In this document: one piece after another, positions 1 through 64,000 of the stretch
Layout of the letters: every line of letters starts with the position of its first letter
Position numbering within the stretch: position 1 is the first letter of the stretch
Assembly: GCA_963847705.1 (NCBI GenBank)
Contig: CAWKBC010000032.1
Location: 448,001-512,000 of the forward strand
Length of the DNA stretch: 64,000 bases
Origin: an uncultured Pseudomonadota bacterium
GTDB lineage: Bacteria; Myxococcota_A; Polyangia; Fen-1088
Direction: 5' to 3'
Translations under genes and position numbers: made by a program
The notes under the pieces: generated by a model
The model's input: only the letters and a program-made list of their open reading frames with translations
What the model was told of the DNA's origin: nothing
The model's database searches: none

Positions 1-641
1 TCGGCGCCGCCGTCGGCGCAGGCCTTGGCCAGCGAGACGATGTCCGAGGTGTTGGGCGTCAGCTTGATCCAGAGCGGCTTCTTGATCACCTCGCGGCAGG
101 CGCGCACCAGATCGCGAAGCACGCGCGGATCGGTCCCGAACTCGATCCCGCCCGCCTTGATGTTCGGGCAAGAGACGTTCATCTCCAGACCGTCGACGCC
201 GTCGAGGCGATCGAGCCGGGCGCCGCAGTCGACGTATTCGTCGAAGGTGGCACCGAAGAAGTTCACCAGCACGCGCGTCCCGCAGCCGCGCAGGTACGGC
301 AGCTTCTCGCGCTCGAACCCCTCGACCCCCACGTTCTCGAGGCCGATCGAGTTGAGCATGCCGGACGCCGTCTCGCAGATGCGCGGCGTGGCGTTTCCGA
401 ACCGCGGCTTCGGCGAGATCCCCTTGGTGACGAGCCCGCCGAGCGCGCCCAGGTCGGTGAGCTGCTCGAACTCCTTGCCGTAGCCGAACGTCCCCGAGGC
501 GGTCAACACCGGGTTCCGAAAGGCGATTCCGCCCGTCTCGATGGCCAGGTTCGCCTGGACGGAGCCCGGCTCCGCCTGGCGCGGTCCTTCGCGGGGGGGA
601 ACGGGGACCCTCTCAGGGTCCACGAGCTTGACGTCACTCAT
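1..641 (-). CDS. pyrD: Dihydroorotate dehydrogenase family 1B catalytic subunit (5' part; runs off the window)
   Basis: Manual translation from ATG 641: ...FRNPVLTASGTFGYG...GLVTKGIS...MLNSIGLENVG...LEMNVSCPNIKAGG. ATGA overlap with the pyrK stop. Absent from the ORF track because it is partial. Confidence 0.93.
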   Translation of the reverse strand, partial: MSDVKLVDPERVPVPPREGPRQAEPGSVQANLAIETGGIAFRNPVLTASGTFGYGKEFEQLTDLGALGGLVTKGISPKPRFGNATPRICETASGMLNSIGLENVGVEGFEREKLPYLRGCGTRVLVNFFGATFDEYVDCGARLDRLDGVDGLEMNVSCPNIKAGGIEFGTDPRVLRDLVRACREVIKKPLWIKLTPNTSDIVSLAKACADGGA

Positions 642-1462
642 GCCGGGCAGGCCGCGGGCGCGACGGGCGGCTTCTGGTCGACGTCGAGCACGTCCGCGGC
701 ATCGAAGACCGGACCGTTGCTACAGACGTAGCGGTAAGGGCGCGACCGCGCCGGGATGGCACAGCCGAGACAGACGCCGATCCCGCAGGCCATCTGCTCC
801 TCGAGTGAGATGAAGCAGGGGATCTCCAGGGCCCGCGCCTGCCGGGCGATCGCCCACAGCATGCCGTTCGGGCCGCACCCCATCACCCGGAGCGACTTGC
901 CACGGTGGTGGGCGAGCCGCGCCTCGAGCGCGCGCGTGACCAACCCTTTGTCGCCGACCGAACCATCCTCGGTGGTCAGGAAGAGGGCGAGGCCCATCGC
1001 TTCCATCTCGCGCAGGAGAACCAGATCGGGGGCGCTGCGCCCCCCGTAAATCATTTCTGATCGGTCAACCTGGCCGCGCTCCGCTGCCAGCGCTGCTTGC
1101 ATGAGCATCGGGGGGAGCCCGACCCCACCAGCGACCAGGAGGTCGATCGTATCGCCGCTCGGGTGCGGGAAGCTCGTCCCGAGCGGACCCAAAATGTCGA
1201 TTTCTGCTCCCGGCAGGGCGCGCTCCAGCAGAGCAGTCCCTCGACCGACCGTTTTGGCCAGAATCTCGGCTCGACCGCCGGGTCCGACCGACATCAGAGA
1301 GAACGCGCGAGGCAGCAGCGGGTCACGTCCCCAAGCGCCTCGAATCATTACGAATTGCCCTGGTCGGGCGGAGGCGAGCGACTCGCAGCCCACGAGCTGC
1401 AAAACGAAGTAACCCCCTCCAAGTACCCGGTTTTCCGAGATTTTTGCCTGGAAGTAACGCAC
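638..1462 (-). CDS. pyrK: Dihydroorotate dehydrogenase electron transfer subunit
   Basis: PGQFVM, LPRAFS, GPLG, VAGGVGLPP, CGP and the [2Fe-2S] motif MACGIGVCLGC...VCSNGPVF; coupled to pyrD. Confidence 0.93.
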   Translation of the reverse strand: MRYFQAKISENRVLGGGYFVLQLVGCESLASARPGQFVMIRGAWGRDPLLPRAFSLMSVGPGGRAEILAKTVGRGTALLERALPGAEIDILGPLGTSFPHPSGDTIDLLVAGGVGLPPMLMQAALAAERGQVDRSEMIYGGRSAPDLVLLREMEAMGLALFLTTEDGSVGDKGLVTRALEARLAHHRGKSLRVMGCGPNGMLWAIARQARALEIPCFISLEEQMACGIGVCLGCAIPARSRPYRYVCSNGPVFDAADVLDVDQKPPVAPAACPA

Positions 1463-1568
1463 GAGCTCTGCGGTCGTCTTTCTACCTCGAAGCGGCTGGA
1501 ATTGCCCTCTTATTCTTGCAGGGTCCCCAGACCTGTGTTAGTGACCGAACTCTAAAGGGGCGCCGCCA

Positions 1569-2393
1569 ATGGACTTCATGTTCGAGGACGAGGTCGACGA
1601 AGTCGGGTCGGACGTCGAGGCATATTGCCCCAAATGCAAGGGCGATACCACGCACGTCGTCATCTCGAAGTACGAGGACGAGATCCGCCGGGTGCAGTGC
1701 AACCCGTGTGGAGACGTCCATTCGTTCCGCAAACCGCGGGGCGACGTCGAGGATGATGTTCCCGAGCCAATCGCCGCGAAGAAGCGGGCGATGATGAAGA
1801 AGCTCACCTTCGAGGAGTTCTTCGCCAAGCACAGCGACAAGAACGCGAAGCCTTACGAGTTTCGCGAGCACTATCACGAGAATGTGATCGTGACGCACCC
1901 CAAGTTCGGCAAGGGGTTCATCTCGGAGATCCTGTCCGACAGCAAGGCCGAGGTGACCTTCAAGGATTCTCGGCGCGTGCTGGTTCACAACCGGAAGGAC
2001 ATGCCGGGACTGCCGCTCGCCGCAGAGGGCGACGGGCACCCTTCGGACACGAAGGTCACCAAGAACGGCAAACTGACCGGCAAGCTGACGGGCAAGGTGA
2101 CCGAGAAGGTGACCGAGAAGGTCGCTCCGGCCAAGGCTGCTGCCCCGGCGAAGGACGCCCGCAAGGCTGCTCCGCCACCCCCTCCGCCCGCCAAGCCCGC
2201 CGCCAAGGGGGCCACTCCGGCCGCCAAGCCCCCCGTCCCCGCCCGGTCACCCAAGGCGGCCGTGAAGACCGCTCCCGCCGCCAAGGCCGCCAAGCGGACC
2301 ACCAAGCCTGCCCGTCCGGTCAGGACGGCGGCGCCCCGCCCGCGTGCGGCTGCCAAGCGCCCCGCCAAGGCGGCCAAGCGCGGCAAGAAGTAG
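1569..2393 (+). CDS. Hypothetical protein: CxxC-CxxC Zn ribbon, HPKFGKG Tudor-like domain and Ala/Lys/Pro-rich histone-H1-like tail
   Basis: CPKC...CNPC; HPKFGKG; basic AKP-rich C-terminus; AAAGGGG upstream; GC-rich third codon positions. Confidence 0.85.
   Translation: MDFMFEDEVDEVGSDVEAYCPKCKGDTTHVVISKYEDEIRRVQCNPCGDVHSFRKPRGDVEDDVPEPIAAKKRAMMKKLTFEEFFAKHSDKNAKPYEFREHYHENVIVTHPKFGKGFISEILSDSKAEVTFKDSRRVLVHNRKDMPGLPLAAEGDGHPSDTKVTKNGKLTGKLTGKVTEKVTEKVAPAKAAAPAKDARKAAPPPPPPAKPAAKGATPAAKPPVPARSPKAAVKTAPAAKAAKRTTKPARPVRTAAPRPRAAAKRPAKAAKRGKK
2066..2122 (+). repeat. 12-bp tandem coding repeat (KLTG KLTG KVTE KVTE KV)
   Basis: aaactgaccggc aagctgacgggc aaggtgaccgag aaggtgaccgag aaggtc. Confidence 0.8.
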
Positions 2394-2435
2394 CGTCCTC
2401 GTCCCCTTCCGGCGGCGGCGCCGGCCGCTGTCTGG

Positions 2436-3196
2436 CTACTTGAGCAGAAACACGTAGAGATCGTAGAGGGCGTGCGTGTACACCGCGATGGCGAAGCCGC
2501 GGTACCAGAACAGCAAGCCGAAGCAGAGCCCGGCCAGCACGCGGAAGATGAAGATCCCTGCGTGCAGCGGGTCGCCGTAAGGCGGAATGTGGTGCATGGC
2601 CGAGAAGAGAACGGCTGAGAGCAGCAGCGCCAGCACGAAGGCGACCCAGCGCCGGATCCCGAACACCCGGTCGAACAACACCACCAGACCCGACAGGATG
2701 CCGAGGCGGAACACCGTCTCCTCGTAGACCCCGGCGCCCAGGGACATCACGATGCGGGTGCCGAACCCCTGTTGCGCCACGAAACCCGCGCCGCCACCCG
2801 CGAGCTGGGGCGAGATCCCCAGCGCGCGCGTCATCACGAACACGATGAGCGACCCCATGGTGAGGGCGTAAATCGCGCTCTCGACCAGCACGGGAACGAT
2901 GAGCTTGGGATCGAAACGCTGCTTGTGGCGCAGCATCGCCACCGCGATGGCGAAGGCCACCGTGACGGCGAAGGTGTAGGCGAGGTAGCTCCCGGTCGAG
3001 AGGTGCAGGTTCCGGAACAGGAACACCGTCAGGAAGTCGGCCCCGTTGAGGATCGGAAGCGTGAAGAGGACGCCGATCTGGTAGATGAGGAAGAGTGGAA
3101 ACACCAGCACCAGGCTGGTGAGCAGGTTGCGGGGGTCGTGGGCCGAGCTTCCTCCGACCTTGCCGCGCGGCTTGACCGGCCTCTTCTTGACCGCCC

Positions 3197-3200
<4 letters not shown>
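2436..3200 (-). CDS. CPBP/Abi (CAAX-type) intramembrane glutamic endopeptidase
   Basis: EExxFR (YEETVFRLG), FSAMH and HALYD motifs; multiple TM segments; start MRAVKK overlaps the kinase stop (ATGA). Confidence 0.88.
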
Positions 3201-5008
<1,808 letters not shown>

Positions 5009-7811
5009 CTAGCGCGCCCCCTGGTCGACCCGGGCCGCGCGCCCCACGGTGGACGTCGCCAGCGGGTCGGGCCGCACCACCGCGATCGTCTCGCGCTTAG
5101 GATCGATGAACCGGCGCGCCGCGCGCGCGACATCGGGGGCGGTCACCCGCGCCAGCGCGGCCGGGAGTTGGCGGTAGGTCATGAGCGGAAGACCGTACGC
5201 CTCGTCGGTCGCGAGCGCATCAGCGATCGCCGCTTCTCCCCGCAACGCGAGCGCGCGCAGACCGGCGAGACGGCGCGCGGCGCGCTCCACCTCGGCCGCC
5301 CCGACGCCGCCGGCCGTGACCTCGGTGAGCGCCGCCCGGAGCGCGGCCACCACGGCGTCGACGCTGGCCGGGGCGCAGGTGACGGTGACCGCCAGCTCGC
5401 CCGGATCGACGCCCGTCGCGGCCGAGGCCCCGAAGCGGTAGACGTTCGGCGTCGTCGCCAGCCCGCGTTCGACCGGACCGTCCCGGGCGTTCAACACCTC
5501 GGCGAGAACCTCGAGCGCCGCCCGATCGGCGTCGCGCACCGGCGCCCCGGGATAGCCGAGCACGATCTCGGCGACGTCCCTGTTCGTGGTGTGAAAGAGA
5601 GCCACCGGCTCGCCGTGGGCCGGTTCGGGCGGCGGCTCAGGCGGGGACGGACCGGCAGCAGCGTCGGCGAACAGCGCCGTCAACGTCGCCACCGCCTCTG
5701 CCGGATCGACGTCGCCGACCACCGAGACGACCAGGCGGGAAACCGGATAATGACGGCGGAAGTGAGCGAGGAGGCGGACCCGCCCCAGCGCCGCCAGCGA
5801 AGCGGGGCTCCCCAGCGGATCGAGCCGAAAGGGATGGCCGGGCCAGAGCGCCTCACGAAACAGACGCCGGGCCGCCCCCGCCGGATCGCCGTCGGCGGCG
5901 CGCGCCCGATCGACCACCACGCGCCGGCTTCCGTCGACTTCGCCGGCCGGGAAGCTGGGGCGCAAGAGGCAGTCGGCGAGGAGCTCGACGCCCCGCGACC
6001 AGGTGCCGGGCAAGAATTGTCCCCGCAACCCGAAGTGGCTGCGATCGGAGAAGCCGGAGAGCACGCCGCCCGCGGCCTGCACCTCGGCCGCGATCTGCGG
6101 CGCCGCGCGGGTGCGCGTCCCGCGATCGAGCAGCGCCGCGATCAGCGCGCCGGCGCCATTCGAGGCAGCGTCCTCGGCCCGGGCGCCGCCGGCCCAGGCC
6201 GCCTCGACGGCGACCATCGGCGCGGCGCGATCGCGCAGCACGAGGATGCGCACCCCCGAGGGGGCGACCGCGCGGACGACATCGCCCCCGCCCTCCCCGC
6301 GCGCCACCGCCGCGCCTAGGGGCGGCCTGGAGCTCCGCGCCGCCGCGCCGGCGACCATCGCCTCCAGCCGGGCCGATTCGGCCGAGGCCGCGGTGGGAGC
6401 GGCGCCCGGGTCGAGAACGGCCAGCGTGAGGGCCTCCGGCCTCAGCAGCCTGGCCGCGGCCGCGCGCAGCGCCGGCGGAATCGAACGCCAGCAGGCTCTC
6501 CCGGTACCGACGGTCGTCGTCGTCGTCCGCGATGGCGGAGGCGAAACCGAGTCGTCGCGCCCGCCCCTCGACGCCGTCGGCGGCGCGGCCGAGATCGCTC
6601 TGCAGCAGGCCCCGCACCCGGGCGAGCTCGTCGGCTGGGACCTGGTCGCGCCCGAGCCGCAGCGTCTCGTCGATCGCACCCTGGGTCGCCGCCTCGATCC
6701 GCTGCGGCGCGGGCGCCAAGATCAGCTCGAGCAGCGCGGCGCCGCGCGCCCGGAAGGTCAGCCCGTGCACGGCGGTGACGACCTGCCGGTTGTCGGCGAG
6801 CTCGCGGGCGAGGCGTGCGTCGCTGCCGCGGGTCAGCAGCGCCGCGATCAGATCGAGCGCGGCGGCGTCCTCCGGGCGCGGCGCCAGGACCCGGAATCCG
6901 AGCGCCACCTGCGCCTCGAGCCCCGCCGCCGTCGACACCAGCGCGCGCGGCGCCGATGGGGGGAGAGCCGCGGCGACCGCGTGCACCGGAGCACGCCCGC
7001 GGGGAACGGCCGCGAACGCGCGTGCCACGGCCTCGCGGGCGCGGTGCGCGTCGACGTCTCCCACCACGACGACCGTCATGTTCGGGCCCAGATACGTCTC
7101 GGCGAAATGGGCCGCCAACGCTTCGCGGGTGAACGCCGCCACCGCCTCCGGATTGCCAAGCAACGGACGACCGTAGGCGTCGCTCGCAAAGGCCCCGGCG
7201 CGCAGCAGCCCACTCGTCGCGCGGGCCGGATCGATCGCCTCGCGGGCGATCTCGGCGACCGCCAACTTCTTCGCCCGGGCGAGCTCGGCCGCCTCGAAGG
7301 TCGGCGCGGTCAGGGCGTCCCCCAGGACGTCGAGCCCGAGGTCGAGAAACGGCGCGGCCAGCGTCGCCTGGTAAACCGTCTCGTCGAGCCCGGTCCAGGC
7401 GCCGACCGTCCCGCCGACGGCCTCGATCTCGCGCTCGCCCGCCCCCGGGGCGCGCCGGCGCGTGCCCCGAAAAACGAGATGCTCGTAGAGGTGCGCGGCG
7501 CCCGCCAGCGCAGGGGGGTCGTCGGCCGCCCCCGAGGCGACCCAGACCTGCAGGGCGACGACCGGCGCGGCGTGGTTCTCCTCGACGACGACGCGCACGC
7601 CGTTGTCGAGCCGCGCCTCGGCGCGCGTCCCCGGACCGCCCATCATCATGGGGGTCGTGGCCGTGGCCATCGACCCTTCGGCGACGGTTCCGTCGGCGGC
7701 AGGCTGACTGGGATTCCCGGCGCCCCCGAGCGAGCGGCAACCCCCGAGAGGAACCACCAAGAGCAACGACGCGAAGGGGAGCGCCGCGTGAGCGAGAGAC
7801 ACGGATTTCAC
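5009..7811 (-). CDS. M16 (pitrilysin-family) zinc peptidase, probable lipoprotein; +1 frameshift near 6478-6482
   Basis: HLYEH (HxxEH) and RLDNGVRVV in ORF 5853..7979; second M16 half in ORF 5009..6679. Deleting one base in GAATC joins them as LAFDPPALR. LGGC lipobox. Confidence 0.87.
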
Positions 7812-7894
7812 GAGCGGCTGCGAGGTTACCACCAATACAGGGCATGCAAAGCTGCGTGCCCCGTTCCGTGCCATGGTTGTAGTCTCTGGGACGG

Positions 7895-10306
7895 ATGAAG
7901 CGACGGGCGTTCTTGCGTGGGGCCAGCGCGGCAGGTGGAGCGGCGTTCGCTTCGCGGCTCTGGCGTCCGGCTGAGGCATCGCGCGCAGGTGCGCTCGAGC
8001 GCGCGCTGGAGCGGCTGCAGCAGGCGCGGATCGCGGTGGCGGCGCGGCTGGCTGCGCCCGATGCCGCCAGCGCCGTTCCCGCCGAGCTGATGCTTGGGCG
8101 CAACGGCTCGGCGCGCCGAGAGCTCGCCGGCGGCACGCTGGCGCTGCGCGCGGCGCCGGTCGCCGGGAGCCACGACGCCGTCGAGCTCTTCGTCACCTTT
8201 CGCGCCAAGACGCGCGCCCCGGCCGGCACCGTCAGCCTGGCGCTCGAGCTCGACGCCTGGTCCCTCGACAACTACGTGATGCTCCCGGGTGCCTGCTACG
8301 CCGGGAATCGGTTCGAGTCGCGCTTCGTCGGCTACCCGCCCCTGCTGACCGAGCCAGCCGACATCGGTCCGCACGTCCCGCCGATCGTGACCGACATCCC
8401 CAGGCTGAACTTGCACCGCGGAACTTCCAGGCTGGAGATCGCCGCGGCCGATCTGGCGACGCCGGCGGTGGCGGTGTTTCTTCCGGCGGAAAAGCTCGGC
8501 CTCATCCTGCTGGTCGATCTGGCCACCTCGGTCGGGCGGACCGGACTCTCCGTGGCCGAGAGCGACGATCGCGCGCGCGCCTCGATCGCCGCCTCGACGC
8601 CCTTCGTGCACGAGGGACACCGCGCCGAGGGCGCGCCGGGACCGCGCGAGCGACCGATGCCATCCAGGCCCGGCGCGTCGATCACGCTCCGCGCGCGACT
8701 CCACGCCTTCGCCTGCGAGGAGATCGGGCAGCTCACCGAACGCCTGTTCGCCCTGCGCAAGGCGCTCACCGGCCCCACCGCCCGCGCGCACACCTTGCCA
8801 TTTTCAGCGGCGTTCGCCGCGCACGAGGCGCGGGTCAACGCGCGTTTCGTCGAAAAGCTGGGCTTCTTCGCGCTCGGCGCGCGCGACAGCGCCTATTCGA
8901 TCTGGCAGACCGGCTGGGCCGGCGGCTTCGGCCAGACGCTCCCCCTGCTGGCCGCGGGCGGAAAGCAGTCGCGCACCCGCGCGCTCGAGACGATCGCCTT
9001 CGTCGTCGAAGGCGGGCAGGCCCCCTCCGGTTTCTTTCACGGCGTCTCCGATGGCAAGACCTGGTACGACGACGGCTTCACGGCGCCCCTGCCACCTGCG
9101 CCCGCCGACGCCTGGCCGCCGCGCGCGTCGCCCTACCATCATCCGCGCTGGCACCTGGTCCGGCGCAGCGCCGACGCGCTCTCGCTGTTGGTGAAGCAAC
9201 TCGCGCTGCTGGATCGGCAGGCAGCGTCGGCGGACCGGACTGCCGAGCCGCCCGCCCCGGTCGATCCGGCCTGGGCGACGTCGGCCCGGCGCTGCGCCGA
9301 CGCGCTCGCCCACCTCTGGGGGAGGCATCGACAGTTCGGGCAGTTCGTCGACATCGCCAGTGGCGAGCTGATCGTCGGCGGCTCCTCCTCGGCGGCGATG
9401 GCGCCCGCCGCACTGGCGCACGCCGCTGCTTATTTCAAAGAGCCGAGCTATCTGCAGGTCGCCGAGGAGTCGGCGCTGCACTACTTCGAGCGTTTCGTGC
9501 AGGCGGGCCTCACCTGTGGCGGCCCGGGTGACGTGCTCCAGTGTCCCGACAGCGAATCGGCGGCCGCGCTGCTGGAGTCGTTCGTCACCCTTCACGAGGC
9601 GACCCGCGACCTGGCGTGGATCGCGCGTGCCCGTGCGGCGGCCCATCTGCTGGCGAGCTGGGTCATCTCGTACGACGCCCCGCCCGCCGGCCGCGGCTGC
9701 CCGCCGCCGGGGCCGCTCCGCGCCACCGGGGCCGTCTTCACCGACGCCCAGAACCGCGGCGGCGCCCCCGGCTACGTCCTGTCGTCGGGCGCCGCGCTGT
9801 TTCGCCTCTATCGTGCGACCGGTGACGTCGCCTGGCTGGAGCTTCTGCGCGACACCGCCCACAACCTGGCGCAGTACCTTCCTCGCGCCGGCGACCTCGG
9901 CCGTCCGGCGGGCGCCGGGGGGCGTGATTCGGACGACTGCTCCCGCGCCGACAGCTCCGACTGGCTGGTCGACAACGGAAGCGTGGTGCCCGCGGCCGGC
10001 CTCTACGACGCGATCGCCCTCCTCACCTATACGGAGCTCCCCGGCGTTTACGCGCAGACCGACGCGGGCTTCGTGTTCGCCTTCGATCACGTCGAGGCGC
10101 GGGTGAAGGAGCGCCTCGGCCACCGGTTGGTGGTCGCGTTGCGAAATCCGACGGCGACCGAAGCGACCGTGCGTCTTTACGCCGAGAGCGCCGACGACGC
10201 CGCGCTCCCCTTGCTCCCCGACGCCATCCTCGGCGCACCGACCGCGGTCGTGCCGCCTGGAGCGACCGTCGAGGTCGCGATGCCGCCGCTGACCGCGCGC
10301 CGCTGA
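7895..10306 (+). CDS. Tat-exported hypothetical protein, probable (alpha/alpha)6-barrel glycosidase-like fold
   Basis: MKRRAFL twin-arginine signal; helical repeats such as LHEATRDLAWI and LYRATGDVAWL. Fold is inferred. Confidence 0.7.
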   Translation: MKRRAFLRGASAAGGAAFASRLWRPAEASRAGALERALERLQQARIAVAARLAAPDAASAVPAELMLGRNGSARRELAGGTLALRAAPVAGSHDAVELFVTFRAKTRAPAGTVSLALELDAWSLDNYVMLPGACYAGNRFESRFVGYPPLLTEPADIGPHVPPIVTDIPRLNLHRGTSRLEIAAADLATPAVAVFLPAEKLGLILLVDLATSVGRTGLSVAESDDRARASIAASTPFVHEGHRAEGAPGPRERPMPSRPGASITLRARLHAFACEEIGQLTERLFALRKALTGPTARAHTLPFSAAFAAHEARVNARFVEKLGFFALGARDSAYSIWQTGWAGGFGQTLPLLAAGGKQSRTRALETIAFVVEGGQAPSGFFHGVSDGKTWYDDGFTAPLPPAPADAWPPRASPYHHPRWHLVRRSADALSLLVKQLALLDRQAASADRTAEPPAPVDPAWATSARRCADALAHLWGRHRQFGQFVDIASGELIVGGSSSAAMAPAALAHAAAYFKEPSYLQVAEESALHYFERFVQAGLTCGGPGDVLQCPDSESAAALLESFVTLHEATRDLAWIARARAAAHLLASWVISYDAPPAGRGCPPPGPLRATGAVFTDAQNRGGAPGYVLSSGAALFRLYRATGDVAWLELLRDTAHNLAQYLPRAGDLGRPAGAGGRDSDDCSRADSSDWLVDNGSVVPAAGLYDAIALLTYTELPGVYAQTDAGFVFAFDHVEARVKERLGHRLVVALRNPTATEATVRLYAESADDAALPLLPDAILGAPTAVVPPGATVEVAMPPLTARR

Positions 10307-10333
10307 CCGCGCGACCTCTGCTAAGATTTCGCC

Positions 10334-12208
10334 GTGGCCACGGGCGGTCTTCTGTCGGTGCGGCTCGGGCAAATTCGGCGGCGGCTGCGCCTCCAGGCGG
10401 CACGCGAAGGGGCCATCGGGGGGGCGGCGCTGGCGATGCTCGCGCTGGCGGTCGGCGTGGCGCTCGCCCGCGGACGGGGCGGCGCACCGGGGGCCGAGGT
10501 GCTGGCGGCGCTGATTCTCCTCGGCGCCGCCACCGGGGCGATCGTGCGGGGCGCGCGGCGGATCCCGCTGGCACGCTGCGCCCGGCTGGCGGACGCCGCG
10601 CTCGACGGTCAGGATCGGCTGTTGTCGGCGCTCACCCTCGACACGGACGAGCCGTCGCCGTTCGTGCGGGCCCTGGTGGCCGACGCAGTTCGCCGGGCGG
10701 CGATTCTGATGCCGGACGCGGCGGTCCCCGCGCGTCGCCCGGCCGGGCTGCCGGCGCTGGGAATCGCCACGCTGGCGCTGGCCGGGGCGGCACTCTTTCC
10801 CACCTCTTCGCGCGCTGCCCGCGTCCCGCCGACGACGCCCAGCCCGGAGCGCCACGCGGCGATCCCCGCGGGGGCGCTCGACGCCGAGCGCGAGGTGGCG
10901 CGCGCCGCGGCCGAGGCGGCGGCCAGGCTCGGCGACGCGCGGCTGGCGGCGCTGGCGGCCGATTTCGATCGGGCGCTGCGCCGGCTGGCCAGCGGGACGT
11001 TGAACGATCCCGCGGCGCTCGATCTCCTGCGCGCGCTGGAAGCGCGCGCCTCCGAGGCGGCCCGGGCCGCGAAACGGGACGGTCAGGCGGCGGAGGCCGC
11101 TGCGCGCGCGCTGGAGGCGCACGCCGAGACACGCTCGGCTGGAGAGTCGCTGGCGCAAACCGGCGCGGGCACCGGCGACGACGCGCGGGCGTCCACCGCG
11201 CTGGGCGCCAGCGCGGCGGCCCACCCGGGCGAGACGGCGCGGGCGCTGGCGTCGGCCGCGGCGAGTCTGGCTGGCGCGGCGGGCAAGCAAGGATCGACCG
11301 GCGACCCGGCCGACGCCAGGGACCTGCCGCGCCGACTTTCGCGCGACTCTCCGAGCGCGGGGACCGCGCCCGAGAATGCCGCGCCCGACAGCAACAATCC
11401 CGAAGCGCGTCACCTGGAACAGCTCCGGCGCGAGCTGGACGCCGCCGCCTCGGCCTGCCGCACCGGCGATCCAGGCTGTCGGCGACGCGCCGAGGAGCGC
11501 GGGCGCGAGCTGGAACAGCTGAGCCGCCAGGGAGCCGCGCGAGATTCGCTGCAACGTCTCGAGCGCTCCGCCGAACAGCTCCGCGCCCGCGTCAGCCGCG
11601 GCGAGCTCGGGGACGGCGACGCGCAGGCCATGCGCAGCTTTGGGCGCGCCGCCGATGGGGAGGGCGCGGGGCCGAGCGGGACCAGCGATGAGGTGAGCGC
11701 CGGCGCCGGAGCTGCTGCGGGAAACCGCCAGGACGCGCCCTCGAGCCGGGCGAACCGTCTTGGGAATGCCGCCGATGGAGAAGAAGGCGGCGCTCGTGAA
11801 AGCAAGGGCGGCGCGGAGACCGCCGCCGCTTCCGCCGCGATGGCTGCGGAGGGGAGCGGCGCCTCCGACGACGAGACCGGGAACGGCAACGGAATCGGCC
11901 ACCAGCCGGGTGGCGCGCCGCTCGGCGCGCGCCGCGCCGAGACGGAGGCCAGTCCTGGAAGCGAGGCCCGCGACGACGTTCCGCTCCGCGACGGGGCCGG
12001 GCCCGGACGTGCCGAGGTGATCGGTACCGCCGCCGGGCGTGGCTTTGCCAGCCCCGGTTATGCGCGCGCGTTCAACGACTATGCCGCCGCGGTCGAAGAC
12101 GCGCTCGGCGCGACCGCGGTTCCCGAAGGAAAGCGCTACCTGGTGCGTCGCTACTTCGACCTGATCCGCCCGCGCCCGCCGGTGCGCGAGCCCAGGGGCA
12201 CCCGGTGA
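10334..12208 (+). CDS. Membrane-anchored coiled-coil/low-complexity protein of MoxR operons
   Basis: Three N-terminal TM segments; C-terminal VPEGKRYLVRRYF; GTGA overlap with moxR. Confidence 0.75.
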   Translation: MATGGLLSVRLGQIRRRLRLQAAREGAIGGAALAMLALAVGVALARGRGGAPGAEVLAALILLGAATGAIVRGARRIPLARCARLADAALDGQDRLLSALTLDTDEPSPFVRALVADAVRRAAILMPDAAVPARRPAGLPALGIATLALAGAALFPTSSRAARVPPTTPSPERHAAIPAGALDAEREVARAAAEAAARLGDARLAALAADFDRALRRLASGTLNDPAALDLLRALEARASEAARAAKRDGQAAEAAARALEAHAETRSAGESLAQTGAGTGDDARASTALGASAAAHPGETARALASAAASLAGAAGKQGSTGDPADARDLPRRLSRDSPSAGTAPENAAPDSNNPEARHLEQLRRELDAAASACRTGDPGCRRRAEERGRELEQLSRQGAARDSLQRLERSAEQLRARVSRGELGDGDAQAMRSFGRAADGEGAGPSGTSDEVSAGAGAAAGNRQDAPSSRANRLGNAADGEEGGARESKGGAETAAASAAMAAEGSGASDDETGNGNGIGHQPGGAPLGARRAETEASPGSEARDDVPLRDGAGPGRAEVIGTAAGRGFASPGYARAFNDYAAAVEDALGATAVPEGKRYLVRRYFDLIRPRPPVREPRGTR

Positions 12209-13224
12209 GCGCCTCGCGGCCGAACGACGTCGACCAGGGCGCTGACGCCATCACGGCCGCCGTGGCGGCGTTCCGGACGGATCTCGATCGGCTGTTGTCC
12301 GAGATCGGTCGTCGGCTGGTCGGCCAGACCGACGTCGTCGGCGCCGTGGCCTCGGCCATGCTGGCCGGCGGACACGTGCTCGTCGAAGGGGTCCCCGGCC
12401 TCGGCAAGACGTTGCTGGTGCGGACCGCCGCGGCGGCCATGGAGCTGACCTTCTCGCGCGTGCAGTTCACCCCCGATCTCATGCCGGCCGACGTCATCGG
12501 GACCAACCTGATCGTCGACGACGCCGGCGGGCGGCGGTTCGAGTTCCAGAAGGGGCCGATCTTCGCCCACGTCGTGCTGGCCGACGAGATCAACCGCGCG
12601 ACGCCCAAGACGCAGTCGGCGCTGCTGGAGGCGATGCAGGAGCAGTCGGTCACCGTCGGCAAACAGACCTACGCGCTGCCGCCGCCGTTCTTCGTGCTCG
12701 CCACCCAGAACCCGATCGAGATGGAGGGGACCTACCCGCTCCCCGAGGCGCAGCTCGATCGCTTCCTGTTCAAGCTGCGGGCGCTGCCCCCGAGCGGCGC
12801 CGAGCTGCACCAGATCCTCGACCGCACCACCGGCGCCCCCGAGGAGGCGACCCGGGTGGTGCTCGGGCGCGAGCGCCTGCTGGAGATGCGGGCGCTGGTC
12901 CGGCAGGTGCCGGTGGCGCGGCCGATCCAGGACTTCGTGGTGCGACTCGTCGAAGCGACCGATCCCGCGCGCTCCCCGCTCGGCGAGGTCACGCGCTTCG
13001 TCCGCTACGGCAGCTCGCCGCGCGGCGCGCAGGCGTTGATCCTGGGAGCGAAGATCGAGGCGCTGCGGGCGGGCCGCTTCGCCCCCTCCTTCGCCGACGT
13101 GCGGCGGGTGGCGATCCCGGCGCTGCGACACCGGGTGCTGCTCAACTTCGACGGCGAGGCCGAAGGGATCACCGCCGACGCGCTCGTCGAGAAGCTGCTG
13201 GCGGCGCTGCCGGAGATGCCGTGA
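12205..13224 (+). CDS. MoxR-family AAA+ ATPase
   Basis: GVPGLGKT, RVQFTPDLMPAD, ADEINRATPKTQSALLEAM, ATQNPIEMEGTYPLPEAQLDRF. Confidence 0.95.
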   Translation: MSASRPNDVDQGADAITAAVAAFRTDLDRLLSEIGRRLVGQTDVVGAVASAMLAGGHVLVEGVPGLGKTLLVRTAAAAMELTFSRVQFTPDLMPADVIGTNLIVDDAGGRRFEFQKGPIFAHVVLADEINRATPKTQSALLEAMQEQSVTVGKQTYALPPPFFVLATQNPIEMEGTYPLPEAQLDRFLFKLRALPPSGAELHQILDRTTGAPEEATRVVLGRERLLEMRALVRQVPVARPIQDFVVRLVEATDPARSPLGEVTRFVRYGSSPRGAQALILGAKIEALRAGRFAPSFADVRRVAIPALRHRVLLNFDGEAEGITADALVEKLLAALPEMP

Positions 13225-14171
13225 CCGCGGCGGGCGACTTCGCCGTGCGCGCCGCCGGCGCTGGGCCCGCCGAGGGGCCGATTGGGAGCCGGTTCGATGA
13301 CCGGTTCCTGCGCAAGCTCGAGTCGCTGGCGCTGACCATTCGACGCACCACGGCCGGTCGGTCACACGGGATGCGGCGCAACCGCCGCGTGGGAGCCGGC
13401 CTGGAGTTCGCCGATCACCGCGATTACGTCCCCGGCGACGATCTGCGCTACCTCGACTGGAATCTGTACGGCCGGCTCGAGCGTCGGGCGCTGCGGCTCT
13501 ACGAGGAGGACGAGGATTCGTCGATCGACGTCCTGGTCGACGCCAGCGCCTCGATGGCGATGGGGCGGCCGGCCAAGCTCGAGCTGGCGCTCCAGATCGG
13601 CGCCGCCCTCGCCTACGTCGGCCTCTCCAACCTCGACCGCGTCGCGGTGACGGCGCTCGGCAACGAGGCGTCCGGCCCGCCACCGGGGCGCGGCAAGGCC
13701 CGCATCCTGCCGATCCTCCGTCACCTCGACGCCGTTCGCCCACCGCGGCGAACCGCCAGGCCGTCGCTGGAGGCGGCGGTGCGCGAGTTCCTGTCGCGGC
13801 GGCGCGGGCGCAGGCGCGGGTTGGCGGCGCTGGTCTCCGATTTCTACGACCCGGCCGGGGCCCGCGCCGCCCTGGAGCTCGTCCGGCGCAACCGCCTGGA
13901 AGCGATCGCCGTCCAGATCTCCGCCCCCGACGAGCTGGCGCCCCAGCTGCGCGGCGACCTGCAGCTCTGTGACGCCGAGACGGGCGAGGTGCGCGACCTG
14001 ACCATCTCCCCGCGCGCGCTGGCCGACTACGCGCAGAGGCACGCGGCCCTCTTGCGCGAGCTCCGCGGCTATTGCCGCGAACGCGCCATCCCCTGCTTCA
14101 CCGTGACCTCCGATCAGCCTTTCGACGCCGTCGTGCTGCGGATGTTCCGGTCCGGCGGGCTCCTCGGCTGA
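13221..14171 (+). CDS. DUF58 domain protein
   Basis: GLEFADHRDYVPGDDLRYLDW, DASASM, VSDF; follows moxR. Confidence 0.92.
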   Translation: MTAAGDFAVRAAGAGPAEGPIGSRFDDRFLRKLESLALTIRRTTAGRSHGMRRNRRVGAGLEFADHRDYVPGDDLRYLDWNLYGRLERRALRLYEEDEDSSIDVLVDASASMAMGRPAKLELALQIGAALAYVGLSNLDRVAVTALGNEASGPPPGRGKARILPILRHLDAVRPPRRTARPSLEAAVREFLSRRRGRRRGLAALVSDFYDPAGARAALELVRRNRLEAIAVQISAPDELAPQLRGDLQLCDAETGEVRDLTISPRALADYAQRHAALLRELRGYCRERAIPCFTVTSDQPFDAVVLRMFRSGGLLG

Positions 14172-14181
14172 GGGGTCGGGC

Positions 14182-16002
14182 ATGGAGCTGCGCGGCCTCG
14201 CACAGGTCATCGAAGGCGCGTCGGGCGCGCTCTCGCGGACGGCGGCCGCCGTCATCGGCGTCGCCGGCGCCGTGGCCATCACCGCGCTCTATCTGTTGCG
14301 GCTGCGCCGGCGCCGGGTGGTGGTCGCCTTCGCGCCGCTCTGGCTGGGTGCCCCGGGCGCGGCGCGCGCCGCCCGCCGCACGCGCCGGGTGCGCCACTGG
14401 CTGTCGCTCGCGCTGGCGTTGAGCCTCTTTGCGGCGATCCTGCTCGGTGCGGTCGATCTGCCGCGGGAAGCGGTCGATCTCGGGGCCATCGATCGGAGCG
14501 GGCGCAGCCTGGTCCTGCTGATCGATCGGTCGGCCTCGATGTCGGCGACCGACGAAGCCGGCTCCCGGCTGGCCGCCGCCCGACGACGCGCGGACGAGAT
14601 CATCGGCGGCCTCACCGGCGCGGACAGCGCGCTGGTGGCTTCGTTCGCCGCGGACGCGACCGCGGAGAGCGGCTTCGAGTCGGACCCCCACCGGCTCGCG
14701 CGGGCCGTCGCCGGCGTGTCCCCCAGCGACGAGCCCGGTGATCTGCCGCGTGCGCTGGCGTTTGCCGCCGCGATCCTCCGCGGCCGTCCGCGCCCGACCG
14801 TCGTGCTGGTGAGCGACGGCGGCTTCACCGACGACGCGCTCCGCCTGGCGCCCGTCGATCCCGAGGGCCGCCCGCTCGACGTCCGCTACGCCCCTGTCGG
14901 GCGGCGCGCCGACAACGTCGGGATCCTGTCGCTGGCGGCGCGGCGCATCCCCAGCGATCCCGGCGCGGTCGAGACCGCGCTCGTGGTGCAGAGCTTTCGT
15001 CCGAAGGTCGCCACCGTCGGCGTCGAGGTCGCGAGCGGCGGCGCAGTCGTCGAGAAGGTCGAGCTGACGCTGGCCCCCGGTGAGCGCCGGCGCCTGACGC
15101 TCCCCAACCTGTTCGCGCCCGACGCCCGTCTCGAAGCACGGCTCACCGGCGCCCAGCAGGTGACGAATGATCAGACGGGTGATCTGACGGATGACCTGAC
15201 GGTCGATGATCACGCGGCGGCGACCATCCCGCCCTTGCCGCGCCGGAAGATCCTGCGCGTCGGCGGCCCGGACCTCTACCTCGACGCCGCGCTCCTCGGT
15301 CTCGGGCGCACGGTGCACGTCGATCGCCTCGCCGCGGCCGACACCGACCAGGCCGCTGCCCGCGCGCACGACTACGACCTCGTCATCTTCGACGGCGTGA
15401 CACCGTCCATGCCGCCCAGGACCGGGAGGTTTCTCTACTTCGACCCGCAGGGCCCTGGCAGCCCGTTCGCGCCCGCGCGAGAAACCCGCCCGCTGCGGGA
15501 TCCAGTGCTCGACCCGGCGTCGCTCCGCCGCGATCACCCACTCCTGCGCCAGCTCGATCTCAGCGACGTCAACGTCGCCGAGGCGCGCCGGTTGGCGCTC
15601 GGGCCCGGCGACCTCGCGCTGGCCGCCTCCTTCGATGTTCCGTTGATCGTGGCGCGCGAGCGTCCCGGCCTGCGCATCGCCGCGCTGGCCTTCGACCCGC
15701 GCCGGTCGGACCTGCCGATGCGCCCCGCGTTCCCGCTCCTCGTCGCCAACGCGCTCGCCTGGGCGGCCCGCGACGATGTCGAGGCCGCCGCACCTGCCGG
15801 CTACACAGGCGCCACCGTGCGCGACGCGCGCGAGTCGGACACCACGCCGGTCCGCACGCTGGCGCTCGGCGGGCAGGTGCTGGCGCCGCCCGATCCGCCC
15901 GCCCGACATTCGCACCCGCGATTCAGCAGCTGGGCGTTGATGCTGGCCGCCGCGCTCTTGCTGTTCGACTGGCTCAGCTATCACCGACGGTGGACCACAT
16001 GA
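14182..16002 (+). CDS. BatA-like N-terminus plus vWA domain membrane protein
   Basis: LYLLRLRRR N-terminus; MIDAS DRSASM and VSDG; DLPMRPAFP; C-terminal TM segment. Confidence 0.88.
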   Translation: MELRGLAQVIEGASGALSRTAAAVIGVAGAVAITALYLLRLRRRRVVVAFAPLWLGAPGAARAARRTRRVRHWLSLALALSLFAAILLGAVDLPREAVDLGAIDRSGRSLVLLIDRSASMSATDEAGSRLAAARRRADEIIGGLTGADSALVASFAADATAESGFESDPHRLARAVAGVSPSDEPGDLPRALAFAAAILRGRPRPTVVLVSDGGFTDDALRLAPVDPEGRPLDVRYAPVGRRADNVGILSLAARRIPSDPGAVETALVVQSFRPKVATVGVEVASGGAVVEKVELTLAPGERRRLTLPNLFAPDARLEARLTGAQQVTNDQTGDLTDDLTVDDHAAATIPPLPRRKILRVGGPDLYLDAALLGLGRTVHVDRLAAADTDQAAARAHDYDLVIFDGVTPSMPPRTGRFLYFDPQGPGSPFAPARETRPLRDPVLDPASLRRDHPLLRQLDLSDVNVAEARRLALGPGDLALAASFDVPLIVARERPGLRIAALAFDPRRSDLPMRPAFPLLVANALAWAARDDVEAAAPAGYTGATVRDARESDTTPVRTLALGGQVLAPPDPPARHSHPRFSSWALMLAAALLLFDWLSYHRRWTT

Positions 16003-18671
16003 CGAACCTCGGCTGGGGCGCGCGGCTGGGGTTCGAGCGGCCCGCCTGGTTGCTGCTCCTCCTGGCGACGCCGGCCCTGTTCGTGCTGCTCCGGCGCTCC
16101 CTGGCCGACTTTTCCGGGCGGCAGCTGGCGCTCCAGGCGGCGCTGCGCACGCTGGTTTTGGCTGGCGTGGCGACGGCGCTGGCCGGACCGGAGCTCCGGC
16201 GGCCCGCGCACGCGCTCTCCGTGGTGGCGCTGGCTGACGTCTCGGACAGTGTGTCCGACGAGGCGCTCGCCTTCGAGCGTGCCGAGCTCTCGGCGCTGGC
16301 GCGCGCCGCCGCCGGACTTGGCGAGCCGCCGCCGCGGCTCGTCCGCTTCGCCGCCCGCCCCGAGGAGGTCGTCTTCGGCAAAACGACGGAGCTCGCGCTC
16401 TCACGCTTCCCGCCGCCGGCCGGCGCGGCGACGGACCCCGCGCTGGCGGTCGGCCTCGGCGCCGGGCTGGTCGACGCCACCGCCCTCCCGAGGCTGCTGC
16501 TCCTCTCGGACGGGCTCGCCACCCACGGCGATCTCGACGGCGCCGCCGCACGCCTCGGCCGGCGCGCGCTCCCCATCTTCGCGCTCCCGCTCCCTCCCCC
16601 GGCCACCGGCGACGCCGCCGTGGCCGAGCTCTCGGCGCCCGTCGAGGTCCGCCCGCGGGTTCCGTTCCGCGTCGACGTGCGGCTGCTCGCCGATCGGGCG
16701 ACCAACGCGCACCTGCACCTCGAAGGGGACCACGGCACGACGGTCGACGATCCGGACCGCGCCATCCCGCTGCCGGCCGGCGCGACGACCGTCAGCTATC
16801 AGGTGCGTGTCCCGGGGCCCGGGACGACGATCCTGCGGGCCCACCTGCAGGCCTCGTCCGATCGCCATCCAGAGAACGACGAAGGCGTCCTGGCGATCGC
16901 CACCGACCGCGATCCCCACCGCGTCCTCTGTCTGGAAGGGACGCCCGGCGCCGCCACCTCGTTCGCCCGCGCGCTCGCGGCCGAAGGGCTCCCCAGCGAT
17001 GTCCGTCCCGCCGGGGCGGCGCCGGTCGGCGACCTTGGCCGTTACGATCTGGTGGTCCTGGCCGACGTGCCGCGCGCCGCGCTCTCGGACGGTGCGATCG
17101 CGGCGCTCGAGTCGTTCGTGCGCGGCGGCGGCGGGCTCCTGGTGGCGGGCGGCACCCAGAGCTTTGGCCCGGGCGGCTACCTGGGGACGCGCCTGGCGAC
17201 CATCCTGCCGCTGCGCCTCGACGTCCCCGATCGGCAAGAGGAGGCCTCGCTGGCGCTGGCCCTGGTGATCGACAAGTCGGGCTCGATGGCCGGCGAGAAG
17301 CTGGACCTCACCAAGCAGGCCGCCAGCGCGACCGCCGAGGCGCTGCCCCCCTCCGATGAGATCGCGGTGGTGGTGTTCGACAGTCAGGCGCAGCCGGTGG
17401 TGCAGCTTCAGCGCGCGGCCAACCGGCAGCGGATCGCCAATGACATCGGGCGCATCCAGGCCAGCGGCGGGACCAACATCCTGGCCGGCCTGCGCGAGGC
17501 GGTCGAGGAGCTGCTGCCGGCACGGGCGCGCAAGAAGCACATCATTCTCCTGTCCGACGGACAGTCCCCCTACGACGAGATCCCCGATCTGGTCGACGCG
17601 GCGAGCGCCGCCCGGATCACCATCTCCGCGATCGGCGTCGGCGATGGCGCCGATCAGACGATGCTCAAGATGATCGCCGAGCGGGGCGGCGGGCGCTTCT
17701 ACCAGACCCGCGATCCCGCCAGCATCCCGCGCATCTTCTCGCGCGAGACCTCCGACCTCGACGATCAGCTGATCGTCCAGCGGCCGACCTCCGTTCGCGT
17801 CGCCAAGCGGATCGCCGCCTTCGCCGGCGTCGACCTGACGCACGCGCCGGCGCTCGGGGGATACGTGGTCACCCGCCCACGTCCCGAGGCCGAGCTGGCG
17901 CTGGCGACCGGCGATGGTGCGCCGCTCCTGGCGCGGTGGCAGCTCGGCCTCGGCCAGGTGGCCGCCTGGACCAGCGATCTCGGCGCCCGCTGGGGAGCCG
18001 GATGGGCGCGCTGGGCGCCGTTCGACAAGCTGTGGGCGCAGCTCGCCCGCGCCACCATGCGGAAGGGAGCCGCCAGCCACTTCGCCATCCGCAGCGGGCG
18101 CACCGGGGATCGGGTCTCGGTGTCGGTCGACGCGATCGGTGCCGACGACGGCTTCCTGACCGGCCTCGACGGACGCGTCGAGGTCACCACCGTCGGCGCT
18201 GGTGGACAGGTCGCCCCCGCGCGATCCCTGCCGCTCCCCGAGACCGCGCCCGGCCGCTACGAGACCAGCTTCCGCCCCGACATCGAGGCCGGGGCGCTGC
18301 TCTTCGCGGCCACGTTCCGGGCCCGCGGCGCTGACGGCCCGCTGGTCGCCGACGCCAGCGGCAGGCTCACCCTCCCCTTCGCGGCAGAGCTGACTCCCCG
18401 GCCGCCGGCGTCGACCGAAGGGGCGGCGGCGCTCGCCCGGGCGGCGACCGCCAGCGGCGGGCGCGTGGTCCATCACGCGGTCGAAGCCCTCGATCCCGGC
18501 GCTGACCGGCGCGAAACTGAGCAGCCCCTCCGCACGCCGATCCTCCTGATCACGCTGGCGCTGTTCGTCGCGGACGTCGCGCTCCGGCGGATCCGTCTGC
18601 TCGATCCGGCGCGGACCGCCGAGCCGGCGCGGACCGCCGAGCCCGCGCGGGCCATTGACTCCCGACGGTAA
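15999..18671 (+). CDS. Double vWA plus glutamine-amidotransferase-like membrane protein
   Basis: DVSDS and DKSGSM MIDAS motifs, GGTN, LSDG; GGGLLVAGG..SFGPGGY; WQLGLGQVAAWTSD; ATGA overlap with the previous gene. Confidence 0.88.
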   Translation: MTNLGWGARLGFERPAWLLLLLATPALFVLLRRSLADFSGRQLALQAALRTLVLAGVATALAGPELRRPAHALSVVALADVSDSVSDEALAFERAELSALARAAAGLGEPPPRLVRFAARPEEVVFGKTTELALSRFPPPAGAATDPALAVGLGAGLVDATALPRLLLLSDGLATHGDLDGAAARLGRRALPIFALPLPPPATGDAAVAELSAPVEVRPRVPFRVDVRLLADRATNAHLHLEGDHGTTVDDPDRAIPLPAGATTVSYQVRVPGPGTTILRAHLQASSDRHPENDEGVLAIATDRDPHRVLCLEGTPGAATSFARALAAEGLPSDVRPAGAAPVGDLGRYDLVVLADVPRAALSDGAIAALESFVRGGGGLLVAGGTQSFGPGGYLGTRLATILPLRLDVPDRQEEASLALALVIDKSGSMAGEKLDLTKQAASATAEALPPSDEIAVVVFDSQAQPVVQLQRAANRQRIANDIGRIQASGGTNILAGLREAVEELLPARARKKHIILLSDGQSPYDEIPDLVDAASAARITISAIGVGDGADQTMLKMIAERGGGRFYQTRDPASIPRIFSRETSDLDDQLIVQRPTSVRVAKRIAAFAGVDLTHAPALGGYVVTRPRPEAELALATGDGAPLLARWQLGLGQVAAWTSDLGARWGAGWARWAPFDKLWAQLARATMRKGAASHFAIRSGRTGDRVSVSVDAIGADDGFLTGLDGRVEVTTVGAGGQVAPARSLPLPETAPGRYETSFRPDIEAGALLFAATFRARGADGPLVADASGRLTLPFAAELTPRPPASTEGAAALARAATASGGRVVHHAVEALDPGADRRETEQPLRTPILLITLALFVADVALRRIRLLDPARTAEPARTAEPARAIDSRR
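18605..18652 (+). repeat. 18-bp tandem repeat (PARTAE, about 2.5 copies) at the end of the vWA gene
   Basis: ccggcgcggaccgccgag ccggcgcggaccgccgag cccgcgcggg. Confidence 0.75.
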
Positions 18672-18683
18672 TTTTGGCATGAA
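18655..18683 (+). promoter_or_regulatory. Putative sigma70 promoter of tRNA-Pro
   Basis: TTGACT-17 nt-CATGAA, with a TG just upstream of the -10 element, 15 nt before the tRNA. Confidence 0.5.
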
Positions 18684-18698
18684 CCCCCCTTCACTCTT

Positions 18699-18775
<77 letters not shown>

Positions 18776-18791
18776 CTTAAACCCGCGAGAA

Positions 18792-18857
18792 CCCGACCAC
18801 ATGGCTCCGCAATCGCCTGCTGATTCGGATTGCGGGATCAGTTCAGCCGCGGTCGGG
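18792..18857. other. Extended inverted repeat downstream of the tRNA (possible terminator or processing signal)
   Basis: Nested pairs CCCGACC/GGTCGGG, GGCT/AGCC and CCGCAATC/GATTGCGG. Confidence 0.5.
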
Positions 18858-18901
18858 CTTCAGGGCACCGCTCACGTTGCTGGGGAGGGTGACGAATTTT
18901 C

Positions 18902-19909
18902 CTATGTCAATCCGCCGGGCCGTTTTGTTATCGGCGGACCTGACGGCGCCGCGGGGCCGAGAGGCGAGAAGTCGGCGCCGGAGACCTTGACGACGGCCTG
19001 CCAGGCGGCTTCCTGGCTGGCGCGATCGTGGAGGTGTGGCTGGCGCTGCGCCTCAATTGGTCCTGAGAACTTCCCTCGAGCCGAGGCGAAGAATTGCCCT
19101 GAGACGTCGGTTCCGAACTCCGAGGCCTGGAGGTACCGACGGGCCGCGGTCTCCGGCGTCTGATTCATGCCGGGAATGAGGTTCACGATTGGGATGAACA
19201 GATACTTCAACAGCGGGCCAGCGTTGCGCACCGCCTTGGTGGCGGTCGCCCCACCGGGCGAGACGGCGTACACGGCCATGCCGGAGGGCAGCCGGCGCGC
19301 CAGCGCCGCGACCCACCAAGCGATGATGAGCTTCGCGTCGGCGTACGTATTGTTGGGCACGTACCTCACGTTCGGCCCGTTGCGAATCAGGGCTTCGATC
19401 GCGGCGGTCCGGTCTCCCCGGAAGTGTTTGGCCGCGAAGGCTGGCACATCGGTGTAGCTGAACATCGGCACGCCCCCACGGGCCGGCTCCGCGCCGGCGA
19501 TGACAATCCGCGCGTTGGGGCTGAGCAGGCTGGCGCGGAGCAACCCGACAGTCAGTTGATGATGGCCGATGAGCGGGGCCTGAGAAGCCTCGATGCCCGC
19601 CGCAGTGAGCACGCGCTTCTTACCCGGGACCATTCCTGCATTGAGCAGCAGGAGATCGATCGGCCGACCTCGCTTGACCAGCTCGGCGAGGGCGGCCTCC
19701 ACGCTGGACGGCGTGTCCAGATCCAGCTGCAGCGGCGTGAAGACGTGTAGCTTGGTCTCAGCCGCGAGCTGAGCGGCCGTTTCGTGGACCCGAGCCAGGC
19801 CGCGGCCGGTGACGATGACCTGGCCGCAGCCCTCGGCGGCGAGCATGCGGGCTGCTGCATAACCGAGCCCGGAGGTGGTGCCGGTGACGAGGGCGATCGA
19901 ATGTCTCAT
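18902..19909 (-). CDS. SDR-family NAD(P)-dependent oxidoreductase
   Basis: TGTTSGLG, LNAG, YADAK (YxxxK). Confidence 0.9.
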   Translation of the reverse strand: MRHSIALVTGTTSGLGYAAARMLAAEGCGQVIVTGRGLARVHETAAQLAAETKLHVFTPLQLDLDTPSSVEAALAELVKRGRPIDLLLLNAGMVPGKKRVLTAAGIEASQAPLIGHHQLTVGLLRASLLSPNARIVIAGAEPARGGVPMFSYTDVPAFAAKHFRGDRTAAIEALIRNGPNVRYVPNNTYADAKLIIAWWVAALARRLPSGMAVYAVSPGGATATKAVRNAGPLLKYLFIPIVNLIPGMNQTPETAARRYLQASEFGTDVSGQFFASARGKFSGPIEAQRQPHLHDRASQEAAWQAVVKVSGADFSPLGPAAPSGPPITKRPGGLT

Positions 19910-19947
19910 GGGTGGTTTCCTCGCGACGACAGGGTCGCCTTGCCAAT

Positions 19948-20017
19948 TTCGAACTGTTCGGTACAGTAGTGAGGCGAATGGTCGTGCGCAAGGAGTTTTT
20001 AACTGAATGATTCAAAA
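19948..20017. promoter_or_regulatory. Putative TetR operators between the divergent SDR and TetR genes
   Basis: Imperfect palindromes GAACTGTTCGGTAC and TTTTAACTGAATGATTCAAAA; the second covers the TetR start codon. Confidence 0.5.
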
Positions 20018-20669
20018 TGCCACGAGGGCGCGTGGGCGACCGCGCAGCTTCGACGAGATGGAAGCGTTGGAGAAGGCGACCCAGGTGTTCTGGTCGAAGG
20101 GTTACGACGGAGCGACGATCGACGATCTCGTTGATGGGATGGGGGTCGGGCGGCCGAGTCTGTATGCCGTCTTCGGGGACAAGCGGACGCTGTTCCTGCG
20201 CGCTCTCAGGGCGTACGCAGAGAAGAAGGGCGCTGGCGCTGCGAAGGCGCTCCTCTCGCCGCAGCCTCTTCGCGACTCGCTCGCCAGCTTCCTGAGGCAC
20301 ATCGTCGAGAGTGCGACCGAGGAAGGCTCGGCCGTGGGTTGTCTTCTCGTGTGCGTCGCGCCGCTCGTGGACGACGCAGAGGTCCGGCAGTTCCTAAAGA
20401 ACGCAGCGGCTGGAGCTGCGGCGATGGTGGAACGTCGTTTCCGGGAGGGGATCGGCGCGGGGGAGATCCCGGCTGACTTTCCGGTCGCTGCGCGTGCGAG
20501 CCAAGTCATCGACCTTTCCAATGGTTTGACAATGCGCGCGCAGATGGGCACGCCGCGCAAGGCGCTTCTCCGGGACGCAGAGGAGGCGGCCGACTTGGTG
20601 CTTCTGCCGCGCGGGACTGGCCACGGGCCGCGCGGCAGTGCCCGGAAAGCCCGTACGGTTCGGGGCTGA
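20007..20669 (+). CDS. TetR/AcrR (ComR/NemR-like) transcriptional regulator
   Basis: GRPRSFD..FWSKGYDG..GRPSLYAVFGDK..GCLLV; divergent from the SDR. Confidence 0.92.
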   Translation: MIQNATRARGRPRSFDEMEALEKATQVFWSKGYDGATIDDLVDGMGVGRPSLYAVFGDKRTLFLRALRAYAEKKGAGAAKALLSPQPLRDSLASFLRHIVESATEEGSAVGCLLVCVAPLVDDAEVRQFLKNAAAGAAAMVERRFREGIGAGEIPADFPVAARASQVIDLSNGLTMRAQMGTPRKALLRDAEEAADLVLLPRGTGHGPRGSARKARTVRG

Positions 20670-21070
20670 GCTCTGCGTCCGCGAGACGGCGGCTGGCGCA
20701 GCGAATTCGAGGGACGGACGCGTGCCGTCGGGCAGCCCCACTCAAGCGCGTTGGTCACCAGGTCGGTTACTTCTCGGCACGAGAGGCGGTGTCAGTCGCG
20801 GGGCTCCGGCTCATGGGACTTCGCCTCCATCGAAGCGAGAGCGCGGCTTCCATCCGAGCCGGCGCCACTCGTCGCCGGCGTTCTCGTTGCTGGTAGACGC
20901 ACTCCGGTACCGCCTCGAGCGGTTCACTGAGCAGCGGCTCCGGATCGAGCGGGATGAAGACGCTGGCCTGACTCCAATCCGCGTGAGCCTTTTCCACGGC
21001 TCCGCGGTCCGAGGGCTCGTGGTTCCGCTTGAACCCCAGGCATCGCCAGCGTAAGACGCCCCGAGCCAGC

Positions 21071-22684
21071 ATGATCACCGTTCAGAACCTCTCCGTCGCG
21101 TTCGGCAGCCAGACCTTGTTCGAAGAGGTGGACGTCAAGTTCACGCCCGGCAATTGCTATGGGCTCATCGGCGCCAACGGCGCCGGAAAGTCGACCTTCC
21201 TGAAGTGCCTGGCGGGCAAGATCGAGTCGACCTCCGGCTCCGTGAGCATCGAGCCGAACAAGCGGCTCAGCATGCTCTCCCAGGATCACTTCGCCTTCAA
21301 CGAGGTGCCGGCCCTGACGGCGGTCATCATGGGTCACAAGGTCCTGCACGCGCTGATGGTGGAGAAGGACGCGCTCTACGCGAAGCCCGACTTCAGCGAG
21401 GCCGACGGCGTGCGCGCCGGTGAGCTGGAGGCCGCGTTCGCCGACCTGGACGGCTGGGACGCCGAAGCCGAGGCTGCCAAGCTGCTGAGCGAGCTGGGCG
21501 TCCCCGCGGCAAAGCACGCTTCGCTCATGAAGGAGCTGGCCGACAGCGAGAAGGTCCGGGTCCTCATGGCCCAGGCGCTGTTCGGCAATCCGGACATCCT
21601 CCTCCTGGACGAGCCCACCAACCACCTGGACGTCGATTCGATCCTCTGGCTGGAGGAGTTCCTGCTCGACTTCCCGAACACCGTGGTCGTCGTCTCGCAC
21701 GACCGGCACTTTCTGGACAAGGTCTGTACCCACATCGCCGACATCGACTTCGGCAAGGTGACGCTCTACTCCGGGAACTACACCTTCTGGTACGAGACCA
21801 GCCAGATGGCGCTCACCCAGCGCTCGAATTCGAACAAGAAGAAGTCTGAGCAGATCGAGGATCTGAAGGCGTTCATCAGACGGTTCAGCGCCAATGCCTC
21901 CAAATCGAGACAGGCCTCCTCGCGAAAAAAGCTGCTCGACAAGATCACGCTGGACGACATCCGGCCGTCCTCCCGCAAGTACCCCTTCATCCAGTTCAAC
22001 GCGGAGCGTGCCCTCGGCAAGGAGGTCGTGAACGTGGAGGGCCTCCGCAAGACCATCGGCGGCGAGGTGCTGTTCGATGGGCTCAGCTTCTCGATCGGCC
22101 GTGGCGAGCGCGTCGCGCTGGTCGGCGACGATCGGGCGATCTCGACCCTCCTCGACATCCTGGCGGGAGAATCCAAGCCCGACGCCGGCACCGTCACCTG
22201 GGGGCGCTCGACTCAGGTCGCCTACTTTCCCAAGGACAACAACACCTACTTCGTCACCGACAAGAGCGTCCTCGAATGGCTGCGCCAGTACGCGCCGGAT
22301 AGCAAGGACGAGACCTCCATCCGCTCGTTCCTGGGCCGCATGCTCTTCACCTCCGACGAGGTTCACAAGAAGGTCGAGGTCCTGTCGGGCGGCGAACGGG
22401 TGCGTTGCATGCTCTCGCAGCTGATGTTGAAGAACCCGAACACCCTCCTCTTGAATCAGCCCACCAACCATCTCGATCTCGAGTCGATCACGGCGCTCAA
22501 CAATGGCCTCTTGAAGAGCGAGGCCTCGATGATCTTCGCCTGCCACGACGTGCAGTTCGTGGAGTCGCTGGCCACCCGGGTCATCGAGCTTGCCGGGAAG
22601 ACCTCCTATGACCTCCGCATGAGCTACGCGGACTATCTGGCAGACGTCGAGAGACTGGCCCGGGTCGGCCGGGCGGTGGCGTGA
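21071..22684 (+). CDS. ABC-F family ATPase (YbiT/YkpA-like) with a degenerate second NBD
   Basis: GANGAGKST, LLDEPTNHLD, YSGNY linker, RKYPFIQF, LSGGE; no TM segments. Confidence 0.92.
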   Translation: MITVQNLSVAFGSQTLFEEVDVKFTPGNCYGLIGANGAGKSTFLKCLAGKIESTSGSVSIEPNKRLSMLSQDHFAFNEVPALTAVIMGHKVLHALMVEKDALYAKPDFSEADGVRAGELEAAFADLDGWDAEAEAAKLLSELGVPAAKHASLMKELADSEKVRVLMAQALFGNPDILLLDEPTNHLDVDSILWLEEFLLDFPNTVVVVSHDRHFLDKVCTHIADIDFGKVTLYSGNYTFWYETSQMALTQRSNSNKKKSEQIEDLKAFIRRFSANASKSRQASSRKKLLDKITLDDIRPSSRKYPFIQFNAERALGKEVVNVEGLRKTIGGEVLFDGLSFSIGRGERVALVGDDRAISTLLDILAGESKPDAGTVTWGRSTQVAYFPKDNNTYFVTDKSVLEWLRQYAPDSKDETSIRSFLGRMLFTSDEVHKKVEVLSGGERVRCMLSQLMLKNPNTLLLNQPTNHLDLESITALNNGLLKSEASMIFACHDVQFVESLATRVIELAGKTSYDLRMSYADYLADVERLARVGRAVA

Positions 22685-22766
22685 GGCGGAGCCTCGAGCT
22701 CGTCTGACCGTCGACAGCCGAACCTTGTTCGATCCGGCGGCCTCACCAGGTGGCACACCTGCGCGC

Positions 22767-23471
22767 TCAGCGCGGACAGGCCGTTGGCTGTCCGTCGAGG
22801 CCCTCGTGCTCGAGGGTGAACGATGCGCTCAGCCTGCCCTCTGATCGTTGCAGCGTCACGACGTAGATGCTGTCGAAGTCGTCTGGCGGCCACTCGGGGA
22901 CCAGGGCGGGATCGGCGCCGCCAGCGGCAACCAGTTGCTTCACCAGCTTGGCCAGGAGGAAGTGCTCCCAGGCGACGAAGATCCGCGCCTGTCCGTAGCG
23001 CGGCTGGAGGAGCTCCCGACGGAGATGACCGATCTGCTGCAACCCCCACTGGGTGTTGACCGGCAGCCCGAACATGATGGCTGTCGGCTCGATGGTCGCC
23101 AGGGGCCGGATGTAGTCGTACTGTTTGCCGGCGTCCTCGATCTGGTGGCTCGGATTCGGGGCGAAGAGAAACTCGGGGACGCCGAACTTGCTCACCAACA
23201 CGACGGGCAGCGCCAGCGCGCGGTTGAGGCCCCGGCAACTGAGCTGCCCCAAGCCGCCAGGAGGCTTCTCGCCGTGCCGGAAGAAGACGATGGTCTCCCC
23301 CGATTCCTTCCCTGCAGCAGTCCCAGGTGCAGCGCCACCATCCGCCGCCGCAGCGAACGCCGGAAGCGCACCCAAGCACGAGAGCGCCGCTCCAAGGCGG
23401 CACGCGCGCTCGAGTGCGCGGCGCCGATGGGTGGTTTTGGTGGCGAGACCGGGAGCTATCAGTCGATGCAT
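22767..23471 (-). CDS. Exported histidine-phosphatase-superfamily protein
   Basis: FRHGEKP, GLNRA, RPLATIEP, WEH; signal-peptide-like N-terminus. Confidence 0.8.
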   Translation of the reverse strand: MHRLIAPGLATKTTHRRRALERACRLGAALSCLGALPAFAAAADGGAAPGTAAGKESGETIVFFRHGEKPPGGLGQLSCRGLNRALALPVVLVSKFGVPEFLFAPNPSHQIEDAGKQYDYIRPLATIEPTAIMFGLPVNTQWGLQQIGHLRRELLQPRYGQARIFVAWEHFLLAKLVKQLVAAGGADPALVPEWPPDDFDSIYVVTLQRSEGRLSASFTLEHEGLDGQPTACPR

Positions 23472-23537
23472 CGCTGCTCACAATAAGGGATCCCGGGCAA
23501 AGGCCAACCCACGGTTCTCTCTCCTGAGTCGCGCTTG

Positions 23538-23776
23538 ATGACCTGGGTGGTCTCGTGGGGCTTGCGGCGCGACGCGTGGTTCAATTTTCAGCTGTCGCCC
23601 GACTTCAGCACCGATGACAACGACGAAAAATGGCAATCGACCCTGGAGACCACCCGGCAGTGGGTGACAGCATCAGCGTTCGGTAACGTATAGGCGTGGT
23701 TCAAGGAATGCTCGCCGGAACAGGGACGACCTACCCCGCGTTCCTGGTCGACTACTGGGTCGAGGGGCTGCAGTAG
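23538..23776 (+). pseudogene. Possible gene remnant (51-aa Trp-rich ORF plus a downstream frame-shifted piece)
   Basis: MTWVVSWGLRRDAWFNFQLSPDF...GNV* (23538-23693), then MLAGTGTTYPAFLVDYWVEGLQ* in another frame; coding-like codon usage. Confidence 0.25.
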
Positions 23777-23843
23777 GGCCCTCCGCCGCGCGCCTGCTCG
23801 AACCGGGCGCCGGACGGACGTCGGACATCGGCCCCCTGGAGCC

Positions 23844-25094
23844 TCAGGCGTAAGGCGGCGCGCGCCTCGGCGACGGTGGCGCCAACCTGCCGAGCGTCGT
23901 CCGCAGCACGCGCATCGGCCCCGCCAGATGCCGCGCCAGCGCCGGCGCAGCGTAGGCGGCTCCCACCACGAAGCGAAACAGCGGCCCGAACGAGAGGGCG
24001 GTGACGGGCCCGATGAAGTAGGCACCCGGGACCGACGATTCGAAGTTCATCGACAGCGCGGGCCCGCGCTCCAGGCGCTTCAGGCGCCGGCGCAGCTCGG
24101 GATCGAGATAGGCGATGCGATCGACATCGGCCACGTAGCCGGTCCCCGCGATGACATGATCGACCTCGAGGTCGCTCTCCCCCGCGCCCTCCTGCCGGAT
24201 TCGGAGGCGGATCCGGCTGCCGATCCGTTCGGCGCCCACCAGGGTCGTGCGCACCACGAAGGGGACCTTCCCCTCGACGCGCTCCTGAATCCACCAGGGT
24301 GCCGCCGGGCCCAGGTGGTGCTTGACGAAGCGGATCCGCGGCCCCTCGGGCACGAAGTGGAGCGCCAGCGGCGCGATCTCGAGCGCCCGGCTCTTGAGCC
24401 CGTAACCCAACCCCGAGATGGGATTGCGCAGACGCGCCAACAGGGGACGGTCGCGCGGGGTGCGCCCGTGGAAGACACCCGCTGGGCCGCGCACCAGGAT
24501 CTGGGCCCGACCACCTGCCTCGTGGACCATCGCGCCGGCCTCGATGGCGGAGGCGCCGGCCCCCACCACCGCCACCGATTGACCGCGGAACCGCTCGAAG
24601 TCGGTGTGAACGAACGTGTGACTCGCCAGCTCCCCGGGGAGGTGCTGGAGGCACTCGGGCATGTGCGCGAGGTGGGTGAGGCCGGTGGCGAAGACCACCC
24701 GCCGGGCGCGCGCCTGTTCGCCATCCGCCAGGGTCAGCGCGAACCGTCCGTCCCCCAGCAGCTTGACGGTCGTGACCTCCTGCGCTTCGAGATCGGGGAC
24801 GAAGCGCTGCTGGATCGAGAGGCCGTAGGTCGCGAAAGACTCCATCGTGCACGGCTCGTGGTTTTCGAGGCCGTTGAGGTCGCACCAGGCGGGGAAGGTG
24901 TGCCCTTTCGCGGGGACGTAGATGTTGGTGGCGAACGCCAGCGATTTGAGGTTGATGCCGCGGGGCATGTCCCGCCAGAACTTCATCGGCGGCCCGAAGA
25001 TGCGGAGCTCGACCCCCAGCGCGCGAAGCTGCGCGGCGAGGGAGAGGGCGTAGGGCCCGGAGCCGACGATCGCTACGTCCGATTCTTGTGCCAC
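23844..25094 (-). CDS. FAD/NAD(P)H-dependent oxidoreductase (class B monooxygenase/pyridine-nucleotide-like)
   Basis: GSGPYA, ATG, GAGASA, AGTGY, FESSVPGAYF, FGPLFRFV; GGAGG RBS. Confidence 0.88.
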   Translation of the reverse strand: MAQESDVAIVGSGPYALSLAAQLRALGVELRIFGPPMKFWRDMPRGINLKSLAFATNIYVPAKGHTFPAWCDLNGLENHEPCTMESFATYGLSIQQRFVPDLEAQEVTTVKLLGDGRFALTLADGEQARARRVVFATGLTHLAHMPECLQHLPGELASHTFVHTDFERFRGQSVAVVGAGASAIEAGAMVHEAGGRAQILVRGPAGVFHGRTPRDRPLLARLRNPISGLGYGLKSRALEIAPLALHFVPEGPRIRFVKHHLGPAAPWWIQERVEGKVPFVVRTTLVGAERIGSRIRLRIRQEGAGESDLEVDHVIAGTGYVADVDRIAYLDPELRRRLKRLERGPALSMNFESSVPGAYFIGPVTALSFGPLFRFVVGAAYAAPALARHLAGPMRVLRTTLGRLAPPSPRRAPPYA

Positions 25095-25138
25095 GGAGAC
25101 CTCCTACCTTCGCACGAATCCGGCTCGAACCGCGACGC

Positions 25139-26558
25139 TCACGGATCCTGCTTCGTCGGGCTGAGTCTCCGGTAGAGCAACCGCAGACCGGGCAAGAGCT
25201 CGGCGGCCGCGTGGACCACGCCGGGCGCCCAGTCGATCGGATTCCGCCGAAGCGTCCGCCGCCGTGAGGCGGTTCGCCCGGTACCAGGCTCGCCAGCGGG
25301 CGTACTCGGCGCTCGACATCGAGCGGCTGGCCCGCTGCGCGGCGAGCAGCAGCTGGAACACGAACCGATGCGCGTAGATCGTCGCGCCGTCGGTCGCGCC
25401 CTCGGCCGACGCCAGGCAGGCGCGCAGCGCGTCGGTATCTCCGATCGCGGCGTAGTAGACCGACAGCGCGAGCGGCAGACCCCGCGCGGTCTCGAACCCC
25501 ATCTGCCCATAGAAGCGGGGGTTCATGTCGATCACCTTCGCGCAATTCCCCTCGCGCAGGAACTCGACCTCGAAGACCCCGAAGTGCCGAAGCGCCCGGC
25601 AGAGGCGCAAGACCCCGGCCGCCAGGGCGGGATCGACCGGCGCCGACTCGAAGCAGAGCCCCAGCCCGACCGGCCGGGTGCGCTGGAAGACCTTGACGGC
25701 GCCACGGGTCGCCGACAGAGCGCCGCTGCGATCGACGAACCCGGTCAGCGAATAGACGCGCTCCGCCGCGAGGGGCAGGTAACGCTGAATCATCGGCTGG
25801 CTGACGTCTCCGAAGTAGGGCTCGAGCCCCGGCCGGTACGGCTGGCTGGCCAGGAACCGTCGGTAGGCCGGGAGCAGGCCGGCCGCCTCGTCCACCACGA
25901 TCCCCTTGGTTTGCCGGACCTGCCGGACCTGGGTCCGCACCTTCAGCAGCAGCGGAAAGGTCGCCTCGCGAGCGATGCGTGCGACGTCCGCCTCGTTCTC
26001 GGGAAACCAGCTCTCGAGTCCTTCGAGACCGACCGACCGGCAAGCCGCGAGGAGCTTTCGCTTGTCGAGCACGTCGACCATGGTCGTGATGCTGGGCTGG
26101 TAGAGATAGAAGTGCTGCTCGAGCTGTTCGAGATGAGCGGAGAACAGGAACGCCAGATCGTCGCTGGGCGCATAGAGGAAGTGCCGCGGCTCTCGGCGCC
26201 CGAACGCGAGGAGCCACTCCAGCAGCCGCTCTTTGTCCGGGACCGGCGGACAGGGGAGCCAGCGGGTCGCGTAGCGCGACCAGCGCGCGGGCGCCAGCCA
26301 CCCTTGCCCCGCCACCGTGACGGGGATTCCACGTGCGCCCAGCGCCCGCACCGCGGCCAGCGTGCCCCCGTAGGTCGGCATCAACGCCAGAAAGGGGACC
26401 GCCTCGCTGCGTTCGTGGCCTCCGGCACCGCCGGGCAGGCTGGGATTTTGGCTCAACGAAGGGATGCTCACGAGATTGTCACCTTCGGCGGAGGGGACCG
26501 CAACTGGACTGCCGGTTGAGGTTCGGGCGCCGGGTCGACCGGGATTGATCCGCCGCAC
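25139..26558 (-). CDS. ATP-grasp (carboxylate-amine/D-aspartate-ligase-like) protein; +1 frameshift near 25240-25244
   Basis: LAAVRALG, SRY, LDK, FPLLLK, IQRYLP, FEVEF, DMNPRF. Deleting one base in GATTC gives ...ASADPIDWAPG... ending at 25139. Start codon uncertain. Confidence 0.8.
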
Positions 26559-26784
26559 ACCTCGTAGGCGTCAGTTGCACATGTAGCTAGCGTTGACGAC
26601 GTGGCAAACGTCCTGACCGAAGACCTGATGGCAGCACCACTGGGAGTGGCGCTGCCGGCCGGTGGCTGTGATCTGGGCGAGCGCCAGCATCAATGGCAAT
26701 TGACGATGGAGCCGTGCGTCGGATCGCATACTGAGATTGTTGATCCGTTTGGCCGGCGCGTCGACCGGCAAGCTGCTGCTGCAC

Positions 26785-28671
26785 CTACCGGCGCTGGCCG
26801 ACGCTCTTGAGCTGCGTGAGATCGCGGACCGCGCCGCGGGCGGCGCTGGTGGTCATGAGGGCGTACCCGCGCAGCGCCTCCGAGACCACGCGGTCACGGT
26901 TGGGGCGCCAGGCGTCGGCGCCCCGCGCCTCCATCGCGGCGCGCCGCTTTCCGAGGGTGGAGGCGTCGACCACCACGTCGATGCGGCGGCCCGGAATGTC
27001 GATGCGGATGCGATCGCCCTCCTCGATCAACCCGATCGCGCCCCCCTCGCCCGCCTCGGGCGACACGTGGCCGATGCTGAGCCCGGAGGTCCCCCCCGAG
27101 AACCGGCCATCGGTGATGAGCGCGCAGGCCTTGCCGAGGCCCTTCCCCTTGAGGAACGAGGTCGGATACAGCATCTCCTGCATGCCGGGCCCCCCCTTCG
27201 GCCCTTCGTAGACGATCACCACCACGTCCCCCGCGTGGATTTTATCGCCGGTGATCGCGTCACAGGCCGCCTCCTGCGACTGGAAGACCCGCGCCGGGCC
27301 CTCGAACCTCCAGATCGACTCGTCGACCCCCGCGGTCTTCACGATGCAGCCGTCCTCGGCCAGGTTGCCGTAGAGCACGGCCAGCCCGCCCTCTTTGCTG
27401 TAGGCATGCGGGACGTCGCGGATGCAGCCCTTCTCGACGTCCCGGTCGGCGGTGGCGAAGTACTTGTCCTGCGAGAAGGCGACCTTGGTCGGGACGCCGC
27501 CCGGCGCGGCCAGCGCGCGCTGGTGGGCCTCGGCGGTGGCGGTCGGGCGCCGGATGTCGGCGGTGTCGAGCGCGGCCCCCATGGTCGGCGCATGCACGGT
27601 CCTGGCCTCGCGGTGGATGAGCCCGGCCCTGTCGAGCTCCCCCAGGATCGTGAAGACGCCCCCGGCCCGGTGCACGTCCTCGACGTGATAGTGGGACGAG
27701 GGGGCCACCTTGCAGATGTTGGGCACCCGGCGGGAGAGGCGATCGATGTCCGCCATCGTGAAGTCCACCCCCGCCTCGTGGGCGATGGCCAGGATGTGCA
27801 GCACCGTGTTGGTCGAGCCCCCCATGGCGATGTCCAGCGCCATGGCGTTCTCGAACGCTTCGAACGTGGCGACGCCGCGGGGGAGGATCGTGTTGTCGCC
27901 CTCGACGTAATGCCGATTGGCGAGGGCGACGATCTGTTTGCCGGCCGCCTCGAACAGCTCCCAGCGCCGCGCGTGGGTTGCCAGCAAGGTGCCGTTGCCG
28001 GGGAGCGCCAGCCCGAGCGCCTCGTTGAGGCAGTTCATGCTGTTCGCCGTGAACATCCCCGAGCAGGAGCCGCAGGTGGGGCAAGCGGAGCGTTCCATCT
28101 CGCCCAGCTCCGCGTCCGACACCTTCGAATCGGTGGCCGCGATCATCGAGTCGATGAGGTCGAGCTTGCGGACGATCGGCTTTCCGTCGCGGCCGTGGGT
28201 CCCGGTCATCTTGCCGGCCTCCATCGGACCGCCCGACACGAAGATGGTGGGGATGTTGAGGCGCATCGCGGCCATCAGCATCCCGGGCGTGATCTTGTCG
28301 CAATTGGAGATGCAGACCAGCGCGTCGGCGCAGTGGCCATTCACCATATACTCCACGCTGTCGGCGATGAGATCGCGGCTGGGCAGCGAGTACAGCATGC
28401 CGCCGTGACCCATGGCGATGCCGTCGTCGATGGCGATGGTGTTGAACTCCACCCCCCAGCCCCCGGCCGCGTCGATCACCGTCTTCACCTTCTGCCCGAC
28501 GTCGTGGAGGTGCACGTGTCCAGGGACGAACTGGGTGAAGCTGTTGGCGATGGCGACGATCGGCTTTTCGAAGTCCGCGTCGGTCATGCCGGTCGCACGC
28601 CACAGCGAGCGCGCCCCCGCCATGTTTCGGCCCTGGGTGGAGGTCCGGCTGCGATAACCCTTGGTGCTCAT
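26785..28671 (-). CDS. ilvD: Dihydroxy-acid dehydratase
   Basis: [68 protein letters not shown]. Confidence 0.97.
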
Positions 28672-28719
28672 CCCCCCTAGTCTGCCGGATCTTGGCGACA
28701 GAAGGGAATCGGGACTCGA

Positions 28720-29361
28720 TCACTTGCGGGCCGGGCCCTTCCAGCGCGCGGCTCCGGTCAGCAGCGCCGTCAGCGTCGCAGGCACGACGGCGGTCAGCTT
28801 GTCGGGTGAGGTCGCAAAGGTACGGTGCGCGCGGGCCAGCGGACCATCGAGCAGCAGCGACGCCAGCCCGTGCACGGCAGCCCAGCAGGTGAGGACCAGC
28901 GGTCTGGGGTCGCCCGCCGGGGCCAGCCCGCCCGCCTGCGCTTCGATGATCGCGGCGGTCAGCGTGTCGAGCGCCGGCGTCGACGACTCGGCCACGCCGG
29001 CCTCGGCGCCGGGTCCGGTCAGCTCTGGCCGGAACATCAACTTGAAGCGCGCGGGGGACTTGAGCGCGAAGCGGATGTAAGAGAGGCCGCAGGCCTCGAG
29101 GCGGGCCCGCGCATCGGGCGCGGCGGCGCGCGCGTCGACCATCTCCTGGGCCAACACCGCGAAGCCCTCCTCGACCAGCGCGGCGAGCAAGCTGCCCCGA
29201 TCTTTGAAGTGGTGGTAGGGGGCGTTGTGGCTGACCCCGGCCTTGCGCGCCACCTCCCGCAGGCTGAGCGCGCCGATGCCCGACTCGTCGATGAGGGCCA
29301 GGCTGGCCTGGAGCAGGACGCGCCGGAGATCGCCGTGGTGGTAGGCGGTTCGTTTGCTCAT
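28720..29361 (-). CDS. TetR family regulator (YHHGDLR type, WHG-like C-terminus)
   Basis: YHHGDLR, LSLREVARKAGVSHNAPYHHF, WAAVHGLASL. Confidence 0.92.
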   Translation of the reverse strand: MSKRTAYHHGDLRRVLLQASLALIDESGIGALSLREVARKAGVSHNAPYHHFKDRGSLLAALVEEGFAVLAQEMVDARAAAPDARARLEACGLSYIRFALKSPARFKLMFRPELTGPGAEAGVAESSTPALDTLTAAIIEAQAGGLAPAGDPRPLVLTCWAAVHGLASLLLDGPLARAHRTFATSPDKLTAVVPATLTALLTGAARWKGPARK

Positions 29362-29384
29362 CGTCTCTCGATGTTGTGCGGTCC

Positions 29385-29450
29385 ATCTGGGCAATGTCAA
29401 CTTTCATGTTGACAGCGTCCAGATGGGGCCTATCTTGACAGCGTCCAGAT
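29385..29450. promoter_or_regulatory. Three TetR operator-like boxes
   Basis: TTGACAGCGTCCAGAT at 29409 and 29435; inverted variant ATCTGGGCAATGTCAA at 29385. Confidence 0.75.
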
Positions 29451-29463
29451 AAGGAGAACCGCC

Positions 29464-31341
29464 ATGACCACCGTCCATCAGCTCGCCGCCAGCTTGGCCG
29501 TCTCATCCCTGCTGGCAGGCTGCGCCAGCGTCCCGCCGCCAGCGAAGCCGGCGATGACCCAGCAACGCCCGCTCGCCTCGCTGCTCGAGGCCGCGGCCTA
29601 CCCCAACTCCGAGACCGTCGTGGTCCTGACCACCATGCAGCAGCTCCTGGCCAGCCACCGCGAGTGGGAGGGCTACCAATACTTCGGGCGGCTCGCCGTC
29701 GAGCAGCCGGCCCGCGCCCCGCTCTTCCGGGCCTTGCAGGGCACCATGCAGGCCCGGGTGGCCAACCAGGTCCCGCTGCTCAGGCGGATCGCCTGGGTCG
29801 AGGACGCCATCCGCAAGCTGGACGAAGGCGTCGCCGCCGATCCGGTGCTGGGCCGATTTGCGCGTGGGCTGGTGTTCGCCGACCTCCCGCCCCGCTTCGG
29901 CAAGGCCCAGGCCGCGATCGACGACCTCGAATTCTCGCTCGCCCACCGGGCTCAGTTTCCATTCGGGTTCGAGCGCGGCATCTACCGCGCCCTCGCGGCG
30001 GCTTATCGCACGCTGGGCGACGAGCAGCGCTCCCGGGAGATGCTGGTGCGCGCGGGGCTCGGCTCTCTCGACGACCCCACCACGCCACCGGTGCTCGGAA
30101 ACATCTCGGTGGATGGGGCCCATGGCTTCCGCTTCGGTGAGAGGCGCCTGGTTCGCGAGGCCGAGGGGGTCTACGTCGCCGAGGGCTACGACTTCTCGAA
30201 CCTGGTGTTCTTCGTTTCGCCCGAGATGGTGGTGGCGGTCGACGCCGGCACCACCGAAGAGACCGCGCGCGAGGCGGTGGCGGCGTTGCGCCAGGTGACG
30301 CGCGCCCCGATCAAGTACGTCATCCTCACCCACGGCCACTGGGACCACGTGGGAGGCCTCGGCGCCGTCCGCGAGCCGGGCACGACGGTCATCGCCCGCG
30401 CCGGCTTCGCCGAGGAGCTCGCGCGCTCGCGCAGCTATCAGCCACCGTTCCGGTACTTCTTCGGCACCGGCACCATGAAGCTGGACGTGAAGCCCGACCG
30501 GCTGATCGCCGCCCCCGAGACGCTGACCGAGGGGGGCCTGGACCTGCGCCTCATTCCGGCCCCCAGCGGGGAGACCCCCGACGCGCTCTTCATCCAGGAC
30601 CGCAAGCACGACCTCCTGGTGGTGGGCGACGCCTTCATGCCCTATCTCGGGGCGCCCTTCGTCGCCGAGGGCTCGCCCGAGGGTTTCTTGGGCGCGATCG
30701 ATCTGGTGTTGCAGCTGCACCCGCACCGCCTGATCCATGGTCACACCCCGCTCACCGAGACGTTCACCATCGACGCCATGCCCGGACTGCGTGAGGCGAT
30801 GGGGGCGCTCTACGCGCGGAGCCTGGTCGCGGCGCGCGCCGCCCGGCCGCTCGCGGACCTCCTGCATGATGATTTCCTGCCCGCCTCGTTGCGCGCCGCG
30901 CCCGCCGCAGTGCAGCCCTATCTGGTCGCGCGCGACACCTTCGTGCAGCGGCTCTACAGCGAGCACGCCGGCTACTGGCGCGCCAACGGCGAGGGCATCG
31001 ACGCCTTCACGCGCGGCGAGTGGGCCGGCGCTCTCGAGGAGCTGGGCGGCGGCGGCGACGCGCCGTTCGTCCGCACGGCGCGCCAGCTCGAAGCGCGCGG
31101 CGACGCGGCGCTGGCCCTGCAGATCGTGGAGCTGGGGCTGGCCCGCCACCCGGAGAGCGCGCCCCTCCAGGACACACGCGCGCGCGTGCTGACCACGCTG
31201 CGCGACATCTATTCGCAGACCAATCCCTTCCGCTTCATCGTTTACTCCGAGCTCGCAGGCCGAGGCCTGGCGCCCGTGGCACTCCCACCAGCGGCGCCCG
31301 CCGCCGCGACGGTCGCCCGTTCGTCGGGGGAGAGACCGTGA
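29464..31341 (+). CDS. Lipoprotein: TPR-like N-terminus fused to an MBL-fold hydrolase (alkylsulfatase-like)
   Basis: LLAGC lipobox; THGHWDH, GETPD, HGH; AAGGAG RBS. Confidence 0.85.
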   Translation: MTTVHQLAASLAVSSLLAGCASVPPPAKPAMTQQRPLASLLEAAAYPNSETVVVLTTMQQLLASHREWEGYQYFGRLAVEQPARAPLFRALQGTMQARVANQVPLLRRIAWVEDAIRKLDEGVAADPVLGRFARGLVFADLPPRFGKAQAAIDDLEFSLAHRAQFPFGFERGIYRALAAAYRTLGDEQRSREMLVRAGLGSLDDPTTPPVLGNISVDGAHGFRFGERRLVREAEGVYVAEGYDFSNLVFFVSPEMVVAVDAGTTEETAREAVAALRQVTRAPIKYVILTHGHWDHVGGLGAVREPGTTVIARAGFAEELARSRSYQPPFRYFFGTGTMKLDVKPDRLIAAPETLTEGGLDLRLIPAPSGETPDALFIQDRKHDLLVVGDAFMPYLGAPFVAEGSPEGFLGAIDLVLQLHPHRLIHGHTPLTETFTIDAMPGLREAMGALYARSLVAARAARPLADLLHDDFLPASLRAAPAAVQPYLVARDTFVQRLYSEHAGYWRANGEGIDAFTRGEWAGALEELGGGGDAPFVRTARQLEARGDAALALQIVELGLARHPESAPLQDTRARVLTTLRDIYSQTNPFRFIVYSELAGRGLAPVALPPAAPAAATVARSSGERP

Positions 31342-31777
31342 AGCCCCGGCGTTGCCCGTCGGCGGCGACGATCCGACCGGCGATCGCCAGGAGGCGCCGG
31401 CGGTCGCCCTCCGACAGTCCCTCGACGAGCAGCGAGAGCTCGCGCTCGACCTGCCTGGCGAGCTTCTGGGTCAGGTGTCTCCCCTCCTCCGTGAGCGCGA
31501 CACGAACCGTGCGCCGGTCTTCGGGGGTGGTGGTGCGTCGGACCAGGCCGCGCCGCTCAGCCCGGTCGACCAGCCCGGTGACGCTCGACTTGTCGAGGTT
31601 GAGGAATGTCGCCAGGGCCAACATTCCGGGCTCGCGATCGCGCAGGATCCCCAGCAGCCGCAGCTGGACCAGGGAGAGGTCATGAAGCTCGGCCACCCGT
31701 CCGATCGCGCCCTGCACGGCGAAGGAGAGCTGCGCCAGTCCATCGGGGAGGGTCAACTTCGACGCGGGGAGCGCCAT
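31235..31777 (-). CDS. MarR family regulator
   Basis: LDKSSVTGLVDRAERRGLVRR..EDRR..LTEEG; 3' end overlaps the convergent MBL gene. Confidence 0.9.
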   Translation of the reverse strand: MALPASKLTLPDGLAQLSFAVQGAIGRVAELHDLSLVQLRLLGILRDREPGMLALATFLNLDKSSVTGLVDRAERRGLVRRTTTPEDRRTVRVALTEEGRHLTQKLARQVERELSLLVEGLSEGDRRRLLAIAGRIVAADGQRRGFTVSPPTNGRPSRRRAPLVGVPRAPGLGLRARSKR

Positions 31778-31783
31778 GCCCGC

Positions 31784-31887
31784 GTTTGTAACACCAACAG
31801 GACGCGCCACCAACGATTGTCCCATCGCCGGCGGAGCGGCGCCTTGACTTTGTTCGTGGCACCAACTACTTTGTTTGCATCACAAAC
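31784..31887. promoter_or_regulatory. Three MarR operator-like palindromes
   Basis: GTTTGTAACACCAAC (31784), GTTCGTGGCACCAAC (31852), GTTTGCATCACAAAC (31873). Confidence 0.7.
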
Positions 31888-31911
31888 TACCTCCCCGGAG
31901 AGGAGACGCCA

Positions 31912-32862
31912 ATGCACGCCGCCGTCGTTCGCGATTTCGAGGCCCCGCCTCGCTACGAGGAGATCGAGGCTCCCCCGCCCGCGGGTGAGAACGAGGTCTC
32001 GGTGGCGGTGCTGGCGGCGGGGCTTCACCCGCGCGTGCGGTCGGGCGCCTCCGGATCGCACTACGCCGACGCCCGCACGCTCCCCATGATCCCTGGAATC
32101 GACGCGGTCGGCCGGCTTGCCGACGGCACGCTCGTCTACTGCGTGGTGCACGACACCCCGTTCGGCACGATGGCCGAGCGGGTCGTCGTCGACCGCCGGC
32201 GCTGTGCGCCGCTCCCCGAGGGGGTCGACGCGACGGCGATCGCGGCCGCCATGAACCCGGCGATGTCGTCGTGGCTCGCGCTCCAGCTGCGGGCGCCGCT
32301 CCGGCCCGGCCAGAGCGTCTTCGTGCTGGGGGTGACCGGCAGCGCCGGCCAGATGGCGGTACCGATCGCCAGGCTCCTGGGGGCTGGCCGCATCGTGGGC
32401 GCCGGGCGCGACGCCGGACGCCTGGCCTCCTCGGGCGCCGACGAGCTGGTCTCGCTGGCCGGTGACCCGGCTGCCGTCAGCGCCCGGATCGCCACCGCCG
32501 CCTGCGATTCGGATGTCGTCCTCGACTACCTCTGGGGCGAGCCCGCGGCCCAGGCGATGATGGCCATCCTCACCGCGCGGAGGGATCGCTCGAGACCGAT
32601 CGACTGGGTGCAGATCGGTTCCGTGGCCGGGCCGACGATGAGCCTCCCTTCGGCCGCCCTGCGTTCGACGAACCTCCGTGTGCTCGGCAGCGGTCAGGGC
32701 TCGGTGTCGATCGCGCAGATCGTCGCCGAGCTTCCGCGGATCGCCGACGCGATCGCCAGCGGGAAGCTCGCGGTCGACGCCCTGCAGGTCCCGCTGGCGG
32801 ACGTCGAGAAGGCCTGGACGGCGCCGGTGCCGCCTGGACGGCGGGTCGTCCTGATCCCCTGA
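31912..32862 (+). CDS. MDR-family quinone oxidoreductase/ADH-like protein
   Basis: SGSHY..LPMIPGIDAVG, MNPAMSSW, GVTGSAG, VVLDYLWG; GAGGAG RBS. Confidence 0.88.
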   Translation: MHAAVVRDFEAPPRYEEIEAPPPAGENEVSVAVLAAGLHPRVRSGASGSHYADARTLPMIPGIDAVGRLADGTLVYCVVHDTPFGTMAERVVVDRRRCAPLPEGVDATAIAAAMNPAMSSWLALQLRAPLRPGQSVFVLGVTGSAGQMAVPIARLLGAGRIVGAGRDAGRLASSGADELVSLAGDPAAVSARIATAACDSDVVLDYLWGEPAAQAMMAILTARRDRSRPIDWVQIGSVAGPTMSLPSAALRSTNLRVLGSGQGSVSIAQIVAELPRIADAIASGKLAVDALQVPLADVEKAWTAPVPPGRRVVLIP

Positions 32863-32884
32863 CGGGCCGCCGGGCTCTGTTCGC

Positions 32885-34468
32885 TCACCTCCGCGTGGCG
32901 CAGGAGACGTGCGCCAACGCCTCGGTGAGCGCCCCCGCCGGGTCGTCGGCCAGCGCGACCGAGCGCCAGCCGATGTGTCCGTCGGGTCGGATGAGCGAAG
33001 CGCCGCCCGCCGAGAGGCCGAACGCCTTGCGAAAGCCCTCGAGGTCGGAGGGTTGGAGATCGGCGCCGATGCCGAGGACCGTCAGGTCGATGCCGACCTT
33101 CTCCGCGGCCAGGGCGGCAGCGGCACGCCAGCGGTCGTCGTCCGCCAGCAGCAGCCAGCCGCGCTCGAAGAGCTCGAGCGTGGAGAGGCGCGCGCCGCCC
33201 TTCTCCACCCAGAGGTGCGGCGCGCGCGTGCCGGGCTGACCGGCCCAGACCGCGGGGGTCGCCGCGTGCGGAAGCTCGGGGCCGGCGCCGATGACCGCCG
33301 TCGAACGATAGAGTTGCCCGAGCTCCATGGCCGCCTCGTCGAGAATCGGCACGCCGTCGGCGACCCCGCGGGCGTGCTTCGCGTAGTCCGGCCGGACGAA
33401 GGTCTGCTCGAGGCGTCCCCAGGCGACCGGGCGTCGCTCGGCGTCGTAGGTCTCGAGCAGCTCCGGCCGGGAGGCGCCCGAGAGGACGGCCGAGAGCTTC
33501 CAGGCCAGGTTGTGAACGTCGTGGATGCCGGTGTTCGCCCCGAAACCTCCGCGCGTCGGTGGCAGGGTGTGGGCGGCATCGCCGGCGATGAACACGCGGC
33601 CGGAGGCGAAGCGGTCGGTGATGAGCGCGCTCAGCTCCCACCGGCCGGTGGTGATGATCTCGAGCGGGAGGTCGGTCCGGCCGATCGCCCTTCGGATGGC
33701 GGCGCGGAGCTCCTCGTCGTCTCGCTCCAGGTCGTCCATGAACATGAGCACCCAGCGCCCATCGCCGTAGGTCGTGAGGAAGGCTTTCAGGTCGGGCTGC
33801 TCGATCTCGAACTGGGAGATCCCTCTTTCGAGATATCCCTCGAGCGGCGCCCGAAAGAGCACGCTGCGGATGGTCTGCAGAGATCCGGGGCCCTTCCGTC
33901 CGATGGCGAGCGCCTCACGGACCGGGCTTCGGCTGCCGTCGGCCGCGATCAGATAGGCGGCCCGCAGGGTCGACTCTCGGCCGTCCCGGTCGCGCAGCCA
34001 GCCGGTCACGCCGTCGGCGTCCTGCTCGAAACGAACGAGCGAGGTCCCGAGCCGAAGGTCTGCGCCGAGCGCCCGGGCTCTGTCGCGAAGGAGGGGCTCG
34101 AGGCGGTCCTGGGCGATCGCCGCTCCCGTGAAGGGCGAGTCGTCGGTCGGCGGCGCCGGCGGCTTCGCCTCGCCCGGCTTGGGCGGCGTCCACTCAGACT
34201 CCTCGAACCACCGCCCGGCCAGGCTCTCGATCTTGCAGCGGCGCAGCCGGAAGCCGCGGGGCGCCTGGGGGATGAGCGCGCCCAGCCCGACGGTGCGGAA
34301 GAGCTCCATCGTGCGGGGGGTGTAGCCGATTGCCCGCGGGTGCGGATGGCTGCCGGTGTGCGTCTCGACCAACACCGTCGGCACGCCCCGCCAACCAAGG
34401 AAGACGGCCGCCGAGAGGCCGACGAGGCTTCCGCCCACCACCAGCACCGATGTCGAATGGGGTTCCAT
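32885..34468 (-). CDS. FAD-dependent aromatic monooxygenase (RdmE/TcmG/TfdB-like)
   Basis: VGGSLVGLS, AADG, GDAAHTLPPTRGGFGANTGIHD, PGTRAPH, LIRPDGHI; start MEPH after GAGGAGG. Confidence 0.9.
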   Translation of the reverse strand: MEPHSTSVLVVGGSLVGLSAAVFLGWRGVPTVLVETHTGSHPHPRAIGYTPRTMELFRTVGLGALIPQAPRGFRLRRCKIESLAGRWFEESEWTPPKPGEAKPPAPPTDDSPFTGAAIAQDRLEPLLRDRARALGADLRLGTSLVRFEQDADGVTGWLRDRDGRESTLRAAYLIAADGSRSPVREALAIGRKGPGSLQTIRSVLFRAPLEGYLERGISQFEIEQPDLKAFLTTYGDGRWVLMFMDDLERDDEELRAAIRRAIGRTDLPLEIITTGRWELSALITDRFASGRVFIAGDAAHTLPPTRGGFGANTGIHDVHNLAWKLSAVLSGASRPELLETYDAERRPVAWGRLEQTFVRPDYAKHARGVADGVPILDEAAMELGQLYRSTAVIGAGPELPHAATPAVWAGQPGTRAPHLWVEKGGARLSTLELFERGWLLLADDDRWRAAAALAAEKVGIDLTVLGIGADLQPSDLEGFRKAFGLSAGGASLIRPDGHIGWRSVALADDPAGALTEALAHVSCATRR

Positions 34469-34507
34469 CTGCTGTCCCTCCTCGCCAATGCGTTTTTGTT
34501 CTTCTCG

Positions 34508-34538
34508 GCGAACATCGTTCGTGACGAACGCCGTTCGC
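34508..34538. promoter_or_regulatory. Tandem TetR operator (CGAAC-N3-GTTCG x2) before the monooxygenase
   Basis: GCGAACATCGTTCGTGACGAACGCCGTTCGC. Confidence 0.75.
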
Positions 34539-34575
34539 TTGAGGTCACGAAAGGGCCTTCTCGGCCAGGTGATGA

Positions 34576-35361
34576 CTAGAGCGCGGCCTTTCGTGGCGTC
34601 TTCTTGCCGGTCTTCTTGCGGGTCTTCTTGCGCGTCACCGGGCGCATCTTCTGGGCGCCAACGACCGGCGGGCGCGGTGCCGACAGGATGCCCTGCAGCA
34701 GCACGTCGATGGCCCAGGCCACGCGCTGACCGCCACTGCCCGAGAGGATCTCCTCGCGCGCCGCGTGGATGTGCGGATACTCGGCCGCCGAGACCCCGCG
34801 CACCGCGCGGGCGACGGCCCCGTTGGGATTGGCCGGGTCCTGCTTGGCGTCCTGGCCGCCGTGCTCCGCGGCCAGCGCCGTGGCGTAGAGCTGGAACAGG
34901 TCGGCGGCCCAGGCCGCGGTTCGGCGAGCGGCGCCCCCCTCCTGCAGGAGTGCCAGAAACCGCTCGGTGATGCGCAGGGCGTTGGGGCCGACGGCGATGG
35001 TGCGGAGGGCCAGCTGCGCCAGCCCCGGGGAGGCAAAGAGCACCTCCAGGTACGACCTCCACAAACTCTCGAGGTTCGCGCGCCAGTCAGCACGCTCGTT
35101 GCCTCGGACGTCGACCCCCGCCAGCGCACCGTCGAGGACCAGGGCTTGAAGCGCCTGCAGGTCGTCGACATAGGCATAGAGGGAAGCCGGGCCGGTCTTG
35201 AGAGCGGTGGCCACCTTTCGAAGGCTCATCCCCGCCAGGCCGTCGCGCTTGAGCTGGCGCTGGGCCTCGGTGACGATCGCCAGACGGCTGAGCGGCGCCT
35301 TGCTGGGCCCGCCCCTCCGGCTGGTGACCTCTCGCGCCTGGAAGGGGTTTCGCTTCTTCAC
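34576..35361 (-). CDS. TetR family regulator (TetR_C type) with a basic RKKT-repeat tail
   Basis: LSRLAIV..MSLRKVATALKTGPASLYAYV; tail RKKTRKKTGKKT. Confidence 0.9.
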   Translation of the reverse strand: MKKRNPFQAREVTSRRGGPSKAPLSRLAIVTEAQRQLKRDGLAGMSLRKVATALKTGPASLYAYVDDLQALQALVLDGALAGVDVRGNERADWRANLESLWRSYLEVLFASPGLAQLALRTIAVGPNALRITERFLALLQEGGAARRTAAWAADLFQLYATALAAEHGGQDAKQDPANPNGAVARAVRGVSAAEYPHIHAAREEILSGSGGQRVAWAIDVLLQGILSAPRPPVVGAQKMRPVTRKKTRKKTGKKTPRKAAL

Positions 35362-35363
35362 TT

Positions 35364-35397
35364 CACGAACAGTATTCGTGACGAACGCCGTTCGTCA
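35364..35397. promoter_or_regulatory. Tandem TetR operator before the TetR gene
   Basis: CACGAACAGTATTCGTGACGAACGCCGTTCGTCA. Confidence 0.75.
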
Positions 35398-35407
35398 AGC
35401 GCCGCCC

Positions 35408-35614
35408 TCAGGGCCGCGACGCGGGAGAGAACGCCGAACAGCGCGAGAGGGGCTGGCGGGGATACTTCACCGCCAGCGCGCTGCACCGCACGAACGCGGA
35501 GCGCGCGGTCTTGACCTCCCGGTGATGAGCGCAGCGCCAGCAGAGGCTCTCTGGATACGGCCGCCGGGCGGAATCGTGGGGGGACGGCGGTTCACCCGTG
35601 TCGGGCATGGTCAC
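35408..35614 (-). CDS. Small Cys/His-rich hypothetical protein
   Basis: SLCWRCAHHREVKTARSAFVRC...KYPRQPLSRC; GTGA overlap with the upstream lipoprotein stop. Confidence 0.65.
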   Translation of the reverse strand: MTMPDTGEPPSPHDSARRPYPESLCWRCAHHREVKTARSAFVRCSALAVKYPRQPLSRCSAFSPASRP

Positions 35615-36708
35615 ATCTGCTGGTTGAGAACGGCGATCCCGTCGAGATCGAAACCGGCGGTCGGCCCGCTGGTGATCGGATCGATGATCCCGCGCCCGAA
35701 GGAATCGAGGGTCGTCCCGTCACCAATGATATCGACGATGCGGACGTATTTGATCGCCGTCAGATCGACGGAGCCGTCGCGCACCAGGGGAGAGTTCCGG
35801 AGCGCCGCCAGATCGAAAGGCGTTCCGTAGCCGACCATGTAAGCGCCGGCGAGACCACCGATCTCGGCGGCCGTGCCCGAACACGATCCGCAGGGCGTCA
35901 CCGCGCTGTGAAAAGCCGAGTCGAAGCGGGCGAAGTGACTCCCATCGCTCGAGACCTCGACGAAACCCAGCTCGAGGAAGACGTCGCTGGCGAAGCTGTT
36001 CTCGAAGACCGCGAAGTCCCAGCTGGCCCCGTCGGTGATGGGAGAGGCAAATGTCATGGTGATCGTTCCGCCATTCCCCAGCACCACCACCGCGGTGGTG
36101 TCGGTTCCAGCCGGACCGAAAGCCTGGCTCGGCATCATCCACTTGGGGTCGCTCACCCCGGTGCCCGGAAGATAGGATGCCACCCCCGTCGCCCAGGCGA
36201 CCACCCGCGGATCGTCGTAGGCGACCGCAGTCGTGGTCGGGTCCGGCGGGGCCGGCGCGTAGGTGGCCCGCACGTCGTAGACCGCGCTGAAAAGTGTCGG
36301 GACGCAACCGGTCGCGGCGGTCTGGGCCAGCACCCGCGTGAGCCCCGAGAGCGCCGCCAGGCTCAGCGAGCGCGCGGGTTGAAAGACCGCGGTGGAGATC
36401 GCGGCGTCAGCAGGGAGCACGGCGATCTGAATCGGAAGCCCCCCCGGCGCGACGAACTTCAATATCTCGTCATTGGCGATGACCGAGAGGTCGGGCGCGA
36501 GCGGAACCGGACAGGCGCCGCCGTCCGAGCTCACGCCCGCGTCGAGCGAGCCACCATCGGCGGCCTGCCCGGCCGCGTCGCTTTCTGCGCTGGCGTCCCC
36601 GGTCGAAGGGAGGGGCGAGCTGCTTCCACAGGCGGCGGCGGCGAGGCTGAGACTCGCGAGCGCCGCCAGCGCCGTCCGACCGATTCGACTCTGCCGTCTG
36701 CCGGGCAT
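35611..36708 (-). CDS. Lipoprotein with a BtuH-like/cell-surface domain (candidate corrinoid binder)
   Basis: LAAAAC lipobox; LGNGGTITMTF..I.DG..WDFAVFENSF..ELGFVEVSSDG..FDL..YVRIVD..GFDLDGI; GGAGG RBS; in the riboswitch operon. Confidence 0.75.
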   Translation of the reverse strand: MPGRRQSRIGRTALAALASLSLAAAACGSSSPLPSTGDASAESDAAGQAADGGSLDAGVSSDGGACPVPLAPDLSVIANDEILKFVAPGGLPIQIAVLPADAAISTAVFQPARSLSLAALSGLTRVLAQTAATGCVPTLFSAVYDVRATYAPAPPDPTTTAVAYDDPRVVAWATGVASYLPGTGVSDPKWMMPSQAFGPAGTDTTAVVVLGNGGTITMTFASPITDGASWDFAVFENSFASDVFLELGFVEVSSDGSHFARFDSAFHSAVTPCGSCSGTAAEIGGLAGAYMVGYGTPFDLAALRNSPLVRDGSVDLTAIKYVRIVDIIGDGTTLDSFGRGIIDPITSGPTAGFDLDGIAVLNQQM

Positions 36709-36736
36709 GGAAGACCTCCGACCGTCGACCCCTCGC

Positions 36737-37966
36737 CTACGACCGGCGGGCCAACACGACGTAGGTGGTGCTCGACGCGCCGCTCACCGCGACCCAAAGT
36801 CGCTGCGCCCCGTCGACCAGAAACGAGAGCCCCTGCGACTGGGCCGGTGGCACCGTCAGGAGTGTCGACGGCGTGCCCATGGCCGTCAGGTCGCCGCTGC
36901 TCGTGAACTTCTGCTGGACGACGTCGCTCGCGTCGAAGGTGGTCGAATCGAACGGCTGGAAGACCACCAGCCCCGGGTCGGTCGTGCTGGGAGCCAGCGC
37001 AGCCAGCGAGCCCGCGAAGCCGGCGATCGTGAAGAGGGTGACGCCGGCCGTGGCCGCCGCTCCGCGCGCCACCGAACTGGCGGCGAAGCCGCGTGCCTCT
37101 TGCATGCCGGTCGCGACCGAAGTCATCACCGCGAACAGATCGCCGTTCGAATCGGTCGTGGCCGGTCCGGCGTTGTCTCCCCAGGCGGCGACCAGCGCCG
37201 AGGCTGAGCAGCCTGTTCCGGTCCCGAGAGCCTGGGCCGGCGTCGAGCAAGCGTCCGCCGCGTACAGCCCAGGCACGTTCGTCGTGGGCATGCCGAGGGG
37301 TGAAAGGCCGGTGTACAAGAGTCGACCCAGCGATGAGGCGGCCGGCACGACGGCCACGCCATACGGTCCGTTCACGGTGTAGCTCGCGGCGATGGCTCCG
37401 CTCGCGACCAGCTCGAACTGGCCGGTGCTGTCGGGGAATGGATTGGTCCAGGAGATCGCGGTCCAGCCGAAGAACGGAAGGTCGAGGGCCTGCGCGCCGA
37501 GGAACGTGGTGGCGGGAAGGGCCGCCGCGACGGGCGTGGTCTCCACGGTCATGGTGCCCGTGCTCCCCGTGGGCGCCGTCCAGCGCTCCAGGGTCACGCC
37601 GGTACCAGTCGCGGCCGCCTGGACGACCAGGGGTCCGCCATGCGATCCCCAGGTTGGAGCCTGAAACCCGATCGATTCGGGCGCCGTGTAGACAGCGACT
37701 GCACAGAACGAGGCGTCGGCGATCGTGAAGGACGAAGAGAACGTCGACGGATCCAGGCAAGCTTGACCGCCAGCGCCACCGGCCGACTGTCCGCCAGCCC
37801 CCCCACTGCCGGCTTGTCCCGGTGCGCCTGCGGCCGCGCCACCTCTTCCACCACCGCCGGCAACGCCGGCGCCACCGTCGAGAACACTGGGCGGCGAAGA
37901 GCCGCTGCCGCACGCGGCAAAGAAGCCGCTCGCCAGGATCACACCGAGACCAGATAGACGACGCAT
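36737..37966 (-). CDS. Lipoprotein, beta-rich (possible beta-propeller), first gene after the cobalamin riboswitch
   Basis: MRRLSGLGVILASGFFAAC lipobox, Gly-rich linker, AAAGGAG RBS. Confidence 0.8.
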   Translation of the reverse strand: MRRLSGLGVILASGFFAACGSGSSPPSVLDGGAGVAGGGGRGGAAAGAPGQAGSGGAGGQSAGGAGGQACLDPSTFSSSFTIADASFCAVAVYTAPESIGFQAPTWGSHGGPLVVQAAATGTGVTLERWTAPTGSTGTMTVETTPVAAALPATTFLGAQALDLPFFGWTAISWTNPFPDSTGQFELVASGAIAASYTVNGPYGVAVVPAASSLGRLLYTGLSPLGMPTTNVPGLYAADACSTPAQALGTGTGCSASALVAAWGDNAGPATTDSNGDLFAVMTSVATGMQEARGFAASSVARGAAATAGVTLFTIAGFAGSLAALAPSTTDPGLVVFQPFDSTTFDASDVVQQKFTSSGDLTAMGTPSTLLTVPPAQSQGLSFLVDGAQRLWVAVSGASSTTYVVLARRS

Positions 37967-38048
37967 CGAATTGCTCCTTTGGGAAGACATTGGACTTTGC
38001 ACCTCCGGCTCGGCCCGGACCTCGGGCGTCGCCGTCTGCGCGGCACGC

Positions 38049-38080
38049 AAAAAACCCCTCGCTCGAGCACGAACGAGGGG
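38049..38080 (-). terminator. Intrinsic terminator (riboswitch expression platform)
   Basis: Minus strand CCCCTCGTTCG-TGCT-CGAGCGAGGGG-TTTTTT between the aptamer and ATG 37966. Confidence 0.8.
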
Positions 38081-38150
38081 AACGGTTGCCGACCTCCGGG
38101 GAGCAAAGGACCGACGGCCGTTCTCCGTCCGCGCGGAGAAAAAAGCTTCG

Positions 38151-38330
38151 GCCTTCGGTAGGTCTCCTGGCTCGTGGATCGCAAATCGCAGACTTCGCGA
38201 TTTGCGGCCACCCTCCCCTTCCCCGACCGTTGATCGAGTGGGTTCGTGAGGGCGGCCTCCACTTACAGTGGCGGGACCGCGCCGGCTTGGACCGGCTTCC
38301 CTGTTATGCCCAGTGGGCACCGAAGGCACC
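38151..38330 (-). ncRNA. Cobalamin riboswitch
   Basis: Minus strand: P1 GCCTTCGGT/ACCGAAGGC; AACAGGGAAGCCGGTCCAAGCCGGCGCGGTCCCGCCACTGTAA; GGGAAGG; B12 box GAGCCAGGAGACCTACC. Confidence 0.95.
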
Positions 38331-38354
38331 TATTCAGTTTTCAAACTACGGTTG

Positions 38355-38383
38355 CTTCAACCACCGCGCGCGGGAGGTGTCAA
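38355..38383 (-). promoter_or_regulatory. Putative promoter for the riboswitch leader
   Basis: Perfect TTGACA at 38383-38378; weak -10 element. Confidence 0.4.
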
Positions 38384-38504
38384 GCGACCGCAGCGATCCC
38401 GCTGCGCGATGAGGGGCTCGCCCCTGGACCGCGGTCGAAGCGGCCCTGCGCAACATGGTGGACGCCGCGCGCATTTTCCGCGAGCGTCTGGCCCAAAGCG
38501 GCTC

Positions 38505-39581
38505 ATGACGGACCCCCTCCCCACCCTCGAGGCGATCGGATTCGACGCGCACTTTCAAGGCCAGCTCGCCGCGCTGGGCGACGACCTGGTCGCGGCGCGA
38601 ATCGCCATCGCCCACGGTGAAAGCTACATCGCCTGGACGGCCCGCGGCGCCTGCAAGGCCGTCCTGACCGGCAACCGCCTCACCGACTGGAAAGGGGCGA
38701 TCGACCGTCCTCAGGTCGGAGACTGGGTCGCGGGGACCACCTCCGATGCCCTCGACGCCTTCCTGGTGGCGCACCTCCTGGAACGCCGCACCTGCTTGAT
38801 CCGTCAGGCCTCCGGAAAGCGTCCCGAACCCCAGGTCATCGCGGCGAACGTCGACGTGGTCGGGATCGTCAGCGCCTTCGGCGAGGGCAAGAGCGCGCGC
38901 GATCGGCGCCTCATCAATGAACCGCGGGTACGTCGTTTCCTGGCGGTCGCCGAGCAGAGCCGCGCCCAGCCGATCCTGATCGTCAACAAGATCGATCTCA
39001 GCGAGGATCCCAGGGCGGTGACCGATCCGTTCGCGCAGAGTTTTCCCGGCGTCCCGGTGGTGCTGACCAGCGCGCTTGCCGGGGTGGGCCTCGACGCGCT
39101 CGGGCCCTGGCTCCCCCCCGGGAAGACGCTGGCTCTGATCGGCATGTCGGGCGTCGGCAAGTCGACGCTGGTCAACGCGCTGGTCGGCCGCGCCACCCAG
39201 CGCACCGGTGAGGTGCGCGAGAGCGACGCGCGGGGCCGCCACACCACCACCCACCGCGAGCTGATCGTGCTGGGGAGCGGCGCGCTCTTGATCGACACAC
39301 CCGGCATGCGCGAGCTTGGTCTCTGGGAGACGGAGGTCGCCGAGGTCAACAAGGGGTTCGAGGACGTCGTGGCCATCGCAGCATCCTGTCGCTTCGGCGA
39401 CTGCCGGCACGAGACCGAACCAGGCTGCGCCATCCGCGACGCGCTGGCGACCGGTGCGCTGTCGCCAGCGCGCTGGAGCAGCTACCAGAAGCAGGAGCAG
39501 AAGTCCGAGGTGTCACAGAACCGCGGGGCGGGCCGCGGGAAGCGCACTGCCCGCAATCTCTCCGGGCCTCGCAAGCGCTGA
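38505..39581 (+). CDS. rsgA: Ribosome small-subunit-dependent GTPase A
   Basis: VGDWV, QVIAANVD, NKID, GMSGVGKST, GRHTT, DTPG, CRFGDCRH..PGC. Confidence 0.93.
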   Translation: MTDPLPTLEAIGFDAHFQGQLAALGDDLVAARIAIAHGESYIAWTARGACKAVLTGNRLTDWKGAIDRPQVGDWVAGTTSDALDAFLVAHLLERRTCLIRQASGKRPEPQVIAANVDVVGIVSAFGEGKSARDRRLINEPRVRRFLAVAEQSRAQPILIVNKIDLSEDPRAVTDPFAQSFPGVPVVLTSALAGVGLDALGPWLPPGKTLALIGMSGVGKSTLVNALVGRATQRTGEVRESDARGRHTTTHRELIVLGSGALLIDTPGMRELGLWETEVAEVNKGFEDVVAIAASCRFGDCRHETEPGCAIRDALATGALSPARWSSYQKQEQKSEVSQNRGAGRGKRTARNLSGPRKR

Positions 39582-39587
39582 CCGTCG

Positions 39588-39620
39588 TACGACGACCGTC
39601 GGACTACGACGGTCGTCGTA
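39588..39620 (+). terminator. 14-bp perfect hairpin after rsgA
   Basis: TACGACGACCGTCG-GACTA-CGACGGTCGTCGTA followed by TCGTTTATTT. Confidence 0.65.
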
Positions 39621-39677
39621 TCGTTTATTTGCGGCTTATTGCTTGACGGACAACCCGCATTGCGATGATTTCACCAC

Positions 39678-42020
39678 GTGCCTCGGTCCTTTACTTGCGT
39701 GGGCGTTGGACTGTGGGTCTTCTTGATTGCGACAATGGCCAGATCCGCCGATCCGGCGGCGGCTGCTCCGACGGAGGCCGAACCGATCGTCGATGCGAAG
39801 AACGAGACGACCGTCGTCGCGACGACGCCGCTGCACGGTTCGTTGTTGCCCGCCGATCGCGTCGCGGCGAACGTGCAGACCGCGACCGGGAAGGCGATCG
39901 ACGCCAGCCACGATCTCGACATCACCCAGTTCATGAACGAATCGCTGGGGAGCGTCACGATCAATCAGGTCCAGGAGAACCCGCTCCAGCCCGACTTTCA
40001 ATATCGCGGCTTCACCGCGTCGCCCGTCCTGGGCGCCTCGGAGGGGGTGTCGGTCTTTCTCAACGGCGTTCGCCTGAACGAGCCCTTCGGCGACATCGTG
40101 AACTGGGATCTCATCCCGCCGGGCGCCATCCGCTCGCTCAACCTGATGCCCGGCTCGAACCCTCTGTTCGGCCTCAACACCCTGGGCGGCGCGCTGTCGA
40201 TGGAGACCAAGACCGGCTTTTCCGATCCCGGCGCGGAGGCCGAGGTGTGGGGTGGCTCTTTCGGTCGCGCCGTGGTGGAGGTCGAGGCGGGCGGTCACGG
40301 CGAACACTGGGCCTACTTCGGCGCGGGACGGTTTTTCACCGAAGACGGCTGGCGCGAACACTCGCCGTCGCAGGCGCTGAACGGATTCTTGTCGGCGACC
40401 CATCGCAACGGCGGCTCCACCCTCGATCTCTCGCTCATGGGCGCGGGCACCGCGATGGCCGGCATCGGCGCCACCCCGGTCCAGCTCCTGGCGGTGGATC
40501 GCAACGCGGTCTTCACCTACCCGGACGAGACCCACAACCGGATGCTCATGGCCATCCTGCGGGGAGACCAGGCGCTCTCGCCGACCAGTCGTCTGTCTGC
40601 GACCGCCTACTTCCGCCTGAGCCGCACGCTGACCGCCAACGGCGATCAGGGCGAGTGGGGGCAGTGCATGGCGCCCAGCCCGACGACCGCTGTCTGCGCC
40701 GACGACATGACGACCGTCATCCTCGATCCGAACGGGAACCCCGTCCCCTACGACCCCAACAATCCTTACGACGGTTCGGACAACACCACTTACACGCGCC
40801 AGATCGGGTTCGGGGGGAGCCTGCAGGGGAGCTTCGAGGCGCCCCTGGCCCACCACGAGAACCATCTCTTCGTGGGCGCCAGCGTCGACGAAGGGGAGAT
40901 CCGCTTCAGATCGCAGACCGTTCTGGCCCAGCTGAATGACACCCGGGGCACGGTCGACACCGACTTCGTCGATCCGACGTCGCTGGTGTCGGTCGACGGG
41001 ACGGTGACGACCCTGGGGGTCTTCGCCAGCGACACGTTCGCGCTGCTGAAAGACCTGTTTCTCACCGTGTCGGGGCGGTTCAACGATTCGGCGCAATCGC
41101 TTCAGGATCAGCTGGGAGGCGAGCTCAGCGGCGACAATCACTACCATCGGCTCAACCCCGCCGTCGGGCTCTCCTACCAGCCGCGCCCGGAGCTCGGCGT
41201 CTACGGCAGCTACAGCGAATCGGCGCGCGCGCCCACGCCGATGGAGCTGACCTGCGCCAGCCCCACCGACCCCTGCCGGCTGCCCAACGAGTTCGTGGCC
41301 GACCCGCCGCTCGAGCAGGTGGTGGCCCGCACCTTCGAGGCCGGCGTCCGCGGTCACTTCGGACGCGGGCGCGCGTTCGTCGACTACGCGCTCTCGGCAT
41401 TCCACACCGCCAACAGCAACGACATCCTCTTCGTCAGCTCGGGTCCGCTCACCAACGAGGGCTACTTCTCGAACGTGGGCGACACGCTCCGGCAGGGGAT
41501 CGAGGCGCGGCTCCATGGCCGCCTGCGCCTGAGCGCGCGCGGCGGGCGGCTGGAGTGGTCGGCCAATTACACCTACCTCGACGCCACCTTTCAGACGCCC
41601 TTCGTCTCGCCCAGCGCCAACAACCCGGCGGGTGACAACGGCCAGATCAACGTCGCCGCCGGCGCGCACCTTCCCTCGATCCCGGCTCAGGTCGGCAAGG
41701 CCTCGGTCACCTGGATCGCCCCCTTCGGTCTGGCGCTCGGGGCCACCGTCATCGGAAACAGCGGTCAATACTATCGCGGCGACGAGGCGAACCTCCTGCC
41801 TCAGATCCCGGGTTACCTGCTGCTGAACCTGCGCGCCGACTACATCTTCGCGCGCTGGCTCTCCGGCTTCGTCAAGGTCGACAACGTCTTCAACGCCGAC
41901 TACGCGAGCTTCGGCGTCCTCGGCGACGCGACCTCCGTTTTCCCGGGCTACGGAGATCCTCGCTTTCAAGGCCCAGGTGAACCGCGCGCTTTCTGGGCCG
42001 GCGTCAACGTTCATTACTGA
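39678..42020 (+). CDS. TonB-dependent receptor
   Basis: Signal peptide; TonB-box-like TTVVAT; plug YRGF..SP..NEPFGDIVNWDLIP..GSNPLFGLNTLGGA; DNVFN; terminal aromatic residue. Confidence 0.92.
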   Translation: MPRSFTCVGVGLWVFLIATMARSADPAAAAPTEAEPIVDAKNETTVVATTPLHGSLLPADRVAANVQTATGKAIDASHDLDITQFMNESLGSVTINQVQENPLQPDFQYRGFTASPVLGASEGVSVFLNGVRLNEPFGDIVNWDLIPPGAIRSLNLMPGSNPLFGLNTLGGALSMETKTGFSDPGAEAEVWGGSFGRAVVEVEAGGHGEHWAYFGAGRFFTEDGWREHSPSQALNGFLSATHRNGGSTLDLSLMGAGTAMAGIGATPVQLLAVDRNAVFTYPDETHNRMLMAILRGDQALSPTSRLSATAYFRLSRTLTANGDQGEWGQCMAPSPTTAVCADDMTTVILDPNGNPVPYDPNNPYDGSDNTTYTRQIGFGGSLQGSFEAPLAHHENHLFVGASVDEGEIRFRSQTVLAQLNDTRGTVDTDFVDPTSLVSVDGTVTTLGVFASDTFALLKDLFLTVSGRFNDSAQSLQDQLGGELSGDNHYHRLNPAVGLSYQPRPELGVYGSYSESARAPTPMELTCASPTDPCRLPNEFVADPPLEQVVARTFEAGVRGHFGRGRAFVDYALSAFHTANSNDILFVSSGPLTNEGYFSNVGDTLRQGIEARLHGRLRLSARGGRLEWSANYTYLDATFQTPFVSPSANNPAGDNGQINVAAGAHLPSIPAQVGKASVTWIAPFGLALGATVIGNSGQYYRGDEANLLPQIPGYLLLNLRADYIFARWLSGFVKVDNVFNADYASFGVLGDATSVFPGYGDPRFQGPGEPRAFWAGVNVHY

Positions 42021-42142
42021 GTCTCGACAAACTGGTCTCTCGACGATCCAAGTTGGCCGAACTGTGACCGCGTTGCCAGCGCGCCCGGCGTCCTTACCTT
42101 CATGCCGCGTTACACGCTTCAACGCTTGCAGGGGGGACACTG

Positions 42143-42940
42143 ATGGAGACTCGAACGCGAAGGTATCGCTCGATTGTGCCCGCGATGTGCGGCGCCGCGC
42201 TCATGGCCGCTCTGGGCGCCCAGTCGATCGCGCAGGCCAAGGGGCCGGCGGTCAAGAACGTGCTGCTCGTCCATGGCGCCTGGGCCGACGGATCGAGCTG
42301 GTCGAAGATCATTCCGCTGCTCGAGGCCAAGGGTCTGCACGTGGTGGCGGTGCAGAACCCGCTCACCTCGCTGGCCGACGACGTCGCCGCCGTGAAGCGG
42401 GCGATCGCCCTGCAGGATGGTCCCGTGTTGCTGGTGGGCCACTCCTACGGGGGCACCGTCATCACCGAGGCGGGCAACGATCCCAAGGTCGTCGGTCTCG
42501 TCTTCGTCGCGGCGTTCGCCCCGCCGGCGGGCCAGTCGTCGCTTTCGATCGGTAAGCCCTACCCACCGCCGCCGCTGCTGGGCGAGCTGCGGCCAGACGC
42601 GACCGGGTTCCTGACCGTCACTCCGAAGGGGGTGGCCGAGGACTTCGGCCAGGACCTGACCGACAGCGAGAAGCGGTTGATCACGGTTGTCCAGGGCCAG
42701 ACTTCGGGCCCCGCGGCCCTGGGAGGGGTCGTCACCACGGCCGCCTGGAAGACCAAGCCGAGCTGGTTCGTTGTCTCCGCGAACGACCGCGCCATCCCGC
42801 CCGAGCTGGAGAAGGCCGAGGCCGCCGCGATGAAGGCCACGGTCATCACCCTCCCCTCGAGCCATCTGGCCATGCTCTCTCACCCGCAGGAGGTCGCCGG
42901 GCTGATCTTGCAAGCGGTGGAGACGTTGGGGGCCAAGTAA
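42143..42940 (+). CDS. Exported alpha/beta hydrolase
   Basis: LVHGAWADGSSW, GHSYGG, DRAI, SSH. Confidence 0.9.
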   Translation: METRTRRYRSIVPAMCGAALMAALGAQSIAQAKGPAVKNVLLVHGAWADGSSWSKIIPLLEAKGLHVVAVQNPLTSLADDVAAVKRAIALQDGPVLLVGHSYGGTVITEAGNDPKVVGLVFVAAFAPPAGQSSLSIGKPYPPPPLLGELRPDATGFLTVTPKGVAEDFGQDLTDSEKRLITVVQGQTSGPAALGGVVTTAAWKTKPSWFVVSANDRAIPPELEKAEAAAMKATVITLPSSHLAMLSHPQEVAGLILQAVETLGAK

Positions 42941-42991
42941 GAGCCGAGGAGGACCAGAGAGCCGAACCTCGTCGATCGGTCGGCGGGCGTC

Positions 42992-43984
42992 CTAGGCGCT
43001 GATGCGGACCGCCAGGTCGAGCAGCTTGCTGGCGTAGCCCCACTCGTTGTCGTACCAGGCGATCAGCTTCACGAAGGTCGGGTCGAGCTGGAGGCCCGCC
43101 TTGGCGTCGAAGACGGAGGTGCACGATTCGCCCCGCATGTCCGTCGACACGATCTCCTCCTCGGTGTACCCGAGGACGCCTTTGAGAGCCCCTTCCGAGG
43201 CCCGCTTCATCGCCCCGCAGATCTCACGGTAGCTGGCCTCGTGAATGAGCTCACACGTCAAATCGACGACCGACACGTCCGACGTCGGGACGCGGAACGA
43301 CATTCCGGTCAATTTCCCCTTCAGCGCCGGGAGCACCCGGGTGACCGCCTCCGCCGCCCCGGTCGAGGACGGGATGATGTTCTCCAGGATTCCGCGCCCG
43401 AAGCGCCAGTCCTTGCCGGAGACGCCATCGACGACCTTTTGCGTCGCCGTGGTGGCGTGGACGGTGGTCATGAGGCCGCGCTTGATCCCGAAGGCGTCAT
43501 CCAGCACCTTGGCCAGGGGCGCCAGACAGTTGGTGGTGCACGACGCCGCCGAGATGATCGGCTCGCCCGCGTAGCGCTCGGTGTTCACGCCGTAGACGAA
43601 GATCGGCGTGTCGTCCTTGGAGGGGGCCGACATGATGACCCGCCTGGCCCCCGCCCGCAGATGAGCCTCGGTCTTCTCCTTGGTCAGGAAGATCCCGGTC
43701 GACTCGATCACCACGTCGACGCCCAGATCGCCCCAGGCCGAGGCCGCCGGGTCCTTCACGGCGGTCGCGCGGACCGGCCGACCGTCGACCAGGAGAGAAC
43801 CGTCCCTGACCCCCAGCTCGTGCCGGAAGCGGCCGTGAACCGAGTCGTGCTTGAGGAGATAGGCCAGGTGCGGAAGCTCGAGGAGATCGTTGACCGCCAC
43901 GATCTCGACGTCGTCGCGCCCCATCGCCGCCCGGAAGGCCACCCGGCCGATGCGCCCAAACCCGTTGATGCCGATCTTGATCAT
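42992..43984 (-). CDS. gap: Glyceraldehyde-3-phosphate dehydrogenase type I
   Basis: [35 protein letters not shown]. Confidence 0.97.
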
Positions 43985-44024
43985 GTCCTAGCGATAGCCC
44001 GCGGGGCCTTGGGCCGAAAGGACA

Positions 44025-45050
44025 ATGATGTTGCGTTTCAGGCCAACGGCGGCCAACCTTCTGATCGTGCGTCGCCGGGCACAACGGGTCTGGTTTCTCG
44101 TCGCGTCCGGCACCGGCGTGCTGGACCTGGCCGGTCCGTGGGAGGTGCTGGGGCACGCGAACGACATGCTCGGGCGGGTGGCGTATGACCTCGAGGTGGT
44201 CGGACCACGCGGGCCGACCGTGCGGACGCGGTACGGCCTGGTCGTCGGCGGCGTTCGCCCCCTCGCCCGAAGTGGCGAGCGCCTCCCGGACATCGCCATC
44301 GTGGCGGGAGGGTCACCGCGGCTTCCCCTGCCGGATGGCGAGGCCCACCTCGTCGCCTGGCTGCGTCGGCATCACCGGCGCATCCCCTCGGTCATCTCGA
44401 TCTGCACCGGGGCCTTCGTCCTGGGGGAAGCGGGGCTCCTCGACCGCCGCCGGGCCACGACGCACTGGCTCCATCTCGCCGACCTCCGAACCCGGTTTCC
44501 CGCGGCCCGCGTGGTCGACGAGGGGATCTTCGTGCGGGACGGCGGCGTCTGGACCTCGGGGGGTCTCACCGCGGGGATCGATCTGACGCTCGCGCTGGTC
44601 GAGGCGGATCACGGGCACGCCGTGGCGATGGCCGTCGCCAAGAGGCTGGTGCTGTTCCTGCGGCGCTCGGGGAACCAGGCGCAGTTCAGCTCCGCGTTGC
44701 AACGGCAGGAGAAAGAGCCGCCCAAGCTGCGCGACATCTCGACCTTCGTCCTCGAGCACGTCGACGAGCCGCTGCCCGTGAACCGGATCGCGGCAGGGAT
44801 CGGGATGAGCCCCCGCACGCTCAGCCGCTGGTGTCGGGCGCACCTCGACGAATCGCCCGCCGAGCTGGTGCGCCGCCTCCGGATCGACGAGGCCCGGCGG
44901 CTCCTCGAGGAGACTCCGCTTCCTTTGAAGGACATCACGGCGCGCACCGGCTTCGGCGATGCGAGCACGATGTGGCGCGCCTTCACGCAGCGTCTCGGCG
45001 TCACGCCGGCCGCCTACCGCCAGCGCTTCTCGGCCGCGGCGACGCGCTGA
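44025..45050 (+). CDS. GlxA-family (DJ-1/PfpI plus AraC) regulator
   Basis: SICTGAF, ATTHW, TSGGLTAGIDL, RRSGNQAQFS, AraC HTH; the start may be GTG near 44067. Confidence 0.92.
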   Translation: MMLRFRPTAANLLIVRRRAQRVWFLVASGTGVLDLAGPWEVLGHANDMLGRVAYDLEVVGPRGPTVRTRYGLVVGGVRPLARSGERLPDIAIVAGGSPRLPLPDGEAHLVAWLRRHHRRIPSVISICTGAFVLGEAGLLDRRRATTHWLHLADLRTRFPAARVVDEGIFVRDGGVWTSGGLTAGIDLTLALVEADHGHAVAMAVAKRLVLFLRRSGNQAQFSSALQRQEKEPPKLRDISTFVLEHVDEPLPVNRIAAGIGMSPRTLSRWCRAHLDESPAELVRRLRIDEARRLLEETPLPLKDITARTGFGDASTMWRAFTQRLGVTPAAYRQRFSAAATR

Positions 45051-45117
45051 GGACCACAATTCGAAGCCTGGATGGTGGACAGACGTTGAACCGCCCCCAT
45101 GTTCCTTTTCAGTCATT

Positions 45118-46230
45118 GTGCCGATACCCTCCGACAGCCGACGGTCGCATCCGAGTTGCCGGTCGAGCGCCCTCCTCGCCGCAGCGTTGATGGGGGGCCT
45201 CTCCTGCGCGCACCATCCGCCGGCCCCCGCGAAGAGCCCGGAGGCCCCAGCGACGCGTGACCCCGCGCCCGGGGCCCGCACCGAGGCGGAGCGGACCCAC
45301 GTGCTGGAGGCAGAGTGGAGCGAGGTGGAGGTCAAGGGGCGAAAGGAGGGCGATGCGGTCGTCTCCGCGATCAAGCTGGTGCAGCCCAATATCAGGATCT
45401 TTCATGCCGCCCCGCCGCCCGAAGAGGCCAACGCGGCTCAAAAGAAGAACGAACATCCCGCCCCGCCGGGCGAGGTGGTCGATCTGAACGAGCTGCTGCA
45501 CAAGATCACGCCGCTCGAGGTCGATCACATCGACATCCTCGACGGTCAGGTCGCGTTCGTGGACACCAGCCGCCAGGAGCGACCGGAGCTCTGGCTGCAC
45601 GACCTGCAACTGTCGGTCGAGAACCTCACCAACCGGGTCCGCCTCACCGAAGGCCGGCCGGTCCTCCTCACCGCCAGCGCGACGCTCGCGCGCAGCGGCG
45701 CGCTCTCGATCCTGATCACCGCCGATCCCTTCGAGAAAGGCCTGACCTTCTCGGGGCGGGCCGCCATCGTCGGCCTCGAAACGTCAGAGCTCTATCGCTT
45801 CATCAAACCGGCGACCAAGCTCCAGGCTCCCCAAGGGACCATCGACATCTTCGTCGAGTTCGACTGCCGCAATGGCCAGCTGACCGGCGGCGTGAAGCCG
45901 GTGCTGAAGAACGTCAAGATTCGCCCCGACGACAAGGGCTTCTTCACCGCAATCAAGGCCTGGGCGACCGACGTGGCGATCAAGCTGTTCTCCGATCGGG
46001 TCAAGGACCGCAACGCCGTCGCCACCGTCATTCCGATCAAGGGGACGCTCACGGGCCCCGACGTCGACCTCTGGCCGGCGATCTTCGGGGTCCTGCGCAA
46101 CGCCTTCGTGGAAGGGCTCACCTCGGGATACGCCTATCTACCCCCCAAAACCGGCGAGGCGCCCCCCGCCCCGGGCGCACAGCCCTCACCGTCCGAGAGC
46201 CACAGCACCTCGCCCCCGGCGGCCCCATGA
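45118..46230 (+). CDS. Lipoprotein with a DUF748/AsmA-like domain
   Basis: GLSC lipobox; GGVKPVL, ATVIPIKG, VLRNAFV. Family call from memory; start uncertain. Confidence 0.65.
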   Translation: MPIPSDSRRSHPSCRSSALLAAALMGGLSCAHHPPAPAKSPEAPATRDPAPGARTEAERTHVLEAEWSEVEVKGRKEGDAVVSAIKLVQPNIRIFHAAPPPEEANAAQKKNEHPAPPGEVVDLNELLHKITPLEVDHIDILDGQVAFVDTSRQERPELWLHDLQLSVENLTNRVRLTEGRPVLLTASATLARSGALSILITADPFEKGLTFSGRAAIVGLETSELYRFIKPATKLQAPQGTIDIFVEFDCRNGQLTGGVKPVLKNVKIRPDDKGFFTAIKAWATDVAIKLFSDRVKDRNAVATVIPIKGTLTGPDVDLWPAIFGVLRNAFVEGLTSGYAYLPPKTGEAPPAPGAQPSPSESHSTSPPAAP

Positions 46231-46733
46231 CCAACCCACGCCTCTTCCATCTCACCCAGATCATGACCCTGGGCGTCGGGCTGAGCTTCGGAAGCGGCTG
46301 CGCGCACACGCACGCAACGCCTCCGCCTCCGGCCGCGGTTCCCCCGACCAAACCCGAACGCGAACAGGCGGTCCAGACGGGACTGCCGATCTCCAGCACC
46401 TCGCACGGCATCCTGCAGGACGGCGCCGAGCTGAAGATCCAGCGGCGGCTGCAGGAAAAGGGGTTCCTCGACGGCCAGCAGGCGGACGGCCAGCTCGATC
46501 CCCCGACCCGCGCGGCGCTGCGCAAGTTCCAGAAGCAGGAGGGGCTCCCTCCCACCGGCTTGCCGAGCTACGAGACGGTTCGCCACCTCCACCTCGACCT
46601 CGATGCGATCTTTCAGACGGTGAGCCACCCGCGCGAACGACCGGCATCCTCGTCCAGGCCGCCTCCGGGCGGCACGTCGTCGGGTACGCAACCCCCTTCT
46701 CACTGCGAATCGGGGCCGGTCGTTCCATCCTGA
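46227..46733 (+). CDS. Lipoprotein with a peptidoglycan-binding (PG_binding_1) domain
   Basis: IQRRLQEKGFL..DGQLDPPTRAALRKFQKQEGLPPTG; GSGC lipobox; ATGA overlap. Confidence 0.85.
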   Translation: MTNPRLFHLTQIMTLGVGLSFGSGCAHTHATPPPPAAVPPTKPEREQAVQTGLPISSTSHGILQDGAELKIQRRLQEKGFLDGQQADGQLDPPTRAALRKFQKQEGLPPTGLPSYETVRHLHLDLDAIFQTVSHPRERPASSSRPPPGGTSSGTQPPSHCESGPVVPS

Positions 46734-46767
46734 CCAGCTGACGGGACGTTTCGCCGCGGGCCGCGCG

Positions 46768-49227
46768 TCAGCGTGGGGGCGCGCCCGGCTTGGGCGGGGC
46801 GACGGTCACCACCTTGCCGTTCTTCCAGCGCACGTCGCCGATGAACTGTGGATCGCCGACGGTCCCCGCCACCTTGGCGTCGGCGCTGACCCTGCCGCCG
46901 AGCGCTTCGACCTTGTCGTTGAAGCGCGCCAGCCAGGCGACATCGAAGTCCTTGGCCACGACCTTGCCGTGCACGGGGAGCTTCTTGGCGTCGATCCCCT
47001 CGGTGACCGCCGGATAGGCCAGATTGACCCGGGTGGCGGCGTCGACGTGCAGCTCGCCGCCGTGCGCGGAGGCGAAATCGACGTCGCCGTGAGCCGCCTG
47101 ATCTTCATAGCTCAGATGAATGCTGGCGTGGCCCACATCGACGGGGTTCGCTCCTTCGCTGGCGCGGGTGGGGCGCTCGACCGACAGGTCGCGGCCGTTG
47201 ACGGTCAGGACGACCTTCGGATCCGCTGCGCTGCCGGTGACCCGCAGCCGCGCCGTCATTCGGCCTGCGAGCTGCGGCTTCATCCCCGAGCCCTGGAGCG
47301 CCTCGGCCAGATCGAGCCGCTCGACGGCGAGGCGCAGATTGAGAGCGTCACCCGCCAGCGGGTCGACCGGCAGGTGAAAGTCGCCGTTCAGCTCCGTGAA
47401 GGGCGCGCGGACCTCGAGGGTGCCGTCGATCTGCTGGTCGGCCAGCGTGGCCTCGACCGAGGCTCCAATCTTGGAGAAGGTCCGCAAGCGCCCCTCGGCC
47501 AGCCCCATCCGGACGACGACCTTGGGAGCGTTCACCTGGCCTTCGGCCGTGACGTCGAGGTCGACCGTCCCCCCCAGGTTGAGGTCTCGGGGGACGAGCA
47601 GCGTCGGCAGGAGGTCGAGGCGCAGCCCTGTCAGCGCGACGTGCGCGTCGACGCGCTCGTCGTCCTTGACGCCGTGGACGTCCAGCCGCTGCTCCTGCGC
47701 GTGAAGGCGCAGGCCCGAGAGGGCGACTTCCTGCCCTTCGAAGCGGAGGTGGGCCGTCCCTTCCGAGGTCCACTCCACCTTGGGATAGGAGAGCGAGAGC
47801 TGGGAGAGCGCCAACCCCTGCCGATCGCTGTCGACCTGCCCCTCCAACGCCACGCGGATCGGCTCGGGCGACGCCAGACTGGCAGAGAACGCGATCGTTT
47901 GCTGGCGCACCTTGGCGTCGAGCTCGATCTTGCCCAGCCTGGTGGCTCCGGCGACCGCTGCCCCCACCGCGACGGTCAGATCGACCTCGCCGGGAATCCT
48001 GGCCAGCTGCCCTGCGTGACCGTCGATCGAGAGATCGGTGATGGTGTTCTCCGCGAACCGCAGATGATTGAAGAGCCCCTTGCCGCTGGCACTCCAGCTC
48101 GCAGGCGCACCGGCCAGCGGTCCCTCGACCGTCAGTCGGAGATCGCCGTGGCCCGCCAGTGACGGCACCGCCGCCGTCGTCAGGACCTGGACCGCCTTGC
48201 CCGTTCGTGCCAGGTCTTCGAGCGCGAGTCGGGTCTCGAGCTTGAAGACGTCCGTGCCGCCCCCCTTGGCGGTCAGCTGCAGGCCGGGGATGGCGACCGA
48301 AAGGTCCAGCTTGGGGATGGCGCCTGGGCGCGCCTGGCCGTCGACCTGCAGCGGGCCCCAGGCATAGCCCCCGAGCTCGGTTCGCGGAATGGCGATCGCG
48401 ATCAGCGCGTCGGCGGCTTCGAGGCGTTCGCTGTCGACGTCCCCGTGCGCCTTGACCGTCCCGCCCAGCAGCTGGCCGTCGAGCGCGAGGTGGGTCTGGG
48501 TCCCGCGGACGCGCGCCTCGGCCTCGATCGCCAGCGGCCCGACGGGGGCGAGGACGCTCCGGCCCGCGAGCCGAACGACGAGGTCGGTCGACCCGTTGCC
48601 AGTGGCGTACCGGAGACTGGCGAACGACTGTAGCCCTTCGAGGTGAACGGTCTGCTTGCGCTTCGTGCCGTCAGCCGACGCCACCAGCACGGCGCCCTCG
48701 CGCAGGTCGAAGCGATCGAGGCGAATCACCCATCCCTCCGCGAGGGTCTTGGGCCTGGGCGGGGCTTTGGGGGCGGCCTTCTGTCGTGGGGCGAGGGCCC
48801 GCGAGAGGTTCATCCCTGCCGGATCGAATTCGGCCAACAGGCGCGGCGACTCGATGACCACCGCGCTCAACCGGAGCTCCTTGTGCAGGAGACGCATGAT
48901 GCGGAAGTCGACCTCGGTACGCGTCACCTGCGCGACCTGGTTGCCCTCGGGATCGCGCAGGCTCACGTCCCACAGGATGAGGCGATCGCCGCCGAAGGAG
49001 AGCCGTCCGACCCCCAGCTCTCCCTGGATCTGGTGGTTGACGCGCGCCACCAGCTGTCGCCGCAGGCGCTCGCCGCCCCAACGGGTCTGCAAGACCAGCA
49101 TCACGGCGCCGAGGGAGAAGGCCACCACGGCCGCCATCGCCCCGGCGACGCGCAACGAAATGACGCCTGCCCGCCTGAGACGGGCGTGGTTCTGTTCGCG
49201 TTCTTGAGTCACCGGGCTCCTTTGCAT
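46768..49227 (-). CDS. AsmA/TamB-like protein, short at the C-terminus
   Basis: N-terminal TM plus LQTRWG; beta-rich repeats; ends shortly after GTVGDPQFIG. Confidence 0.75.
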   Translation of the reverse strand: MQRSPVTQEREQNHARLRRAGVISLRVAGAMAAVVAFSLGAVMLVLQTRWGGERLRRQLVARVNHQIQGELGVGRLSFGGDRLILWDVSLRDPEGNQVAQVTRTEVDFRIMRLLHKELRLSAVVIESPRLLAEFDPAGMNLSRALAPRQKAAPKAPPRPKTLAEGWVIRLDRFDLREGAVLVASADGTKRKQTVHLEGLQSFASLRYATGNGSTDLVVRLAGRSVLAPVGPLAIEAEARVRGTQTHLALDGQLLGGTVKAHGDVDSERLEAADALIAIAIPRTELGGYAWGPLQVDGQARPGAIPKLDLSVAIPGLQLTAKGGGTDVFKLETRLALEDLARTGKAVQVLTTAAVPSLAGHGDLRLTVEGPLAGAPASWSASGKGLFNHLRFAENTITDLSIDGHAGQLARIPGEVDLTVAVGAAVAGATRLGKIELDAKVRQQTIAFSASLASPEPIRVALEGQVDSDRQGLALSQLSLSYPKVEWTSEGTAHLRFEGQEVALSGLRLHAQEQRLDVHGVKDDERVDAHVALTGLRLDLLPTLLVPRDLNLGGTVDLDVTAEGQVNAPKVVVRMGLAEGRLRTFSKIGASVEATLADQQIDGTLEVRAPFTELNGDFHLPVDPLAGDALNLRLAVERLDLAEALQGSGMKPQLAGRMTARLRVTGSAADPKVVLTVNGRDLSVERPTRASEGANPVDVGHASIHLSYEDQAAHGDVDFASAHGGELHVDAATRVNLAYPAVTEGIDAKKLPVHGKVVAKDFDVAWLARFNDKVEALGGRVSADAKVAGTVGDPQFIGDVRWKNGKVVTVAPPKPGAPPR

Positions 49228-49318
49228 GCGGCAATGCCGGTAAACCTAAGCATTCACGGCGAAGGAATCGGTGATTGCCTGACCCATCGACCAAACGAGG
49301 CCCTACGTTGACGGCTTC

Positions 49319-50398
49319 ATGGTTCTTCTTCAGGCCATCTTCGGACTGGTCACCAAGTCTGCCGGCAAGATCCTGAACGCCCTCTTCGGATGGGCGGTCC
49401 GGGCGCTCTTCGGGCAAACGACCGCCCGGGAGCAGACCTATCTGTCGGTCGTGGTGGGGGCGGCCGTCGCCTGGCCGATCCTGCTCCTCGGCGTCGTGGC
49501 CCCCAAAATCGCGGCCCTGGCGCTGGCGTTCGTGCCGATCCCACATCGGATCCCCTCCTGGACCATCCGGTTGGTCTGGGTGTCGCTGGCGCTCATCATT
49601 CCGGTCGCGGTCGGGCTCGCCGTGGCGGCCAAGGCCCCGCCGTCCACGAAGCGTGAGTCGCGTGTGGTGACGGTCTTGCGCGGCTTCCCCATCACCGTGG
49701 GACTGGCGGCGGCGTTCCTCATCATGTTCGTGTCGGTCCCCGTGATGCGCCTGGCGACGATCGTGCGCCGGCGAAAGAGCGCCGACGTCCCCTTGATCAC
49801 GCACGATGCCGCCTATCACCAGGTCGCGGTGACGATCTGCGAGGTCCTCAACCGGCACGGGTTCTCGTTGCGCCGGGCCTCCCCCGGCTGGTGGGTGGCG
49901 GCGCCGACGCGAATCCTCGGCTTGCTGGGCGGCAGCGCCTTCCGTTCCTACGTTCCCGATCAGCTTGAGCATTTCGTCTCGCCAGACCTCGAGCTGTCGC
50001 TCTATCCCAGCGGGCTGCTCCTGCGTGGGAAGGCCAAACAGCTGACCTGGGCCCACGGGCTCGTCGCCGAGTCGGTGGTCCACACCGACGGTCTCCAGAC
50101 GATCGATCCGAAAGCGCAGGCGCTGGAGAAGCGGCTGCACGGGCTCTGGAAGACGTATGATCAGGATCCGGTCGGGAACAAGGACTCTGCAGCGCTGGAC
50201 CAAAAGCTCGACCAGGTGACGCACGATCTCGGGGAGCTGGAGGTCGACTTCGACGACTGGCAGGTTCTTTACCGCCAGATTCTCCAGGTCGGGCGCGCCA
50301 TCCACGGCCACCGGCAGCTGATGGACGTGGGCGCCTCGAAGACCAAGGTCGGCACGGATTCGCCGGGACCGCGCTCCGCGCAACAGGGAGCAGTCTAG
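49319..50398 (+). CDS. Hypothetical membrane protein
   Basis: Several N-terminal TM segments; coding-like codon usage. Confidence 0.7.
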   Translation: MVLLQAIFGLVTKSAGKILNALFGWAVRALFGQTTAREQTYLSVVVGAAVAWPILLLGVVAPKIAALALAFVPIPHRIPSWTIRLVWVSLALIIPVAVGLAVAAKAPPSTKRESRVVTVLRGFPITVGLAAAFLIMFVSVPVMRLATIVRRRKSADVPLITHDAAYHQVAVTICEVLNRHGFSLRRASPGWWVAAPTRILGLLGGSAFRSYVPDQLEHFVSPDLELSLYPSGLLLRGKAKQLTWAHGLVAESVVHTDGLQTIDPKAQALEKRLHGLWKTYDQDPVGNKDSAALDQKLDQVTHDLGELEVDFDDWQVLYRQILQVGRAIHGHRQLMDVGASKTKVGTDSPGPRSAQQGAV

Positions 50399-50466
50399 CC
50401 CCGCGTGGCGCACTTGCTTGCGAGCAACTGGAGCGTGGTTAGGTTTTTACCTAGGAGAAAACACCC

Positions 50467-50736
50467 ATGTCGCTAGAAACCGTTCTCATCTGGATCGCGA
50501 TTGGACTCATCTCCGGATGGCTGGCCTCTGCGGTCGTCGGCGGAGGGTACGGCGTGGTCGGTGACATCGTCATCGGCATCGTCGGGTCGTTCCTGGGCGG
50601 CCTCATCTTCCGAGGTCTGCACCTGCACTCGCCGATTGGAGGGTTGGCGGGCACAATCTTCGTCGCCTTCGTGGGCGCCATCGCCTTGCTGATCGTTCTC
50701 CGGTTGCTTCGTTCGGCCGGCCCACGCCGATTGTAG
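50467..50736 (+). CDS. GlsB/YeaQ/YmgE stress-response membrane protein
   Basis: WIAIGLISGWLA..DIVIGIVGSFLGG..VGAIALL; AGGAG RBS. Confidence 0.92.
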   Translation: MSLETVLIWIAIGLISGWLASAVVGGGYGVVGDIVIGIVGSFLGGLIFRGLHLHSPIGGLAGTIFVAFVGAIALLIVLRLLRSAGPRRL

Positions 50737-50784
50737 TTGCCAACGCCGCCGGGCTTCGAGAACCTCGGGCCCGGCGGGAGTGGC

Positions 50785-52699
50785 GTGACGTCAGCTGAAG
50801 GTCACCCAACCACCGCCGAGCCCCCCCGGACCAAGGGCGTCGGCCGCCTGGGCCTGGCGGCGCTTGGAATCGTCTTCGGCGACATCGGCACCAGCCCCCT
50901 CTACACGCTGCGGGCCTGTCTGAGTGGGCGGGGGGTAGCCCCCTTCAGCTCGGCCGACGTTCTCGGCGTCCTGTCGCTGATCGTCTGGACGCTGACGCTG
51001 GTGGTGTCCCTCAAGTACGTCACCATCGTCATGCGCGCCGACAATCACGGCGAGGGCGGCATCTTCGCCTTGCTGGCGCTCCTCCCCGAGCGGCCGCGCG
51101 CCACCAAGGGCAGCGTGGTCGGAATCGTGGCCCTCCTGGTGATCGCGGGCGCGGCGTTGCTCTACGGCGATGGGATGATCACGCCGGCGATCTCCGTCCT
51201 CTCCGCGGTCGAAGGGCTCGAGGTGGCTGCGCCCTGGCTGAAGCCGGCGGTCTTGCCCGTCACCTGCCTGATCCTGGTGCTCCTCTTCGCCTTCCAGCGT
51301 CGCGGCACCGGCCGGCTCGGCCAGATCTTCGGTCCGATCATGGCGGTCTGGTTCGTGGTGATCGGCGCGCTCGGGGCGATCCAGATCGCCCAACATCCCG
51401 CGGTGCTGGCGGCGCTGGGGCCGCAACATGCCGTCCGCTACTTCGCCACCCACGGCGTCCGCAGCCTCTTCGTGCTGGGTTCGGTCGTCCTGGCCGTGAC
51501 CGGCGCCGAGGCGCTCTACGCCGACATGGGTCACTTCGGACCCGCCCCCATCCGCGCGGGTTGGTTCGCGCTGGTCATGCCCGCGCTGGTGCTCAACTAC
51601 CTGGGCCAAGGCGCGCTGATCCTGCGGGATGCAGCCGCCGCTCAGAATCCTTTCTTTGCCATGGCGCCGGCTGGTGCCGCGACCTACGCGCTCATCGGCC
51701 TTTCGACGGCCGCCACCGTCATCGCCTCGCAGGCGCTCATCTCGGGCGCCTTTTCCCTCACCAACCAGGCCATGCAACTCGGGTTTCTGCCGCCGGTGAC
51801 GGTGGTCCATACCTCCGGCGAAGAAGAGGGACAGGTCTACGTCCCCGAGGTGAACCTCGCGCTGGCCGTGGCCTGCCTCGCCCTGGTGCTCATCTTCCGT
51901 CATTCCAGCCGGTTGGCCTCGGCCTATGGCATCGCGGTCACCGGCACCATGGTCCTCACGTCCATCATCTTCTACGAGGTGGCGCGCACCACCTGGCGCT
52001 GGCCGTTGTGGAAGGCGGGCTCGCTGCTGGTCCTCTTTCTCTCGGTCGACCTGTCGTTCTTCGTGGCGAACCTCTTCAAGGTGGTCGACGGCGGCTTTCT
52101 GCCGCTCGGCGTGGGGTTGGTGCTCTTCCTCGGGATGGCGACCTGGAAGCGGGGCCGGCGCATCTTTCGTGATCAGATTCGAGGCCGATTCGCCGCCATT
52201 CGCCGACTTCCTGGCCGTTTGCCGGCGCTCCCCGGTGGCCCGAACGCCCGGCGTCGGCGTGTTCGTGACCGGCCACCCGGACGGTGTTCCGCCCGTCCTC
52301 CGCGCGCTGGTCGAGCGGGTGCGCGTCCTGCCCGAGACGGTGGTGCTCCTGACGATGGAGGTCTCCCACGTTCCGCGAATCACCCCGGGAGAAGGCAGCC
52401 GCCATGATCGGCTCGCCGAGGGGTTCCACCGGCTGGTCATCGCGCGCGGCTACCTGGACCAACCCGACGTTCCCGCGGCGCTGGCCCGCGCCTGCCGGAC
52501 CTGGTCCATTCCCATCGATCCGGAACGGGCGACGTTCTATCTCGGCCGCGCGACCTTCATTGCTTCGTCGGCCGGTCGCATGGGTCACTGGAGCGAGTCG
52601 CTGTTCGCCTTCATGGCGCGCAACTCGCGGCCGGTGACCGACGCTTTCTGCATTCCACCCGCCCGGGTCGTGGAGATCGACTCCCGCATCGATCTTTGA
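50785..52699 (+). CDS. kup: KUP/HAK/KT potassium transporter; +1 frameshift near 52176-52180
   Basis: GIVFGDIGTSPLY, DNHGEGG, ITPAISVLSA, EALYADMGHFG; C-terminal domain in ORF 51926..52699; deleting one T in GATTC joins the frames. Confidence 0.92.
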
Positions 52700-52758
52700 T
52701 GGTCGGCAATCTCGGCCCAGCATTGCCCTTGTCGGGCGCGTACCTAGGTTGCGGCTGC

Positions 52759-54876
52759 ATGCCAACCAAGCGCGCCCGAGGGACGACTGCTCCGACAACG
52801 CCAAAGGGCCAGGCCAGGCCGCCCAGCAAGACCGGTCGTGGTGGAGAGCCGCACCAGCTCGCCGAAACGCCGGCGCAGGTCCTCACCACGAATCAGGGCG
52901 TCCCCATCGGCGACGACCAGAACTCCTTGCAGGCGGTGAAACGGGGCCCGGTTCTGCTGGAGGACTTCGTCCTTCGGGAGAAGATCACGCACTTCGATCA
53001 CGAGCGGATTCCGGAGCGCATCGTGCACGCCCGCGGCTCGGCCGCGCACGGGTACTTTCAGGCCTACCGATCCCTCGGCAAGCTGACGCGCGCGGCGTTC
53101 TTGCAGGATCCCAAGAAGAGGACACCGGTCTTCGCGCGCTTCTCCACCGTGGCGGGCGGCGCCGGCTCCGGCGACACCGCGCGGGACGTCCGCGGCTTCG
53201 CGGTGAAGTTCTACACGGAAGAAGGAAACTTCGATCTGGTCGGCAACAACATCCCGGTGTTCTTCATCCAGGATGCGATCAAGTTTCCCGATCTGATCCA
53301 CGCGGTGAAGATGGAGCCGGACCGCGGGTTTCCGCAGGCCGCCTCGGCGCACGACACCTTCTGGGACTTCGTCTCTCTCCTGCCGGAGAGCATGCACATG
53401 CTGCTCTGGGTGATGTCGGACCGGGCCATCCCCCGGTCGTTGCGCATGATCGAGGGATTCGGGATCCACACCTTCCGCTTCGTGGACGACAAGGGGCGCT
53501 CGACCTTCGTCAAATTCCACTGGCGGCCGACCATCGGCGCCGCCTCGGTCGTCTGGGACGAGGCGGTGAAGCTCTACGGCGCGGATCCGGACTTTCACCG
53601 CCGGGACCTCTTCGAGGCGATCGCCAAGGGCGCCTTTCCCGAGTGGGAGCTGTCCATCCAGGCCTTCGACCAGAAGACCGCGGACAAGCTCCCCTTCGAC
53701 GTGCTCGATCCGACCAAGCTCATCCCGGAGGAGGTCATCCCCCTCGAGCCGATCGGCAAGATGGTCCTCGATCGGAACCCGGACAACTTCTTCGCCGAGA
53801 CGGAGCAGGTCGCGTTCCATCCCGGCCACGTCGTGCCGGGCATCGACTTCACGAACGACCCGCTCTTGCAGGGTCGTCTCTTCTCTTATCTCGACACCCA
53901 GCTCATCCGGTTGGGCGGCCCGAACTTTCACGAGCTGCCGATCAACCGCCCGAAGTGCCCGATGCGGAACTTTCAGCGCGACGGCTTCATGCAGATGGAG
54001 GTCCCCAAAGGGCGGGTCAGCTACGAGCCGAACAGCCTCGACCCCCAGGGGCCGCGAGAGCTCCCGGGCGGCGGCTTCACCACCTTCGCCGAGCCGCTGG
54101 CCGGCGCCAAGGAGCGCGTTCGCCCGGAGAGCTTCGCCGATCACTACAGCCAGGCGCGGCTGTTCTTCCGCTCGATGACCGAGCCGGAGCAGCGGCACAT
54201 CGTGAGCGCCTTCGCCTTCGAGCTGGGCAAGGTGGAGACGGCGGCGATCCGACGCCGGATGCTCGGTCACCTCGACATCGTCGACAAAGCGCTGGGGGAC
54301 GGCGTGGCGCAGGCGCTGGGGATGGAGGGTCAGGCCGAAAAGCTTCGTCCCGCGCAGGCCCCCATCGACTTGCCGCCCTCGCCGGCCCTGAGCCTCATCG
54401 GCAAGGCTGAAAAGACGCTGCAGGGGCGCAAGGTGGCGGTCCTGGTCGGTGATGGGAGCGATCCGACGCTGGTCGCCGCGCTGCGGGCCGCCTTGAAGAA
54501 GGAAGGAGCCGAGCTGGCGGTGGTCGCCCCGAAGATCGGAGGCGCCCGGGGCAAAGGGGGCCAGATGATCGCGGCCGACCAGGCGCTGGCCGGGGCGCCG
54601 TCGATTCTCTTCGACGCGGTGGTGCTCGCTCCCTCGGCCGAAGCGGCAGCCCTTCTGACCGAGCAAGCGGCCGCCATCGACTGGGTGAGAGATGCCTTCG
54701 GTCACCTGAAGGTGATCGGACACGTCGCGGCAGCCGCGCCTCTCCTCGAGCGAGCCGGGATCGCGGCAGACGCCGGCGTGATCGCGCTCGATGGCCCGAG
54801 GTCGATGGCGGCCTTCATCGCCGCGGCGAAGACCGCCCGGATCTGGGATCGAGAACCGAAGCTTCGCCATCCCTGA
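52759..54876 (+). CDS. katE: Large-subunit catalase HPII
   Basis: [32 protein letters not shown]; C-terminal DJ-1-like domain. Confidence 0.96.
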
Positions 54877-54964
54877 GGGGCGGGCCGCCTGCCCAGGCAA
54901 GCTCGGCCAGTCCGAATGAAGCGCGCCCGGGACAATTCCCTGGCGTGCGCGTCCTTTCTGCGTC

Positions 54965-55022
54965 ACCATCTAAGCAGATGGTAACCAGATGGTGTTCGGA
55001 TGGTCTCGGGATGGTCAGATGG
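54965..55022. promoter_or_regulatory. GATGGT repeat array (putative RHH operator)
   Basis: ACCATC at 54965, then GATGG(T) at 54977, 54988, 54999, 55010 and 55018. Confidence 0.75.
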
Positions 55023-55414
55023 CCGACCTAGAGAAGACCGAGAAGATCACGATCAACCTGGGTCTGGTCGATCTCGGGCAGATCGATCTGCTGGTGCAGG
55101 AAGGCTTCTACGCCAACCGCACCGACTTCATCCGCTCGGCAATCCGCACCCAGCTCGCCACCCGTGCCGCGGCGGTCGAGCAGAGCGTCGCCCGCAGGAC
55201 ACTGGTGCTGGGGAGCGCCCACTTCACCCGCGCGCAGCTGGAGGAGCTGCGCAGCGCCGGCCAGACGCTGCAGATTCGCGTGCTCGGTCTGGCCACCATC
55301 GCCGACGACGTCTCACCGAAGCTCGCGCTGCAGACAATTGCCTCGGTCGAGGTCCTGGGCGCGTTTCGCGCGACCGCCGAAGTCAAAGCGGCGCTCGCGT
55401 CGCGCATCGTCTGA
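55019..55414 (+). CDS. CopG/RHH family regulator
   Basis: EKITINLGLVDLGQIDLLVQEGFYANRTDFIRSAIR. Confidence 0.9.
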   Translation: MADLEKTEKITINLGLVDLGQIDLLVQEGFYANRTDFIRSAIRTQLATRAAAVEQSVARRTLVLGSAHFTRAQLEELRSAGQTLQIRVLGLATIADDVSPKLALQTIASVEVLGAFRATAEVKAALASRIV

Positions 55415-55452
55415 CAGCGCCGAGGGCCGAGAAGAGAAGAAAGGATCGTCCA

Positions 55453-56518
55453 ATGGACAAGGATCGACTGTCCCGAATGTACGAAGCCACCCGGCTGACC
55501 AGCCAATCACGATTCGCTGAGGCGGCAGCTCTCCTTCAGCGGGGCTCGGGTGGCGGCGGCCATCTGCCCAGCGTGCAAGCCCTGTTGTCTCGGCTGCCGC
55601 ACGGCTTCAACCGTCTGTCCGCGCCGGTGACGGAGCGTCGTCCTCGGCCCAAGGGCCCGGGCCTGTTCCTCGACCTCGACCACGCCAACGCGGCCGGCGC
55701 GCGCGCCTGCAAGCTGTATGTGCCCACCGGGTACGCCGGGCAGGCGGCGCCGCTGGTGGTGATGCTGCACGGGGGTACGCAAAACGCCGACGACTTCGCC
55801 GCCGGCACGCGGATGAACGAGCTCGGCGAGCGCCACGGATTCCTGGTCGCCTACCCGGAGCAGTCGCGCACCGCCAATCCCAAGGGGTACTGGAACTGGT
55901 TCCAACCCAAGGACCAGCAGCGCGGGAGCGGGGAAGCGTCGCTCATCGCCGGCCTCACCGAGCGGCTCATCGCCCAGTACGCCCTCGACACCCGGCGGGT
56001 CTACGTGGCCGGCTTCTCCGCGGGCGGGGCGATGGCGGCGGTCATGGCCGCCGCCTACCCCGACCTGTATGCAGCGGCGGCCGTCCATTCCGGCCTGGCC
56101 GCGGGCAGCGCCCACGACATCCCCTCCGCGTTCGCCGCGATGGCGCAGGGGGCGCCAACCCCCACGAGCCCGCCGGTCCCGTTCGATCATCTTCCATGGC
56201 GAAGCGGACCCCACGGTCAATCACGTCAACGCCGACGGCCTCGTCAGGTCCGTCCTCCCGGACGCCAGAGCTCGCCAGCGGCCGCTCTCGACCACTGGAC
56301 GGGTGCCCGGAGGCCACGGCTACACCCGGCGGGTCTACCCCGACCGCGACGGAACAGCGCTGGTGGAACAGTGGACGATCCATCATGCTGGGCACGCCTG
56401 GTCGGGAGGGAGCCCGGACGGCACCTACACGGACCCGCGGGGGCCCGACGCCTCGAGCGAGCTCGTCCGCTTCTTCGCCCAGCACGCCCAGCACGAGGTC
56501 CGGCAGCGGGCGGCCTGA
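55453..56518 (+). CDS. PHB-depolymerase-family esterase; +1 frameshift near 56182-56188
   Basis: VMLHGGTQ, WNWF, GFSAGG in the first frame; IIFHGEAD and GHAWSGG in the second frame; AAAGGA RBS. Confidence 0.88.
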
Positions 56519-56665
56519 GGCGGCGGCTCTCCTGCCAGAATGCGCCGCCGAACGTAAGGCATTCCCCCAGATGGGTAAGGCGGATCCCTAACTCGGCAGC
56601 GGATTGCGTACGGAATGCATCGGGGCCCTTGCGTACGCGGCAGGCGTTCCTATTTCCAAGTAGCG

Positions 56666-57028
56666 ATGACGGTTGTGATGCTGGTCGACGATGACGAAGG
56701 TGCGCGAGAGTCCCTCACGGAGCTTCTCGAAGAGACCGGCTATTCGGTCCTTCAGGCCGACAATGGCTCGACGGCGTGGCAGCTGTTGGAGGAGGTCAAG
56801 GGGAGGTGCGACATCATCGTGCTGGACCTGATGATGCCCACCATGAACGGATGGGATTTTCGCCGCAAGCAGCGGGGAGATCCCAGGTTCGCCGGCATCC
56901 CCGTGCTGCTGATGTCGTCCGGTGCTCACATCGCATCGGTGTCTGCCGAGCTGGAGGCCGCAGACTACATGTCCAAACCGGTGGAGATTGCGGATCTTCG
57001 GGAGAAACTCCGCAAGCACGCGGCGTGA
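56666..57028 (+). CDS. Single-domain response regulator
   Basis: LVDDD, LDLMMPTMNG, KP. Confidence 0.92.
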   Translation: MTVVMLVDDDEGARESLTELLEETGYSVLQADNGSTAWQLLEEVKGRCDIIVLDLMMPTMNGWDFRRKQRGDPRFAGIPVLLMSSGAHIASVSAELEAADYMSKPVEIADLREKLRKHAA

Positions 57029-57999
57029 TCGTCGTCGATTCGACCCGTGATCGCCCCGAGGCCGGCCCCGCGGGGGCTCGACAATTCCTGGGAGGATACG
57101 AGCTCGGTCAGCTGTTGGGGGTGGGCGGAATGGCCGAGGTCTTCAAGGCCGAATACAACCCCGTCCGCGGAGCTCGACGGACCGTGGTGGTCAAGCGCAT
57201 CCTTCCGCGCCACGCCAGCAACGCCGAGTTCACCAAGCTGTTCGTCGCGGAGGCGAAGATTCTGGGCCTCTTGAACCACTCGAATGTCGTCAAGGCTTAC
57301 GACTTCGGAGAGGAGAACGGCGTCCTCTTTCTCGTCCTGGAGTACGTCGACGGCCCCTCCATCGCCGACGCGATCGGAACCCTTCGAGAGCACGGCCGAG
57401 AGATGCCGGTCGCCGCGGCGGCACACTTTGCTCACGAGGTCTGCCTGGCGCTGGACTACGTTCACACCTTGAAAGGCGGGGACGGCGAGCCGCTGAACGT
57501 CATTCACCGGGACGTCACGCCGTCCAACATCCTTCTCACCCAGACTGGCGGCATCAAGCTTCTGGACTTCGGGGTGGCCAAGTACCGCGCCTCGCAGGTG
57601 AAGACCAGTGAAGGGTTCATCAGGGGAAAGGCCGCCTACCTGGCGCCAGAGACCCTGGAGGCGAAACCCTTCGACTGCCGGGTCGACATCTTCTCGCTGG
57701 GAATCGTTCTGCACGAGATGTTGACGCTGACCAGCCTCTTCGAATCCGACAACCACATGCTCACCTTTCGGAAGATTCTGGCCCTGCCGATCGAGCCTCC
57801 GTCGAAGATGCGCCCTTCCGTACCGGCGGAGCTGGACGCGATCGTCATGAAGGCCCTGGAGCGCGACCCCGCGCGCCGCTATCAGACAGCCGGCGACATG
57901 GCGGCCGATCTCCGACGGTTCGTGGTCGAAAATGGTCTCCCCGAGAACTGGAATGGCGCCTTCGTGCGCGCTCTGGTCGACCTCGAGACGCCGGGCTGA
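57025..57999 (+). CDS. Cytoplasmic Ser/Thr protein kinase
   Basis: GVGGMAEV, HRDVTPSN, DFG, YLAPE; GTGA overlap with the response regulator stop. Confidence 0.92.
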   Translation: MIVVDSTRDRPEAGPAGARQFLGGYELGQLLGVGGMAEVFKAEYNPVRGARRTVVVKRILPRHASNAEFTKLFVAEAKILGLLNHSNVVKAYDFGEENGVLFLVLEYVDGPSIADAIGTLREHGREMPVAAAAHFAHEVCLALDYVHTLKGGDGEPLNVIHRDVTPSNILLTQTGGIKLLDFGVAKYRASQVKTSEGFIRGKAAYLAPETLEAKPFDCRVDIFSLGIVLHEMLTLTSLFESDNHMLTFRKILALPIEPPSKMRPSVPAELDAIVMKALERDPARRYQTAGDMAADLRRFVVENGLPENWNGAFVRALVDLETPG

Positions 58000-58021
58000 C
58001 GGAAGGCCCAGGGCGGGCTGG

Positions 58022-58867
58022 TCAGAGGCCGAGGAGGATCTTCGAGACGTCGTAGAGAACGTCGCCCCGGCGGGGAACCGCAAGGACGGGGACGCGGGCG
58101 CGCAAGCTGGGCGCCCTGGCGATCTCGGCGGCCGCCTGGGCGTTGTACGCATAGGCCATCAAGGTGCGGAGATTGATGACGTCGTAGAGGTTGTATTCGG
58201 CAAACAGGCGCAACGCCCTGCGGTCCCCCTCCCGCCCGCGGCGAAACAGCTGGCAGGCGTCCCAACCGTCGATCCCCCGGAGATGCGCCGGCCGCGCCAG
58301 ATTCAGCGCACCGATGTCGCTCTCGATGCGCTTGAGCCCGCCATGATGGCCGAGGCGGGCCAGCAGGTGGCGGAGATCGATGTGACAGACAGGCGGGACC
58401 CAGTCCGGGAAAGCGCGTCGCAGGATCGGCAGGTCGAACGACAGCCCGTTGAACGTGACCAGGAGACTCCATTTGCGGGCCAGCGCCGGAAACAGCTGAA
58501 GATCGCGCCCCGCCAGCAGCAGACGCGGGCCCTCCCGGTCGAGAAAGCCGATCGCCGAGATGCCCTCGCGCCCCCACACGTCGTCGCCGGTCTCGATATC
58601 GAGATAGGCGGCGTCGTCCCCGAAGGCCTCGAAGAGCCGCCAGTGCTCGGAGGCCGGTAAGGTGGCGGCGAGCCGATCCACGTCGCCTCGGCTCAGAGCG
58701 GCCATCGCGTCGCCCACCGCGGCCCGCAGCAGCGGATCGGCGCGGTTGGAGACGACCGGACCGGGCCGCACCGCCAGGTCGGACCAGGTGGCGACGCCGG
58801 CGCACCAGAGTCTCCGCTCGCGCACGGGTCCCAGACCGGGAACGAGCTGGAACGTGCTCTGCAGCAT
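58022..58867 (-). CDS. YprB-like RNase H-fold (DEDD) exonuclease
   Basis: YLDIETG, VTFNG..FDLP, HIDL, GGLKRIE, YN..DV. Confidence 0.88.
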   Translation of the reverse strand: MLQSTFQLVPGLGPVRERRLWCAGVATWSDLAVRPGPVVSNRADPLLRAAVGDAMAALSRGDVDRLAATLPASEHWRLFEAFGDDAAYLDIETGDDVWGREGISAIGFLDREGPRLLLAGRDLQLFPALARKWSLLVTFNGLSFDLPILRRAFPDWVPPVCHIDLRHLLARLGHHGGLKRIESDIGALNLARPAHLRGIDGWDACQLFRRGREGDRRALRLFAEYNLYDVINLRTLMAYAYNAQAAAEIARAPSLRARVPVLAVPRRGDVLYDVSKILLGL

Positions 58868-58940
58868 GCACTGAACATACTATCAGTCCAGGCGGAAACA
58901 CCAGGAATCGCGCCGATCTGAAGCCGATCGGTCGCGGCCG

Positions 58941-59801
58941 TTACGGCCGGCTCAGCCCTTGCGCTGGCAGGGTGAAGGTCCCCTCCGTCGGGCCCAAGTT
59001 GACCGCCACGCGACCGACCGCGCCAGCGTCGAACCAAACCGTGCCTTCCAGCCGGTAGGGGACGACGAATGTCGGGGGGTGGCCCTGCTTCAGATCGTCG
59101 ACCGATTGCGCCGCGAGCTGTCGCATGGTCGCCAGGAGCTCGGACGGCTGCAACGACATCCGCGCGACGACCTGGAGATTGCCGGCCGGCGCCAGCTTGG
59201 GCGCCAGCAGCGAGGGGAGCTGGCCAGCCGCGCCCTCGAGGCCCGACACAACCAAGAGCGGCGCCGCCGCCGCGGCGTAGTCGGAGAGCGAATGAATGTC
59301 GTGCGACGAGGCCTGACACGCCGTGGGGTTCGACCCGGCGGCCGCACAGTTGGGAGCTTCCGCCGGGCAGAAGGTGACGCACGCGGCGCCGAGCTTCTGG
59401 TTGCTGGCCGCCGGGAAAACCGTCACCGCGGTGAGGAGGCTGCTGAGCGGCAGCGGCACCTGGTTCGGGTTCGTGACCTTGAATGAGACGTCGAAATCGA
59501 CGGCCATGGTGGCCGGCTCGGGCCGGGCGCCGAACAGCCCCTGACAGAGCAATGCTCCACCCCCGAGCGGCGCCGAGACCAGGTCGGGGCAGTAGTAGGC
59601 CGCCAGCTGCGTGGCCGACGGGGCCCGCGCCAGGTCGACCCGCTCGAACGTCAGGACCGGCGGCTGCACGCCCAGCCCGGCGCTCGCCGGCGGCGGCAAC
59701 CCGAGCGCGGCGCAGCCCGCCAGGGCCAAGACTGCGGCCAGGAGAGCGAGTGAAGCGAGGCGGGGGAGGATGGCCGGCGTGACCGATGATTTGTGGCGCA
59801 C
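58941..59801 (-). CDS. Lipoprotein with a LEA_2-like fold
   Basis: LAGC lipobox; FKVTNPNQVPLPL and VPYRLEG; start uncertain. Confidence 0.7.
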   Translation of the reverse strand: MRHKSSVTPAILPRLASLALLAAVLALAGCAALGLPPPASAGLGVQPPVLTFERVDLARAPSATQLAAYYCPDLVSAPLGGGALLCQGLFGARPEPATMAVDFDVSFKVTNPNQVPLPLSSLLTAVTVFPAASNQKLGAACVTFCPAEAPNCAAAGSNPTACQASSHDIHSLSDYAAAAAPLLVVSGLEGAAGQLPSLLAPKLAPAGNLQVVARMSLQPSELLATMRQLAAQSVDDLKQGHPPTFVVPYRLEGTVWFDAGAVGRVAVNLGPTEGTFTLPAQGLSRP

Positions 59802-59876
59802 GTGGATTCAATGACGGTAACCACGATCTTGGACGGGAGCTGCACAGTTCCAAGATGGCGTGGTTATAGTCCGCGC

Positions 59877-61304
59877 GTGGGCGACGACGACAAGCAAGCG
59901 ACCGAGAACAAAAGCGCCCGCGAAGAGGTCACCAAGCTCGGCAAGTTCATCCAGACCTACAGCGCCTTTCTCTCCAGCTTCGTGATCGGGGTGGCGGGGC
60001 TGGTGGCGACGTCCATCTGGCAGTACCGGCAGTCGCAGATCGCCTCCGCGCAGGCGCAATCGGAGCAGGCGATCGCCGCCACCAAGGCGGAGAACGACTG
60101 GCGCATCGCCCGGGCCGACATCCTGTCGAAGAACCTCACCGTGCTCTCGGGGCAAGGGCCGGGCAGCGCCGACCAGAAGTTCGGCGTGCTGCTCTCCCTC
60201 TCTCGCGGTCAGATCATCGATCCCGAGCTGGCCGTCTCGTACGCCATGGAGCTCGGCAAGCAGAACGCGACCTACATGCGGACCGTGCTGGAGGCGACCG
60301 GCAAGAAGAACTACGACCAGCTGGCCCAGGGATTCAAGCTGACCTGCCTTCAGCGATACGGCGTCCAGAAGGCGACCGATCTGTGCAAGGACGATACGCT
60401 GGTGCAGCGCTCGGACGCCATCGCCGAGGTGATCGTGGACGAGATGGACGCCACCAGCGTGGTGCACGCCGCCGCCGACAGCGGCCCGCTCTCCCTGCTT
60501 CGCGAGGAGCGGGTGGTGCAATCGCAGCCCGCCAAGTACGCCTGGTTGTTCACGCCGTATCTGCAGGATCTCTACGACCGCCGCCAGTGGCAGGACATTC
60601 AGCGCTTCGAGACCTTCTCCACCGGCGCTCACCTGGTGTCGTCGCTGGTGCTGGCGGCCGCGCGCACCGGTGAGCTGGTCAGCGCCGCCGAGGCGCCGCA
60701 GATCAACGGCTTTCACAGCGAGCACCGAAAATGGCTGGTCTCCTACCTGCTGGGCGCGACCTGCGGCGGTGACTGCCGCGGCAAGCTGGTCAACGCGATG
60801 CTGACCACCTACCTCGAGGCGGGGGGTGATTACGACGAGCCGTTCGGCCGCTTGCTCCTGCAGCCGCGGGCCCAGGCCGCGGCGACCTTCGCCCACCTGC
60901 ACATGCGCCTGCTCTGGTGCCAGGTCGGCGCGGAGGCCGAAGCGGAGTTTCGCGACAAGGTCCTCCTGCCGGTGTTGACCGCCGCGCTGGCAGACCCGAA
61001 GACGGAGGCGGCCGTGTTGGAGGACCTGGTCGGCCTCATCGCGCTCGTGCCCGAGCCCCCGGCCAGCGACGCCAGCACGACGACCGCCTGGAAGAAATTG
61101 TTCGACCAGCTCGATCACAGCAAGGAGCATCTGTCGCGCACCTACAACACGCGCCGGGCGGCCTCGGCACGCGAGCGCAGCAATCCGCCGCCCGCGATGC
61201 GGAAGGTGACCTTCTGCGGTCCCGACGGAACGCCGCCGCTGGCCGCCGAGGCGACCGCGGCGGCGGCGGCGAGCGCACCGGCGGCGAGCGCCGCCGGCCA
61301 GTGA
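59877..61304 (+). CDS. Hypothetical single-TM protein with paired cysteines
   Basis: TM segment FLSSFVIGVAGLVATSIW; long helical C-terminal region; coding-like codon usage. Confidence 0.75.
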   Translation: MGDDDKQATENKSAREEVTKLGKFIQTYSAFLSSFVIGVAGLVATSIWQYRQSQIASAQAQSEQAIAATKAENDWRIARADILSKNLTVLSGQGPGSADQKFGVLLSLSRGQIIDPELAVSYAMELGKQNATYMRTVLEATGKKNYDQLAQGFKLTCLQRYGVQKATDLCKDDTLVQRSDAIAEVIVDEMDATSVVHAAADSGPLSLLREERVVQSQPAKYAWLFTPYLQDLYDRRQWQDIQRFETFSTGAHLVSSLVLAAARTGELVSAAEAPQINGFHSEHRKWLVSYLLGATCGGDCRGKLVNAMLTTYLEAGGDYDEPFGRLLLQPRAQAAATFAHLHMRLLWCQVGAEAEAEFRDKVLLPVLTAALADPKTEAAVLEDLVGLIALVPEPPASDASTTTAWKKLFDQLDHSKEHLSRTYNTRRAASARERSNPPPAMRKVTFCGPDGTPPLAAEATAAAAASAPAASAAGQ

Positions 61305-61346
61305 AGCGCCACCCCGGGCGAGCTCGGGGTGACCGCCGCCGCGAGC

Positions 61347-61623
61347 TCAGCCGACCTTGTGCGCGCCCGCCGCTTGACCGACCGAGGCGGCGGCGTCGGC
61401 CAGGGCTTCCGGAGCGCGGTGGAGTCGCTCGCGGATGTCCTCCCGAAGCCCCCGGCCGGCCTTGGGCGCCAGCATGAACCCGATCCCCACGCCGATGAGC
61501 ACCCCGACGCCCAGCGTGCCCAGCGTTCCTGCCAGTGACGAGGCCGGAGAGCCCTTGGTCTCCAGGCCCAGCAGACCAAGTAGGTCGTCCTTATCCAGAT
61601 TCGAGAGAATCCTTGAGATTCAT
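61347..61623 (-). CDS. YtxH-domain protein; +1 frameshift near 61607-61611; missing from the ORF track
   Basis: GGGAGGAG RBS. Deleting one base gives MNLKDLSNLDKDDLLGLLGLETKG...GVGVLIGVGIGFMLAPKAGRGLREDI... Confidence 0.8.
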
Positions 61624-61750
61624 CGAGCTCCTCCCTGCAGATGTGGTTGTTGACGTGTCCTCGAGGCGAGATGCGATTGCGAGCCGGCGATGGCGTTCAC
61701 GGTCGAGATGGCCACCAGCACCAGCACCGCGGCGATGCTGACGAGCCGGA

Positions 61751-63466
61751 TCACGGCGCCGCCTTTATGAAGACCTTCACCTCGCTGGGGCCGAGCTGGT
61801 CTTTCAACACGCCGCCCTCGACGCTGCAGTCGTAGTTCGAGGTGTACTCGTGCCACTGGCCGTCCTCGAGGCCGCAGCCGCCGATGACGAGCTCGCCGGT
61901 CGGATCGTGCTTCAAGTTGACGGCGACGACGATGACGCCCCCGGCGCCGTTCCAGCGCTTGAAGGCGAAGACCTGGCGGCCGGGGTCCTTGAAGCAAACC
62001 TCGAAGTGGTCGCCGTGCAGGGCGGGGTTGTCGTGGCGCAGCTTCAGAAGCCCTTTGACGTGGTCGCGGAGCCCGGCGTTCTGGGCGTTCTTCAGCAACG
62101 ACCAATCGAGGGGCCTTGGATCCAGGCTCTTCTCGGAGGCGGCGCCGAACTCCTGCCCCATCCAGATCATCGGGACCCCCGGGATGGTCGCCAGGATCCC
62201 CAGCCCCAGCTTCACGCGGGCGAAGGCCAGGTCGCCGAACATGTGCCCCTTGTCGCCGAGCTGCTGCATCAGCCGGTCATGGTCGTGGCTGACGATGTAG
62301 TTCACGCAGTGGGCGCCCGTGCGATAGCCGTTCTTCGCGGGGTCGAGCGCGTTGATGAAGCCCTCGAAGTCGTCCGGTGACTCGCCGTCGTTCGACTGGC
62401 CGGTGAGGACCGCGCGAAAGTGAGCGCCCAGCGAAAAGCGCCAGGCGGCGACCATCGGTCCGTCCGGGAAGCCGGTGATGGCCGGGTCCTCGGGGACGTG
62501 CTCGGCCACGGTGAAGAAGGGTTTGCGTCCGCCCACCTGATCGAAGCCGGCGGCCGTCAGCTCGTGAAGCGCGTCGAAGTTGGCGATGGCCCGCGTGGCG
62601 TCGAAGCGGATCCCGTCGATGTGGAACTTCTCCACCCAGAAGCGGATCGACTCGATCACGTACTTGCGCGCCGGGAAGACCTTCAGGTTCCCGTCGTAGT
62701 GGCCGTAGTTGAACTTCGGTCCCCACTGCATCTCGGGCGGGTCGGGGTTCTTCTCGTAGTACCAGTAGGCGTAGTCGATCTTGGCCAGCGGTGACTCCGC
62801 GTCGGCATGGTTGTAAACGCCGTCGATGACGACCCGGATCCCGCGCGCATGGCACTCGTCGACCAGCCGGCAGAGCTCGTCGGCGCTGCCGTAGGTGCTG
62901 GCGACGCCGAACAAGCTGCGAAGGTTGTAGCCCCAGCCGGCGCCGTGAAAGAACTTCACCGGCATCAGCTCGAGGCAGTTGATCCCCAGATCCCTCAGCT
63001 CGTCGAGCTTGCCCACCACGTCCTCGAAGGTCCCGCGCCGATCCTTGGTCCCCGCGAAGTCCCCCACCAGCAGCTCGTAAATGATGAGGTCCTCATTCGG
63101 CGGCAGCGGAACGTCGTCATGTCTCCATTCATACGAGGTCCAGATCCGCTTGCCGCCAGAGATGCGCGCGACGGTATTTTCGTGGTCGTCCTCGGTGATG
63201 TGGAGGGAGTACGGATCGAAGACGTCCAGCGTCTCGCCCCTGGCGAAGTAGCTGAGTGACTTGACCCGGAACTTGTAGAGGTGGTCGCCGTCGGCCAGCG
63301 GCACGGTGGTCCGCCACCATCCGTCGGCGCCCCTCTCCATGGGCAGCGGCTTCCAGTCCGAGAAGTCGCCGATCAACTCGACCACTTCGTTGTAGGGAGC
63401 GAACAAAGCGAACTCGATCCCCTCAGGCGCTGGCGAGGCCTTCCGGGACTTGTGAGGAAACGGCAC
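61751..63466 (-). CDS. GH13 glycoside hydrolase with CBM48 (branching enzyme/TreZ-like)
   Basis: LIGDFSDW, IYEL, ELMP, WGY, DGVYNH, DGIRFDA, VAEH, SHD. Confidence 0.9.
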   Translation of the reverse strand: MPFPHKSRKASPAPEGIEFALFAPYNEVVELIGDFSDWKPLPMERGADGWWRTTVPLADGDHLYKFRVKSLSYFARGETLDVFDPYSLHITEDDHENTVARISGGKRIWTSYEWRHDDVPLPPNEDLIIYELLVGDFAGTKDRRGTFEDVVGKLDELRDLGINCLELMPVKFFHGAGWGYNLRSLFGVASTYGSADELCRLVDECHARGIRVVIDGVYNHADAESPLAKIDYAYWYYEKNPDPPEMQWGPKFNYGHYDGNLKVFPARKYVIESIRFWVEKFHIDGIRFDATRAIANFDALHELTAAGFDQVGGRKPFFTVAEHVPEDPAITGFPDGPMVAAWRFSLGAHFRAVLTGQSNDGESPDDFEGFINALDPAKNGYRTGAHCVNYIVSHDHDRLMQQLGDKGHMFGDLAFARVKLGLGILATIPGVPMIWMGQEFGAASEKSLDPRPLDWSLLKNAQNAGLRDHVKGLLKLRHDNPALHGDHFEVCFKDPGRQVFAFKRWNGAGGVIVVAVNLKHDPTGELVIGGCGLEDGQWHEYTSNYDCSVEGGVLKDQLGPSEVKVFIKAAP

Positions 63467-63552
63467 TAGCGGCTCACCTTTCCTGAGCTGATGCCGGCGC
63501 GGTGGGAAGACGCGCGGGCCGCGCGGGGGGTGTGGGTCGCTGGGATCGGCAT
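63466..63552 (-). CDS. Putative 28-aa leader ORF coupled to the GH13 gene
   Basis: GAGGAG RBS; MPIPATHTPRAARASSHRAGISSGKVSR*; its TAG shares one base with the GTG start of GH13. Confidence 0.4.
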   Translation of the reverse strand: MPIPATHTPRAARASSHRAGISSGKVSR

Positions 63553-63586
63553 GGTCGGCTCCTCGTGGAAAGGCGAGCCATGCCTA

Positions 63587-63603
63587 AGCCATAAACATGC
63601 CAG
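63587..63603 (-). promoter_or_regulatory. Putative sigma54 promoter
   Basis: Minus strand CTGGCATGTTTATGGCT fits GG-N10-GC (TGGCA at -24). Confidence 0.5.
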
Positions 63604-63751
63604 CGCTTTCGGGGTATTCCCCACGATTCAGACCGGAATCAGGTGCTCCCGGTAGCTCGCGCCGTTGGCGGGTCCGGGAAAGGTAACGGCGTCGGGCAGT
63701 CTGTTACCCCCTGGGTTACGGGCGATCCGGGGCCCCGACCTTCGGCTCACC

Positions 63752-64000
63752 TCATTTGCCGGAGCTGAGCGGTGTCTCGGCCGGATCTTTCCCTGCGGCC
63801 GCGTCCGCCTGGCGAATCTCGTTGGCAATCTCGGTCGCCACCGCCGCGGCTTCTGCCGGCGACGCCCCGGCGGTCTCTCGCGCGTAGGTGCGCTCCGCCC
63901 GCGCGTCTCGGGCGCGCAGCCGTGGGTCATCCGTGTCATCACCGGGGAGGTCGACGCGCAGCTCCTCGATCAGCATCCGAAGCGCGGCGGCTATGGGCAG
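63752..64000 (-). CDS. 3' end of a probable AI-2E family transporter (partial)
   Basis: The frame is open to the window edge: LPIAAALRMLIEELRVDLPG... Confidence 0.55.
   Translation of the reverse strand: MPIAAALRMLIEELRVDLPGDDTDDPRLRARDARAERTYARETAGASPAEAAAVATEIANEIRQADAAAGKDPAETPLSSGK

Follow-up and report, generated by a model that had tools for sequence, protein, structure and literature searches.

Five genes in one stretch of DNA from an uncultured bacterium were each found to be interrupted by a single extra base at or beside the tetranucleotide GATC, which raises the question of whether the organism carries broken genes or whether its assembly has been misread. The window, meaning the whole stretch of 64,000 nucleotides that was analysed (positions 448001-512000 of contig C32), belongs to assembly G000, which comprises 6.10 Mb in 48 contigs with about 69% G+C, a largest contig of 943 kb, a completeness of 84.7% and a contamination of 6%. 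GATC is frequent in this assembly and shows no depletion (55,444 sites, observed/expected 1.01); the window holds 548 copies. The extra bases are very probably m6A-linked consensus errors of noisy long reads at GATC, with the genes probably intact, and it is nearly certain that they are an artefact of one cause or another. Judged from its relatives, the strain's own DNA would lack these bases. The interruptions and the genes that carry them are as follows.

6478..6482, plus strand: GAATC, an extra A/T inside GATC that shifts the frame of the M16 peptidase gene (alignment to relatives, codon-model scan)
5009..7979, minus strand: M16 peptidase gene, two frames split at the site, span 2971, start codon approximate (PF00675/PF05193 in both halves)
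25240..25244, plus strand: GATTC, an A/T added inside GATC, roughly 34 codons from the gene end (G001 alignment, codon-model scan)
25139..26558, minus strand: weakly ATP-grasp-like gene, span 1420, start codon approximate (NF009404, E 7.6e-6)
52176..52180, plus strand: GATTC, one extra base, shifting the frame of kup at a point between the membrane domain and the C-terminal domain (relatives, runs X2-X4)
50737..52699, plus strand: kup potassium transporter gene, span 1963, start codon approximate (PF02705 upstream and PF22776 downstream of the site)
56182..56188, plus strand: TTCGATC, an extra C at 56184 immediately 5' of an intact GATC, the flanking class (G001 alignment, runs X2-X4)
55453..56518, plus strand: PHB depolymerase-family esterase gene, span 1066 (PF10503)
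61607..61611, plus strand: GAATC, an A/T added inside GATC close to the start of the YtxH-like gene (G001 alignment, runs X2 and X4)
61347..61623, minus strand: YtxH-like gene, span 277 (PF12732, E 1.6e-8, below cut-off)

All five words were present where the sequence-only reading had placed them, each site carries one base more than the relatives, and the five gene spans are of the form 3n+1. Among the gene names it had given, M16, kup, PHB depolymerase and YtxH were borne out by Pfam, YtxH below the cut-off; ATP-grasp is weakly supported by NF009404, the gene at 25139..26558 giving no match to Pfam. The next gene after it (23844-25094, minus strand) encodes a flavin-dependent oxidoreductase (PF07992, PF13434).

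At the M16 site (6478) the window has CGGAATCGA where G001, G021 and G020 have CGGATCGA, the relatives reading GGATCG. Among the seven loci aligned there, G003 also shows a one-base gap, G041 and G023 show a gap where their sequence has diverged, and no clean gap is seen in G017. The window has GGATTCC at 25240 and GAGAATCC at 61607, against GGATCC and GAGATCC in G001. At the kup site (52176) a one-base gap was found in all five close relatives, with GATCGA in G017 and G016 and GATTGA in G001. The public runs X2-X4 come from related strains, mostly 88-95% alike to the window, and not from the source strain; the base at 52178 is absent from their contigs in 3/3 runs (in X2 in part of the depth only), that at 56184 in 3/3 runs, and that at 61608 in both runs covering it (X2, X4). 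When public runs were searched with sequence words, no run had half of them (best share 0.16), so no habitat is claimed.

Four of the five sites have a doubled A or T in GATC, which amounts to a single type of event read from either strand, the doubling of one strand's adenine. The codon-model scan, which recovers 46/56 known insertions, found no sixth frameshift in the window, and alignment to G001 found no further break in the source assembly within the part of the window that it covers, bases 1-23,800 being left uncovered. A randomly duplicated base would land in the GATC classes 13.8% of the time. Five out of five in one window thus has a probability of about 0.2 (0.71^5) given the genome-wide link described below, versus about 5e-5 (0.138^5) without it. 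The window lies above average, with 5 insertions per 548 GATC versus 40 per 16,093, the latter obtained with incomplete detection.

The genome-wide comparison was made with the relative G001, of which 2.51 Mb out of 7.1 Mb were compared and 1.70 Mb aligned to the source assembly at 89%. This alignment yielded 1037 short indels with clean flanks, of which a self-trained codon model assigned 584 to one genome, and the 453 that it left unresolved were dropped. The link to the motif had been proposed from the window, with a lack of GATC enrichment among genome-wide frameshift contexts over background set beforehand as its refutation; strong enrichment was found, both with and without a reference. 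Among 56 polarised single-base insertions in the source assembly, 23 create GAATC/GATTC (1.3 expected, p 5e-23), 2 add a base inside GATC in another way, 15 are at most 5 nt away from it and 16 are unrelated to GATC. The earlier statement that all insertions fall at GATC thus holds within the window and fails genome-wide. The flanking class is itself enriched, since the 15 within 5 nt were drawn from the 31 insertions remaining after the two inside classes (3.1 expected, p 5e-8). G001 has GATC at only 16/23 of the A-doubling sites.

Without a reference, a frameshift scan of the source assembly (46/56 known insertions recovered) gave 218 intragenic +1 calls, 53 of them with GAATC/GATTC within 10 nt versus 4.0 expected, and these words head unbiased k-mer lists of the +1 calls. 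The scan also gave 131 -1 calls, 8 of them near GAATC/GATTC versus 2.4 expected. When every GAATC/GATTC in the assembly was tested, 96 appeared frameshift-like, about 27 of these being background. AGAATC was frameshift-like at 56/1209 sites (4.6%) versus 82/22,422 (0.37%) for 11 sister words, and its calls in DNA aligned to G001 showed a net +1 in 17/17 cases. Doubling of G or C (GGATC/GATCC) stays at background, 10 and 9 of 2500. A-doubling is evenly spread (dispersion 1.27), other frameshift calls are clustered (6.77), and no correlation of A-doubling with local error density was detected (rho 0.11, p 0.36). Two other motifs were considered and rejected: a GANTC/CcrM-type motif, for which GACTC and GAGTC are at background (10/2500 each) and the relatives read GATC, and TCGA, for which TCCGA/TCGGA are at background. 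In the 120 remaining +1 calls no second motif was prominent (best p 3e-4 over all 6-mers).

The character of the breaks supports the earlier view that they are artefacts. GATC-linked breaks were found in tig, purD, recN, a bamA-like gene, citramalate synthase, ubiB, etfA and a mevalonate-kinase-family gene, chosen by eye from the 96 sites as examples and not as a rate. In tig, purD, recN, the bamA-like gene, citramalate synthase and ubiB, the two sides of the break match successive parts of one family model. A second copy of tig, purD, recN and the bamA-like gene is absent from the assembly, which at 85% completeness leaves their single-copy status uncertain. Furthermore, fusA is interrupted by a +1 lying three bases away from GATC, and the gene is unbroken in G001, which carries two more EF-G paralogues absent from the source assembly; that assembly may simply miss them. 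Insertions are not depleted in conserved DNA (17/56 versus 29.6%, p 0.88), and no excess amino-acid change was found around the breaks (nonsynonymous/synonymous 0.40 versus 0.455, p 0.23), a comparison with little power for very recent mutations. Breaks in housekeeping genes, free of decay and not avoiding conserved DNA, argue for an artefact. Natural bacterial indels are biased to deletions. The polarised indels here stand at 58 insertions to 16 deletions in the source assembly and 465 to 45 in G001, and most insertions are not homopolymer extensions; this insertion-rich, non-homopolymer spectrum fits a low-depth consensus from noisy long reads. From contig sizes and the error spectrum, nanopore is the likeliest platform, with older PacBio long reads possible.

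The modification that might mark GATC was then sought among the genes of the assembly. Two intact Dam-family genes (PF02086), each of 299 aa, score over the TIGR00571 cut-off, and a MutH homologue accompanies them.

C39:14813-18421 (L135/L145): orphan dam locus, with an HU-like gene on one side and an FKBP gene and fusA downstream
C21, L136:1375-3432: second Dam-family gene, a 132-aa PD-(D/E)XK nuclease (PF20472) and a convergent N4/N6 methylase
C30:32349-33002 (L162:2349-3002), minus strand: stand-alone MutH homologue of 218 aa beside serC

The orphan Dam has M.DpnII-1 as its best solved match (E 2.5e-63). In alignments with M.DpnII-1 and with the Dam of E. coli it keeps FxGG, DPPY and the NGLxR...P segment, the last of which we take to be the GATC-recognition residues of Dam/M.DpnII. 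Both genes resemble the Dam/M.DpnII-1 family in scoring over the curated cut-off and in aligning over catalytic and recognition segments; they differ in scoring 170 and 160, far under the equivalog cut-off of 441 for E. coli Dam, and one is an orphan while the other sits in a cassette. This second cassette appears compact, DpnII-like and restriction-modification-like. The orphan Dam was matched in 22/26 genus genomes (four at 44-49% identity), and in G001 its region keeps the same gene order, with a protein 96% identical. An N6/N4 methylase domain also occurs inside a 974-aa open frame at C10:191981-192913 (L137).

The earlier list of candidate marks (m6A, m5C, m4C, phosphorothioate) was narrowed in favour of m6A. 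In this 85% complete assembly, the C5 methylase family PF00145 gave no match (control matched 9/14), dndC and dndD gave none (controls matched only below cut-off), and the dndE search found no match in any control. Since adenine is the doubled base, Dam-family genes are present, and neither an m5C methylase nor dndC/D was found, the modification narrows to m6A. The mark is best read as G(m6A)TC, the specificity of the Dam proteins being predicted by homology.

In the E. coli model, MutH depends on methylated GATC and cuts just 5' of its G. The MutH homologue of this genome matches MutH over its full length, keeps the DFxxLGVELK motif and gives E 6.6e-41 to solved MutH, with only a weak match to Sau3AI. 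It falls under the equivalog cut-offs (185.7 < 243; 159.1 < 229.9). Two mutL genes were found, one of which (C29:280768-282537) keeps DQHAAHER while the other (C10:184051-185955) is without the motif; SeqA was not found in the assembly. The set thus resembles the E. coli Dam/MutH mismatch repair system in having an orphan Dam and a full-length stand-alone MutH homologue, and differs from it in a MutH below equivalog cut-offs, in the lack of a SeqA match and in two MutL, one with DQHAxxER. The MutH family was found in 24/26 genus genomes and 28/81 class genomes, all-or-none within most families. The literature search returned no account of a conserved orphan Dam paired with a MutH homologue for this group; apart from this pairing, the analysis offers no lead of biological interest.

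With a MutH homologue at hand, and a second Dam gene adjoining a PD-(D/E)XK nuclease, real and recent +1 mutations at GATC have to be weighed, for instance through faulty repair of MutH nicks or through a GATC restriction nuclease. Some insertions lie directly 5' of G, as at 56184, which is the MutH cut position. Run X1, in which 7/8 listed pieces are identical to the window, has no piece spanning any of the five sites, so that it leaves room for such mutations. The main form of the insertions, however, doubles A, away from the MutH cut, and this doubling is tied to the two bases on its 5' side. Moreover, housekeeping genes are broken, conserved DNA is not spared, no decay accompanies the breaks, and both assemblies are insertion-rich overall. 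Real mutation is therefore very unlikely, and it is just as improbable that the lineage's Dam/MutH system drives a GATC frameshift mutagenesis knocking out dozens of genes, housekeeping ones included.

The dependence on 5' context suggests in turn that AGATC might be misread whether methylated or not. Frameshift-like GAATC/GATTC are concentrated after CA (38/437), GA (15/479) and TC (14/785), and A-doubling is absent after most other pairs. Yet the excess requires a complete GATC, words with an incomplete one being near zero (AGAATG 1/676, AGAATT 1/347, AGAATA 0/154), and insertions also cluster on either side of an intact GATC; the probability that sequence context by itself produces the artefact is put very low. 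Slightly less improbable, though still far from likely, is an artefact in which GATC bears m4C, m5C or a phosphorothioate instead of m6A. An N4/N6-family methylase of unassigned specificity adjoins the second Dam gene, the assembly is incomplete, the dndE search was silent in its controls, and m5C in GATC reduces read accuracy in S. aureus, according to the passages available from PMC11610603. Against such marks stand the doubled A with G/C doubling at background, the missing matches to PF00145, dndC and dndD, and the conservation of the orphan Dam across the genus.

The m6A-linked error would arise as follows. A Dam-family enzyme would N6-methylate the adenine of GATC in vivo; the methyl group would disturb the signal from which bases are called, leading the basecaller to write AA or to place a spurious base close by; and the error would win the consensus at roughly 1-3 in 1000 GATC sites. 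This class of artefact is already known. The retrieved parts of earlier reports state that default basecallers place about 70% of consensus errors in Dcm motifs (CCWGG) (PMC6591954), that modified motifs give rise to strand-specific errors in R10.4.1 reads, GATC being the dominant motif in two species (PMC11610603), that PCR removes motif errors, ambiguous positions falling from 2357 to 44 (PMC11610573), and that false calls occur no more than 5 bp from methylation motifs, most often from GATC (bioRxiv 10.64898/2026.01.14.699587). As in these reports, insofar as their text was available, the errors described here gather in or within about 5 bases of a motif for which the genome carries a methylase gene; the motifs reported include GATC. 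Unlike the errors in the same texts, which are for the most part substitutions and come from cultured isolates with reads available, those of the present genome are +1 insertions in a metagenome assembly only. Nor is there a clear A/G substitution asymmetry at GATC relative to G001 (425 versus 409), a comparison that is uninformative because both have Dam. The passages found by the literature search, with supplements outside its scope, stress substitutions and include none that names GATC read as GAATC, and the exact GAATC form with its 5'-CA/GA context may be undescribed.

Read as m6A-linked errors, at least 40 to 70 genes of this assembly, including fusA, tig, purD, recN and the bamA-like gene, are not to be called pseudogenes, and gene-loss and completeness calls on such genomes would be biased. 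The error footprint would also serve as a free, indirect sign of GATC methylation in an uncultured lineage, in keeping with the conserved orphan Dam and the MutH homologue.

Errors of other kinds were seen alongside. Over the aligned 1.70 Mb, +1 insertions are about 8-fold more numerous in G001 than in the source assembly (465 versus 58) and fall mostly away from GATC; G001 also shows a weaker GATC signature (AGAATC 14 versus 1.1 expected). In the source assembly, frameshift clusters mostly unrelated to GATC occur in C4 (22 in 34 kb), C11, C3, C10:102777-105545 and C27:357589-358323, and these are likely poorly covered stretches.
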